DNA of 64,000 nt from assembly GCA_049999805.1 (NCBI GenBank), contig JBNGIO010006099.1, positions 295,243 through 359,242 on the forward strand. Direction: 5' to 3'. The stretch comes from Folioceros fuciformis. Its lineage: Eukaryota. Under the pieces are notes generated by a model. It saw only the letters and a program-made list of their open reading frames with translations. It did not search any database and was not told the DNA's origin. The position numbers and the translations under genes are program-made. Shown here piece after piece: positions 1 through 64,000 of this stretch (positions are counted from its first letter, which is position 1; each line of letters begins with the position of its first letter).

Positions 1-373
1 TGACATACCCAGATACCCGTTCCTATGTTCAAACCATTCTTATATTATTTTTATTATTTATTATTATTATATTATTATTTAATCATTTAATATTATATAT
101 CTTTAATTAATATTAAACTAATCACCCAACCCTATGGCCTGGTACCGAACCTAAACCTTCCCAGGTCTGGGACCAAACCTATACCCACTCTTATAACCAA
201 ACCAACTATTTCCTAGTCAATTAACCTCATTAACACAAAGAAAAATAGGAAAAATGACCAGAAAATCAAGAAAAATTAGGGAAAATAAGTTGAAAAAGAA
301 AACCAAACCATACCACTATTAACCCTTTTTCAACCAAAACAAACTAATACTCCAAACTTTGGAGGTTCACATA
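1..373. mobile_element. AT-rich end of a probable DNA transposon (hAT-like subterminal region) abutting the Copia RT
   Basis: Contains ATACCC/AACC(T/C) motifs and a (TTA)n tract at ~40-80. It ends abruptly at TTTGGAGGTTCAC, where the Copia RT frame begins mid-domain (374). The other end is outside the window. Confidence 0.3.
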
Positions 374-1135
374 AGGTATGGCATGGCAGATTGCAAAGCG
401 ATGGATACACCATTGGAGCAGAACGTCAAGCTGCAAATGGATGTAGGAACTGAGCTAGAAAATGTGACCATGTATCGATAGATGGTCGGAAGTTTGATCT
501 ACTTGACTATCACACGTCCTGACTTAAGTTATTCAATAGGACTGATTAGTCAATTCATGTAGAACCCAAGAAAACCGCACTTGGATGCAGTTAGAAGAAT
601 CATGAGATATGTGAAAGGAACTAATGAGTTTGGATTGCTCTATGAGCATAGGAAGCATCTTGAGCTGACAAAATACACAGATGTTGATTGGGCTGGTTGT
701 GCATATGACGGAAGATCAACCAGTGGATATGCATTCAGTCTGGGAAGTAGTATGATCAGCTAGCAAAGCAAGAAACAACTGACAGTTGCTTTGTCAAGCA
801 CAGAAGCAGAGTATCGAGGAGCTGCAATGGCAGCCTGTGAAGCAACTTGGTTGCAGAAGTTGCTACATGATCTTGGAAATATAGTGAACAGCAAGGTCAC
901 AATCTACTGTGACAACATGAGTAGCATGAGGTTGGCTACTAATCCTATATTTCATGCTCGTTCGAAGCACATAGAAGTACATTATCATTTCATCAAGAAA
1001 GTGGTATTATCTGAGAAGATAGATCTTTGGCACGTGAAGACCGAAGACCAGGTAGCATATATCTTTACTAAGTCGATAGGTAGAGATAAGTTCTTACACT
1101 TTCATGAACTACTTGGAATGTTACAAATAGTCTGA
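374..1135 (+). pseudogene. Ty1/Copia pol fragment (RT C-terminus plus RNase H) with premature stops
   Basis: One frame reads RYGMADCK..YR*MVGSLIYLTITRPDL..HLDAVRRIMRY..YTDVDWAG..RSTSGY..SSTEAEY..IYCDN..HARSKHIEVHYHFI. Stops are CAG>TAG and TGG>TAG types. Confidence 0.95.
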
Positions 1136-1139
1136 GCTT

Positions 1140-1390
1140 GAGGGGGAGTGTTAGAAATCAAGCTCTAATTGAATTGTTATTAAGAGCATACAACACTTAG
1201 GATAGTGTAGATTATCCCATATTGAACTCATAGTTATCTACCACCTAAGTGTTATCAGGATATATTGGGATATACCAAGATATTGCACCCTCGAGACTAA
1301 GGCTTACCTTATCGAGGGTTGCCCTGCCTAAAGGCTATATATGTAGCATCCTGTGCACCATAAGGAATGTATTGTGGAGTCCATCTATGC
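1140..1390 (+). repeat. Copia polypurine tract (1140-1148) and truncated 3' LTR
   Basis: GAGGGGGAG is followed directly by TGTTAG at 1149, just after the RNase H stop. A TATA-like TATATAT lies at ~1336. No matching ...CTAACA end was seen, so the right boundary is approximate. Confidence 0.75.
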
Positions 1391-1973
1391 TAGTGGTGCT
1401 ATTTGAACACCATCAAGGTTGAGCCTGGCAGCTAATGTCTTGTCAATGATCATTGGTTAAGCACCAGTGTCGAGCAGTACAACCCTTGGGGCATACCCAT
1501 TCACCGTAATATGCCCCGCATCATTGTCAACAAGTGCATTGCCGACTTTGACTGCTAGGCGGTTGGTGGGTTGGATCCTAGGAGAGCTAATGGGTTGAGC
1601 AGGTTGCCTTCCAGCTACTGCAACTTCAAACATGCTTCGAGTTATTGTCTCCCTGGTGCAAGGTGAGATGCTACCAGGTACCACCCACCCATCTGGAGCT
1701 AGTGGTCAGAATGACTCTTGAAGACAATACAGCTGCTTGCGCTGGTTGCAATTCCTTGGGCAGACGCTCATGTCCTAAACCCATGTCTTGCAAAGAAAAT
1801 AGAGGAATGCCAGTCAGTTTCTCAAATAATTGTTCCACAGTGAAGCCCCTGGGCATCAAGTAGACTGGCCTACTAGCTGACACCTATGGTTGTGGTGGAG
1901 TCTTGTCTACAGTTTGTGGCCCTCCTGCCAATGTGGAATGCTCTTACCCTCGGACTGGGATTGCACTTCCTGA

Positions 1974-3602
1974 TTACAGTGGTGCAAAAGATTGGGGCAT
2001 GACCACCCTCGCTCCTCGCTGCCGAGTGACTGGCCCTGCTGTTGTCTCCAACACTGGTGGGTATAAATGTTGCCCTACCCACGTCTGTGGCAACTCAGCA
2101 GTTGTCATCTCAGCCTCCATCCAGTTGGCGACACACACCTGATGTGGTGAGCCGTAATCCTCCTCCTTGTCTCTAACTAGTTCAGCATCACTGGCTGGTG
2201 TGGGTAAGGTTGCTCCACTATTGAGACTGGCTGTAAGTGCGCCCAGTTGTGAAGATAACGTTGCAACAGTGGCGTCTAGGGTAGATACCTTCTCTACATT
2301 GGATGCAGCCTTAGCTTTGGCCTTGTCCCTTTGCTGTCGGCTGTGTGAGACCCCAACACTAATACCAGCTTCTGTGGTAGCTGTACCTCCAGCATCAACT
2401 GCTGTAGTCCCTATCCCACTGCTTGCATTTTTCTGAGATCTTCTCTCTGGATGCTTCTGAAAACATATTGTGACCACATGTCCATTCTTTTGACAATGTG
2501 TATAGTACAAGCCTTCCGGTGGGCATTTGCAGGCTGGGCTCATATGCTCAGAACTGCCACAATAGTTGCACAAAGAAGCAACTGTAGCTGCAGCTGCTCC
2601 AGCCTTGACAGGCTTGGCCTGCTGTGACTTGGCCCATGAACTTGTTGCAGTAGACCCCTTTGTGGAGAACATAGACTGGTAATGAGTAAATGCCTTGGAG
2701 TGCCATGAAGCATTTGCAGAGAAAGCGATCTCCCTGCGTTCAACTTCTTCATGTACTTGCTCCAAGGTATACCTATCACCATATTTATCCACCAACGCTG
2801 TGATGAGCTGAAAGTGAAAGAGTGGGTCTCCTTCCAAGGCTGTTAGGAATTTCTCCACTGCCTCTTGGTCCGTTAGCATCCCTGTGCCCTCACATAGCTT
2901 TTGTAATCTACAAAACGCCATTTGCACGGTTTCTCCCTTCTTCCTAGCAAAAGATGCCAGCTCTGCAATTTTCTCCAGAGTCTTCAATGGGAAGGCTTTC
3001 TCCAATATGCCCATGAATTCTTCGACGGGGTTGGCATACTTAGGAATTTGCAACTCATCAGGTATGCCCACAGTGGCTGCTATCCTTTCATCTGGTGTAA
3101 GAGTCACGTCTGTTGGAGGTGGCACTGTTGGTGCCACCGTGGTTGCAACAATGGCCTGCTGATGGCCGTGAATGGCTGCAGCCAGCTTGGCGTTGTAAGC
3201 CAGCTGAAGAGCCTCCTGGAACCTTGGACTAGGCGTGGACACCATGGCTATGAGCTCAGCCTGATGCAGCTCATAAAGGTTTAGAGCTTCATCTGTCAGA
3301 TAACTTGAAAGCTGCTCAAACATATACAAATGGTTGTAAGCTCCAGCATGCTTGAATTTTACCCGACTGATGACAACATTGAGGTGCAGTCTGAAATCCC
3401 GCAAAGTTTGTGTCCCTGGTCTCCCAGAGAATCTCTCCTGCTTGTAAGGTGCTCCTCCCTCCATGGATCTAGTATCTGAATCCTCAGAGAGGTCTGCCCG
3501 ACCTTGAGACCCTAACCTTGCAGTTGTGACTACAAGACAATTGAAACCAGCTCCTTGGCTTCCCAAAGGAACTGTGGGGGCAGTTGTGGCTGTCCAGCCC
3601 AC
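1974..3602 (-). CDS. Retrotransposon Gag (capsid plus two CCHC knuckles)
   Basis: 542-aa ORF with ERFSG..LRDF, an MHR-like RKKGETVQMAFCRL, and knuckles CNYCGSSEHMSPAC and (Y)THCQKNGHVVTIC. Confidence 0.8.
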   Translation of the reverse strand: MGWTATTAPTVPLGSQGAGFNCLVVTTARLGSQGRADLSEDSDTRSMEGGAPYKQERFSGRPGTQTLRDFRLHLNVVISRVKFKHAGAYNHLYMFEQLSSYLTDEALNLYELHQAELIAMVSTPSPRFQEALQLAYNAKLAAAIHGHQQAIVATTVAPTVPPPTDVTLTPDERIAATVGIPDELQIPKYANPVEEFMGILEKAFPLKTLEKIAELASFARKKGETVQMAFCRLQKLCEGTGMLTDQEAVEKFLTALEGDPLFHFQLITALVDKYGDRYTLEQVHEEVERREIAFSANASWHSKAFTHYQSMFSTKGSTATSSWAKSQQAKPVKAGAAAATVASLCNYCGSSEHMSPACKCPPEGLYYTHCQKNGHVVTICFQKHPERRSQKNASSGIGTTAVDAGGTATTEAGISVGVSHSRQQRDKAKAKAASNVEKVSTLDATVATLSSQLGALTASLNSGATLPTPASDAELVRDKEEDYGSPHQVCVANWMEAEMTTAELPQTWVGQHLYPPVLETTAGPVTRQRGARVVMPQSFAPL

Positions 3603-4221
3603 AAACAGAGAGCAACTTTTGATCTCTGGTTGCTGCTAGTCTACAGCACTTAGCCCAGCTTGATGGTCCTCTTGGACCTCTTCCTCCCAAGACAAACATC
3701 GCTGACCTACAGCTCTCATCCTCCTGGCTCGTCCACGCTCCGGTGTAACCCTAGCAGGGACGTTCCTCGATCGCAGATGATAACGTGGGCTGCCTTCAGG
3801 CTCCTCGCGTTGCATAACCTATGCAACAACTCGCACACAAACGACCAATTCTCAGCGAGAGGTGGCATGCAAGCACACCTATTAGAGAACCCTATATGCC
3901 TCCCCAGCACAAAATAGTAAGCACAACTGCTCTAGATTTGATCATGCAGCAACACCCACAATTCCCTATGTCTGCCCTAGGATTTAGGAACACAGCATAG
4001 CAAAACTCCAGCTCACATGTGAAGATTGCAGCACACGGCCTTGCTCACTCGCGATGCCAGATCAAAAATCAAAACAAATGCAGCAAGAGCAAAACCCTGT
4101 TGTCCAAAGCTTTCAAATGCAGTCAATCCCTGGGTAGGGCTTCAAATCGCACACAAAGCATACCAAATTGCTTGCCTTGACAAGGCGCGTCAAATGGTAT
4201 AAGAAGAAATGGCAACCAACC

Positions 4222-4935
4222 TGTAATGCGGGCACTATGAGCCCTGGAAGGTTGGTAACCCTAAACTTGTTAAGTCAGCGTTGCAGCTGGCGTCTGGCGA
4301 GATGGGGAGGATGGCGCCTTGCTGTAGGTGCGTCACCACCTCTTCTAAGCCCAGATGCGCTTAGATCTTGCAGCTGGTCATCGAAGTGACATGAAATCTG
4401 CTCACACGCAGGTTTCTGGACGTTTTTGTTGGAAGAACTTGATTGACGGGCTGCCTATGCCAGGCAGCTTGGAGTCGGGTAAATGACACCGGGTGCTGCA
4501 GCGAGATACAAAGAACATCAATCCTTACAACTCTTGAGCCCAAATATGGCCGGAACAACAAAAGCAATTAAGTTTCTAAGATAGCGGCAGGCACTCTCCC
4601 TTGGTGCGACTTCGATGACAAGCGGCCTCCATCTCCATCTCCAGGATTTAGCGTGGCGGCCATGGCTGACGTCAGCAATTCTGGTGCGGGCTTGCCTCTT
4701 TGAGTCATGCTCATTTGGTTGGGCTCACACTCTCGGTGTGGGCCCACGGGTTTCAGCAGGGTAGCTACAAGCATGCCCTAATCCACGTTCTCTAGTTTTT
4801 GGTGTTTACTAATTACTGTTGAGCGTTTGCTAATTGCCAACATTTAAATGGCATTATTCTAAACTAATCCTTATTTAAAGGATACTTATTTCACGCTGCT
4901 TACTCAACCTTGAGCTCACCTTTGGTATCGTGACA
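4222..4935 (-). repeat. Putative 5' LTR (~714 bp) of the Gypsy-like element
   Basis: Minus strand reads TGTCAC...GCATTACA, then GGT-TGGTTGCC as a PBS-like TGG. The priming tRNA was not identified and there is no second LTR to confirm the ends. Confidence 0.45.
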
Positions 4936-5113
4936 AGGCACGAAACCCGAAGCGCCATGTCGTCATGATCATGTCTTTGTTTGCATCATGCTAAGCGCAA
5001 AGTCACCGTGGTATCCATGACCTGAGATCTAATAATAGAGTACTTGGCCGTAATGGATGCTATTCCGGATCACTATAATCTCACTGCAGCGTAACCGTAA
5101 CTGTTTGTATTCC
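4936..5113 (+). repeat. Left inverted-repeat arm of the MULE (inner part)
   Basis: Reverse complement of 25727-25900, with ~24 mismatches and one 4-nt gap by hand alignment. A 31-bp perfect core links 4976-5006 and 25830-25860. Confidence 0.9.
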
Positions 5114-5272
5114 AGCTGTATACGGCATAAATACCTTGCGCGAGTTACTTGACTATGCCTTATAGCTCACAACGTGGATCAAGTTACATTGCGTGGTTGC
5201 TTGTGTTTTGACAGGACAACATAGTAGTGTGCATTGAAAGCAGGTTTCGTAGTTCACACTCCATAGTGCACG

Positions 5273-8200
5273 ATGAGGATTGATCTCCAAGCGGTGATCG
5301 CTCAATTGGAAGAAGATGAACCTATGCAACTCGGCTATGTGTTGCTGTGCATTGTTGTTGAGGATTATGATGTAGGCTGACATGTGTATCAAGGGTGTGT
5401 TACTTGTTTCACAGCGATCTCCCCAAATGGTTGGTGCAAAAAGTGTAAGGAAGTTGTAAGTGGCAAGCTGCATTATCGTTTACGACTGCTGCTTGCAGAT
5501 TCAAGTTCCAAGACATGGGCAACTACTTTCGCAGCCGGAAGGGATTTTCTAAGGTTTTTTGTTCGCGAAGAAAATATTCAGATTAATATTGTCGTCCTCT
5601 TACAATATCTAAGGGGACCCCTCAGGGGGCCTACATATTTACATAACATGAGCAAAGGATCGGGAGAAAAAAACGACCTCGTGCCCAGCCTCCTGAACAA
5701 GCGAGGAGAAGGCTCCCCACCACCTTGATAATAACCGACTACAAAGACCATCAAGTCTTAACCCTCAAAATCCCCCGAGGGCCATGGGGCTCACCTTCCC
5801 CAAGGGTAGGCGTGATTCCAATGATCGTCATTTCCAGTAACTAGGAAGCCTGCCAACCTGCATTCACTCCGCTTGAACTATTTCCAATGGGACTGCCTCA
5901 GACTTTCTGCCGCAATTAGTATATGCTCCCAAAGGGACCAAAGTAGAGCCTTAGACGAGGCTGGCTCCTTACCTCCATAGACCACAGCAGACCAGTTGAC
6001 CCAAAGATGAAAAAAGCAAGAAGACCACAATAAACCCCACCGTTGCATCTGAAGTAGAGCTTTGCCCCAGGTTGAATCCAACCCAAAGAGAGCAGTTTGT
6101 TTCATAATCCTGAGGCTAGTGCCAGGGAGAATCCTTTGCAACCAATTGCCCACCTCACTCCATACCTCTTGGGTAAACTGCAGTGGAAGAACATGTGCTG
6201 GCTTTTGTTTCGGGCACCAGAGGAGCACAGTCGACACTGGTCTTCTCCCGTAGCAACCAACAGCCCATCCCAACGATCCGCATTAGGCAAACAAGCTTGA
6301 AAAAAGCACCAAACCGTCGCCCTAACCTTGGGAGGAATACCTACTGACTTCCAAAGCAACTTGATTGCTTCCCTTTGTCGCCTCACAGATAATTGTAGCC
6401 TGGGAGCCATTGGTTGCCGTTCCTTGAGTTTCTACGCTCGTACCATCCAGAGGAAGATGTCCGCCATTGGGAAGTTGAAGAAGGACCGAAGGTTGACCGT
6501 CTTGCACCCTGGCCTCCTGGGCCACTTGTAGAGATCTGGTCTTAAGGCCAAATCCCAATTTTCAGCGAGCTGAAACCAACATCGCACGACTGGTTTGCTT
6601 AGGATTTGCGACCCACTAGAACGTTCGACTTGAGTGCACCACCGCCCTGCGCGCATAGACTTTGAGAGGACCGTGATGGCCCTTAGTTCCCCTCTTCGGA
6701 CATCACCATCATCCCTGCTCTGATTTTCCAAAAGCCCTTCAGGCGACAAGACCTTGAATAACCGCAATTCTTCTTTGTCAGCCGTACCTGTAAGCCAAAC
6801 TGCCCTATCCAATTCTAGGTCATCCTCCTGCTCATTCTTCTCAGAGTCGACTCCCTTACTATCCATGCAGTACACATACCACCCCTCGGTGCCCCGGGTA
6901 GGTTGTTGCCTCAACACCTGTTGTACGTTATCATCTAACCCCTCTTGCAACCATGAAAAAATGAGCCAAACATGTCTAGTTACTAATCCAAATTCACCCT
7001 TGACTTCCTCCACCTCCTTCCAGCGGGCCTCTGTTTTGTTCCATAAGTGACCAAGCTGGATAACACCTTGCCGACACGCCAATCCAAAGGTTTGTGACCA
7101 TACACCCTTGCCCTAAACTCTTGAGCCCACAACCTTGAGAAACCTTGTAAAGGAACACCCAGAACATCATCAACATGCACAGGGTTACTAGGGATAATGC
7201 ATCGATTAATCTCTAAGTAGCTACTCCAGATTGACTTGAATAGTGGGGAGCACTCTGCCGTATCAAGAAGTGGTTTATCAGCAAGGATGTTGTTTATAGA
7301 CCTCCTTCCCCTTGGGACAGCTTGGGTGCACTCCAAATGTTGTGTTAGCAGGCTCTTCCAAGGGTAGTAGGCAGGATCCCCCGCCCTGACTACCCACTGA
7401 GCATGCAAGACTTTCATCTTGGCAACCGGATCGACCATCCCAAGCCCCCCCAAACTACGTGCCTGAATAATGTGTTGCCAAGCCACCTTAGAGGACCCAA
7501 CCAAGCTATCCCCCGCACACTTCCACAAGAAAGAAGTCAGCATCTATTGCAACCGTTTCACCTCTGTCTTGGTAGAGGCCCATAAGAACAAATAATACCA
7601 TAGCGAGGCTGATAGGATATGATTAATCACCACCAACCTTCCTGCAAGGTTAAGCTCCAACAGCTGCAAGCTCGCCACTTTACGAATGAATCTGAGGCAC
7701 ACATACTTACCTATCTCACCGTTCTCATCTCCCTCTTGGACGGGAAGTCCCAGATATTTGTGAGAGCACCCCTGCGACACCCTCCGAATGTGTCGAATGC
7801 ATGGAGGTAACTCCCGTTCCATGTGCAAACACATCATACGAGTCTTACTCCAATTAACCTTGCACCCCGACAATTCCCCAAAGATCTTGACCTATTGGAG
7901 TAGAGCTGTCAAAGAGGCCTCCTCTGCCGAGGAAAAAAGAAGGGTATCGTCTACAAAGGCAGAGACCCTTAACTGCGATCCGTTTGGGTTGCGAATACCC
8001 TTGACCACCTGGTCTTGTTTAACTGCTTGTAGGAAGAAGTCAGTACCATAATAAATAAGAATGGAGCAAGGGGGCAACCCTGACGTACCGACCGATGAAT
8101 GCCAAACCGCTCCGTAAAGGTTCCATTGACCGCAACCTTGGCCCCTGCATCTTCACACAAAATGGCGATCCACCTATAGAAGTTATTCCCGAACCCAAAG

Positions 8201-11200
8201 CTATGCAAGCACCTCCACAAAAAGTGCCACTCAATGGAATCATAAGCCTTGTAAAAATACAGGGAAATGAAAACGGCAGCTTTCTTTTGAACCTACGCAT
8301 TATACTTAGCTTCCCACAAGAGTAGAAGGTTGTCCAAGATGCATTTGTTCTGGATGAACCCCGCTACTCTTTCTCAATCCAATCATCCAGAAAAGGCTTA
8401 ATGCGGTTAGCCAGAACCTTAGCTATAACCTTGTACGTAGTTGTAAGCAAGGTGATTAGATGCCAATTGGAGATCGATAAACTGGCGTCCTACTTAGGGA
8501 GCAAGGCGATGACCCCCATGTTAAACCAACTCCCCATGCTGCCTTCCTCCAAAATCATGTCCGCCGCCTCCATGAATAAAGGCTACATAAACTCCCAGCC
8601 CCACAACAGTATCTCGGGCGGGATACCATCGTGACCCGGGGATTTATTCCTTGGCATCCTCTTCAGAGCCTGCAGCACTTCATCTGCAGTAATTGGCTTA
8701 TCCAACTCCTGACGTTGGACTTCAGACACTTTAGCTGAAAGTGACCCGTAGGCTGCCGCCCAGAGCCGCTCCCACCCTGCCACCGCTGGAAAAAATTCCC
8801 ACATACAAGAGGGTGATGAGTTTTCTCAAACCTTCAAGCGAAACCTGCACCACTCCTTGCATGTCCGGGAGAGCAGAGATGCGCGACCTGTGCCGGTTAG
8901 TAGCCACCTTATCGAAAAAGAATTTAGACGAACCGTCCCCTTCCTTCAGCCATTCAACCTTTGACCGTTTAAACCACCCTCTGGCTTTGTCTTCTTCCAA
9001 TTTGGCTAAGGCGCATTGCACCTCTATGTTTCGGGCTTCTTCTTCGATTGTGAAGTCCCGCTCCTCACAACTCCTTTGTAGCCAACCTAGTTCCTCTCTC
9101 CAAACACATTCTTGCTAGCGCAGTTCCTTCGCCCTTTGGACCCCCTGTTTCCTCAAATACCTAGTCGCGACATTGTAAGCACATATCAATCTGGACACAG
9201 CAGGCTCTTCCCCCTGTTCTATTCCCTGCCAGAGGTTTTTGACCTCCTCGAACACACCTTTTTCCTTAAGTAAGGACGTGTTCATCCGAAAGTTTTGCAT
9301 ATGCCTCCTCTTCCTCTCCAAGGCAGGGGCAAGCCTCAAGTGCAAGCCAATAGGGTGATGATCCGACAGGATCGTACCAGCAAGGATATTGTATGACTGC
9401 ACAAGGGGTAACCAACCAGACGGAACATAGAATCTGTCCAATCTGTGCACTCCCAAATTCCGCTGCTGTTGGTTAGTCCAACTAAACGGTTTAGGGTTTA
9501 GGGTTTACCCAACTAAACCCAACTGACGGTGCGCTGGGAGGGCCAGCCACGGATCCTGAACAGCCAAGACATTATTTCTCAGTTCCAGCCAAGACATGGG
9601 CACCGACCGAATATCTACTGAGCTCTCTCCACGGATATCTTCCCATCTTTCAACAAAGTTGAAATCCCCAGCCAACATCCACGGTATCTGCTCATCCAGC
9701 TGTTCCCCCAGCCTACCCCAGAGACTACTCTTGTCAGAGGTAGCGTTGGGGGCATAAATATTACAGATGCCAAGTGGGCCTTGAGGTGTTTGTAGCACCA
9801 GCCACACAAACCTACCACCCTCATCTTGACCCGACTCCAAGATATTGTGAGTGTGTTCTGGGTGAACAGTTATGGACACCCCCCCCGTCGGGTTGTTGAT
9901 GTTCGTTGAGTCGGAGAATCCCCTCTGCTTGCTTCCTCTACTCTAGTTGCCACCCATTCAATTCGACCTGGAAGGAAGAGCTTCTTCACTTTTTGGATAT
10001 GCTCCATGGAGAGCTTATGCTCTTGCAGGCAAACAACATCCCAAGTGACCTCCTATTCTAACAGGTGCTTCAACCTCCTACACTTTGAAGCCGTCTTTGA
10101 CCATCCCCCTAAACCCCTCACATTCCATGAGATGATTCGCAAGTGCGTCCCCCTCTCATAATTTTTTAAGGTGTCGAGTCCCATTTATCAGGATTTGCTT
10201 GAGAGCTTCTGGACCGCAGTAGGTTTAGGCATCCTAGCCCCAGACATGAGTCTAGACCGAGACAACTGATTATTAGCTTTAAGGTCTAGAGACATTCTTT
10301 GAAGCCGTTCAGATTTATAGACTGCAGGCGCACACCTCCTGCCCTCAGCACTTAGGGTTTAGGGTCCCGTACAACAACACCTTCTGTCAAAGCGAGAAGG
10401 CTATCTACTCTTACACCAAAGCGTGGTAGCTTACTACTATTGAAGAAGTGAGAATCCACCTTAGGCACTTCCACCACCCTGCTAATAACCCCCAACATAT
10501 GGCGGATCATTGGGACGAGTTGAACAGGCAAGGCCGGGAGACCCACCCATAAAAATGCCGCTTGATTGTAGATCGCATGATCGTAGTCCCTGGAGACCAG
10601 GCCTCCACCAGCACCGGGATAGATCCTCGAAATGACTCCGTTGTTTGCAAGAGGTCTGGGCTCCAACTGCCTCATCGCACTTAATCTGAAAAGAACCATC
10701 TGCCTTCAGGAAGACATACGTTGGGGGACAGCCCGTTACTCGTAGCACCCAGTCTTCCAATTCCCCCACTGTAGGAGGACCTCCAGATAGCAGCCTTCCC
10801 ACGACCGAATTGGCAGCAAGATTGTCCTCCTCTTTTTGGAAAAATCTTGCTTCCATGAGAACGTCCGCCAAGGGGCCAAGCTGCAAACCTGAGCCTTCTT
10901 TTGTTGTTCTCGAGGCATAATCTTGAGTGGTGCCCACCCGAGTTTGTCCTTGAGCATAGTCCACCTCAAGTGTTTGTACCTGCGAGTCTTTCTCTGTCGC
11001 GGGTTTTGTCCAACTAGCATCAAGAAGGTTAGATTTCGTCAACACCGCATTTTTCCCCTGCACCTTCTATTTATTAGCACACAAACCGACCACTGCCGCC
11101 CATGTGCCACCTGCCGAGCCCCCCCGTGGGGGGCTCATCGCCTCCATTGAGCCACCGAGCTATCAACCCTCTGCCATGGGTGGAGCGAGCCTCACCACCC

Positions 11201-11736
11201 TCACCATCTCCACTTGTGTGCTAGAGACTAGGGATTTTATGAGGTTGACTCCGGAGGAGTTCAGTATGAAAGAAGTGAGAGGAGAAGCGTCAACTTCGCT
11301 TAGAAGGCTGCAAGGAAGGCATTTCTTTTGCCTCTTCTCCATTAAGAGAGCCACTACTCACCACCCTGCAAGTGTTATTATTTTACGAGAGGATGCAGTG
11401 TATATGCAGATGCAGGACTTGTTTCCAACCATTTCAGAGCTAGGGAGTACACTAGCTAGACCACACCTAGGAAAACCATGTGCTAAGAGCCCAAGAACAC
11501 CAAGCATTGAAGGTTTGTCCTTAAGTGTCTTAGACACAGCCATACCCACATCTTCTCATGCAAACATGAATTTACAACTAGCAAACAACCCTTTGTCATT
11601 GTCTGCTGCTCTTGTCATTTGCTCCTGCTTATCCATATTAGGGGCTATAGTGATAATGTCCCACCCAACTACCACCCTTGCCACTATTTCTCTCATACTT
11701 TGCCTTGCAGGCATTGCATTGTGCTGGCTTTTGTAA
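5273..11736 (+). pseudogene. RPA70 C-terminal (Rep_fac-A_C)-like OB-fold/C4 zinc-finger gene split by a LINE (5273-5556 + 11247-11736, ~257 aa)
   Basis: Reads MRIDLQAVIAQL..VG*HVYQGCVTCFTAISPNGWCKKC..HYRLRLLLADSSSKTWATTFAAGRDFLR|LTPEEF..LRRLQGRHFFCLFSIK. This fits the RPA1 DBD-C pattern (Y-x-x-CxxC..CxxC..Y-x-L..D..W-x-T-x-F). One TGA at 5378 is probably from CGA. Confidence 0.75.
5557..11229 (-). mobile_element. L1-clade LINE, internally deleted and degenerate
   Basis: 17-bp TSD with 2 mismatches: AGGGATTTTCTAAGGTT (5540-5556) and AGGGATTTTATGAGGTT (11230-11246). Contains an ORF1 fragment (~11165-10365), APE endonuclease (IISWNV, NIYAPN, GDFN, RLDRF, SDHHP), RT (KSPGHDG, RQGCPLAP, FVDD) and zf-RVT. 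The 3' end is TTTTCTTCGCGAACAAAA. Confidence 0.95.
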
Positions 11737-11773
11737 GACTTTCCCATGTTCTATATTTGAAAAACAAAAGGTG

Positions 11774-12020
11774 TGGCTTAAAGTGGAAGCGTCTTTTGTC
11801 CATCCATGTAATCACAAAAATGGTATATGTACACACATTCATGATTCCAGCAAGCAATAATGTTACCTTCTTCGCGAAAAAAATAATGAAAACTACCTGG
11901 TTCGATATTTCAATGCTAAATCTATGGCTTGAAGTGGAAGCATCTTTTTGTCCATCCGTGTAATCACAAAATGGTCTATGTACATACATTCATGATTCTT
12001 GCAAGCAATAATGAAGACTA
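11774..12020 (+). repeat. Two ~96-bp direct repeats between the convergent MULE genes (11774-11895 with an insert, 11925-12020)
   Basis: TGGCTTRAAGTGGAAGC...CATTCATGATTC..GCAAGCAATAATGAARACTA is present twice. Confidence 0.9.
11863..11881 (+). mobile_element. 19-bp 3'-tail-only insertion of the same LINE family
   Basis: TTACCTTCTTCGCGAAAAA is flanked by a 7-bp TSD AATAATG (11856-11862 and 11882-11888). It is absent from the second repeat copy (12007-12013). Confidence 0.75.
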
Positions 12021-14208
12021 TTTAGTACGATAAAATGCCAAATCTAACAGAAACTATGCTTCAGGTATGTTTATTCCAGCTGCTACACGCTCCATGAATG
12101 ATTGCTCCTTCTTCTGCTTAGAAAGCTTCCAACTACTTTTCGTTTCCCAAGATGCAAGCTTTCGTTTTAAGCTGTTATCAGAATTGGTAGGATCAACCAA
12201 GGTAGGAAGTGTAGGCAACATGGTCTTTGCTTTTGCCTCTGCTCTCAATCCCTCTAGCTGCCTAATCAATTGTTGGAATAAAGCCGTTGCATGTTGTTGC
12301 AAAAAAGGCCACTTTTGTAGCATGGTTGTTAACTGTTGGCACAAAGTTTCCATGTTTGGAGTCGCATCTACTAATTGGCCTATTGCTTGTGTGCATGAAT
12401 GGTCCACTGTGTGCAAGAAGGTAGTTGCACCTTGTCTTGCAGCTACAACCCCTTTGTTATGATAGAGAAACTTCTTCCAAAAGTCTGTGCTTGCATCTTC
12501 AGTAATCGACATGCCAAGTTATTGACAGTGTGTTTGAGCTTGGGCAACCTTGGAGTACTTGGCAAGTAACTTGTGAGTAGGGACTACATTGTCCATTGCC
12601 ATCATGACCTTCAATTGGTGCTTGCACATGAAGCCTCTTGTCCCATGCTTGCATCTGCAATAACCCCATGGTGTTCCCGCACCGCTCACTATATACATGC
12701 ACACACTTCCATGATCTTGACTTTGCACATAAGCAAGGCTAGGAGATACTATGTTTGGCAACAATACATCATTGTCTGCAATGCACAAAGCCTTTTGAAA
12801 GGTGCTCTTTACTATTTGCTCATGCTTTGACTTCCTAAGCATGCCAGCTCCTTTACATTGTGCCACATACCAAAAATGTCTGTTCACTTCCTCAAACAAA
12901 ATGTGCAAAAGCTAGTATAAATGCCGACGATGTAGGGTTTTTTTGGATAACAAGCATCTGTACTTCATATGCTTGTGGTATGCCTCAATAGATGAGTTGC
13001 AATCTTGTCCTTGTCCTGCATGTGGCATTATACGCATAGCTTTAATCCACTGATACATGTTACAACCCCACTGGTCCCTAAAGTACTTAACAAAGCTAGG
13101 AGCATGCTCAAAAAAGGTGTCATAGAAGTGTACCAATTTTTCTTTGCAGGCTTGCTTCACATCAACACTCTCATCAACGTCCATATGCATAATGTCACCC
13201 AAGCACTTCATAATGGCTTGTCTTATGTGGGGTTCTTTACCTTTTTCAACAGTTGCCGTAACCAGGCTCTCCTAACATGCCACAAGCATAAAAGGATTTG
13301 CACAAATGTTCCAAACATAGCATGGATGACATTGATTTCTGCCATACAATCATCTACAAGAAAAGCAATGGGTTGCCATGTAGCTTGATGTTGTACCATC
13401 TTGTCATGCAAGCAATGCAACCACTATGAAATAGTATATGATGTGGCCTTACTTGTGACAACCCAAGCCACAGGAATGCCATTGAAATGGTCATCAAATA
13501 CCAAAACTGTGAAGAGCTGGAACTTCCATTTGTTTGTGCCAAATGTGGCATCCATAGCAATGATCAAGTTGTGACCCCAATAGAGCATTGTCTGCATTTG
13601 AAAATCACTCTAAATGTCGAGCATGAAGTCTTGGCATGGTCTTCTGTTCTTGGTACTGAATAAAATACTTTAGATCTATGGATATCCATCCATAACTTAA
13701 CACTCACCTCATCTCGTGCATGGAAACGCCACACCCTGGCATTAAGTTCAGCTTGTAAATTCCTAATGTCACTAGGAAGGAGAAAATTATCCCTCTAAAG
13801 CACTACTTGTGGATCACCTTGCTTTCGTAAGAAAACATCAGACTTATGATCTTTCATAATCTGAAAGGTTGATGTCTTGCACAACAACTTGTACTTCACC
13901 CATTCTTTTTTGGCCATAGATAAGTAAGGAGCCAGAGTGCATTTTGGACTTGAGTTGATGGTAAGTGCTCCATGACAATACTGCCTTGTGGAATCGATGT
14001 GTGTTTCATGTAATCGTAATTCAGCTACATCATGGAATATTTCAAGTTGACTAACAAACACCAAAAATTGGCATCCACGCTTCTTACTCTCCCCACACAA
14101 CACCTTAGAGCGCCTACTGCCAACACCTGTTTTTGGTTTGTTAGTGAGATGAACACAAATGTCTAATTCCATGAAATTGTATTTTCGGGAACCAAAAGCA
14201 CAACTCAA

Positions 14209-17200
14209 CAAGCCTGAAAAAGTTGGGGCGATGGAGGGGGCTCCCGGAAGGGGCTAGCTCGGTGACCCAATGGAGGCAATGAGCCCCCCACGGGGGAGCT
14301 CGGCAAGTGGCACATGGGCGGCAGTGGTCGGTTCGTATGCTAGTAAACAGCAGGTGCGGGGGAAAAGTGCAGTGTTGATGGAATCTAATCTTCGTGATGC
14401 TACCGGACAAAGGACGCGATAGAGGAAGACTCGCAGGTACGGATACCTGAGGTGGACTTTGCCCAGGGACAAGTTCGGGCGGGCACCACTCAAGAGTATG
14501 CCTCGGGAACAGCAAAAGAAGGCTCAGGTTTGCAGCTTCGCCCCCTGGTGGACATTCTCACAAAAGCGAGATTTTTCCAAAAAGAGGAGGACAATCTTGC
14601 TGCTAGTTTAGTCGTGGGAAGGCTGCTATCTGGAGGTCCTTCTACAGTGGGGGAATTGGAAGACTGGGTGGTACATGTAACGGGCTATCCACCAACATAT
14701 GTCTTCTTGAAGGCAAATGGTTCTTTTCAGATTAAGTGCGACGAGGCAGCTGGAGCCCAGTCCCTCCTGCAAACAACAGAGGCATTTCAAGGATCTATCC
14801 CGGTGCTGGTGGAAGCTTGGTCTCCGGGGAATATGATCATGCAATCTACAATCAAGCGACATTTCTTATGGGTGGGTCTCTCGGCCTTGCCTGTTCAACT
14901 CGTCCCAATGATCCGCCAGATGTTGGGGGTTATCGGCAGGGTGGTGGAAGTGCCTAAGGTGGACTCTCACTTCTTCAATAGCAGGAAGCCGCCACGCTTT
15001 TGGGTAGGACTGGATAGCCTTCTCGCTGTGCCGGAAGGTGTTGTTGTACGAGATCCGAAGGATCCTGCCAAATGCTTCACGTAGATTTTCGATTATCCCG
15101 ATTTGCCTATCAGGTGCAGAGTGTGTGGTGTGCATAACCATCTGAAGCAGAATTGTCCGATTCAGGCTGGAAAGGGAGGTGGGAGTGACAAAGCTGAGAC
15201 AGTGCCCTTAGGCCCACTGCCGGGTTTTAAAGGTGTTCCTAAGAAGTTTTGGAGGACTAACCCTGGAGCGCAGAAATGGGCAAGCAAAGTGCAACAAGAT
15301 TTCTTCTCGGGGAGCGATGGTGCTGGCAGCACGCAAATTAAATTGTGCATGCTCTTGAGGAAGAGGGTGGACAAAACTTACTTCTATTGGATGCCGAAGG
15401 TGGGGGAGCTTAGGGCCGTGCCTACACACTCTTTCTAGATAGGGTCAGTGGCTGGGGAGCAGTTTTCTGCGCTCTGGAATTCAATTAAGCTTAAGGTAAA
15501 GGACATGCTTCAAGCAGGTCTGGGATTTGAGGAACAAGTTGCGAGAAGGTCTCTTATAGAAGCAAGGCATAGTATGGTGTGTCACAGGCTGGAGGATAGC
15601 TCCTCGATCTTATATGTCAACACACTGATTGAGTTGAGTGAGGAGTATCGTCTTCGAGACGTTAACGTGTCGCAATGGTTGGGGGACCCTCAAGTTCTGA
15701 CTCGTATTAAGGATCAAAAGTTTGGCAAAGGTAGAGTTACTCTCGCATCCAGGGTGGTATTCAAGGCTCTATCTTGGCTTTTTGGGTCTTCTCAAGGCTC
15801 CGATCTCGATCAAACTCCCAGGCACCTGGACCCTGGTAACGTGGAGCCCAATCAAAGGGTAAGTCTCTCCCCAGCAAGAGGACTCATTGTTCCGTTAAAG
15901 AAGATCAGGAGTACAAGTGGTGAGCCTGCCGAAAGGAGGGACGATAAGGTGGCAACCCATCAAATGTTGAGCTAGTCTCGCACACCTGAGAAGCAGAGAC
16001 CGGAGTGGCACTCAAGACTGGACACACACGGGGGAGCGCTGAGGGAGTATCAAAACCCCAAGACTGGGGAACACACAAGGCGTAGAGCTAGGCTGGAGTT
16101 TGATGAGCTGGTGACACGCCAGGAGGGTGTTGAAGACGGCGTGAGCGTCCCAGAGTGTGTGCAGGTGCTTGGAGTAGAGATTAGTCTAGAACGTTTTGAA
16201 AGACCAGAGGCAAAAGTTGCTCATGTGGCTCAGCAAGCTAAAGAGATTCGCTTAGGGGACGAGCTGCATGAAAGGGATAGGGTGGCTCGGGGTATCACAG
16301 GAGGCATGGCGTAATGCAGTGGAGTCGAATCAGGTTGGAGCAGGGCCTTCGAAGCCGCTGGAAGAGTGCCCTGTTGGTGGGGAAAGGATGGGTAGGCGGG
16401 AGATCCTTCAACTCTGGCAGCAATAGCAGGCCTCTCAGGAAGGTCCAGGGGGTAACGTGGTTCCGCTGGCCCAGCAAGGAGGGGGTGGTTTTTCCTCTGG
16501 GTNNNNNNNNNNNNNNNNNNNNNNNNNNNNNNNNNNNNNNNNNNNNNNNNNNNNNNNNNNNNNNNNNNNNNNNNNNNNNNNNNNNNNNNNNNNNNNNNNN
16601 NNTAAGAGACAGGGCGTTACCGGAGGGGGGAGGTTGCGTAAAGAATTCGGCTCAAGGGTGTTCCACCGCCCAATCCCTGGGAGCTAGGCAGTTCGGCTCT
16701 CGGGGGTCGGGGCCGGAAAGTCTCTCTGCTGCTTCAGCTATGGAGAAGGCTGGAACCGTTCCTCGAGAGAAGCAGGAGCGGGACTCCAACTGTTGGGAGG
16801 GTGTGGCTAGGCAGGAGGATTCCAATGTCACGAGCATACAACGGGGCTATCCGGTGGGTGCTGAGGAAACCAAGGAGAGCGGTGGGGGCATGGCGGCTAG
16901 TCGACCAAATGGGGGAGCCAGTGTTGTTGAACATCCTATGCAGCTCCTACAAATGCTCATGAGGCAGTGGGTAGAGGGTGAACACTTTCCTTTGGTTCTT
17001 AACAGCGCCGGTACGGGTATGCGCGGTGCCTCCCAACAAGGTCATGAAGCAGGGGCGGATCTTTCTTGGGAGAGCTGGAGGGTGGAATCAGTCATGGCTC
17101 TGGAGGCGGGGCAGGAACAAGGTGGTGTTAGTAGGAAGGACTGTGGACAACACAGTGGAAAAGATCACGGGGCTTATGGACTTTGCTCTCAAGCCAGATC

Positions 17201-20200
17201 TAGAGCACAGATAGTCATGAGAAGCATTGCAGGGTGCGATCAATTAGGCCGGGGGAAAACAGGAGACCTGCTAATCTCCAGCGCCAAAGTTGATCAAGCT
17301 GGGTTTTTACAGGGAGAGATGGAGGTGCTGGCTGGCAATCTCAATGACTTGCTCCAGGCGGTAGCTGCTGATACAACTCGTGGGGACTATACGGCGGGAA
17401 GACAAGGGGAGGACTCAGCCTGTGAGCAACGGCTGAGCTTTGAGGAGAAGAACGTTTTGACAGGAGGTGAACGGGAGGCAACAAGGCAAATAAAAAGGCC
17501 CCTGGCACTCAGAGTCGAGAAGGAGGAAGGTTTTTTCACGGGTGGCGATCCTGAAGTTGTAGTCAATTGTGGAGCCCCGTCGGGAATACCATCTCAGGCT
17601 TCTCCCTTACAGGGCTTGGAGACTTTGTCTCATTCGAACCTGTGTTGGGGTTCAGAGCATGGCAATTCGCATTCGGTGGTGGGCGACGTGTTGGGGAAGA
17701 ACTCTGAGATGGGAGATCAGCCGATAACCAGGGACAGATCTTCCCAGGCGGGGAATTCTCAGGGAGGGGAGGTTCTTTTGACCGGAATCCCCCCAGCCAA
17801 GCTCAGCACTGAGAATTTTGTTACAGTCCTCGGGGTTGTCAGCGTGGGATATCAGGTGGAGGAACGGCATCGCGAACGAAATGCCAGTGGGCCTGAAACC
17901 TCTAGGGGACTGGGGGTTAGTGATGAGCTTCCGGTCCAGCAAGGGGAGAAGGATCTTGGGTCGGATGAAGCACCAGCAAGGGGAAGGGCCAGCCACAGTT
18001 GGTCATAAGTTGATGAGGCGTTGCTGGTCACAGTTGGACAGGTCACTGAGGACCAGACAAAGCAGATCCTGGCAGCGCTCAAGATTCAGCAGGATGAAGA
18101 ACCACGCGATTCTTCTCTGCTGAATAACACGATCGCTTGGTTGGCAGCTGGCCCACAATCAAAGCTTGGAGTTGCTAAAGATCTCCCAGAGGTTTGCTTG
18201 CAAGGCGCTCCCTCCCCATCCTTGGAGGCGGGGCTGGAGTGGGATGGTGTCTGCCCTGGCGCTTGTGGTGTATTTGGTGAGGGTGACCTAGTTGCCTCTG
18301 GGTTGGATACTTCAGATGGGGAGGAAGAGGTCCTGCCTATCGAGTCTGTCACAAGCAAGCGTCGGTATGGACAGGGACTCTAGGGTGAGCAGCTTGTCCC
18401 CAGCGCCAGCGGGGCCCAAGTCGGGGTGGTTCAGGGTGATGTGACGGATTTGATAGGCAGAACCACCGCCAAACATCTGGTGTTTGAGGAGTTGGATGCT
18501 GATGCGAAACAAGTGCGTGACACAAGTGGGCTGGACGCTGAAGGGGTACTTAAAACTTTTGCATCCAGGACTGAGGGTGAGTATGGGGTGCTCTCAAGCG
18601 ATGCCCCGGTAGTTGGCACCATCACTGGAACGCTCCCAAAGATGAGCTTGCACGGAGTTTCCTTTCGTTCCCAGGCTGCTTCTAACACAATTCTAGGAGA
18701 TGCCTTGGTGGTGGACCAGGTGGAGGATGAGGTTTGTGGACAGGGATCAGCTTTTGAAGTGCAGGACAAGTTACGAGAAGGTGAACGGGAAATAGAAAGG
18801 GTAAAATGTCCCACAGCCGCCAGGATCGGGGAGGAATCTGAGGAATCTTCAGAGGAGGGACGCCAGCCAAGCCTCAAGGGCCAAGAGCTGCAGGTAGGCC
18901 TTGGAGACGCCCATAAGAGCGCGTTATGTGGGTCCCCTGCCTCTAGGATCGCGGAGGAAGAAAGGGCATTCGCAGGGATGAACGCAATTTCCGACACCAA
19001 GATTGGCGCAACAATGGCTGCGCCTTCTCAGGGGTTAGGGGTGCAAGGCGAGGAGTCGTGGTTGCCGTCGGGCTCGAGTCAGGAGCTAGAGCCCAGGACT
19101 CTTGTAGAAGCAGTCGGTGAGGGCGTGCAGAAGTTTTCTGCCTCTCAAATCCATGGGCAAAAACATCCAGGTTCTTCGGTGTTGGAATCATCACTAGGCA
19201 GTAGGTTGGGGCGCCCCGCCCAAACACTGGAGCAAAGGTGGGACCTTGGTTCTGCAGGTGATCTGGATTCAGTCGGGCAATCGGCTCTGGCTTCCCCAAC
19301 TGAGCTAAATGCGCCAATGTCTGGGTGGATACCAGCCAAACAGAAAAACGCAGAGGCATTTGTGGGGAAGAGGTCCAGGTTCTCGGATGATCCGATATCA
19401 GGGTGTAAGAGGCAGGACCAGATTGCCTTGGCTAAAGCAAGGAAAGCCCTAAACAGGGTGGTTCAGCGGATGGCCATGGAGAAAACGTTCCCGGAAGGAA
19501 AAAAAGGTCAAAGTAGTGGAAGGGATGAGGGGTGGATACCGGATGCAAGGGAAGGGCTCAAATGATGAGAAGTTGGATCCCTTGATAGGGGGAGAGAACT
19601 GTAGCACTGAAGAGCGACTGAAGGCCAGGGAGGAAGAAAACGGCTTAGTCGGTTTGACAAAGGCGTTGTCTAAGGGCGGAAGCCCCATCATGCGCGAGAA
19701 CGCAGTCTATATTTCTGAGGACGACTTGTTCTCAACCTCAACCCCATGTACAGGCGAGGAGGAGGAGGGGGAGCCTGTCTAGCATGAGGTTCAAGGAGGA
19801 GGGGGAGCCTGTCTAGCATGAGGTTCAAGCGGTTTTTTCAGGAGATGAAGGATGTATCTCTCCATTGCGTTCCTGGGAGAAGAGTCGGGATCAGGTTAAG
19901 ATGGCGAAACAATGGGTTTTCGCATCCGGGCAGGAGAATCCTAGAACGATTCGTTGACAGGGAAGTCGGATGCCGGAAAAAACAGCCAAGCGCAAAGGTC
20001 AACACTTCTCAGTGCACCTTACGGTTACGAGGAAGATGCACCTTACGGTTACGAGGAAGATGCAGGACACTTAATCGTACTTGGTTAAGTTAGGAGACGA
20101 GGGGGAGTTGCTTCCTATCCTTATTCCAGTGCTGCAACTTTACTTGGGGCAGGAAAAGATTTTTTGGAGCATTGTCTTCCGGAGGGGTGCTTACGAGTAA

Positions 20201-23200
20201 AGAAGGCAAGGAGGTGAAGTTCTTCAGTGGGGTTTATCAGACGGGTGAGCGATATTGTGCTGATATCCACCTCATATAGGCATGTGGTCCAACTATGCTG
20301 CTTTCTCCCGACTGGAGGTGGACCCTGGACGTGCCATGGGAGAAGGATTTGGATGTGGTAGTTGGAGATCCTGATAGGCTCACAAGAGATGGGGGTAGAA
20401 GGAGTGCACCTGTCGTACAAAAATCTGAAAGACTTCAAAGAATGTCCCTCGACCTTAAAGCTAACAATCAGCTGTCTCGGTCTAGGCTCATGTCTGGGGT
20501 TAGGGTGCCCAAACTTGCTGCGGTCCGGAAATTCTCAAGGAAGACCTGTAAAATGGGTATCGACACCCTAAAAAACTATGAAAGGGGTTTCACCTGCCAA
20601 TCATTTCATGGAATGAAAGGGGGTCTCACCTGCCAATCATTTCATGGAATGTGAGAGGCTTAGGGGGTTGGTCAAAGATGGCCTCGAAGTGTAGGAGATT
20701 GAAGCACTTGTTAGAAGAGGAGGTTACTTGGAATACTGTTTGCCTATAGGAGCATAAACTTTCTACAGACAATATCCAAAGAGTGAAGAAGCTATTCCTT
20801 CCAGGAGAACAGAATAGGTGGCAGCCAGAGTAAAAGATGTAAACAATAGGGAGAGCTCAACTTAGGGAGTATCAGCAACCCAAGGGGGCGTGTCTATAAC
20901 TGTTCATCCAGAACACACCCACAATATCTTGAAGATGGGTCAAGATGAAGGGGGTAGGTTTGTGTGGCTAGTGTTGCAAACACCTCAAGGCCCACTCGGC
21001 ATATGTAATATCTATGCCCCCAATGCTCCCTCTGATAGGAGCAACCTTTGGTGTAGACTGGGGGAACATCTGGATGAACAGATGCCGTGGATGCTGGCTG
21101 GGGATTTCAACTTTGTTGAAAGATGGGAAGATATTCGAGGGGAGAGCCCTGTAGATATTTGGTCGGTGCCTATGTCTTGGCAGGAACTAAGAGATACCGT
21201 TTTGGCTATCCAGGACCCTAAGCTGGCCCTCCTAGCGCATTGTCCACCGCAATCCTTGAAGTTCAGCTGGACTAACCAACAACAACAGAATTTGGGAGTG
21301 CGCAGGTTGGACAGGTTTTATATTCCCTCTGGGTGGTTGGTCTGTGTGTAGGAGTACAATATTCTTGCTGGTACGATCCTGTCTAACCATCACCCAATTA
21401 GCTTGCACCTGAGGCTTGCGCCGGACTCGGGGCGGCAAAGGAGGCATACACAAAACTTTCGGATGAATACGTCCTTGCTCAAGGAAAAGGGAGTGTTTGA
21501 GGAGATCAAAAACATGTGGCAAGGAATAGAGCAGGGGGCATAACCTGCTGTTTCCAGATTGATATGCGCTAACAGTGAAGCGACCAGGGACTTGAGGAGG
21601 CGGGGGGTCCAACGAGCGAAGGAACTATGCCAACAAGAGTGCTTTTGGAGAGAGGAACTAAGCTGGTTGCAAAGGATAGGGGAGGAGCACGACTTCACAA
21701 TGGAAGAAGAAGCCCGACAAACGGAGGTGCAATGCACTCTAGCCAATTTGGAAGAAGACAGAGCCAGAGGCTGGTTTAAACGGGCTAACGTCAAGTGGGT
21801 GAGGGAAGGGGACGGCTCGTCCAAGTTCTTCTTCGATAAGGTGGCTACTAATCGACACAGGGCGAGACTTCCTGCTCTCCCAGATGCCCAAGGAGTGATG
21901 CAAGAGTCGGTGGAAGGTTTAAAAAAGCTCATTACCTTCTTCTTTGTGGGAATTTTCTCGAGTGTGGGGAAGGTGGCGGGGTGGGAACAACTGTGGTCTT
22001 CTTCCTACGGATCACTTTCGGCTAAGGTGTCCGAGGCTCAACGCAGGGCGTTGGATATGCCGATTTCTGTGGATGAAGTACTCCAGGCGCTGAAGGGGAT
22101 GCCGAGGAATAAATCCCCGGGGCATGATGGGATCCCGCCGGAGTTTTTGCTGTGGGGCTGGGAGTTTATGGAGCCTTTATTCATGAAGGCGGTGGCCATG
22201 ATCTGGGAAGAGGGTAGCATGGGGAGTTGGTTTAACATGGGGGTCATCACCTTGCTCCCTAAGCAGGACGCCAGTCTTTCAATCTCCAATTGGCGCCCAA
22301 TCACATTGCTTACAACTACGTACAAGGTGATAGCCAAGGTATTGGCCAACTGCATCAAGCCTTTCATGGACGAGTGGATCGAGAAAGAGCAGAGGGGGTT
22401 CATACAAAATCGATGCATTCTGGACAACCTTCTACTCTTGCGGGAAGCTAAGTATAATATCCAAGTTCAGAAGAAAGCAGCAGTCTTCATCTCCTTGGAT
22501 TTTTATAAGGCTTATGATTCCATCGAGTGGCACTTCTTATGGAGGTGCTTGCGCAGCTTTGGGTTCCGGAATATCTTCTGTAGGTGGATTGCCATTTTGT
22601 GTGAAGATGTAGGAGCCAAGGTGGCAATCAACGGAGCGTTTTGGCATTCATAGGTCGGTATGTCAGGGGTGCCCCCTAGCTCCTTTTTTATTTATTATTG
22701 TGACTGACTTCTTCCTCCGGGCAGTGAAGCAAGATCAGGCTATCGAGGGTGTTCGCAATCCGGATGGATCGAAGCTAAGGGTTTCGGCTTCTACAGACGA
22801 TACCCTTCTTTTTTCCTCGGTAGAGGAGACTTCCTTGAATGCTTTGCTCTAGCAGGTTGAAGTTTTTGGGGAGCTGTTGGGGTGCAAGGTTGATTGGGGT
22901 AAGACCCGCATGATGTGCCTAAACATGGAAGGGAAGTTGCCTTGATGTATCCAACACATTCCGAGGGTGTCGCAGGGGGCCACACACAAGTATCTGGGAC
23001 TTCCCTTCCATGAGGGGGACGAGAATGGTGAGATAGGGAAGTATGTATGCCTCATATTCATTCGTAAAGCGGCGAGCTTGCAGATGTTGGGACTTAACCT
23101 TGCAGGAAGGTTGGTGGTGATTAACCATATCCTAACAGCCTCTCTATGGTATTATTTGTTCTTGTGGGACCCCTCGAAGGCAGAGGTGAAACGATTGCAA

Positions 23201-25197
23201 TAGTGGAACCTCATTCCTGTGGAACCGTGCGGGGGATTACTCGGCCGGGCGCTCCAAGGTGGCTTGGCAACACATTATTTAGGCACGATGTCTAGGGGGC
23301 CTAGGGGTGGTGGACCCGGTTGCCAAGAGGAAAGTCTTGCATGCTCCATGGGTTGTCAGGGCGGCAGATCGTGCCTACTACCCTTGGAAGAGTCTGCTAA
23401 AGCAACACCTAGAGCGCACTCAAGCTGTCCCTAGGGGAAGGAGGTCTATTGACAACATCCTTGCCGACAAGCCATTGCTGGATACTGCAGAGTGCTCCGC
23501 ACTCTTCAAGTCAATCTGGAGCAGCTACTTAGAGGTCAAGCAATACATTATTCCTATTAACCCCTTGCATGTTGATGATGTTCTAGGTGTGCCTTTGCAA
23601 GGATTCTCGAGGCTGTGGGCTCTTGAGTTTAGGGCAAGGGTATATCGATCTCAAATCTTCGGGTTGGCTTGTCGGAAAGGAGTTATCCAACTTGGTCACT
23701 TATGGAATAGATCAAAGGCTAGTTGGAAAGAGGTGGCGGAGGTCAAGGAAGAATTTGGCTTAGGGGCTAGACATGTTAGGCTCATTTTTTCATGGCTGCA
23801 AGAGGGACTAGACGATAAGGTTCAACAGGTTTTAAGGCAACAACCTACCCTGGACCCTAAGGGGTGGTATACATACTCCATGGGTAGTAAGGCCGTCGAT
23901 TCTGAGGAGGATGATCAGGAAGAAGACCTAGAATTGGATAGGGCTGTCTGGCTTTCAGATATGGCTGACAAAGAGGACTTGCGGACATTCAAGGTCATGT
24001 CGCCGGAGGGGCTTTTGGAAAGTCAGGGCAGGAACGATGGGAAGGTCTGAAGAGGGGAACTCCGAGCCATCACGGTCCTCTCTAAGTCTGGTCGTGCAGG
24101 GAGTGGTTCACTCAACTTGAAGGCCCTCGTGGATAACCAACCTCGGACAAACCAGCTGTCCGATGTTGGTTCCGGCTTGCGGAGAATTGAAAGTTGGCAT
24201 TAAGGCCAGATCTCTACAAATGGCCCAGGCGTCCAGAGTGCAAGGTGGACGGCCTTCGGTCGTTCTTCAACTTCCCAACAACGGGCGTATTCCTCTTGCT
24301 GGTGCGAGCGCAGAAAATAAGACAATAGCAACCAATGGCTCCCCGATTATAGCTGTTTGTGCGGCGACAAAGGGAAGCTATCAAGCTACTTTGGAAGTCA
24401 GATGGAATTCCTCCCAAGGTTAGGACAACGGTTTGGTGCTTTTTCCAAGTTTGTTTGCCTAATGCGGATAGATGGGATGGGTTGTTGGTTGCAACGGGAG
24501 AAGATCAATGTCGACTGTGCACCTATGGTGCACCAAACAAAAGTCAGCACTTGTTCTTCCACTGCAGCCTTGCCCAAGAGATATGGAGTGAGGTGGGCAG
24601 GTGGTTGCAAAGAATTCTTCCCAGCACCAACCTTAGGATCATTGAACAAACTGCCCTATTTGGGTTGGATGCAACCTCAGGCAAAGCTCTACTTCAGTCG
24701 CAATGGTGGGGGTTACTGTGGTCTTCTTGTCTTTTCCATCTTTGGGTCAATTGGTCCTCCGTGGTCTATAGAGGAACGGTGCCGGCTTCATCCAGGGCTC
24801 TTCTTTGGCAATTTGGGAGCACTTATTGATTGCAGCAGAAAGTCTGAGGCAGTCCCATCGGAAATGATTCAAGCGGAGAGAGTGGAAGTCGGCAGGCTTC
24901 CTATTTCCTGGGTATGAAGAACACTGGAATCACGCCTGCCCTTGGGGAAGGTGAGCTCCCATGGTCTTCAGGTGAATGTGAGGTTTAAATCTAAATGGAC
25001 CTAGTAGGTGAATGGTCTGAGCAGGCTGATAGTGTTAGGGTGATGAGGAGCGTTTTCTACGTCCTGTACTGAGGTCTGGACATGAGGTCGGTTTTTCCTC
25101 CTGATCATGGTACTCATGCTTTGTAAATACGTGAGTAGGGTCCCCTTAGTATTGTAAGAGGATGATAATATTAATTAGAATTATTTTCTTCGCGAAA
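14209..25197 (+). mobile_element. Near full-length L1-clade LINE (~11 kb), degenerate
   Basis: Perfect 15-bp TSD AAAAGCACAACTCAA (14194-14208 and 25198-25212). ORF1 has a DUF4283-like region and knuckle CRVCGVHNHLKQNC (~15115). Endonuclease ~20630-21420, RT ~22080-23020 (KSPGHDG, NWRPITLL, LDFYKAYD), zf-RVT ~24360-24600. The 3' end is TTATTTTCTTCGCGAAA. Confidence 0.95.
16503..16602. other. Assembly gap (100 N)
   Basis: Run of 100 Ns; the true size is unknown. Confidence 1.
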
Positions 25198-25726
25198 AAA
25201 AGCACAACTCAATTTCATGTAATGGCAAGGAGTGGTTGGAGAGATTGCATTTTGCGTGATGCTTGACCGTGTCCACACGCTCACCCTTACAAACTTCGTT
25301 GGAAAGAATTTTGATGCCTCCTCCTCATGATGAAATCTGCATATCTTCCCCATGGAATGTAACAAGTTTTGACGGGACTAACTTTCTTCGTAACTATGTG
25401 CACATCATCTTGCCATTCGAGGGTTTCCTTTGAGAAAGGTCTTTGGCAAGGAGTCTGAACAATGAAAGGGCATGTTTGTGGCTGAACGAGAACATCTGCA
25501 TTTCTACATCCAACTTCCATCATGATCTTTGGAATTAGAGACAACCCGATTGTTCAAGTTCACTCAATCGACGCACTCAATTGTGCACGCCGCTTTGGTG
25601 TGCACGTTGCTTCGGACGCAATTCGGAATAGCAACATGCGCGGGATGCCTTGCATTTGTGGCTTAGAACATTTGAAAGGTAGTTGTGGTGTCTCCTCTTC
25701 AAATTTCCGCGCCGTAGATGTATACA

Positions 25727-25900
25727 GGAATACAAACAGTCACGGTTCCGCTGGAGTGAGGTTACAATGATCCGGAACGGCATGCATTACGGCCAGGCAC
25801 TCTGTTATTAGAGTTCAGATTATGGACATGTGACTTTGCGCTTAGCATGATGCAAACAAATACATGACCATGTCCACCTGGCGCTTAGGGTTTCGTGCCT
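25727..25900 (-). repeat. Right inverted-repeat arm of the MULE (inner part), with a telo-box AAACCCTAA at 25885-25893
   Basis: Inverted copy of 4936-5113. Confidence 0.9.
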
Positions 25901-26640
25901 TTAGTTACTTTGTAGTGACGAATAGCGCCTGGCGCTAGGCCCCCAGGGTACTGTGGACGCCGGGAACACCGGGACGTTGGTGGTTGTCTGCGAGGCCGGG
26001 ACACGGGGGCGTCGGTGGTTCTCTGGGACGTCGGGACACTGGGTGGGCAGTGGTCTCTCGGGACGCCAGTGCGCCGGGACAATTGCGTTGTCGGAAGCCC
26101 GGGATACTCGCAACATGTGCGGGCCGGGACACTCGGTGCGCCCGGACGCTTAAGATCTCAGCGTCGGCTTGGCGGTCGGAAATGTACTGGTCGCCCGTGT
26201 ATTGAGTGCATTCAACCACGTCTGAAGGTCGTCCGGCGCACTAGCGGATCCAGGGCAACGACAACCCGGGATGTCTACAAGACGAGCCGCGATAGCCCGG
26301 CCAGCACTCGGGACGGCTGCAGTCCTCCGAAGTTCTGTAGCGCGTTCGCGGGGACCCTGGGACATTCGGGATACGTGGACGCCGGGACACTTTAGGGCGG
26401 CGGACGCCGGAAGTTCTTCGGGCAGCCGGGCCGCCTGGAATGTGATGTTTGGCTGTGCCTAGTCGAGTGCATCCAGCCACGTCGCGGCGTCCAGGGTGCT
26501 CGCGTGCTCGGGACGATGACGAGCTCGGACACCAGCAAGGCAGGGAGCCTGGCCAGATCTGGGACGCCGGGACGATGAGAGCGAACCCCTAGGGCTATCC
26601 GGACGCTGGGACCACGAGGGTGAACAGGGCTACCGGACCC
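25901..26640. repeat. GC-rich array of GGGAC-core motifs; probable outer part of the right TIR or subterminal region
   Basis: More than a dozen GGGAC cores on one strand, with larger diverged repeats (26192-26240 vs 26451-26500; 25946-25970 vs 26368-26392). It directly continues the inverted repeat. Confidence 0.55.
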
Positions 26641-27228
26641 AGAGACTCGTACCAGTACAAGTTTAGAAAGCCGGCCTGTGTGAGAACGAAACTCACTTTT
26701 GCTCTCCCTCGTACTCTGTCTCCAAGAACGCAAGGATCTTTCCTGGTCATTGCGTGACTGTGTGTTAGGGCCTGGTAGGCAATTCAAATCCACCGCTCGC
26801 GAAAAGGGAAGATCAGTCACCCTGTCCTCCGCATTGAATTTCGACAAGGACCCTATGCTCCGGAATGGATGGTCTCCAGGCTGTCAATGTGCTGGTGGGG
26901 AGGGGTATGTAAACCCAGTGTTCAGACCCCTTTCCTTCGATTGGTTATTAATTTCCGCTCAACATTGTGAGCAAACTCCGTTCAGCCAGAACGTAACATG
27001 GGATCAAGGATTATACAAGGCCCCTCCACAAAATTGGTCCCTCAAGGATTACACAAGGCCCCTCCACAAATTGGCTCCAACAAGAATATCATCCCACATT
27101 AAAAACTACTGGCTGTCATCAGACTTTGACGTCCGGAAGCTTCCTAAGTTAAAAGGCCCACACTGATTGCCAAGGCGCCCGCGAAAGCACGTCAGAGGCG
27201 ACACGCCTGGCGACGCCGTGGTTGTTTC

Positions 27229-29202
27229 CTACTCAGTGCCCGCTAGCTTCAAAACCGCTGCCATATCTGGTAAGGCAGGAATGGCTCCCCGTTCCGTGGT
27301 TGCAATAGCGCCTGAGGCGTTCGCCAGTCGCAAAACTGTCCTGAGACGTTTCTCGTTCTGCTCATAGGCACCACGAGAGCTTTGAGAAGGCCGATACTGA
27401 GTCATGGAAATATTCACAGCGCAGGATGCCGGTAAGCAACCATACCTTGTACACATCCTTCTCAGCGACGAGAAGAGTGAGAAACGACCCGACAAATGCA
27501 TCACCCGCTCCAGTTGTATCTACAGTCTTCACTTCAAATCCAGGAACTCTTCCGCTGAACTCCTGCGGATGATGAAAGTTGTCAGCTTGCATGTAACTAG
27601 TGGGTATCAGAATTATCGAATGGAGAGCTCCGCGAGTAGTTCGACCTTAGTGTAGTACCGACATCCTTGCTCTCCTTCGGTTACCAGGAGAATCTTCAGT
27701 TTGTCATGCCAGAGTGACCGTGCAGCTTCATCACTATTGGGATCGTAGCCCTGTGTGACGAAGGCAATTTCGTCTTCGTTCACCTGCGGTTTCGGCACCC
27801 CACACGAGATATGAGTATCTGTGCTTGGGCTTTGCACGGTGGATGCTTGACAAGGAATGCATTTTCATGTCTACCTTGATAATGTCAGCCTCATTCCAAA
27901 TACTCATGATACCCTCTCGAGCAGCTTCAGCCGAGGGCCACAAGGGAAGTCTCAAGTTGGGGTCATAAGACAGTATTGCTCCAGCTTTCTTAGCCGCCTC
28001 CATTGCGGCTAGGTGTGCTGATTTACAAGGCTCAGTGATCAAGCTGATGGACCCGTAGTGGAAGACAGATGCCTGCAACAGAAGGGCTTCCAAACTGTCA
28101 AGCGTACAGCGTAGTTGAATAAGGATGATCCTAGCAAAGATTTCTGTTTGTTGGGAGTACGTTGGGTGTGGAGGAGACAAACACGGCAAACCTTGTTTAT
28201 GAGGTCGTAGTTGAGCTCCGAAGGCTGGAGTAACATATCCGCGCTGGGATTGCGATAAAACATAAATTCTCGTTCGCCATCGTGTCTCAATGTGACAAAA
28301 GCTAAAGCGGTCCGCGCGTTCTCATCGAAAAGAGTTCCTTCGCTGTTCACACGGTTCTCCTTGAGAATGTCAACCAGCATATGCCCAAATTCGTCATTCC
28401 CCACCTGTATCATCCAATTAAAAACCGACCTGATTTAGACAACATAATACAAACCGATCTCATTCAGACAAAATAACCAGACCCAAAGTAAGGAGCAAAG
28501 GAATATTTGATCGGAGGAGGACAGCACAAGTGAGTGGAGGCGAACATGAGCATTTTCAAGTTCCCAACAGGGTGAGGTCGCGACTGGGGCCGGACGCGAT
28601 GACCATACCTTGCCAATGAAGGCTGCGTTTCCCCCAAGCCGTGCAACACCAACTGCAACATTAGCAGGGGCTCCCCCGGGCGCCTTCTTAAACGCCGGCG
28701 CAGTGGCGAGAGAAACTCCTCCCACTGTCGGGACAAAATCAATCAGCATCTCACCAAAGCAAACAATTAGATCCTCCGAGTTCGCGCCTCCTCCGTTCTG
28801 TTGTGGTGGTGCGGACGCCTTGCCATTCCCTGCTACGACCGATCCACAATGAGCTCCAAAGAACACTGGCCGGAGAAATTCACAAACCAGTACAAGCTGA
28901 AAGCGATTAGTGATCCCACTTGCCTCACTCGATCTAAAGAAAAACAATCCGAAACATGCAAATCGTCACACAAACTCCGGTCTCAACACACAATCCAACC
29001 CCGAACGTTCCTACCGTGTCCACCATGCAAGAGTCATCATACCACATCGCAAAAGAAAAGGGAACAATTTGGCTAAGGGAACAAAACAAAGCACAAAACA
29101 TCCATTCCCGCTTGCAAGCCGCAGCAGCGCCTCACTCGCTGCCAGGAGTTCGGCGGCGCCTGACGTCTCGGCCAACTCCTCCACTTCCAAGCTTCCCGCC
29201 AT
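27229..29202 (-). CDS. FRK: Fructokinase (pfkB family), ~7 exons
   Basis: Motifs [65 protein letters not shown] and ANASGAI. Introns are GT-AG. Exon 1 (29202-29136) is inferred from a phase match. Confidence 0.93.
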
Positions 29203-30279
29203 TTAGCTACGAGCGTCAGATACCACAGATCGCAGCTTTCCCTGCTTTCCCTTCTTCCGCCTCTGATCACAAACTGCCTTGGTGTTGCAAAAGACTTCTC
29301 CTGCCACTGGCCTTGCCTTCCCGTGTTACAGCCATTCTGATGGCGCGGGCCCTTTTGTAAAGCCTCGGACACACTAAAAAGTCTATTTTGTGAGAAAACG
29401 TGTAGCCCGTTGATTTAGGTTGCTGTGTCCAACACCAACAGAATGCAGAACTCTGCATCGCACAGTTTCGAGGCATTTTCCACTTCCGTTCGGCCTACCC
29501 GATCTTCCTTCCGCACTTTCTACTTCTGCTCATCTTGTCGTTATCGTATCCTGTACAAGACAATCTCTCCACGAAGATCCAAATCGTAAAACCCAAGTCC
29601 CTGTTGGTTATCGCAGTAGCTTTGCTTGTTGGTCCTTATCTCCAGCCACTTATCTTAAGTGCTCACTCCTTGCCTGCGTTATCTCTCCGGCTTACTATGA
29701 CTGGTGCTTATCAGGGAACAGTAGCATGCTACTGGTGCTTATCCTTTGTGCCAGTCCAGTCGTCCAGTCTAAATGGCTTACTCAAACGAGCACACGTTCC
29801 TAAAGTGCCATTCAATTGGTAAAGGATGTCCTCGGTGACATGCAAAACCTGCAAGTAAATCCCTGACAGTTGAACTCCCCATATGTAGTCGGTAATCTAA
29901 AATCTTGGTTTGCATAGGTATGTCACTCAGTATTCTATCCGGTACGTTTTAGGCACTCCTGGATGCACACACCAATCCCATGAATGAACTGTCGGACAAG
30001 ACAGAAAAATTGAAATGGGCGGTGACCCGACACGAACGTACATATATATATATATATGCGTGCTGAGATATGAAGATACGATCACAAATGATGGACGCAG
30101 ACTTTGGTCAAGCATAGGTGGATGGGCTCATCACACCGCGCCAAGACCGCAGTTCAACTTGACTGTTCTGTACAAGCACCATTCTGTTGGCATTTGGGCA
30201 GTACTTGATGACGTCCAGCTAATGAAAACGACAGAAGGGGCCGTATGACCGGCTGGTCTTCAATGCTATGCTGCTATCT

Positions 30280-31841
30280 CTATGACGGTACTGCATCTTT
30301 GTCCAGTCTCCACAGTCCGATGGAAACTAAGTTGGCTAGGGAGTGTGCAGCCATGGGGACGGCCAGACTTTGTGTGGCAATAGATCCAGCGCCATAGAAC
30401 ATTCCCACAGCTGAGGCCCTGGGCATCCAAGCACGAAAAATGTGAGGGCAGGGTATGGTGAGTGTGCAGGAGGAGGAGGAGGAAGGGTAGGCTGAGGGCG
30501 TTACCATACGGCAAACGCAGTGTTTCTGCCGCCAGAGCGGTGCAGTGCCCCGAATAACAGGCCTGCTGCAACTGCTCCATACCAATCCACACCCACCAGA
30601 GGCAATAATGCTCCGCGAAACAGCACTTCCTGACATGTTTCACTTTTTCATCGCAACTGAGTTGTGTTGTTTGGTACCAGCTGTTGGTGGGATATCAAGT
30701 CCCTGGGAAGTAGAAGGATACCTCACTTATGCCAGGCAGGGCAGATACGAGAACGTAGTCAAAGGGCTCAAGAGGGCTTAGCACCTGTAGAATAGAACAG
30801 CCAGGGTCAGCATTGATCGAGGAGCAGCTTGATCGAAGACCTAATGCAGCCCACCTGCTGGTTTGACAGCATGCTTGCTTGACGGAAGTCTGGCCACAGT
30901 CGCAGAAGCAGTTGCCTCACAGAGGAAACGAGTAGAACAATCACCGTGACTGCGCCAAACTGAGATTGGTCGATGGTATCTGCAGGGAAAGTTGTGAAGC
31001 TGGTATGAGTCAGCTTCAGTGTAGATCCATTCCATGACGAGGTCGGTCATCTGGAGCTTGGCATCTTACACGGGAGTATCACAGTGCAATCAGGGACATT
31101 GAACCCTGCCTCGGCAGCCCAATGAGAGCCCTGCACAGCAACAGCAAGAGAGGAGGGACATGCCTTATCAAGCAGGCGGAACTAATGTAAAATGCAAAAA
31201 ATGAGGAACGAGTTCGTGACCGAACCTGCCGCAAGAGCAAGCCAGCGGCAGCAATCCCTCCCGATGTGGAAACACAAGCCCTGACAACATCCTCTCGGCT
31301 CACCGCAGGCAAACATGTTGCCAGGGGTTTCTTCACATCTCCCTCCCCCTGTCCAACATCCTCATCACCCCTGACTTCCTGTCTGGCTGAGGAAGAGTTC
31401 ACGAGCCGCGCACTCTCCTTCCCTGCGTCCAGCGACCTGGACGCAGTCTCCGCCCCATCCGGTGGCTGCAGTTTCACCCTCTTCCTCGTCTGTTTCTTCC
31501 CTGAAGCTCGAACAACGTACATACCATCCTGCAGAGGTCAAACCCACGGATAAGCGATGCTAGCATTGCCGTGATGAGACTTCATCCCCAAAAGCCCCTG
31601 AAAGCTAGGAATCCTGACCTGAAAGCCCATTCCTCGGGCGTGTGCCAGAGGACATCCATTGCTCCCAAAAGCAACATCTGTGCATCAACCAGACGCGCAT
31701 AAATCCATCCTCTGAGTAGCAGCGCTCCCAATCACCAAAACGCAGCATGGAGACACACTCACCTGCAAAGCACCAATCCCGGGCATTTGACGAGCAAGAA
31801 CAGCATGGAGCTGCCAAGCCACAGACTGCAATGCCGGCCAT
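30280..31841 (-). CDS. CAAX prenyl protease 2/Abi (CPBP) intramembrane protease, probably plastid-targeted, multi-exon
   Basis: Spliced LPGISE|EVLFRGALLP, LFGALH and PMAAHSLAN motifs. The 5' exons are less certain. Confidence 0.85.
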
Positions 31842-32050
31842 GGTGAAACGTCGTTGTCCCGTGCGTCAAGAGAACACCACAAGATAGGAGAAATCTACAT
31901 ACAGCATAAAAAACGTAGATCTACATCCAGGTGTAGATGTATGTATGTACATATAGTTTTTACCAGGTGCGTTCTAATCGTGACGCGGACTAGGTATTTA
32001 TTGTTCGTGGAAAGCCACGCGATTTCCTTTTGCAACTCAGCTTCGGGGAT

Positions 32051-32667
32051 ATGGCACCGTCAGCGACTAGCAGCGGCATCGCCGTTGGTCTCAACAAGGG
32101 GCATGCGGTCACCAAGCGCACGCCTGCCGTCCGCCCTTCTGCTACCAAGGGGGTACGTCTTTGGTGACATCAAACTTTTGGAGCTGGTCTGTTAGGGTTT
32201 CAGGGCTCTGGTTCGGCGATTACGCTTGTGCTGGGGGTATGATGTTCTTGGCAGTTCACCGGATGATCTTTGGGATGCTTGTGTTGCAGAGGAAGGGAAA
32301 GAGAACGGGTTTCGTCCGCTTGTTAATTCGTGAGGTTGCGGGCTTTGCCCCGTATGAGAAGAGGATAACTGAGCTGTTGAAGGTAGGGAAGGACAAGCGG
32401 GCTCTGAAAGTGGCAAAGAAGAAGCTCGGAACTCATTTGCGAGCGAAGAGAAAGCGTGAGGAGATGGCGACGGTTCTTCGCAAGCAGAGGTGATTTTCTT
32501 TCTCCTGTTTCTCTTTGGTCCTGGGCTTGTTGTCTGGTGGCGATTTGCAACAGCGCCGTAGCTAGGGTTTTCCATGAGCTGCTGTTTGTGGCCTATCCGA
32601 GTTTGCTCACACCATTCGTGATCTCCTCACTTGCAGGGCTACAGGTGGTGCCGAGAAGAAGAAATGA
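32051..32667 (+). CDS. RPL36: 60S ribosomal protein L36 (eL36), 3 exons
   Basis: [18 protein letters not shown]..|..[37 protein letters not shown]..|ATGGAEKKK*. Confidence 0.97.
32192..32200 (-). promoter_or_regulatory. Telo-box (AAACCCTAA) in RPL36 intron 1
   Basis: TTAGGGTTT on +, with a second near-match at ~32562. Telo-boxes are typical of plant ribosomal-protein genes. Confidence 0.5.
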
Positions 32668-33583
32668 GCTTAGGTCTTTGGTAGATCGGTGAACTGCACG
32701 GGTGTGACCACCCCCCTTAATGTGAAATTCTTTTGAGTTAAGAGCGAACTGCTGAAATTTTCCGGGAGGTAGTGTCTCGACTTGATATACGGGAGGCACA
32801 GGGGCAGTTTTCTCAGGCACCCTGCAAGGCTTGTCGGATTCCCCGTCGGATGCATAATTTGGTTCAGGAGGACATTGCTGGTGGAGAGAGGGATTGTGGA
32901 CCAATGGATGTGCCAGGAATTTCATGTCGAACTGTTCATTCAACGGCTGATAAGTTCCTCCTGGGGCAAAACGGCCACCGTTTTTGCGGAATGAGATGAG
33001 ATTTGTTCGTCACGCCGTCGTATTCTTCACTTGAATGTCTTCAATGCCGCTGTACACGCTGACCATTAAGTACATGACAATCACTTTTCCTTTACGTAAG
33101 CTTGTTTGTCGCAGATGTTTGTTAGGCCACTGCAATTCTCTCCAACGTTCAGCCTATGGACGAGAAAGCATGACCAAGGTCCGCTTTGCCACCCGAACCA
33201 CATAACCTCACCAGAGCCTGAAATGTCACGCCAAACGCTCATTGGGCATTGTGACAGACGATTTCTAGGTCTTGGTCAGCGTTGGCTATGGTGTTTGGCG
33301 GGAGTCGCCTCTCCCACCACAGGGAACGCGAGCACTTGCGTCTTGCGCGATGCAAGCTCCCGTGATTCAAGTTGCTGCTGTTCACGACCTACCTCGTGGC
33401 TGAGCCTGCGACGAACAGCCCTGCCTGAAATGGGACCTTCCTTTCAAGAAACGGCTCCAACATCTGAGGTTCTTGGAGATGGCGGGAGGGAGTGCACGCT
33501 GCCTTGCTGGGTATGACAAGACCTCAAAACGCTGCTGGTGTTGGTGACGTTGAGCTGCGCCTAGTCCCTGGAGGGGCCTTGCC

Positions 33584-35130
33584 ATGGCATCGATTCTGCC
33601 CTTGTCCAGCCAGCCATTGCCCGCATGCAGCCCTGCTTCTTGTTCAAGAAGGCCTTCGGCCGGAGATGGCAGCAGAGTTGCAGCTTCTTTGTGCCTCGGA
33701 AGTAGCCGGGGAGAAGAACAGCGGCAGGGCGCCGGGTTGCGGTGGAGCAGGTCAGGTATAGCGGGAGCAAGGACAAGTGGTGGAGTTTTGTTGCCTGACC
33801 ACGTGCCGGAGGATAGCCACAGGAAAGTCAGGGCAGGGAAGGCCTCTGCCTCGCTCGACAGCTTTGCGCTCGAGCAGAGCAAGAGTAGGAACGGAGACTT
33901 GGCGAGGCCGGAGCAGAAACCGGTGACTGGATACGGCATTTCATCCGGGCAGGCTGTCATCAAGGTGGTTGGAGTTGGGGGAGGAGGCTGCAATGCGGTG
34001 AATGAAATGGTGAGCGCCAAGCTCCCGAATGTGGAATTCTGGTCGGTCAATACCGACAGCCAAGCCTTGAGGAAGTCCCTGGCTCCTAACAGGCTTCAAA
34101 TTGGCAGAGAGTCGACTCTAGGGAGAGGTGCGGGTGGCAGCTGTGAAGTTGGTGAAGAGGCAGCCACGGAATCTCTGGCTGAGTTGTCCATGGCTCTGGA
34201 AGGTGCTGATATGGTGTTTGTAGCTGCCGGCATGGGTGGCGGGACGGGCTCTGGTGCAGGTATTCCATCCTTGTGTCTTGCCCTGTTCATGTAGTGATGC
34301 AGGTTGAAATAGTGGATTCTGACATGGCATGTTCCTGTCTTCCTCCAGGCCCTGTAGTCGCAAGGTTGGCCAAAGCCATGGGAGCACTGACTGTCGGCAT
34401 AGTGACAGAGCCCTTCTCGTTCGAGGGGGCCAAGCGCACGCAGTTGGCTCGCAAAGGTGTGGAGGCAATGCGACACTCATGTGACACCCTGGTTGTGGTG
34501 CCAAACGACCGTCTACTGGAGACTCTCTCTGCCGAGACCTCCTTCCTGGAGGCGTTCCACCTGGCAGATGATGTGCTGCGCCAGGGGGTGCAAGGTATTT
34601 CGGACATCATCACAGTGCCTGGGCTGGTGAATGTAGACTTCGCAGATGTGAAAGCTGTTATGTCCAATGCCGGCAGTGCTATGCTGGGGATAGGTGTTGC
34701 ATCAGGGAAGAACAGAGCAGAGGAAGTTGCAAAGTCTGCCATCATGTCTCCACTCCTTCAGTCCATTGTACGGCCTTCTGGAATTGTGTATAATGTGACT
34801 GGTGGAGCCGATCTCACTCTGCATGAGGTGAACATAGCAGCCGAGATCATTTATGGTATGGCAGACCCCAATGCCAACGTCATTTTTGGTGCTGTCATCG
34901 ATGAGAGCTTCAAAGGGAAACTGAGGATGACGGTGATTGCCACTGGCTTCCGGGACTTCAACGACCCCGGGCCGCCCTCCTCTCAGGTGCGATCTGCTGA
35001 GCTCGGGCCAGTCAAAACCATTGACGATGACATCTCCAATTGGGAACAGAATCTGAGGAGGCAAGCATCAACCGGCGTACCGGAATTCTTGAGGAAACGG
35101 GCCACCAGGGGACGAGATGGTGGACCGTAA
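33584..35130 (+). CDS. FtsZ: Plastid division protein FtsZ (probably FtsZ3 clade), 2 exons, intron 34260-34348
   Basis: Transit-peptide-like N-terminus, [38 protein letters not shown] and C-terminal VPEFLRKR. Confidence 0.95.
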
Positions 35131-36218
35131 AGAAAGGAAGCTCTGCTGCAGTCTGCTGCCTACTGTTTCCAAGGAACCGACATCCGGGGAAGAGTCTGGA
35201 ATGTGCACATGTCCTTCCACGACGTCCGGGAGCGGAGCTGTTACTGTACCTCTGCTCCCTGCAGCAGGAGCCCGCATGTGGCACGTAGGATTTATATATC
35301 TAGGTGTTGAGTAGTCCAGTTCAGTCTTCAACAACCACCAATGACGCGGTCTGGAGCTGTACATGTGTGTGGTGGTTGTAGGTGAGCTAATTTGTGTTTT
35401 GTGCTTATTATTTGGCATGCGCAGGGAATGTGGAAGCTTACATCCATTGCTGCGTTTGTAGATCCTTCACTCTGTTAACAGAAGAAGGCCCACACTGCGA
35501 TTTCCCTCTGCAGACCAGGGTGCACCAACTTCTCAAGAAATATGACTCGTCAGTGGTCACCAAGGGGGTTCGTCCTCACGAGGCCGGCTACTCCTTTCTT
35601 CAGTGCCCTCTTGGCATCGTCCCTGGCCTGACTTGAGAATAGGACACCTAATAGGTGGTCTGGCCTCCAGATTCTTGTGTCCGCCCTGGTATGCTTTCAG
35701 ACCACCACACAGACGGATGCCTCCGTTTTTAAGTCCAGGGAAGATCCCTGCATCATGCTGTAGTGATTTGTAATGTCCGCTGGCCCTTTGCTGCTCTGCC
35801 GTGTTGCTTTGTCAGCCGGGCCCCAAGAGTGGAAACCCTGCCAATGCAACGCCGGCTAAGCCCTCCGTTTTCCTAGAAATCAGATACGTGGAGAACATCG
35901 CTGGGCCCTGACCAGCCGACGCCGGCAGCCTCTGTTCACACAGTGACTTCAGAGACTCGGCAAGAATCCATGGCGGCTATCGATGGGGAGCCAGGCTGGG
36001 TTGTCGCGATGCACGCGAGGTGTTGGCCGCCCAGGTTTGCCATTTCCCCCAACCAGCATGCTCGGGCATTGCTTGCGCATTTGATGCCTCTCAGCTCCCA
36101 CAACGGCAGGTCGCAGCAACTCCGGGGGCTGATGCAGAGTAGCAGGGGGGACATCGATCCGGGCCTGGAGTTCCCAGGGGCAGCACCAGCCGATTGAGAT
36201 CCAACGCCAGGAGGAACC

Positions 36219-38546
36219 ATGGCCAGAAGTAGATCCCACAGCAGCAGCAGATCAGTCCAGGAACTCGGATTTGCCGCCTGCCTGATCCTCGCGCTCTTGG
36301 GCACCTCCAACTGGCCAGGCGCGCGCGCTCGGGACTTGGCAGCAGGGAAGGCAATGCTGGCGTTCAAGAAAGCCGCGGACCCGTCCAACCAGCTCTCGGA
36401 CTGGGACGGGAGCGACCCCTGCATCTCCACCGTCCACGGGCCGATCGGAGTGAGCTGCGACGGGGACAACCTGGTGTTCGCCATCCACCTGCGCGACATC
36501 ACCCTGGGAGGCACCTTCCCGGCGGGGACGCTAGGGGACATGACGAACCTGCAGGCGCTGAGCATGGAGGGGACGCAGCTCCGGGGCCCCCTCCCACCTG
36601 ACCTGGGTCATCTCTTCCTTCTCCAGAACCTGTCTCTCCCGGGAAACAACTTCACCGGCTCCCTCCCGGACCTCTCCAACCTCACGCAGCTCCGCAACCT
36701 AACTCTCCCGGGAAACCAGATCTCCGGCTCCATCTCCAGCGCGCTGGCCCGCCTCCCGCTCACCGTCCTACGGCTGGAGGAGAATCAGTTCCAGGGCCAG
36801 CTCCCGGGCATCAACGCGACCTCCCTGCTCGACTTCAACGTCTCCTACAACCGGGACTTGGGAGGGACGGTACCCCCGGGACTGCTGTCTAAGTTCGGCA
36901 AGTCCGCCTTCCTGGGAGACTCCCACCTGTGCGGTGCCCCGGTCCTTCCCGCGTGCCCGGTAGCCGCCCCGGCCCCGGGCTCGGGCTCGGGCTCGGCGGG
37001 CAATAAGCGGAACAAGGGCCTCAAGCCTTTGGCGGTAGCGGCCATCGTGATCGGCGACATTTTCTTCCTCTTCCTCCTCACCTTCTGGTTCTACCTTTAC
37101 TACAACAAGAAGTACAAGAAGGCAGTCAGGGAGCAGGATAGCAAACCCGGAGCGGGGAAGAAAGGAGGAGTGTCCAACGTTGTAGTGAGCAAAAGCGGGA
37201 ACAAGGCGTCCCCCCACACGAGCCAGAGCTACCTCGAATCCGGGCCCCTGTCGGCGCACGCCGACGATGGCGGCGGGCGTGGTCGTCTCGCCTTCTTCCC
37301 CGGCCATGAGCACTCCTTCGACCTCGAGGACCTCTTGCGCGCCTCCGCCGAGATGCTCGGCAAGGGCAGCTTCGGCACCGCGTACAAGGCCGTCCTGGAC
37401 AGCGGCGCCGAGGTCGTCGTGAAGCGCCTCCGCGACCTCCGCGACTCTGGCCGCAAGGAGTTCGAGCAGCAGATGGAGCTCCTCGGGAAGCTCCGCCACC
37501 CCAATCTCGTCCCCCTCAAGGCCTACTACTACGCGCGCGAGGAGAAGTTCCTCGTCGCCGAGTATCAGCCCAACGGGAGCGTCTACAACCTCCTGCACGG
37601 TAACAACATTCCTCCACATGCGTGTCTGTCTCTATTGTGTGAAGTCTCCCTTGGCATTGAAGCATCTCTGCGGTTTCTCGTCGGAATTGGCGACAAATAG
37701 ACTAGTGTTTGTTGCCGGACTTGAATTGTAACAGTTGTGCGCTCTCAAGCTCGCATGATGTCTGCAATAAGCACGGGTGTGCAACTTGCATGATGCATGC
37801 ATGCAGGGGCTGCGAGGACGGGGCTGAAGCGGAAGCCGCTCGGGTGGACGACGCGGCTGCGCATCGCGCTGGGAGTGGCCAGGGGGCTGGAGTACTTGCA
37901 CCGGGAATGCGAGTCGCAGCGGATCCCGCACGGCAACATCAAGTCCTCCAACATTCTGCTGGACGCCAACAACGAGCCGCGGATCAGCGACTACGGACTG
38001 GCGCCGCTCATGACCGGTGCCATGGCAGCGGCTCGCCTGGCGGGATACCGCGCGCCCGAGTACACTCAAACCAAGCGGATCACGCCAAAGGCAGACGTCT
38101 TCAGCTTCGGCGTGCTCATCTTGGAGTTGCTAACGGGCCGCCTTCCGGCGCAGTCCGTGGTGGTCGGTGTCCGTTCGGGTGCTGGGGGGGGAGCTTCGGT
38201 TCCGCCCGGGGTGGATCCCGGAATTGACCTCCCGCGGTGGACTCGCTCCGTGGTGCGGGAGGAGTGGACGGCCGAGGTGTTCGACATGGATCTTATGGCG
38301 TACAACGACATCGAGGAGGAATTAGTGAGCCTGCTGCAGATCGGCATGAACTGCGTGGAAAACTCCCCCGAGGCCAGGCCCAAGATGAGCGACGTCGTGA
38401 GGCAGATCGAGGAGATTCCTAGCCGGGACTTGTACACCGACACCTCTACTCACTATGAGGACTCCTATTCCGAAGGAAGCGATTCCGTTGCCGGAGGAGA
38501 CTCGCCTTCCATTGCTGCTGGCAACATCCATCGCCAACACCCGTAA
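36219..38546 (+). CDS. LRR receptor-like kinase, LRR-III type atypical kinase, intron 37600-37806
   Basis: Signal peptide, LRRNT, ~5 LRRs, TM helix, FDLEDLLRASAEMLGKG, HGNIKSSN (no catalytic Asp) and SVVREEWTAEVFD. Confidence 0.95.
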
Positions 38547-38869
38547 CAACAGTCTCATTCCTCTTTATTATTTACCCTGCTATCTAGTCGCTTATCTTCC
38601 CCATTATGTATGCACTACTACTACTCCTCATTTAAAGAAGCATGAAGCAGACCGGATGGGTCACATGGCACAGTCCTTTCCCCGTCCGTCCCAGGGAAAC
38701 AGAGACGATGTCGACTATGGAAAGGGAAATAGAGACTTCATATCAACTAGATGGGTAGTACCATCTATCCCTAGGGGAACAACACTCCCCAGGGCACCAG
38801 GCCACGGATCGCCGTGACCAACTGCGTAGACTAAATTCCACGTGATCCCATACCTGAAACTTTGGTTCT

Positions 38870-39510
38870 CCTCACTCGTCATGCACGTTCTCTCCCTCCT
38901 CATTTCATGAAGCAAAGAGGATCTGTCAGAGCCACCTAAATCAATTGGATTGTGGAACAGGGGACAGAGCACTGCCTTCTCTCGTCATTCCCCAACAGTG
39001 TATAGTCTATGTACCCAAAGTGAGGAGGGGTCAAACTCAGAGCTGGTCCCATCAGCACTCCACTCGCACCAACCTCCTTGCACTTCCTTTATTAGTTAAC
39101 ACCTTGCCTTTCCTCGTTATGCATGTCCTACTCCTTCGAATTTCACGAAGCAAAGCGGATCTGTCAGAGTAGCCGACATCCTTGCGTTCCCTTAATCCCC
39201 AACTATGTAGCCTATGTAACCCCGTAATTCCCAACTAATGTCTGTAGCCTATGTACCCAAAGTCAGCAAGGGCTAAACTGAGGGCTAGTCCCATAGTATC
39301 CATTTCCCTCCGCTTCCTTTATTAGTCGTCAACTACTACTCCACCTCCTTCCTCGGCGGATCTGTCAGGGTAGATCCTTGGATAGCGGAACTGGAAGCAC
39401 AGAACTAGACGTTTCTATGGCTTAAGCGCAGCACAACAATTCCCCAACTATGTAGACTATTTACCCAAAGTCAGCAAGGGCCAAATTGAGAGCTGGTCCC
39501 ATGGCACCCC
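38870..39510. repeat. Diverged ~230-bp tandem triplication between the RLK and ZFPL1 3' ends
   Basis: GGATCTGTCAG occurs at ~38919, ~39157 and ~39358. TACCCAAAGT..AAA(C/T)T(C/G)AG..GTCCCAT occurs at ~39012, ~39254 and ~39462. Confidence 0.8.
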
Positions 39511-39609
39511 ACTTGAAATAAATCCCCGAGATGAAGCTACCGGCAGGTGTTGATAAAGGTTCCAAAGTGATGTTAGAAACTTGAGCTAGTAAAACCCTTA
39601 CAGGTCAAG

Positions 39610-41482
39610 TTATTGCTCTTCTGGTTGCACATGTTCACCGCTACTCTGAGCAAGCCGATAATACAGCAGCATCATTGTGGCCATGCATGACCTACACCCA
39701 CAAGTTGTTAGAAGACTGACAGCGATAAGGCGGCACCACAAGTAACATAGCGACACACGATTCTTAAGGTGACTCACATGATAGCAAAAAACAGGAGTAT
39801 CTTCCTTGGATCCACGGGGGCAGAGCGGTTAGAGCGACGTCGAGGGCGGCTCTCCATGATGTCCTCAGCAAGATCCTCCCTGCGTGGTGCCGTGACGGGC
39901 AGTATGGGCAAACTTGACGACCAGAATGGAAGTAACAACTTCATTAGTTGCCTTGATATCGGACCTGCAAAGGATGTCTTCTTCTCAGAGACTTCTCGTT
40001 TCCAACTACAAGGGAGTGCATGGTACTTGCAAAGAGCACAAGCTTACCCCTCCTAGTGTACTTTCGGTGGCTGCCGTCATCATCCTGATACCTGTCCTGC
40101 TGTATACTTGAACTCCTCTCCCCACGGGAATATGAAGTCTTCCGAGCCAATGCTCCAGGCAGCAGCTGAAACACAACAGAAAAAGATGGTGAGCAGCAGT
40201 TCTGACTTGAAAACCAATGCTGCATCACGCATGCCAGCTGCAAGCTCTCTGGGGAACACAGTTCCACTCACTGGTTGCAGAGCTGGTGACTTTTGAAACT
40301 GTGGTGAAGTTGAAGGTCCAGGATTGGACAAATTAGCACCATGAGAGCCAGCCGCTTCAATCTCAGGAACTCCTGACCCGGAAACCAGATACGGCCGGCT
40401 GCCATGCACGCTGCTAGAATCAGCGAAGCCACCTGTCTCAGCTCTACTTACACCGTGAGCATCATGTGACAAGGCTCGTGATGCCTGTACATCCTTGTCT
40501 GATGGGGTGCTGGCTACAGACGAAAGGGGAGCAGAAGAAAATGCAGGGGGTGCAGAAGATTGCTGAGAGCTTGGGATGGATTCACTGCTCGCAACAAGAC
40601 CTGGGATAGCCTGCAACTCCAAAGGCACCATCAGCCTTCCTGATTCACATGTAGTCAGCACAATACCCAGCAGATACACACCTGTGAAAGCAGCTCCTTC
40701 AACCTGGATGGCAGGCCCGGTCCACCATCTCGGAAATGCTTTGGAGGCCAGACCTAAAAATTGCATGAAGGCCAAAACATAAAAAAAACCGCTCTAAACC
40801 CAGCAAACTTCCCTACAATTTCAGTCCATGACCCCACAAACTTACAGATGCGCTGCACGAAGGACACACATAGCCAGCTGGAGCAGTATGAGCTGGAAAG
40901 CTCTGCAAATGCTTCTCCAAGCATGCGGCGTGCAATAGATCTGTGAGAAAAACCATTCAGCCCACCAGATCCATAACCCTTGCTCCAGAAGCCACAAGCA
41001 TCGACAGCGAAGGCCACAAAAGGTCACCGGCACAACAATTCACGTACGTAGACACCCAAGGCGAGTTGCAGCCTCCCCATCAGCATCCTGGAATGCCTGT
41101 TGACACAAGCTGCACTTTGTAGGCCAGTCGTAGTCACCATCTATTACCCACTCTGAGTACGTTCGCACCTGCCATCGACCCGCTCAGTCACCCCACGACT
41201 TAGCCAGCAAGAAGTATTCCCAATCGGCGGCATGCAACAGAACAGGTGCGATCCCCCATCACGTACCACGCATAGCTGGTGCTCAGGGAAGCATATACAT
41301 TCACCACATACAGGAATTTTGTGTACGAAGCAGTACAGTTTTGTGGCCTGCCACAATTCAAACCAGCTTATCACGTCCCTCCCTCAGAGCAGCATGGGCT
41401 GCAAACCCCTCCGACCATGGAACTCAGGCGATTAGGGTTGCGAGCCGAGCAGACGAACCTTGCGGCATTTGCAAACCACCAT
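39610..41482 (-). CDS. ZFPL1: Zinc finger protein-like 1 homolog (N-terminal zinc cluster, RING/PHD-like domain, C-terminal TM), multi-exon
   Basis: MVVCKCRK|ATKLYCFVHKIPVCGECICFPEHQLCV|VRTYSEWVIDGDYDWP..RLGCL..HTAPAGYVCPSC..KYTRRG..DPRKILLFFAIM|SCMATMMLLYYRL. Confidence 0.92.
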
Positions 41483-41873
41483 GGCCTTCACCTCGTTCTT
41501 CCTACCAAGTGCTCCGGCTGCTCGTTTCCTCCCGGACTCCCGTTTGCCTGTGCGGTCACCCTGGGGCCCGGCCCGCACTGCTGGCGGTGGTCACCCGGTA
41601 GGATGGTGGGCCCCGGGTGCGGTGTGCCGGTGGCTGGAGCCGGTCGATTAAGGTTGATTACAAGAAGAAAGAAGCCCATCACCTAAAGTGAGTATTGCCT
41701 ACAGAGCTAGCTAGATTAAGATTAAAGGGGTGCATCGAGCAAAATGAGAAGCAAAGAGAAATTGCATGCTTGGAACAGACTAGGGTCCGATCACTGCTGG
41801 GATGGGGTGCCACGGATCCCTTGTGCGAGGAGCCGCTTGTTCTTGAAGGCCTGCCTGCGTGTGGTAGACTCTG

Positions 41874-42335
41874 AGCTACGATAAAGACGAAAGGAGTTCG
41901 TCCAGAATGCACGATGATGATGTTCTTCTCATGCTTGCCGTCGACAGATATTGAAGTCGGCTCAACAATTGCAGGTGGATGGGAAGGGAGGGGATGGAAC
42001 GATGGAAGAGGGAAGAAAGGAGATGGGCCTGGAGAGGCACAGTAGGGCAGCTGTCTTCTTGGGGACGCTGAGGAATTCGTCCAGAATGCAGGATGATGAG
42101 GGCCTGGCTGCCTTTGCTAGAGCTACGATGTGGATTCAAGGAATTCGACCAGAATGCAGGATAATATCCTTGACCTGCTTGCCGTAGAAAATCGTTGAAG
42201 GCGGCTGAACAATTGCAGGTAGATGGGAGGGCAGGGAATGGAACGATGGAAGCGGGAAGAAAGGAGATCGTTAGAGATCATGGCTGGCTTCCTGGAGAGG
42301 CGGTGGAGCAGCCATCTTCTTCGGGACGTAAAGGT
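41874..42335. repeat. ~247-bp tandem duplication of the NPF 3' end (41874-42072 vs 42120-42335)
   Basis: Shared blocks GAGCTACGAT..CCAGAATGCA..AACAATTGCAGGT..ATGGAACGATGGAAG..GGAAGAAAGGAGAT..CCTGGAGAGGC..TCTTCTT.GGGACG. Confidence 0.85.
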
Positions 42336-44715
42336 AGGCGAAGAGAATGAAGAGGACGGTGTTGACAGCAACGATGCCAGCCAGTAGCCAGTAGAACCAT
42401 GCCAGCCCTCCGGCCATGAGACCCTCAACGCTGAGCCAGCCGCCGTGCCAGTTCTTGGTGGAGGCGTTCACGATGTTCACCAGGATGGTGGAGAGGAAGT
42501 AGCCCATGGAGACGGCAGTGAAGTAGAAGGCGGTGCCGACGCTCTTCATGCCGTCGGGGGCCTCCTCGAAGAAGAATTTGAGTTGGGGGACTCCCAGGAT
42601 GAACTCCACGAACCCCAGGATCATGTACTGCGGCAGCAGCCAGAAGAAGGACATGGGGACCAGTCCTGCCTGGGTCTGAGGGGGAGTGATGTGATGTCGT
42701 TCGATGAGGCTGATCCTCTTGTCCTCCACCAGGGCGGCGGCCACCATGGAGAAGATGGCGGCCGTCAGGCCCACTCCGATGCGCTGGAGGTTGCTGAAGC
42801 CCAGGGGATGGCCGGTGTAGCGCCTGGCCACTGGCACCAGCACCGCCTCCCAGAAAGCCACGGACACGAATGCGGCCACTATGAGGAAGATGATGATGGA
42901 GGGAACAGGGATGCGGAAGTTGCTGCTGCCGACGTGCCGGTTCATGCTGATGGCTTGCTGTTGCGTGAAGGACAGCACTTGGGCAAAGAGGGTGTAGACG
43001 ATGAGGTTGGTGAACCAGATGGGGAGGAGCTGGATTATGGATTTCAGGTTCTCCACTTGCGTCACTGTGCACTGCTTCCAGTTGCTGGTCTCTCCTCCTT
43101 TTCTGATGGCTGCCTTGTCCAAGAACCTGCCAGCCTCCCAAGTCAGGGAAAAATTGTGCGCATCACATCCACCATAACGATTTCAGTTCCAGCTGGGGTA
43201 TGGTGAGACTCTAGAGAACGGTTGCCTCACGAGCTTACCGTAGCCTGTCGGTGTGAGAAATCTTCCGCACTTCCCTCGCTGCCACATCCCCAGCACGCAG
43301 CTCGTAGAGCTCCGAGCTGTCTGCAGGCAAGGCAAGACGGGAATTGGAGAAGGCAGCCACACCCACTTGAGCCAGTTGAGTGAACGCGCTCCCGGATGGC
43401 TTCTGGTGCCTGGGCCACACGGTGGTGCAACGTAAATCAGTGCAAGAACTTATTTCCTGCTGCCTGTCCTAAGGCTGGTCTAATCTTGAACAAGCTGATT
43501 GTGCGACCCTGAATTCAGGCATCGTGCACTCACCGGTAGAAGGGCGTTCCTAAGAAAAAGACAACGGTGGCCAGAACAGCGATGATGGTCATGGTCAGGA
43601 ACGCCCACTTATATGCTACCGTGGATGCCCAGGTGACCAAGGTGACGCTAGCAATGACACCGAGGTTGAGAAAGGAGTAAAACGCAGTGAAGAAGTGCTG
43701 GGCTTGCTCCCTCTCCACAAGATCGCCTAGGTCGAACTGGTCCTGCCCCAGCGACGAGAGGCAGGGCTTGAGACCCGCAGACCCAACGCTGAGCAAGAAC
43801 AGACCTGCTAGAAACAAGTTCAGGAACTTGGGTTCGGCTGCGGGGCAATCGGGGTAGGAAACACAAAGAGGAGGAAGCAAGGACGTGATCCCAGATTGCA
43901 TCGTCATGATAGACAGGCCCTGATCATGAGCAACACAATCGTGAAAAAAGAACGGGGTGCGTCAGCTCTCTGGCCGACATCCGGTCTACAGAAGCCAAGA
44001 CTTGAAGTAACAATTACAGGGAGGAGGCGTTGATAGTTCTTACAGCAAGCGCGATGACGAGGGACAAGCAGATGGTCAGGTATCGGCCCAGCTGGGCGTC
44101 GGAGACGAAGGCCCAGAAGAAGGGCAGCAGGTAGGTGGTGCCCATGAAGTTGGTCACTATATTGGCTGCCCTGGCCGGAGACAAGTGCATGGTGAAGAGC
44201 AGGTACGAGAAGACGTTGGCCGACACCCCGAAGACAATGGCCATGTCGGCGAACGACACCCCTGCCAACACCAACTCCACACGTTGCAATCACATTTCAC
44301 CGTACTCCGGATGAGCTTGCTTGTGCACATGAATCCAGATTCACCGACGGATCGACACACGAGCAGGAATCTATGCAGCGATCGCTCAAAATGAATGTGT
44401 ACCGAGGAGAAAACTGGCCGACTTCCATGACCCCGTCCTGAACTTGTTGCAAGGCCGGCCTCGAAGATCCACAGACCCGTCGGTGACGTAGCTCGCAACC
44501 GCATCCTCCTTCTCGTCAACGACGCCATCGCCATCGCCATTCCCACTCCCACCCCGGCTCGCCGGATCCTCCCCTAAACTCCCCGGCGAGGTCGAAATCA
44601 CCTGCAGGTACGGGGACATCCCGCATCATCAGGGAGCGTCCCTTCCACTCCGGCACTTCATTTCTCTCACTTTCTTTCCGCTTCTTCCAATCCACGCACG
44701 TAGACTACATACCAT
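42271..44715 (-). CDS. NPF: NRT1/PTR (NPF) family transporter, ~6 exons
   Basis: DGSVDLRG..TGSWKSA, LKPCLSSLGQDQFD, PSGSAFT, FLDKAA, CTVTQVE, LQRIGVG, WLLPQY and EEAPDGMKS. The first exon is inferred as ATG only (44715-44713, followed by GTATGT). Confidence 0.93.
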
Positions 44716-47244
44716 GTTTGTTTTCCCGATTGCGCGAGATCACGTCCGTCGCCCAGCAAGCTGCATCGCCAGACAAATCTTCTCAGCACGAGAGCGCGCC
44801 GGGAGACTTATTGAGCTCCCCTGCAGCTCTAGCCAGGACGGGAATCAAGCACGTTAAAAACGCGCCGGTGGCCGGCCCGGCGGGACCGGGAATGGAGCCG
44901 ACGTGGCGGCGGGCGTCGCTTCGGGAGGCGGCCATGGCGGACCAGGATCCAGGTCGGGAATCCACCATTCTTTTGTGCGCATTCCGACCGGAGCGTTTGT
45001 CAGGGCCGGCCTGCAAGTAACTTGAGAGAAGGGAAATTTAGAACTCGGCGGGTTTGCTCCACGGTAGACATGGCTTTGCTTTGGTTGATAGAAGAACACC
45101 GCCTGAATTCCCCGACTGGATCCCAGGTGGTGGCTTCCAACCACCTGCAAGTCACCATCTGCCTGTGGGTGACTATATGTCAGGCCCTTGGTGTCATCGA
45201 CAGCAGTTGTGGTAGTGGCAGGCAGGTTTGGATCTCGAGCTCTCCTGTTTCATCCACATCATTGGACACCGACCGTGAAAATGCTGTCGTCCCACCAGCT
45301 CGAGTTCGGAGAAGCGTGTTTGGCACAAGCAGCGAGCTCGTTGCTATCGGTGTGAAGACTGGTGTAAATTTGGGAAACAATTTGGTGGTATCGACGGCGG
45401 CAGACGGGTACAAGCGTAGTGATCAGAACTAGGACTAGGATACGCTTGAGGTTTAGGGATATCCCATTGGATATTCCCCAGATGCTAGAGGGGATAAGAT
45501 AGCTAGAATGGTCCCCACATAATATCCTACAGCATCATGCTACGGCTGGGCCTGGGATAGGCAGGCTTGTGGAAAGTAGTGTGTGGTTTACAGCTCCTTA
45601 GTTCGGGCTTTGTCGCCTTGCCCTTGGCTAATTTCTGTCCCTGCCGTCCTCCCTGTTTTGAGCGCAGGTGAAGAACTCCTTTGCAAATGGAGTTCACACC
45701 CACGGGCTATGCGAGTTCCGGGACAGGCACTCGACAATGGACTGCGAAAGTTCACCACCTCCAGTCAGCATCGTGGAGATGGAGCTTGGATCCATGATCA
45801 GAATCACGGGGAGGTTCTTATGGCCACTGGCCTTGGCTGCGATTAAGACGTCAAGGTTCCGGAAAATAAGAGCGGACCACCCATGTGTCCATCAAAACGG
45901 CGTCTCGACTGACCCTAAACCCTGGAGACGAGCCTTAGTAGGAGTCCAATCTGTGCCAAGAAACAAGAGTGCTCCGGTGCTGCATTTTGAGCCCTTTAGT
46001 GAAGACTTAAGGACGTAAAAAATTGTCGGTTTTCTTCAAAACTGTGAGTACGATGTCCCATGTGTGAACGTTTGCATGGGACTCTGACGTCTCTTCGCTG
46101 CCACGCGCGCAGTTGTGAAGAGGTCCTCTGCTTGCGTCGTTTTTAGTACACCAAATGATCGGCGCGATGTGATGAACTTGTGATGTTTGAGCGGAGAAGC
46201 TTGAAATGCTTGCCCGACGATCATGGGATCTCAGCCCCGTGGTTTTCTGAATAGCGTTAGCCTCGGAACTTTCGTGCCTCGATTTGACGCTGCTGTAATC
46301 GCAGCCAAGCCTGAAAAATGCAACTTGTCGCACAGCGAGAATTTCTCACCGCACTTGCTGTTCCCAGCTCGTGGCAGTGCTGGCTGATTTACGAGAGGCG
46401 GCCACAGCAGTGAGCAGATTTTCCAAGAAACGCAGCGGCGGTGTTCCCTTGTTCCATCTTCCTTCCTCCCTGCGCCTTGCTTCTTTCTGTGACAAGAATC
46501 GCAAGATTCGGGGGCCATGAACGGAGCTGAATTGAAATGATCCAGACATAGCCTCGTCTAATACAGAGGAATGAAGCAGCGCTGTTTTAGTTGCAAGCAA
46601 GATCGTTGCCGTGATCAGACGCGTGCGCAGAGCGCAGAGTGCAGAGTTGTGAAGCTGTCACCGAGGTTTGTTGAGCGCTCCAAAAGTTGCATTTGGAATG
46701 GAATGCAGTGGCATGGAATGCGATGTAATGTGCTGGAAGTCTGGTAGGGGACTCGGGAGAGCCTAGGTGGTGCAGCGTAAAGAAGAAGCCGGGGGTTGCG
46801 GGGCAGGGGAAGCGAGCCGGGTGAGGCGACGTCTGGCCGGCCGGCCCTGCTGTAACCGCAAGGGTAGCGTGTAACTGACCGAGGGGGACAGGCGTAACGG
46901 CTACTGCTCGCTGACTTCTTGCTTTGCTGCGGCCACGCGTGGCTGTAACGCCTGGTGTGCCGTTGCGTCCCCTGCCCCGGGACACCAAACACTGCAGAGC
47001 CGCTGTCCGGTGCGTTTGAAATGCGACGGGGCCAGAAGGTCGTTGGGACATTGTCATGGCTTCATATCATACCCCCGGACTCTCTTCTTGCCTCGCAACA
47101 AGCGCCAGTCGCAGGCTCTGATTTCCGCATCTGCATCGCCTTCCTGTGGCCGATCTCGCCCTCCTCGGCTGCTTCGCAGCTGCGAGCAGGGAGGCGAGAG
47201 GGGAATGATCGGTTGCGTGCACTGGTCACACTGGCAGGAGTCCG

Positions 47245-50200
47245 ATGAAGTCTGTTGCACCTGAATCGGAAGCGGAGTGCAACAGACGCAAGCAGCAGGG
47301 GAGGGAGGTGGAGGGGGACCAAGGCTCGCCCTTCTCATCTTGCACCAGCTCGCAGGGCTGCGGCGGGGGTTACGGGGAGTGTTTCCACCTGCACCTGCAG
47401 GGGCAGGAGGTGAGGGAGCCCAGCAAAGACCACAGCCTGGAGTCCTTGGATTCGTCAGGGAAGCCGGAGCTGGACGGGGAGCCGCTGGCGCTCTTCTACG
47501 ACGGGCTGGATCCCGACGATGCGTACTACGACTCGCTCTCGCACTTCAGTGGCCGCGCCGGGGGCCCGAAGAAGCCTCGGATCCAGGCCCACGCCGAATA
47601 CGACACCTCCGGCTGCGACAGGATCGCGGCCGCGTCCGGGGCCGCGCTCGCCTCCGACCCCGACCTCATGCTGCTGGACGACAGCGGGAACAGCATGAGC
47701 TGCGGGGGCAGCATGGCCCACTCTCCGGACGAGGTTATGTTTCGGGATTTCCCACACCCCCGCCATGTGTGCGTGCTCTTCCCCTTCGCGCCCTCGCCGG
47801 CTGTCTCCAACAGCGCCTGTTGCAACAAGGTTGGCACATATTCCTTGCCTTTCCAGCCTTCTGCTCGCCCGTTTGTGCCTGTCGGCTGTTGCGCGCTGTT
47901 GTTGGGCTTCGTTGAATTTTGAATGCGCTTCCGTTGGCGGGTTGTGGGGCAGTGTTACTGCCACGCCTGTGAGGAGGTTGCGCCCTGCCATCTCTGGGGG
48001 ACTGGGCTGCAGGCCTCGGATCACTGCAATGCCACGGGGTCGTCCTGGTACTGGGCGACTCGTGCTCAGAAATCGAGCCATGGGTTTGGGGGCCCCGACG
48101 TGTCCGGGCCCGGACAGTTGGGATATGGGGGCGGCATGGCCGCTGTGTCCCCCCGCCCCAGCTCCATGAGCGGGCTCTCTCACGGGCTGTACGGTCCCTC
48201 CTTCTGCTCCCTGGCCATGTGTGGGTGCAATGGAGGGAGCTCGGGGGAGCATAAGTTGCTGCACGACGAGTCGCCGGATGCTGAATGCTTCTCGTCGTCG
48301 TGCCTTGGGACGTCGTCTATGGGATTTATTCCCCGAGGGGACCCGTCAACCGATCTCCAGTGAGTGCGCCTGCTTGATACATTTCTTGAACTGCAGACTC
48401 GGGGGTCTTACTCACTCTCCACCATGGTGGAATTTCAAGGTGGTTTGAATTTGGGAGTGTGAGCGTTCCCATCAAGTCGCGCCAGCAGCACAAGAGTTTG
48501 GTGGATTTGGTGGAGACACTTGACAGGTTTTCGATGGAGATTTTTGCCAAGAATTGTCCCACTCCTGAATGTGGTAAGGAGGAGCTGTGTTGATTACAAC
48601 TGAAGGTCGCTGTTTTTTGAGAAAATGATTTGGGACCCTCACCCTTGCGCTTCTTGATGCTTCAGGACCTCCTGACTCTAGGTCCGAGCAGTTTCAGTAC
48701 GTGGATGTGCTCGGAAATTGCAGCTCATCATCCTCCGCCGACATGCATCACGGTGATGGAAGGGTGCATAGTTATGATGCCTTGATCGATGAGATCATGT
48801 ATGTACATTTCTCAACTCTGACTAAACCTCTGCCAAACTTGTTCCATGTTTTGAGCTAAGTTTCCAGTCATTCTCCTCCCTATGAGCCGTTGAAAGTCCA
48901 AAAAAAATCATAGAGAAGTCGTTCTACGCACAAAGCACAACATTGGCCTAAGTGATGCTGGACGCGACTTTGATTGGCCAGCGGTCCAACATGAAAAAGC
49001 CACCGCACCTCAAGTGTCCTTTTAGCTGCCTGACAATCCAAATGAAACAGGATCTTATCCAGCAGCTGTGGAGAGAAAGGTGAGGAATTCCAGCTCTAGG
49101 CTAGTTACATTTTCAACTCTGCTGCGTTTCCAGGTTGAATGAAGCACAGGGTCAACTACAAGTTATCATGACTGTGATTCCTGAATCAAGTTACCAACAT
49201 ACTGGAACTGCTCATATCCGAATCTTTTTGAAGAAAGAAAGAGGGGAAGAAATAATCACTTTAAAGGAGCTCCTGCACGAAATCTTTCCTGATAATCTGC
49301 CTCTCCAAGAGTATCTGTCGCAGGTGACAACAAGATCTTAAACTTCACAAGAGAAGAGAAATAACAGGATTGAAGAAGTCTATCGCTACGAACAATTTGA
49401 ACTACATAATGAGGGCATAGGTGTGACAAGAGTCTTTGGTGCCTCTGCCCAAACATTTCACTAATACCATCCAACTGCTCGTCACTGCAGGTTGAGCAAA
49501 TGCGACGATGGGTGGAAAGCACAGATGATTGGGCTTCCTTTGCTGGCCTACTGAAAGATCTAGAGAGCAATGGTTACAGAGAAGCAGACCAGCCTTCGGG
49601 CTTGACGGTTCCTCTCAGGCCCTATCAGAGACAATCTCTTCAGTTTATGCTTGACGCAGAGCACAGAGAAGGGGGACTCCTGAGTGTGAACTACCATCGC
49701 CTTCCTCCTTGTGGAGAATCAAGTCCCCCGCTGCTGTATTCTGCCTCACTTGGGCATCTTATGGATGGGAGGGATGATGCTCCTTCGATTAGGGGCGGAT
49801 TCTTGTGCGAGGAGATGGGACTGGGAAAAACTATTGAGGTGAGCCGCCTGGACCCAACGTGTCCTTATTAAGTCTTCGCACTGTAGGCGAACTCAATCAA
49901 ACTCTTCTTCCTAGTGTCTAATGTACCTTGTCTGCAGATTTTAGCTCTTATACTGGCAAATCCTTGTTCCATAGAAAAATGCTCGGCTGTACCTGCCTTT
50001 TCGAAGGGAACTCTCAGTAGGTCTTTTGACTTCTCCAGTATTGTGAACCTTGAGTCTTTTGAAGGCATGGCGACTGAAAAGTTGATACTTCGTGTTTTCT
50101 CAAGTTGTATGCCCAGTTTCAATAGTTGGACAATGGGCCAATGAAGTGAAAAGCAAACTAGCAGCAAATCTCAGCATTTACATGTATCATGGATCCAAGA

Positions 50201-53200
50201 GGTAACAACAACCACTTTTTGGGTCAGAATGATCTCCAGCTCACCTTTCAAGACTCCAACCCTGATTCATCTTGGATAACTTCGTTGTGCAGGATCAGAG
50301 ATCCCAAGAAGCTTGCCAAATTTGATATTGTTAGTGTTTGTACCATGTGTTTGAACTTTATACCTCACTCCAGCATAAGCTGGAAGGAATTTCTCAATAA
50401 TCAGACCCCCATCTGCTTACTAGGTGATCACAACATATGCGACTTTAGGAAGCGACTTCAGCAAGGCGACACAGGCAACAAGGCACGGTGCTGGATTTGC
50501 TGAGCAGTTCTGTCCTCTACTTACTGTCAACTGGTGGAGGGTTGTTCTTGATGAGTCTCACACTGTGAGTTCTTTGTACAAAATATTGCTGTATTTTCAT
50601 GAAAGACTTGTCAAGCAAATAGCGGGCGATACCGGGAAATGTGACCAGTCACTAAGATCTTATTCCGAAAATCTTTTGTTTTAAGGTCAAGGACCCTGCA
50701 CCACTGCACTCCCGTGCTTGTGCGAAGCTGAAAGCAGATAGGAGGTGGTGCTGCACTGGAACACCTATTAATACGAGCATCTATGATCTTTATGGACAGG
50801 TGAGTTCCTGCTACAGCTTTGCTCCTTGCCCAAAGGAAATTCTGGGGTCCTGTCCGAATTTCGTCTACGGGACTGGTCCATTTGATTGCTCTAAAAGCTT
50901 TCCTATAAAGAATGTGCGATTTTCAATCTCTGCCTGCATACTAAGAGGCTTAATGTTTTTCGGAACCCGAAGTAGTTTATAAAATGACTCTTTATATAAA
51001 ATTTGAAGACGCATGTGAAGAATTGAAAGATGCCTAACCGTGTCCGGAGTGGGGATTTTAAAAGCTCTTCTCTAATTTCAACACCTGTTCTCTAGTTGAC
51101 ACCAAATATGCCCCTTGTAATTAAAATGTAAAGAACTGGCTGGACCCATGCGGTGCAGTTTCTGTTTCTGAAGTTGGAGCCACTGGATAACAAAGGAATC
51201 TTTCGGAGAAGAATTGGTCGGCCTTATGAACGACATTGTAAAAGTGATGATCAAACAGTTCTCTTATGGACCCTGAATAAGGTGAGTGAATGGAGTTACT
51301 CAAAACATATTCAATGAATCTCAATCAGCTTAATCTTGGGTATAATCTTTCATGTCCTCTTGAGCAACAGGATCAAGGAAACCTGCAAGTTACTGCTCCG
51401 TTGGAAGTCTATGAGCTTAATTTCTGCAGAATTGAAAGTAACACAAGTTCTTGGTCAGCCTCAAGTCTGTCTGGTATAGAACCAATACCTTGAGACCTGA
51501 GCCTGTTGATGATGGAAATGACTTTCAGATGATGATCCGACACACTAAGCAGCAAAAGTTTAACGGGAGGGAGCTTCTTAGGCTGCCACCTAAAACTGAG
51601 CAAGACATTCCAGTGAGATTTACTTTAGAGGAACGCACTGCTTATGAGACTGTGTATCAGAAGGTGATCACAAAGTTTGAAGAGTTTCGGTGCTGGGGCC
51701 CAACTGTAGTGAGCAAGAATATCCTGCAGATAATGTCACTTCTTCTACCTCTACGGAGGTATGCAACATGTCGGTGCAAGCTTGAACTTGAAAAACACAG
51801 TAGTCACTGTAAACTTTGTGGTCTGCGATGTGCTCTGTTCTTTGCTTGTAAAAGACACAGCTTGTCAAACCGTCATGGAAAAGAGTCTTAAAAGAGCTTA
51901 AAAGTTTTCATGTGGCAGACGTCCCTGATCTGATGCTTGATAGCATGAACAACAACTGCGTTTGTATGCTCTTCTGCATGTGAGTGATGCCGTCTTGACA
52001 CGGCCCAAACAGACCTGGAAGATGTGTGAACCTGAAACTTGGTTTCTTATTCCGCAGGCTTTGCAGTGGAGGATTCGTCTCTGATCTTGAGCTCAGTATG
52101 CAGCACAAGAGCGAGCCAAACAGTGCTGGAGCCGCGTCGGATTTCTGTCCAAGCACTTCGTCTCCATCATTGACAACTGAAACGGGCTTGGGAGATCCTC
52201 AAGGAGAATGCGGAATCTGTTTTGAATTAATGGAATGTCCAACAAAGACGCCTTGTGGCCACTGGTGATTACCTTACTCGGCTGTGCTTCATTCTTGCGC
52301 GTTCAATTCTTGTCAATCTGAAGGTTGCAGGCTCAGCTGACTACGTTCCTTGCGAACTCTTGATTCTAGCTTAGGGGAACTCTCATTGCCTTCCGAAATC
52401 CGCGATGATCTCTGCAGGTTTTGCTGTGAATGTGTCATGTCAGCCCTTGGCATTGGTTCCGAGGCCTGTCCAGTTTGTAGAAGTGCACTCACAGCTTCCC
52501 AGCTCGTCACGCATCAGCCGAAGTTGAAAGATGCTGCTTTGCCCCTCGTGGATCTTGCTTCCTTCGAGGAGCTTGCTCCGTTCTCCGGTAGCAGGCCGGA
52601 CGATGTTGACACCATTAAGGGAGTTCAGATGGACTCCAAACTGAAGGTTCTGCTGGCAGATCTTGCTAAAATCAGGCAGGAAAATGAAGGAGCCAAGGTA
52701 CATAGACACTACAACATGACTGAGTGTTTCTTTGTCTCTGTGTTTCATTTGACACCAATCTGCTTTTGCCCAGGTTCTTATCTTCAGCCAGTTTATGCAA
52801 ACAATTGCCTGGTTGAAGAGCGAATTCAAGAAACAAGGAGTTAATTACAGGTTCATCAGCGGAGACATGCCCATGAAGAAGCGGGCTCAGGCCATTGAAG
52901 CCTTTCAAAAGGTGCACTCTGGTTCTGTCGTTTACGTCGATGTGTGTGAGCTTGTTGACAAATGTTTAACGGTTTGGTCAGTCACCTGCTAGGCAATAGC
53001 TTCACATGGTCTCGTTCGACTGCTCACAGGATCCACCCACAACAGTATTTCTCCTCTCCATTCGCACAGGTGCAGTGGGAATCACGCTCACGGCAGCATC
53101 CCATGTCTATATGGTGAGGACTAGCCGGCCAAATACAATTGTTTCTTGACGCCCTTGTCCCTGCTGCACAGCCCGATTTTTTCGTCGTACTGATTCAAAG

Positions 53201-53790
53201 CTTTGAACGTCTGTGACATCCGCGTCTGCCCAACGCTGGACATCAGCTGGAGCCATGCCTGAACCCAGCGGTAAGCTTCTGGTCCAGCCAAATCCAGGAT
53301 ATCCTCAACGTATGTATGTCAATCGGACCCACTCTTTTATAATGCGAAACCGTGTCCTACAGCTCGAGGAGCAGGCCGTTGGTCGGTGCTGGAGAATGGG
53401 GCAGGAGCGGCCAGTGGTCATCAAACGGTAATAGGACCCAATCAGGCGTCTTGGCTGTGAAGAACGTGTTCAATCAGGAGAATCTTACGCTCCCTAACAT
53501 GTTCCAGACTATTTGTGGAGGACTCTGTGGAGGCCAACATCCTGAAGCTTCTGCGCACCCGATCATCCCATGCAAGTCTCTCAAGCTCTCAGGATTCTGA
53601 TTCTACAAGCAGGTTCGACATGCTCTGTACCCTGGACTCAGGCTTGTTTCAACTTGCTGTCTCGACTAATCAGCAATCCATTTCTGACAGGCCTAAAGGT
53701 ACTAAGAATGGTGCCGGAGATGTTGCTGGCTGCATCAGGACCGACAAACAGAATCTCAGGCTAAATGAGTTTGAAATTCTGTTCTCATGA
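47245..53790 (+). CDS. SNF2 (Rad5/16-like) helicase with inserted RING finger and an N-terminal RIN13-like Cys/His domain, many exons
   Basis: LRPYQ, GGFLCEEMGLGKT, WWRVVLDESH, RWCCTGTP, RING CGIC..PCGHWFCCEC..CPVCR, SKL..LIFSQF, GAVGITLTAAS and QAVGRCWRMGQ. The N-terminus reads RDFPHPRHVC..CNKCYCHAC..C..W..HCNA. Some exon boundaries are unresolved. Confidence 0.85.
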
Positions 53791-54068
53791 AAGGCGTATG
53801 AAAGGCGTTTGATAGTACATACCTTGATGCCAAATCCAAATCCCTTAACTGATATTCTTTCCTGCCCATCAGGCAAAGCAGGTTTCAGTATACCTGGCTG
53901 CTGTAATGTGGCAGAAGGTTTAAAGCCTTTGTAAATTCTGTTCGCTCCACTAGCAGGTGCTTGGTGTAACATTGCCGGAGCAACTGAAGCAAAACCCATG
54001 GTGCATGATACAAGTGAGTTTTGCCCAGTGCCCAAGCACGAGCCAGAGGCCACCATATTCCGCTCACA

Positions 54069-57000
54069 TTAACTCGTTTTCCTAGAGGCCTTCTTTCCCT
54101 TCTTCTGGCCTTGCTTCATTTTAGTCAAACCAGGAGCTGTCACTTTCACGTTTCCAATCATAGCTGCAGCCATCTCTGGTTCCGTTATTGCCTTCATCAA
54201 TTCCTTCTCTCGTGGAGTGGCTTCTGGCATGCGACTGAAAACGTCCAACGCAGTTTTAGCCCCTGCACAAACGAAACTTGAATAAGAGCCCTGGACATGT
54301 ACATCTACACAAAGGAAGTACTATGTAAGCAGCCACCACCTTTTCCTTTCTTTGCGGCTCCAGGAGTGAGTTTAACACGGAACTTGTATTGTTGGAGAGC
54401 ACTATAAGGTCCACAAACAGGCACAGCATATAGCAGTACGTCGTCAGATACAGGGTTCCCCGTTAAGGTATCAAGCTCGGTCAACCTCAATCTTTGCTCT
54501 TCACTGAGCTGAACAATATTTTCCTCTGCTTGGATGGCTGCTATCTCTTCCTCCGCTACCTTTGCACGTGCTTTCCGTCTGAGACCCTCAACAACCTTGC
54601 CGCCACCTTGATATGCCACTACATCAGGTTGTGAAACAACATCGGTGTTTGATTCGCTTGCTTGGTCACCTTTGTTTAAGCTACTACCAATTGCCTTAGA
54701 ACTTTCCGTCTCCACCACATGACGGGTCCCTTCGCTGATCTCTGTGAGACAATCTCGAGCTACATGACCAGACTTCTTACACTTGTAGCAAATTTTTGAA
54801 TCCTCTTCTACGACGGTACCTGCCATAAAACGAAACAAATGGCACACCTTTCATAAAACTGCAAAAAAGTAGCTGCCATGCCTAAAGTCAAGACATCAAC
54901 CTGAACCGAAAATACCAGCTGGCTTACGGTTTCCCTGCAAAACTTTTCCCTTCTTTCCTCCAGCTAATGACATCTCTTCTTTCCTTCCCACAGACTGCCA
55001 AAAGAAAACATCTCAAATTTAACCAAAAAGAACTTCACAAACATGCTAGTTCTAGCAAATAAGAAGATACAGCAAAGGGAAGAGGTAACACAAAAATTTT
55101 GCATGCCTTAAACAAAGACTTCTTCAGCTGACGTTCTTCCTCATCCTGGTCGTCATATTTCTCCTTGATTTTCTTCATCTTTCCCTTTTTGCCACGAACT
55201 GGCTTCCCTTGCCCGTCCGACCCTCTTGCATTTTTGGCACTGGCAGAAACATCCTGCTCATCTTCAACTTGGTCTGCAGGGTCGTCTTGCTCAGTAGCCA
55301 CCGAAGCCTCCACCTCTACTGCCTTTCCCGTTTTTTTCAATCTCCTTCTTTCTGCCTTGGATAAATATGGCCTGTCTCGCTGTACAAACTTTGAGTCCGT
55401 GTCGGCTGGTGTAGGCTCAGCCGGTTGGTGAGTATCTAGACCATACTTGGTTACATGACTTGCTGGCTTGGGCACTGCCCGAAGCTCCAGGGCTTTATCA
55501 AGGAGGTCATCTAAAGTAGAAGACTCTTCCTCAGATGTGTCACTACCATCATCTCCAGCGGGTTCAACAGCAGAGATTTCTTCATCCAGTGCTGGTTCAT
55601 TGCGCTCATGTCTTTCATCAACAACCTCCACATTCGACTTCTCACCTTCTGTCAGTGTTCCTTCTTCGTCAGCACTAGCTTCCTCATCAAGCTCACCACC
55701 CTCATCGTGGTCAACTAAGTAGCGCCCAGCATCCACTACCAGGTCTTCTTCACCTTTACGCAAAGTCTTTCTGGTGTTCATATGACTACTTGACCTTTCA
55801 TCTTCATCCTCTGCAATCTCATTGTCCTCGTTTTCCCCCTCAGCTTCACCTCTGATTCTCCTTTCATTGAGGTGTGAACCAATAGAACTCTCATCAAACC
55901 GAAATAGCAAACCAAAACCCATGACCAGTGGATGTGGAGGAAGGAAGTTCTTTGCTCCTCGCACCATGAAGCTGCCAACTGTGAGATACTCACCAGTTGG
56001 AGCTGTCTTACTAACTTGATGGTCGTAGACCCACCATGCACTCGTCACAATCTTTGAGTCCCACGCTTGACTTCGGCAAACCTGGAGTAGCATACACCTA
56101 CACTGGATGAAAGACATGCACCTGATTCTGCAAGAGATATAAGCATGGATCTGACACTAGACAAGCTCAGATCCAACTAAATCCGATTACAGAGAACAGC
56201 TACGCGCAGAATACCGTGAAAGACCCTGCTTGATTGATTGTAAGCGGTGGAATGGATCGAGAGGGTTCGTGGTTCTTGATAACAGTACTTGATGCTCCAT
56301 GTAATTCAGCATGCACATAACTGCTTGCACAAGACGTTGAATGGTAACAAAGCAGCAAGACTCATTAATAGAAACGAATCGAACGTACCAAACAGATTCA
56401 TCTGGTTCTGCGACTTACATGTCACCCTTCTTCATGTAGCGTTTGACCACCAATTCATTCTGCTGTGCATCACGTCCACTTATGACCAGATAGTTTTCAC
56501 TGCTCACGAACCAGTTGAACTTCTCGAACCAATGTACCTTGCGAAGGTGGGAGATTGCAGCAACACTCTTGGCCTGCTAATACAAAGTGATTGCCCGATT
56601 AGCATTGCCCATGAATGAACGAGGAACACAGCAACATTGCCATACATATTTATGACCTGTGCAAGTTGCTGTTGGGTCTTCCTTTCTGCAGCTTTAAAAG
56701 CCTTCTCGTGTGCAGCCTCAGTCTTCTCTTGTTTGACAGCATGCTTCTTTTTCATCTCAAACCATTTACGGGCATTTGCATGTGCAGAAAGTGCAAGATC
56801 TATCTCCACCTAAGACCACGATAACACTAGTTCAGTCTACAAGAGCAGTTCAAATACTGTTGCAACAGTTGATGTAGAACAAGCTACCTTGTCTGCAGGC
56901 GTAGTTTTCTCATCTTCACCCATATCATCAAGGTTGTTACTCAGCAGTAATGTAATTTGATTCTTGTCTAGCTGCAAACTGTGAATTGACCCTGCCACAG

Positions 57001-59035
57001 GATTCCCTGCCTTTTTCTCATCCTTTATCATTCTAGCGAGATCCTTCCAATCCATGCCACTGGCAAGCGCTGATCTCACAGCACCAATGGCTGCATCGAC
57101 CTCGTCTAGATTGTATTCAACAAGCTCAGCCATCCGGACGGATTGATCTACCTCTTTCTTCAATGCTTGCACCCTGTTTGACTGCAAAACAAAGCAGTGG
57201 GATAACACTCGTCAAAGACGTGCAAGACAACAATCTGGTTCGGCCAGAACACAGACATGCATACCTGGTCAGCTCGAATTTTCTCCAGCTTTGAGAAGGC
57301 ACTGTTCTCCTGTGACAGCCTTTGCTGCTCTGCTCGTTGTCCCTCAATCTTGCTGAAGAAATCATCCATTGCAGCATCAAAGCTTCCATACATAGACCTT
57401 TCACGGTCAGCAAGCTGTTGCAAAGGAAGTGGAGCAAACTCATCGTATAACTGTGATAGACAGCCATACAGAGATTGTTGTCCGTCAGTAGACACAGCTG
57501 CAGGAGACGCATAGCTACAGTACTGCACCTCCAAAGAAGCTTTTGCAGAAGAACTAGATCAGCTCAAGCAGACAATGTTCTGGCATCAAGTTCATGCTAG
57601 GAAGAACATTTGGAGACAAAGATATCACACCATGCAGAGGAGGTCACCTTTTGCAATTCATCACCCTCCTCAACTGCAAAAGAATGTTTTTTCCTAGTGT
57701 TCTCTTTCTTCTTCATGAAAATATAGCCTTCTGGAACAATCAATCCCTTGACTACATTCTCCAGCCAATCCTCAAACCTCACCACTGCAGATACCAAGGC
57801 ATCAAACGAATCATCAGGAAGGCTTCTGTCCATGTTCCCTTGCAGACCTCCAGTCAGGAGGATATGCTCTGTTAATGCTGGTCCGTATCCCAGGCTCTCT
57901 GACAGAAGAGCTTTCAGAGTTCCACGGCCCCCTTTTGCCTCCCCTTTCTTTCCCCGTTTGTCTATATTTCCTTCAGAATTATCTTTCTCTTTAAGCTCCA
58001 CGGGACCTTCCTGCTCAGGAGAGCCTGACTCAAGGGATTGCCGTATCTTTTCAGACGAAGTTCGTGAAAATAGCCGGCAAGTATTGATAGGATATCGATG
58101 GCGTGCCATCATTGTCACGCCTTTGTCATCATCCCTGAGTAAGCCCAGAAAGGATTCGGATGAATTAAGCAACCACAGGAGGAAGGGGAATGAAATGCAG
58201 GAAAGCAAGAACCAAAAAGCTAACCTGTGAGATCGAAGTAAGGTAAGGACGCTGTAGTTCCCATCTGTAAGAAGAACGTTCCCCTGAGCATAAAGCTCTA
58301 GTATGATATGATGAGCACTATCTCCTAGTCCAAACTGAAAGTCCACAACCTGCCAATGGTTCAAGATCACAGTTTCAGAGTCAACCAGAGAACCATTACA
58401 GGCTGAGCAACCACCTCGTCGTTCAGGGACTAGGAGGTGTAAGTACTGTACTCTATCAATGCCCAGTTGTCGAACATCCTCCAACCTCCGCGTTCTGATA
58501 TGCTTTCTCAGCTTCAGTGTGAATCCAGATGGAGTTGAGCTTTTGTCTCTACAGAAAGCTAGCATCAATAAAGGCTAATGGTCCATCAACGAAACAAGGG
58601 GAGAACCCCTGAGATGGTGAATAGTAAATGGAGACTAGAAAACATGTGCACATTGGACATATCCGTACCGAGAAAACACTGTGGTATGCAAACGGACGCC
58701 ACTTTCCAACAACACCAATACTTTTTCACTCTCCCCTGATTCAGCCAACCCACTGCTCTTGGCGAGCTTGATCACATAAGTCTGCAGGGTTCCCACAGTG
58801 TTGTACCGGGTTAAGGTATCACAAAATCACCACAGCCAAACCTTGCAAACCTTGTGAGGCACTGTGTACTGCAAAGAGTCGGGCAGCCTCAAGGAGGACA
58901 TCCAAGCAAAGCAGGCATAGATTGTCTCACCCTTGGCGTCAGGTCATAAATATTGGCACAACGCATGCCTATAAGCTTCCTCAGGCAGGACACTTCAGCT
59001 GCCACGTCGGCGGTGGTCATTCGCATCTTCACCAT
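54069..59035 (-). CDS. NEMF: Ribosome quality-control factor NEMF/Rqc2 with a plant-type CCHC knuckle, many exons
   Basis: [79 protein letters not shown] and YAVPVCGPY. Stop at 54069. Confidence 0.95.
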
Positions 59036-59307
59036 CTTCGTTTGCCGTGTTATGCCGACTGAACAAGGCTGGGGCAGAACTGCAAAATTCTTATGCACAC
59101 AGAGTCCACCTTCGGACGAGCAATTCACAAACGACCCCGTACGTCATGAATTGACCTAATATGCGGTGAGGCCCTGTTGCAGCAATTGCGCGCAGATTGG
59201 TTCGTAAATAAACGTACTGCACGGCCCTGCAGGTGCCTTACTCTGTAGGAGACTTGTCCGGCGGTGGGAGGGCATTGTCGGGTTATTTCGGATCCCTATC
59301 GGTAGCC

Positions 59308-59712
59308 ATGGCGGAGATGTTCCCCTGTCTGCTTCTGGACATCGTGGATGAAGAGTGGGCAAGAGACACTCTGCCTAACGACGGTACTCCTTCTTCCCGC
59401 TCACCCTCGATTATTACTCAAGGCAGAGAGGTATTTGTGGCTCGGGTCCTCTCTTTCTCTCGTACGCTTCACCGTTGCCGTTGTGGTCTTCAGATATTCC
59501 TCTGCCTTCTGGTGTGGCACCTCCCGCAGACGAGATTGATGAGAACAGTAAGTTGTGCAACTCCTCTGCTTGCGAACGCACTGCGTACGAAGTAATGAGC
59601 CGCTCCTCACGGGATGAAGTCGTTTTCGTTCGCTATGTCATTTGCAGACCAGGAGCAGCAGCTGGCTAATCAGGACAAGTGGGGGGAGCTTGGACTCCAC
59701 ACTATTCAGTGA
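59308..59712 (+). CDS. APC13: Anaphase-promoting complex subunit 13, 3 coding exons
   Basis: MAEMFPCLLLDIVDEEWARDTLPND|DIPLP..|..DKWGELGL. Confidence 0.9.
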
Positions 59713-60035
59713 CACATCCTTGTGACGATCCGTGAGGCACCCGCAAGCATGTAGGAACCAAGAGGGCAAATGGCCTGCCCTTGGGCGTCCCGTCGAAGCG
59801 CTAGCGAACTGTATCTGATCTGCTACGATGGCGGAATGATCTACATGTGAAGCAGCACAGTAGGAGTAAGAGTCCAGTGAGACAGAAGTGAAAGAGAGGA
59901 AGGATTGTGGAATTCTACCGCACGAATGTGCTAGTGTACAAAAGCGCCACCTACTGGTATCACATGCACGGCTTCTTCCGTTTGGCAAGATGCTGCCCTA
60001 GCTTGTCCCAGCCACCCCAGCTTCAGTTAACTCGA

Positions 60036-60878
60036 TCAGGCACGGGCAGCATCCCTAATACACATGAGATTGAGCTTGATATCGTTGCTCAATCTGGACT
60101 CGAGGAGACCTACAGGCAACCAAATCTTAGGCTGCACTTCCACTACGTAGGTTAGGAGAGTTGTGGACACTTCACATCTGGCCTCCTCCATCGTCCAGGT
60201 GCCGGAAAACAGCTCAAAGTCCCCCTTGACCATCTGAAAGTCCAGGTTTCTCCGGACTCCATTGCGAATCTCGAGAGGGTGCTCCGTGATCTCCATCACA
60301 GCCTCTGCCTTAAACATTATGCCGAACGCCAAATCCTGCTTCCCAACCTGCCTGATGAGCGCCCGGTGATGCCCCTTCTCCAACAGCTCGCTGACAGCCA
60401 AGCCGGGGATGAAATCTGCCAGCCTATTGTAATTTGTGAGAATCCCCCACACGGTCTCGAGAGGGGCTCCGATGGAAATGGAGGCCGCAATGCGTCGCTT
60501 GTTCTTTCCCATTTTCTCCACCGTGACACAAGGAGCGTCCACCAACCCGTCCTCCCCCTGGTGCATGAAATGCTGTGCCTGTTCCAAGCTCTGTGCAGAG
60601 ATGACGCTGGCAGTATGCTGGCCAGCCACAAAGAGCTGCCCGTTCCTGATCCTCGGGCCTTCACCTACCTTGCAGAAACCTCCCCCTCTCCACGCTCCTG
60701 CGCCCCAGCCACTGTCCTTCCCTGGCCATATGGTCCCCGGTGGAGAAGCCCTCCGGAAAACCCCTTGCCGTGTGCAGCTCCTGGAGCTCCTCTCCTTCTC
60801 CTTCCAGAGAGCATGCTGCTGCTCCACAACGCGTCCACTTTGACAGCAGACGCCACAAGCAGCTGGCAAGCAATCCAT
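60036..60878 (-). CDS. Polyketide cyclase/START (Coq10-like) domain protein
   Basis: RRIAASISIGAPLETVWGILTNYNRLADFIPGL..MVKGDFELFSGTW..LTYVVEVQPKIWLPV. Single ORF; the start is uncertain. Confidence 0.85.
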   Translation of the reverse strand: MDCLPAACGVCCQSGRVVEQQHALWKEKERSSRSCTRQGVFRRASPPGTIWPGKDSGWGAGAWRGGGFCKVGEGPRIRNGQLFVAGQHTASVISAQSLEQAQHFMHQGEDGLVDAPCVTVEKMGKNKRRIAASISIGAPLETVWGILTNYNRLADFIPGLAVSELLEKGHHRALIRQVGKQDLAFGIMFKAEAVMEITEHPLEIRNGVRRNLDFQMVKGDFELFSGTWTMEEARCEVSTTLLTYVVEVQPKIWLPVGLLESRLSNDIKLNLMCIRDAARA

Positions 60879-61995
60879 AGCCCCGCTCCTGGTGCTCGGC
60901 GTGGTGCTGCTCGAGATCTCCCTCCCGGCAGAACGAATAGCTCACAAAGCGCTGCCTCGGCTCCGGGATGTCATGAATAACAGGTGTGCAATCACGCTTG
61001 TCCGAGAGAGGAGACGATCGGCAATCGGATCTCACAGCAATTTCACTCCTTGGCTCCCTGGGACGAGCAGGATCCAGAATCCCGTAGCCATTCACGAGGC
61101 AGACACGGCACGAGCACACATGCCGTAGCACTGAATCTCACAACTTACTCTCGTCATCCCAGAACGAGAAGTGGCTGGCGCAACATACTGTACATGGCCT
61201 ACATCGCTAACCTCAATACGATACGCCATCGTAACTTTTTTTTTTTTTTTTTCCCCCATTGCAACGTTGGAGAGAAGACTCTACTTCCGTAAGGGTCCTA
61301 TGTTTTTTACGACAGGCCCGGCCCCGGTTCTTATCATAAGGCAATGAAATTCGTCGAGTAATTCGGTATACACGTGAAATGAAGAATTATCAAAGTACTG
61401 TACATACGTCCAGGTCCGTGAGCCAGTGTTAGACAGCTCAATTCCAGTTAGATGCAGGCAAAAAGGCACAGCCATTGGGCGGGCCGACCGTTGCAGATCA
61501 GGGGGAGATATTTTTTTGGATGGGATTTGTTACATCGACGGCATATCGTGAAGGCCTGTCCTTGAAACGTGGCATGCTTGAAATTTGGATCGTGGCAGCG
61601 CGCCCTTTTGTGACAGTGGCTCCGTCCCCAGCAGAGGGATCACTCTTCATACAATCTATCATCTTTTCAGTAGGTCTGTACCAGACTAGTACACAACGGC
61701 GTGGTTGTTAGCACCATCTTGTGGGTTTCACGAAGGTGAGCCGCGGGTGGAAAAGGCAAGGCCGGGCAACATACCACACGGTCAAGTCCTGGCCAACTGG
61801 TAAGCACAGGGAGCACGGAAGGCAACTTGACCGCAGGCAACCTCTCGAAACCGGCAGGACCCAGTGCACACAATCCATGCAAGATAATGTCAAGTTGATT
61901 GCGAATCGTTAATAAAAAGGAGAGGCTCCCAAATCCCTTAAGTGCAAGCCACAAGTCCCATGATGGGAAAAATCCTTCAAATCGAGCTGGGTGAC

Positions 61996-64000
61996 TCACA
62001 GTCCCAGTCCTACCGTTCGCCCGTCCCTGCGCCGCAGACCAGCAGTGAACTGCTTCTCCAGATCCTGCTGCAGCTCTCTCTGTTTCTCCGCGGTGAAGAG
62101 CCCGCTCTCTGCCTCCCCTGCATCCTTGTGCTCTCCCTTGACACCCTACAAGGGACGAGGGGTAGCATAGGACACTCAGGCTCTATACAGGTGTTAGCAA
62201 CGTGGGTTGGCAAATTCCACATGTCTTCAAAGCACCAACCGCAACAACTGAACTGCAAGTGTAAACCACATCTGTCTGTTCGGCAGCAACACCGAACCTA
62301 AGAAAGCGTGCTGTGAAGTACGGGCTAGAAAATGAAGCAAGGGCTCTGTAAGGTATCAGTTTCCTTACCATGAGCTTTTGGAACTTCTCTTGCCGATCAC
62401 GGTCAGCGAATTGCACAGTGTCCCATCGGTTTGTACCTGCTAAGGCGGCCGGTTCCTGGATTGGCGAACAATTCTACAATCATCCCACTGATGTCAAGAC
62501 TTGCACGACACTGCTGACTGACTCTTCCCGTGTCAAAACACAAGGCTCGACACCTCTACGGAGTTTTCGCTGTGGCAAACAACTTCTCACCTGCTCAACC
62601 TCTTTCTTCTTTCCCCACAGTAGCTTCTTCTTCTGATCAGCAGACAGACATCCAGAAACTCCGAGATTCTTGTTCACTGCACGAGATTTTCAAGATGGCG
62701 AGGAGCGTTAAAAATCTTGTGAGGACCGTCGACTCTACATCCACCGAATGCAACTTGTACAAAGCTCCGTCACTGAGCAACTAAAGCATAAGGAACATGT
62801 GGCACATAAGTTTGTGAAGCTCACCCATCTCTGCCGCCTTCAATGCAGCTAGCTTTGCAACAGAAAGGTCGTTAGCAAGGTCTCCAGTAGTTCCTCCTGG
62901 TTCAGACTGAGTATTAGCCTCAGGGCCCCACTTTGAGCTTTTCGACATTTTAGCCTCGCTGCAATTAACCACCCGCTTGCTCTCAGGTGGTGCCACGCCC
63001 GATTGCGGCGCCGGTGCAGACGACCTCTCAACCAAAGATGCGCGATCATCACCATCCACTGAACCACCAGTCGCTTCATTTTGGATCTCTCCATCTTCCA
63101 CCTTTGATGGTGATGCTTTTTCCGTAACCAACTTCGAATTTTCGTCCTGTCCTTTAGTACCCTCACCTGCTGCCTTGCTCTCACTCTGTCCGACAGCAGG
63201 TCTGTTCGAACCATCCGACCCATGCTCGTCTTCGACTGCTTCACTGGACAGACTTGCACGCTCTGTCTGCCCCGCATGGTTTTCCTTCTCTTGTAGAGAC
63301 AACGTCCCGCCGCCACTGGTTTTTTCTGCGCATGAAGCCCTTTTACTATTACTAGCATCCACATGATCATCCCTGTCTCTTAGTTGTTTAGCTTCTTTTG
63401 AAGCATAAACATCTGGGCGATGGTCTCGTTCCTTCAAATCCCCCCGCCCAATTCGATCCCTGAGGTCGTATCTTTCTTTCAGCCTATCTCTCTCCTTCAA
63501 GGTATCCTTACTCAGATGATCTTTGGCATCATCCCCATCCTTGTGCACCCTCTCACGCCGTCTGTCTCTGTCCCGAGGTTCATCCTTGTTGCTGACTCTG
63601 TCACCATCTCTAGCTCTGGCCCTCTCCCTCTCTCTGTCCCTCTCCCTCTCAGCATCTGGTACCGCGTTCGCATCCCTTCCACCGATGCGGGTCTCATTTC
63701 TTCCCCTGTCCCTCCCACGGTCTCTCTCCCTTTCCCTGTCCCTCGACCTATCCCATGCCCCCCTTCCTCTCTCTCTATCCCTGCTCCGATCCCAATCCTT
63801 GCCCCTTCCACGATCGCCATATCTGTCCCTTAAGCTCCTGTCATGCATTCGGTTATCACCATCTTGAGATGCGTGATCGTTCCTTCCTTCGCCATGTCCA
63901 TCCCGTCCTGAGTGGCTGCTGTAAGCTCGTTCGTGATGTCCAGATGGCTGTCGCCTACCGTAATCCCGGTCACTAGGTCTTGCAAAGCTGTTGCTCGTTC
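61996..64000 (-). CDS. Arginine/serine-rich coiled-coil protein 2-like (RD/RE-rich plus SMAP domain); 5' end outside the window
   Basis: RD/RE repeats, AKLAALKAAEM|VNKNL..DQKKKLLWGKK|..RWDTVQF..QEKFQKLM|GVK..LQQDLEKQFTAGLRRRDGRTVGLGL*. The frame stays open to base 64000. Confidence 0.9.

Follow-up and report, generated by a model that had tools for sequence, protein, structure and literature searches.

The locus analyzed here raises the question of whether a Mutator-type DNA transposon can carry, as its second gene, a relative of the single-stranded-DNA-binding protein RPA70. It lies in a 64-kb stretch of genomic DNA from Folioceros fuciformis, referred to below as the window. It has long been asked why a second gene is required by some Mutator elements, and to our knowledge the second genes mudrB, vanB, and vanC have no shared fold or origin. 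An initial annotation, made from the letters of this DNA, had proposed that a two-gene Mutator family with an RPA70-C-like gene is hidden here behind two LINE insertions. We therefore examined the anatomy of the locus, the identity of both genes, and the distribution of related copies in the same organism.

A Mutator-like element split by two LINEs

The locus is a dead, decayed copy of a plant Mutator-like DNA transposon (MULE). When whole, the element measured ~4.3 kb and was bounded by ~180-bp terminal inverted repeats, and it was later split by two L1-type LINEs, one in each gene. Its features, in window coordinates, are as follows.

4935–5113, plus strand: left terminal inverted repeat of the MULE, identical at 152/179 positions to the reverse complement of 25727–25901
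5273–5556, plus strand: second ORF, part 1, with ATG at 5273, an in-frame TGA at 5378–5380, and a CxxC-x11-CxxC zinc-ribbon motif; weakly RPA70 DBD-C-like (Rep_fac-A_C)
5540–5556, no strand: LINE 1 target-site duplication (17 bp), left copy, repeated on the right at 11230–11246 with 15/17 bases identical
5557–11229, minus strand: LINE insertion 1, 5,673 bp, of the same family as insertion 2
11247–11736, plus strand: second ORF, part 2, continuing the frame of part 1 to a TAA stop at 11734–11736; no recognizable domain, with a hydrophobic helical C-terminal hairpin
11774–12013, plus strand: two copies of an intergenic direct repeat (11774–11862 and 11925–12013), 90% identical over 90 nt
12054–14208, minus strand: 3' part of the MULE transposase gene, with MULE/RNase-H-like core (Pfam MULE), SWIM-like motif, C-terminal region, and TAG stop at 12054–12056
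14194–14208, no strand: LINE 2 target-site duplication (15 bp), left copy, repeated on the right at 25198–25212 with 15/15 bases identical
14209–25197, plus strand: LINE insertion 2, 10,989 bp, with DUF4283 and RVT_1
25213–25523, minus strand: 5' part of the MULE transposase gene, with ATG at 25523 and a frame change near 25340–25377; rejoins the 3' part at 14208
25727–25901, minus strand: right terminal inverted repeat of the MULE, pairing with 4935–5113

Joining 4935–5556, 11247–14208, and 25213–25901 yields a LINE-free element of 4,273 bp, as the initial annotation had predicted from excision of both LINEs at their target-site duplications. The gene order that it gave (repeat, plus-strand ORF, direct repeats, minus-strand transposase, repeat) is likewise recovered. 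The plus-strand ORF rejoins across LINE 1 as GRDFLR/LTPEEF and the minus-strand ORF reads through the LINE 2 junction as KLSCAF/GSRKY, where the slash marks the junction. The two ORFs are convergent, and their stops lie 317 bp apart. Start codons had been placed ~160–200 bp inside the repeats, and the measured distances are 160 bp on the left and 204 bp on the right. Between the ORFs, the direct-repeat families D1, D3, and D4 share a period of 151–152.

The terminal inverted repeats align over 179 bp (4935–5113 against 25901–25727) with 85% identity and a K2P distance of 0.153. This distance presumably corresponds to ~6 Myr at 1.3e-8 substitutions per site per year, a grass rate that may not be that of the host, and we do not rely on this age. 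Repeats of MULEs may already differ when an element inserts, so their divergence is an unsure clock. No further copies of the repeat were found within the 64-kb window. The initial annotation had also asked for intact copies with target-site duplications of 9–11 bp. Around the window copy, a scan of 17 × 33 boundary offsets at lengths of 8–12 bp returned none that is convincing. The best candidates matched at 7/8 positions, or at 7/9 with the boundaries moved by 4–9 bp, and none is flush with the repeat ends. Given the 15% divergence between the repeats, the element may have had a target-site duplication that has since decayed. The long terminal inverted repeats together with the MULE domain described below place the element in the Mutator superfamily, and its anatomy in the window is confirmed.

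A true but inactivated MULE transposase gene

The minus-strand ORF, about 820 codons long, encodes a true MULE transposase, but it is dead. The Pfam MULE profile (PF10551) matches 13226–13609 on the minus strand over profile positions 1–96 of 99 with 43.5 bits (E = 4.6e-11; cut-off 27.6), a score obtained with one in-frame TAG read as X. When the two halves of the domain are scored apart, they reach 25.1 and 16.2 bits. The ZSWIM1-3_RNaseH-like profile scores 34.3 bits on the same stretch, again with one stop read as X. The MULE match and the long repeats uphold the DDE/MULE assignment made initially. Furthermore, the translated minus strand of 12522–12911 shows a CxC-x8-CxH motif, for which Pfam reports no SWIM family.

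The reading frame is interrupted by four in-frame stops (13795–13797, 13424–13426, 12912–12914, and 12519–12521) and three frame changes (within 13567–13609, within 13226–13271, and near 25340–25377). The initial annotation had not mentioned these lesions, nor the in-frame TGA of the plus-strand ORF. Pfam detects no family in the 5' part (25213–25523) and no FAR1 domain, the corresponding region being interrupted by LINE 2. By eye, the N-terminus of the transposase appears FAR1/WRKY-like rather than MURA-like; a Pfam model confirms neither. A word-indexed protein search at longer lengths with a 405-residue piece of the transposase found no relatives. No Rep or helicase domain was detected by Pfam in any element piece scanned.

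The second ORF and its likeness to RPA70 DBD-C

The plus-strand ORF spans ~257 codons and is intronless, with its own ATG and stop and in sense orientation relative to the repeat. In the window copy it is interrupted by the single TGA noted above, and the rejoined stop-to-stop frame is 221 codons long. Since this length was not attained in any of 300 mononucleotide shuffles of the LINE-free element (maximum 214), a chance ORF is unlikely.

Part 1 was scored alone against the Pfam profile Rep_fac-A_C (PF08646), giving 21.2 bits (E = 2.7e-4) as a 58-aa piece and 20.9 bits (E = 3.4e-4) as a 94-aa piece, both below the curated cut-off of 28.5. The aligned profile positions (14/17–73 of 146) represent the zinc-ribbon half only, with the ribbon and a strand on either side of it, and the second half of the profile (74–146) has no match in part 2. 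All four zinc-ribbon cysteines are present inside the profile-aligned stretch (residues 41, 44, 56, and 59 of the 94-residue translation). In NCBIfam, part 1 matches a single family at E ≤ 1, namely rpa1, over positions 473–529 of 608 (E = 0.21), which agree with those of the Pfam match. Similarly, a search of the ESM Atlas with part 1 ranked an unnamed cluster first and Rep_fac-A_C clusters second and third at 0.89, and the ten best family-bearing matches all belong to one family or clan. These named matches share 155–167 features, so that both guide values (0.9 and 170) are undershot.

Comparison of the 94-residue part 1 with 1.84 billion representatives by phmmer returned no RPA at E ≤ 1e-3, and the two matches obtained are unrelated Cys-repeat proteins. 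A phmmer search of the PDB likewise returned no RPA, giving two chance matches with E of about 1. Relatives of the ORF were also absent from word-indexed protein searches, run for part 2 among proteins of similar length and for part 1 among longer ones, and from two metagenome scans with parts of the ORF. The profile results weakly suggest an origin of the N-terminal half of the second ORF in DBD-C, the zinc-ribbon OB domain of RPA70, followed by divergence until it is visible to profiles only. Just one of the four OB domains of RPA70 is present in the element. Because no RPA was recovered among the 1.84 billion representatives, the ORF is not a recent capture from a host. That its frame is nearly open despite this large divergence suggests that it evolved as coding sequence.

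Part 2 has no profile matches (Pfam at E ≤ 10, NCBIfam at E ≤ 1), and its residues 1–80 have no usable match in the ESM Atlas. When modeled by AF2 from the single sequence, part 2 has a pLDDT of 47.7, with values below 50 for residues 1–112 and of 75–79 for the two terminal helices; its hydropathy rises to 2.2. Residues 16–69 are modeled as helix-strand-strand-helix at low confidence, to which we give no weight. Part 1 modeled in the same manner has a pLDDT of 46.9, and the quality of both models is insufficient for structure searches. Of the RPA70-C likeness originally assigned to the whole ORF, the zinc-ribbon half survives as a weak call and the second half is unmatched. The profile and structure checks that had been recommended gave a sub-threshold Rep_fac-A_C match and uninformative folds, respectively.

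Related copies in the same organism

Public contigs of the same organism were available from two runs of one sample (X1 and X2) and from a possible RNA run (X4). All 30 depth bins are covered in both X1 and X2. Depth in X1 is 191–282 over the second ORF and 98–285 over the transposase, values that do not equal copy number and are read only as multi-copy. Each run contributes 3–9 diverged contigs over the listed sites, which fall in the repeat (5027 and 5044), in part 2 of the second ORF and just behind it (11373 and 11742), and in the transposase (12151, 12579, and 13111). The element DNA belongs to a multi-copy family in F. fuciformis.

Some contigs skip LINE 1, joining 5518 to 11230 (X1 and X2) or 5556 to 11272 (X1), and the boundary of LINE 1 is therefore supported from outside the window. 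At least two other copies lack this insertion. Because all parts of the element are multi-copy and at least two copies are free of LINE 1, the second ORF is a feature of the family. This outcome goes against a one-off capture, the possibility that the initial annotation had itself raised as contrary to its proposal. No contig links the second ORF to the transposase, the longest pieces listed being <500 nt. A second full copy of the element was not found in the public contigs of the organism.

In other transposase copies an extra base follows 13234, as seen in three contigs of X1 and three of X2, and another follows 13631, in six contigs of either run. By frame arithmetic, these bases would restore the broken frames of the window copy, and less damaged copies therefore exist. 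The second ORF varies in length among copies as well. Near the joint, the two copies without LINE 1 show length differences of 1 and 4 bases relative to the window, and by eye each of these breaks the frame. Among the four further differences listed for part 2, only an added TGT at 11478 is in frame, and skips of 130 and of 43-with-11-between are out of frame. By eye, five of six length differences in the second ORF are frame-breaking, a pattern that would fit neutral decay. In the X4 run, 7 of the 30 bins have no cover, all in MULE parts, and this run is uninformative on expression.

Comparison with known transposon systems

Set beside the familiar element sizes and intergenic repeats of MuDR, the element is alike in size class, in its ~180-bp terminal inverted repeats, in the length of its transposase, and in having a small convergent second ORF. 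Both genes begin shortly inside the repeats, with repeats between their 3' ends, and the MuDR-like two-gene layout that had been noted at the outset is borne out. Passages on MuDR describe MURB as an accessory protein that is required for new insertions and binds the N-terminus of MURA (PMC12973397; PMC6446971). MURB is without known domain, whereas the second ORF here is weakly RPA70 DBD-C-like.

The placing of a SWIM-like CxC-x8-CxH motif behind the MULE core recalls Jittery/FAR1-type (JITA) transposases, a likeness drawn from motifs and domains. Repeat lengths of 39–292 bp are given for the Jittery group, a range that includes the present element, and the plant Jittery subgroup is listed with one ORF (portions of PMC6446971). 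In contrast, the element has two ORFs and no Pfam FAR1 domain.

RPA-like genes are known as cargo of plant Helitrons, whose proteins (PHRPA) occur in monocots and dicots and form a separate clade, according to sections of PMC4683698, PMC7385966, and PMC9033089. As in these Helitrons, the transposon here would carry a relative of RPA70, a single-stranded-DNA-binding protein. However, it moves by cut-and-paste, has terminal inverted repeats, and encodes a DDE/MULE transposase but no RepHel, which differs from carriage by a Helitron, and only a DBD-C-like domain is recognizable.

Autonomous MULEs can also hold host-derived extra genes, often antisense to the transposase, such as the Ulp1 genes of KI-MULE/VANDAL, VANC, and the antisense PMD ORFs of the MuDR group (as treated in parts of PMC13317346 and PMC6446971). 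The present element resembles these in that an extra gene is carried and amplified by a MULE, and differs in the domain. Pack-MULEs share a host-gene-derived fragment between MULE repeats. They have no transposase, whereas this element has a (broken) transposase gene, and its cargo is a compact ORF that begins and ends with codons of its own. Among active plant TIR elements, a survey recorded numerous domains of accessory proteins, including 335 that occurred a single time (PMC12973397). The main texts searched do not name Rep_fac-A_C, although supplementary Table S6 of PMC12973397 may do so. With that table as a possible exception, the literature searched, supplements excluded, contained no Mutator element with an RPA-like gene, in line with the claim made initially, and the pairing of a MULE transposase with such a gene seems undescribed before.

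Competing explanations for the second ORF

We favor the reading that the locus is a decayed member of a two-ORF MULE family whose second ORF, in a mudrB-like position, derives from RPA70C and was ancestrally an accessory gene acting on single-stranded DNA, and we give this a probability of about 0.42. A distinctly possible alternative, if short of probable, is that a MULE ancestor transduplicated an RPA-like fragment from the host or a Helitron, which has since been idle and decaying in every copy. Gene capture by MULEs is common (passages of PMC13317346 and PMC6446971), and such passive cargo would agree with the presence of a single RPA70 OB domain, the in-frame stop in the window copy, the preponderance of frame-breaking differences, and the lack of protein relatives in our searches. 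The indels decide little, since neutral decay is expected of dead copies even where the master gene works. Against passive cargo, the ORF spans the apparent start of the domain and has its own ATG and stop, and it is intronless and sense to the repeat, unlike the genomic fragments of typical Pack-MULEs. It is also too diverged from any RPA among the 1.84 billion representatives for a recent capture, yet 221 codons are open.

We consider it unlikely that the ORF is not related to RPA at all, being a lineage-specific second gene like mudrB or vanB, or a chance frame, in which the CxxC...CxxC pattern produces a spurious Rep_fac-A_C match. The sub-threshold Pfam score, the two Cys-repeat proteins returned by phmmer, the unnamed top cluster and undershot guide values in the Atlas, and the unmatched part 2 would all be in keeping with this. 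However, Pfam, the Atlas, and NCBIfam agree on the family and on the part of the domain, including non-cysteine positions that flank the ribbon, and the Pfam E value becomes about 0.01 after correction for the ~40 pieces scanned. The shuffles speak against a chance frame. Finally, it is very improbable that an RPA-like piece sits in a single copy as a chimera, or is a Helitron remnant beside the MULE. The lack of a second full copy among the contigs and of a target-site duplication that would define the ends of the element would be in keeping with this, but the ORF lies between both repeats, its DNA is multi-copy with two other copies free of LINE 1, and the element lacks Rep and helicase domains throughout. 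Helitron-remnant and one-off-capture origins were accordingly rejected, as they are largely refuted by the multi-copy ORF DNA and the LINE-free copies.

A possible role for the RPA-like gene

Under the favored reading of an ancestral accessory gene, the family ancestor would have captured or inherited a single DBD-C domain in the form of a gene without introns that had an ATG and a stop of its own. Intact master copies may then have expressed the accessory protein from a terminal-repeat promoter. This small protein could bind single-stranded DNA at the excision gap or at the transposon ends, alone or paired with host RPA32/RPA14 via the DBD-C trimerization surface. Repair might thereby be tilted toward restoring the element from its sister-chromatid copy, or reinsertion might be helped, in parallel with the need for MURB in new insertions. 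An accessory function is plausible, and a transposase-binding accessory gene product is documented for MuDR (in portions of PMC12973397). With both of its genes dead, the copy in the window is no longer capable of the proposed role.

A stronger version, that the family has or recently had intact FAR1/SWIM-type masters elsewhere in the genome, is doubtful. The repeat-driven second gene of such masters would specify an RPA70C-like zinc-ribbon OB protein of one domain, to which a hydrophobic hairpin may be added at the C-terminus. If true, no earlier accessory protein of a cut-and-paste plant transposon would be known to bind single-stranded DNA, and the gene would be either independent of or borrowed from the Helitron RPA-like gene. 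It would also suggest that the element manipulates a single-stranded intermediate or a step of gap repair, and would connect Helitrons with TIR transposons through their accessory genes. Since the accessory gene would have a recognizable activity (single-stranded DNA binding of the RPA70 DBD-C type), the hypothesis would be testable: through an effect on host RPA, or on the resected gap left by excision, the element would draw a net replicative gain from cut-and-paste transposition. With a dead copy and a weak domain call, and no demonstrated system, the present value of the locus is as a lead for the full genome.

The LINE insertions

The two insertions are L1-type LINEs of one family in opposite orientation, and they align with 88.5% identity along 797 nt and with 81.3% along 4,640 nt. 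Their alignment is interrupted between 15050 and 20613 by ~5.5 kb of extra sequence in LINE 2 (15051–20612), within which lies an assembly gap (N run, 16503–16602). In Pfam, LINE 2 matches RVT_1 with 72.9 bits (E = 3.9e-20), DUF4283 with 26.3 bits, slightly below the cut-off of 27.2, and Exo_endo_phos weakly (18.4 bits, E = 0.0019). At the 3' end of the LINEs, a short A run adjoins the target-site duplication, and the 5' ends of the two copies diverge before 11162/14255. Contigs diverged from LINE 1 are numerous among the public contigs of the organism, including those of the possible RNA run.

Architecture of the collapsed element

The initial annotation described a two-gene Mutator-like element (MULE) at 4936-25900, interrupted by two LINEs and carrying a transposase gene and a convergent second ORF (ORF 2). 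This anatomy was borne out. Excising both LINEs by script yielded an element of 4,273 bp, in agreement with the ~4.3 kb claimed, and both ORFs rejoin across the joints. The terminal inverted repeats are identical at 152 of 179 positions (K2P 0.153), both start codons lie at close to the predicted ~160-200 bp inside the repeats, and the short direct repeats noted between the ORFs are present as two copies.

Features of the collapsed element (position, strand, feature)
4935-5113 and 25901-25727, terminal inverted repeats
5273, +, ORF 2 start (ATG), 160 bp inside the left repeat
5556 to 11247, +, ORF 2 across the LINE 1 joint (...GRDFLR joined to LTPEEF...), frame runs through
11734-11736, +, ORF 2 stop (TAA)
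11774-11862 and 11925-12013, direct repeat between the two stops, ~90-nt unit in two copies, 90% identical
12054-12056, -, transposase stop (TAG)
14208 to 25213, -, transposase across the LINE 2 joint (...KLSCAF joined to GSRKY...)
25523, -, transposase start (ATG), 204 bp inside the right repeat

The stop-to-stop frame of ORF 2 spans 221 codons, a length reached in none of 300 shuffles of the element (longest frame, 214). Elsewhere in the window there is no second copy of the terminal repeat or of the element interior. No convincing target-site duplication of the MULE was found; the best candidates shift the boundaries by 4-9 bp and still mismatch. The left flank (4700-4934) is repetitive in the organism, with 8-9 contigs per sequencing run, all of which differ from the window at 4767. 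Therefore, the MULE probably sits inside another repeat, and this nesting may be the reason for the lack of a clean duplication. On the other side, a GC-rich 35-bp tandem repeat of about three copies (77-81% matches, 25955-26067) begins 54 bp beyond the right terminal repeat and is followed by GGGAC-rich sequence to ~26650.

LINE insertions

Both inserts are L1-type LINEs. Each is flanked by a target-site duplication, with 15 of 17 bases identical for LINE 1 (5540-5556 vs 11230-11246) and 15 of 15 for LINE 2 (14194-14208 vs 25198-25212), and in both a short A-rich 3' end adjoins the duplication. The two belong to one repeat family and lie in opposite orientations, sharing 88.5% identity over 797 nt and 81.3% over 4,640 nt.

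Pfam matches in LINE 2
RVT_1 (reverse transcriptase), 72.9 bits, E 3.9e-20
DUF4283 (ORF1-type), 26.3 bits (cut-off 27.2), E 6.6e-6
Exo_endo_phos, 18.4 bits, E 0.0019

LINE 2 is 5.5 kb longer than LINE 1 owing to an extra stretch at 15051-20612, which contains an assembly gap (16503-16602). Within it, the plus strand is G-rich, and there are an exact 34-nt tandem duplication (19760-19827) and long open frames at 16281-18008 and 18384-19565, neither of which matches a Pfam family. Either another nested element or an extended form of the LINE could account for it. Contigs from X4, a public run of the same organism labelled as possible RNA, cover the LINE family over 5700-10500 at 80-90% likeness with internal skips, and the parts of the MULE have no X4 cover. 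The LINE family may thus be transcribed, if X4 is indeed RNA.

Transposase gene

By its sequence, the minus-strand gene encodes a MULE transposase, as the initial annotation had proposed. With an in-frame TAG (13424-13426) read as X, the residues of 13226-13609 align to positions 1-96 of the 99-position Pfam MULE profile and score 43.5 bits against a cut-off of 27.6 (E 4.6e-11); the same residues match ZSWIM1-3_RNaseH-like at 34.3 bits. Behind the MULE core, 12522-12911 encodes a CxC-x8-CxH motif, for which the Pfam scan reported no SWIM family. LINE 2 splits the N-terminal part, which appears FAR1/WRKY-like by eye; no model in the profile scans confirmed this. A FAR1 N-terminus together with a SWIM C-terminus would suggest membership in the Jittery group (Dupeyron et al. 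2019, PMC6446971), for which this element is a candidate. However, plant Jittery elements are tabulated there with one ORF, whereas the element here has two.

The window copy is dead in both genes. Each gene is interrupted by a LINE, and the transposase frame shifts three times (near 25340-25377 and inside 13567-13609 and 13226-13271) and meets four in-frame stops (13795-13797, 13424-13426, 12912-12914, and 12519-12521).

Weak RPA likeness of ORF 2

ORF 2 had been described as RPA70-C-like, a claim that held in part. Its two portions on either side of LINE 1 were scored and modelled separately. Part 1 has an in-frame TGA at 5378-5380, 36 codons past the ATG. The 58 residues of 5381-5554 match Pfam Rep_fac-A_C at 21.2 bits (E 2.7e-4) and the 94 residues from the ATG at 20.9 bits, both under the cut-off of 28.5. 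The alignment begins at profile position 14 or 17 and ends at 73 of 146; it takes in the CxxC-x11-CxxC zinc ribbon together with the strand that leads into it and the strands that follow. The sole NCBIfam family at E<=1 was rpa1 (E 0.21, positions 473-529 of 608), corresponding to the part matched by Pfam. In the ESM Atlas, Rep_fac-A_C clusters ranked second and third in nearness to part 1 (0.89), with a POT1 insert cluster lower. The ten best family-bearing matches all belonged to one family or clan, as was also the case for one third of shuffled proteins.

In contrast, part 2 (11248-11733) has no match in Pfam (E<=10), NCBIfam, or the Atlas. No RPA was recovered by phmmer against the PDB, and a phmmer search of 1.84 billion representatives returned two matches only, both unrelated Cys-repeat proteins. 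Single-sequence AlphaFold models of either part reached pLDDT values of 47-48. The evidence for RPA likeness is consistent but thin; part 1 probably does descend from an RPA70 DBD-C-type domain.

The last ~50 residues of ORF 2 (11590-11733) form two strongly hydrophobic helices in the prediction (AF2 pLDDT 75-79, Kyte-Doolittle up to 2.2), which is odd in an RPA-like protein. This C-terminus may not be conserved coding sequence, because other copies carry frame-breaking indels just upstream.

Other copies of the family

We placed contigs from runs X1-X4 on 4700-14300 at >=80% likeness. X1-X3 are DNA runs from one sample, which is possibly the source of the window's own assembly. X1 and X2 contain roughly half of the 31-mers of 11247-14208, and contigs of both runs cover all 30 bins. 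The placed contigs are mostly diverged from the window. For X1, 298 of 2,620 contigs (LINE included) are >=99% alike and 1,887 are <95% alike.

Contigs differing from the window
Left repeat, sites 5027 and 5044, 3 per run
ORF 2 part 2 and just behind, sites 11373 and 11742, 7-10 per run
Transposase, sites 12151, 12579, and 13111, 4-10 per run

Position 5518 is joined directly to 11230 in one X1 and one X2 contig, and 5556 is joined directly to 11272 in one X1 contig. These joints skip LINE 1, and therefore at least two other copies carry ORF 2 without it. Their existence largely rules out a one-off and independently confirms the LINE 1 boundary. Near the joint, the two LINE-free copies are shorter than the window by 1 and 4 bases (read by eye), each of which would break the window's frame. 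In part 2, an additional TGT at 11478 keeps the frame (5 contigs in each of X1 and X2), and two other length differences break it (one skips 130, the other skips 43 and has 11 letters in between).

Other copies are also one base longer than the window behind 13234 (3 contigs apiece in X1 and X2) and likewise behind 13631 (6 apiece). By our own frame arithmetic, these are the shifts that would mend two of the three frame changes of the window copy; thus, less damaged transposase copies exist. The contigs are short (listed pieces <500 nt), and no contig connects ORF 2 with the transposase or with a terminal repeat. In run X3, C>T and G>A differences are strongly over-represented (330 and 549 places), a pattern that suggests bisulfite-type conversion or a damaged library; the differences of this run from the window were given no weight.

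Accessory gene or passive cargo

The initial observation is confirmed and its interpretation partly supported. This copy is a fossil, and the domain call is sub-threshold. The robust conclusion is that the element is a degenerate copy from a multi-copy MULE family with a compact ORF in the mudrB position, the first half of which probably comes from an RPA70 DBD-C-type zinc-ribbon domain. Two readings of this ORF lie close together, and we tentatively favor an accessory function (probability roughly 0.4). ORF 2 starts at an ATG of its own a short way inside the repeat, covers the apparent domain start, is intronless, and runs in sense to the repeat. Furthermore, its frame is still nearly open despite divergence from every RPA of a large library, a divergence that excludes recent capture from the host. 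The next candidate, that ORF 2 is passive cargo, is a real possibility of somewhat lower probability: a single domain is present and no more, the indels seen among copies are consistent with neutral decay, and protein searches found no relatives.

If ORF 2 is an accessory gene, analogy with MURB suggests how it might act. New insertions depend on MURB, which binds the N-terminus of the transposase (PMC12973397). One possibility is that the ORF 2 protein binds single-stranded DNA at transposon ends or at the excision gap; another is that it pairs with host RPA32/RPA14 via the DBD-C surface. Either route would favor sister-templated repair or reinsertion.

In the literature, RPA-like genes are attributed to Helitrons (PMC7385966, PMC9033089, PMC2773423, PMC4683698), and plant Helitron RPAs are reported to form a monophyletic clade (PMC4683698). 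The extra genes described for MULEs are mudrB, mutB, vanB, vanC, and antisense PMD ORFs (PMC6446971) and Ulp1 (PMC13317346). A survey of accessory proteins in active plant TIR elements mentions 335 further Pfam domains seen once and tabulated in a supplement (PMC12973397). Fungal MuDR-like elements carry Fanzor (PMC3627910). A search of the main texts of full-text articles found no Mutator element with an RPA-like gene. If the gene is real at the family level, this would be a two-gene MULE with an accessory domain different from the known ones.

Other features of the window

The window is plant nuclear DNA, and its region 33000-61000 contains exons of host genes.

Host gene exons (position, strand, gene)
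34210-35127, +, FtsZ
36198-38543, +, LRR receptor kinase
42274-43182, -, PTR2/NPF transporter
55038-58574, -, NFACT
60039-60941, -, START/polyketide-cyclase-like protein

A 553-codon open frame at 1974-3635 (-) matches no Pfam family except for a faint zinc-knuckle match (E 0.046); possibly it is a gag-like ORF belonging to a different repeat.
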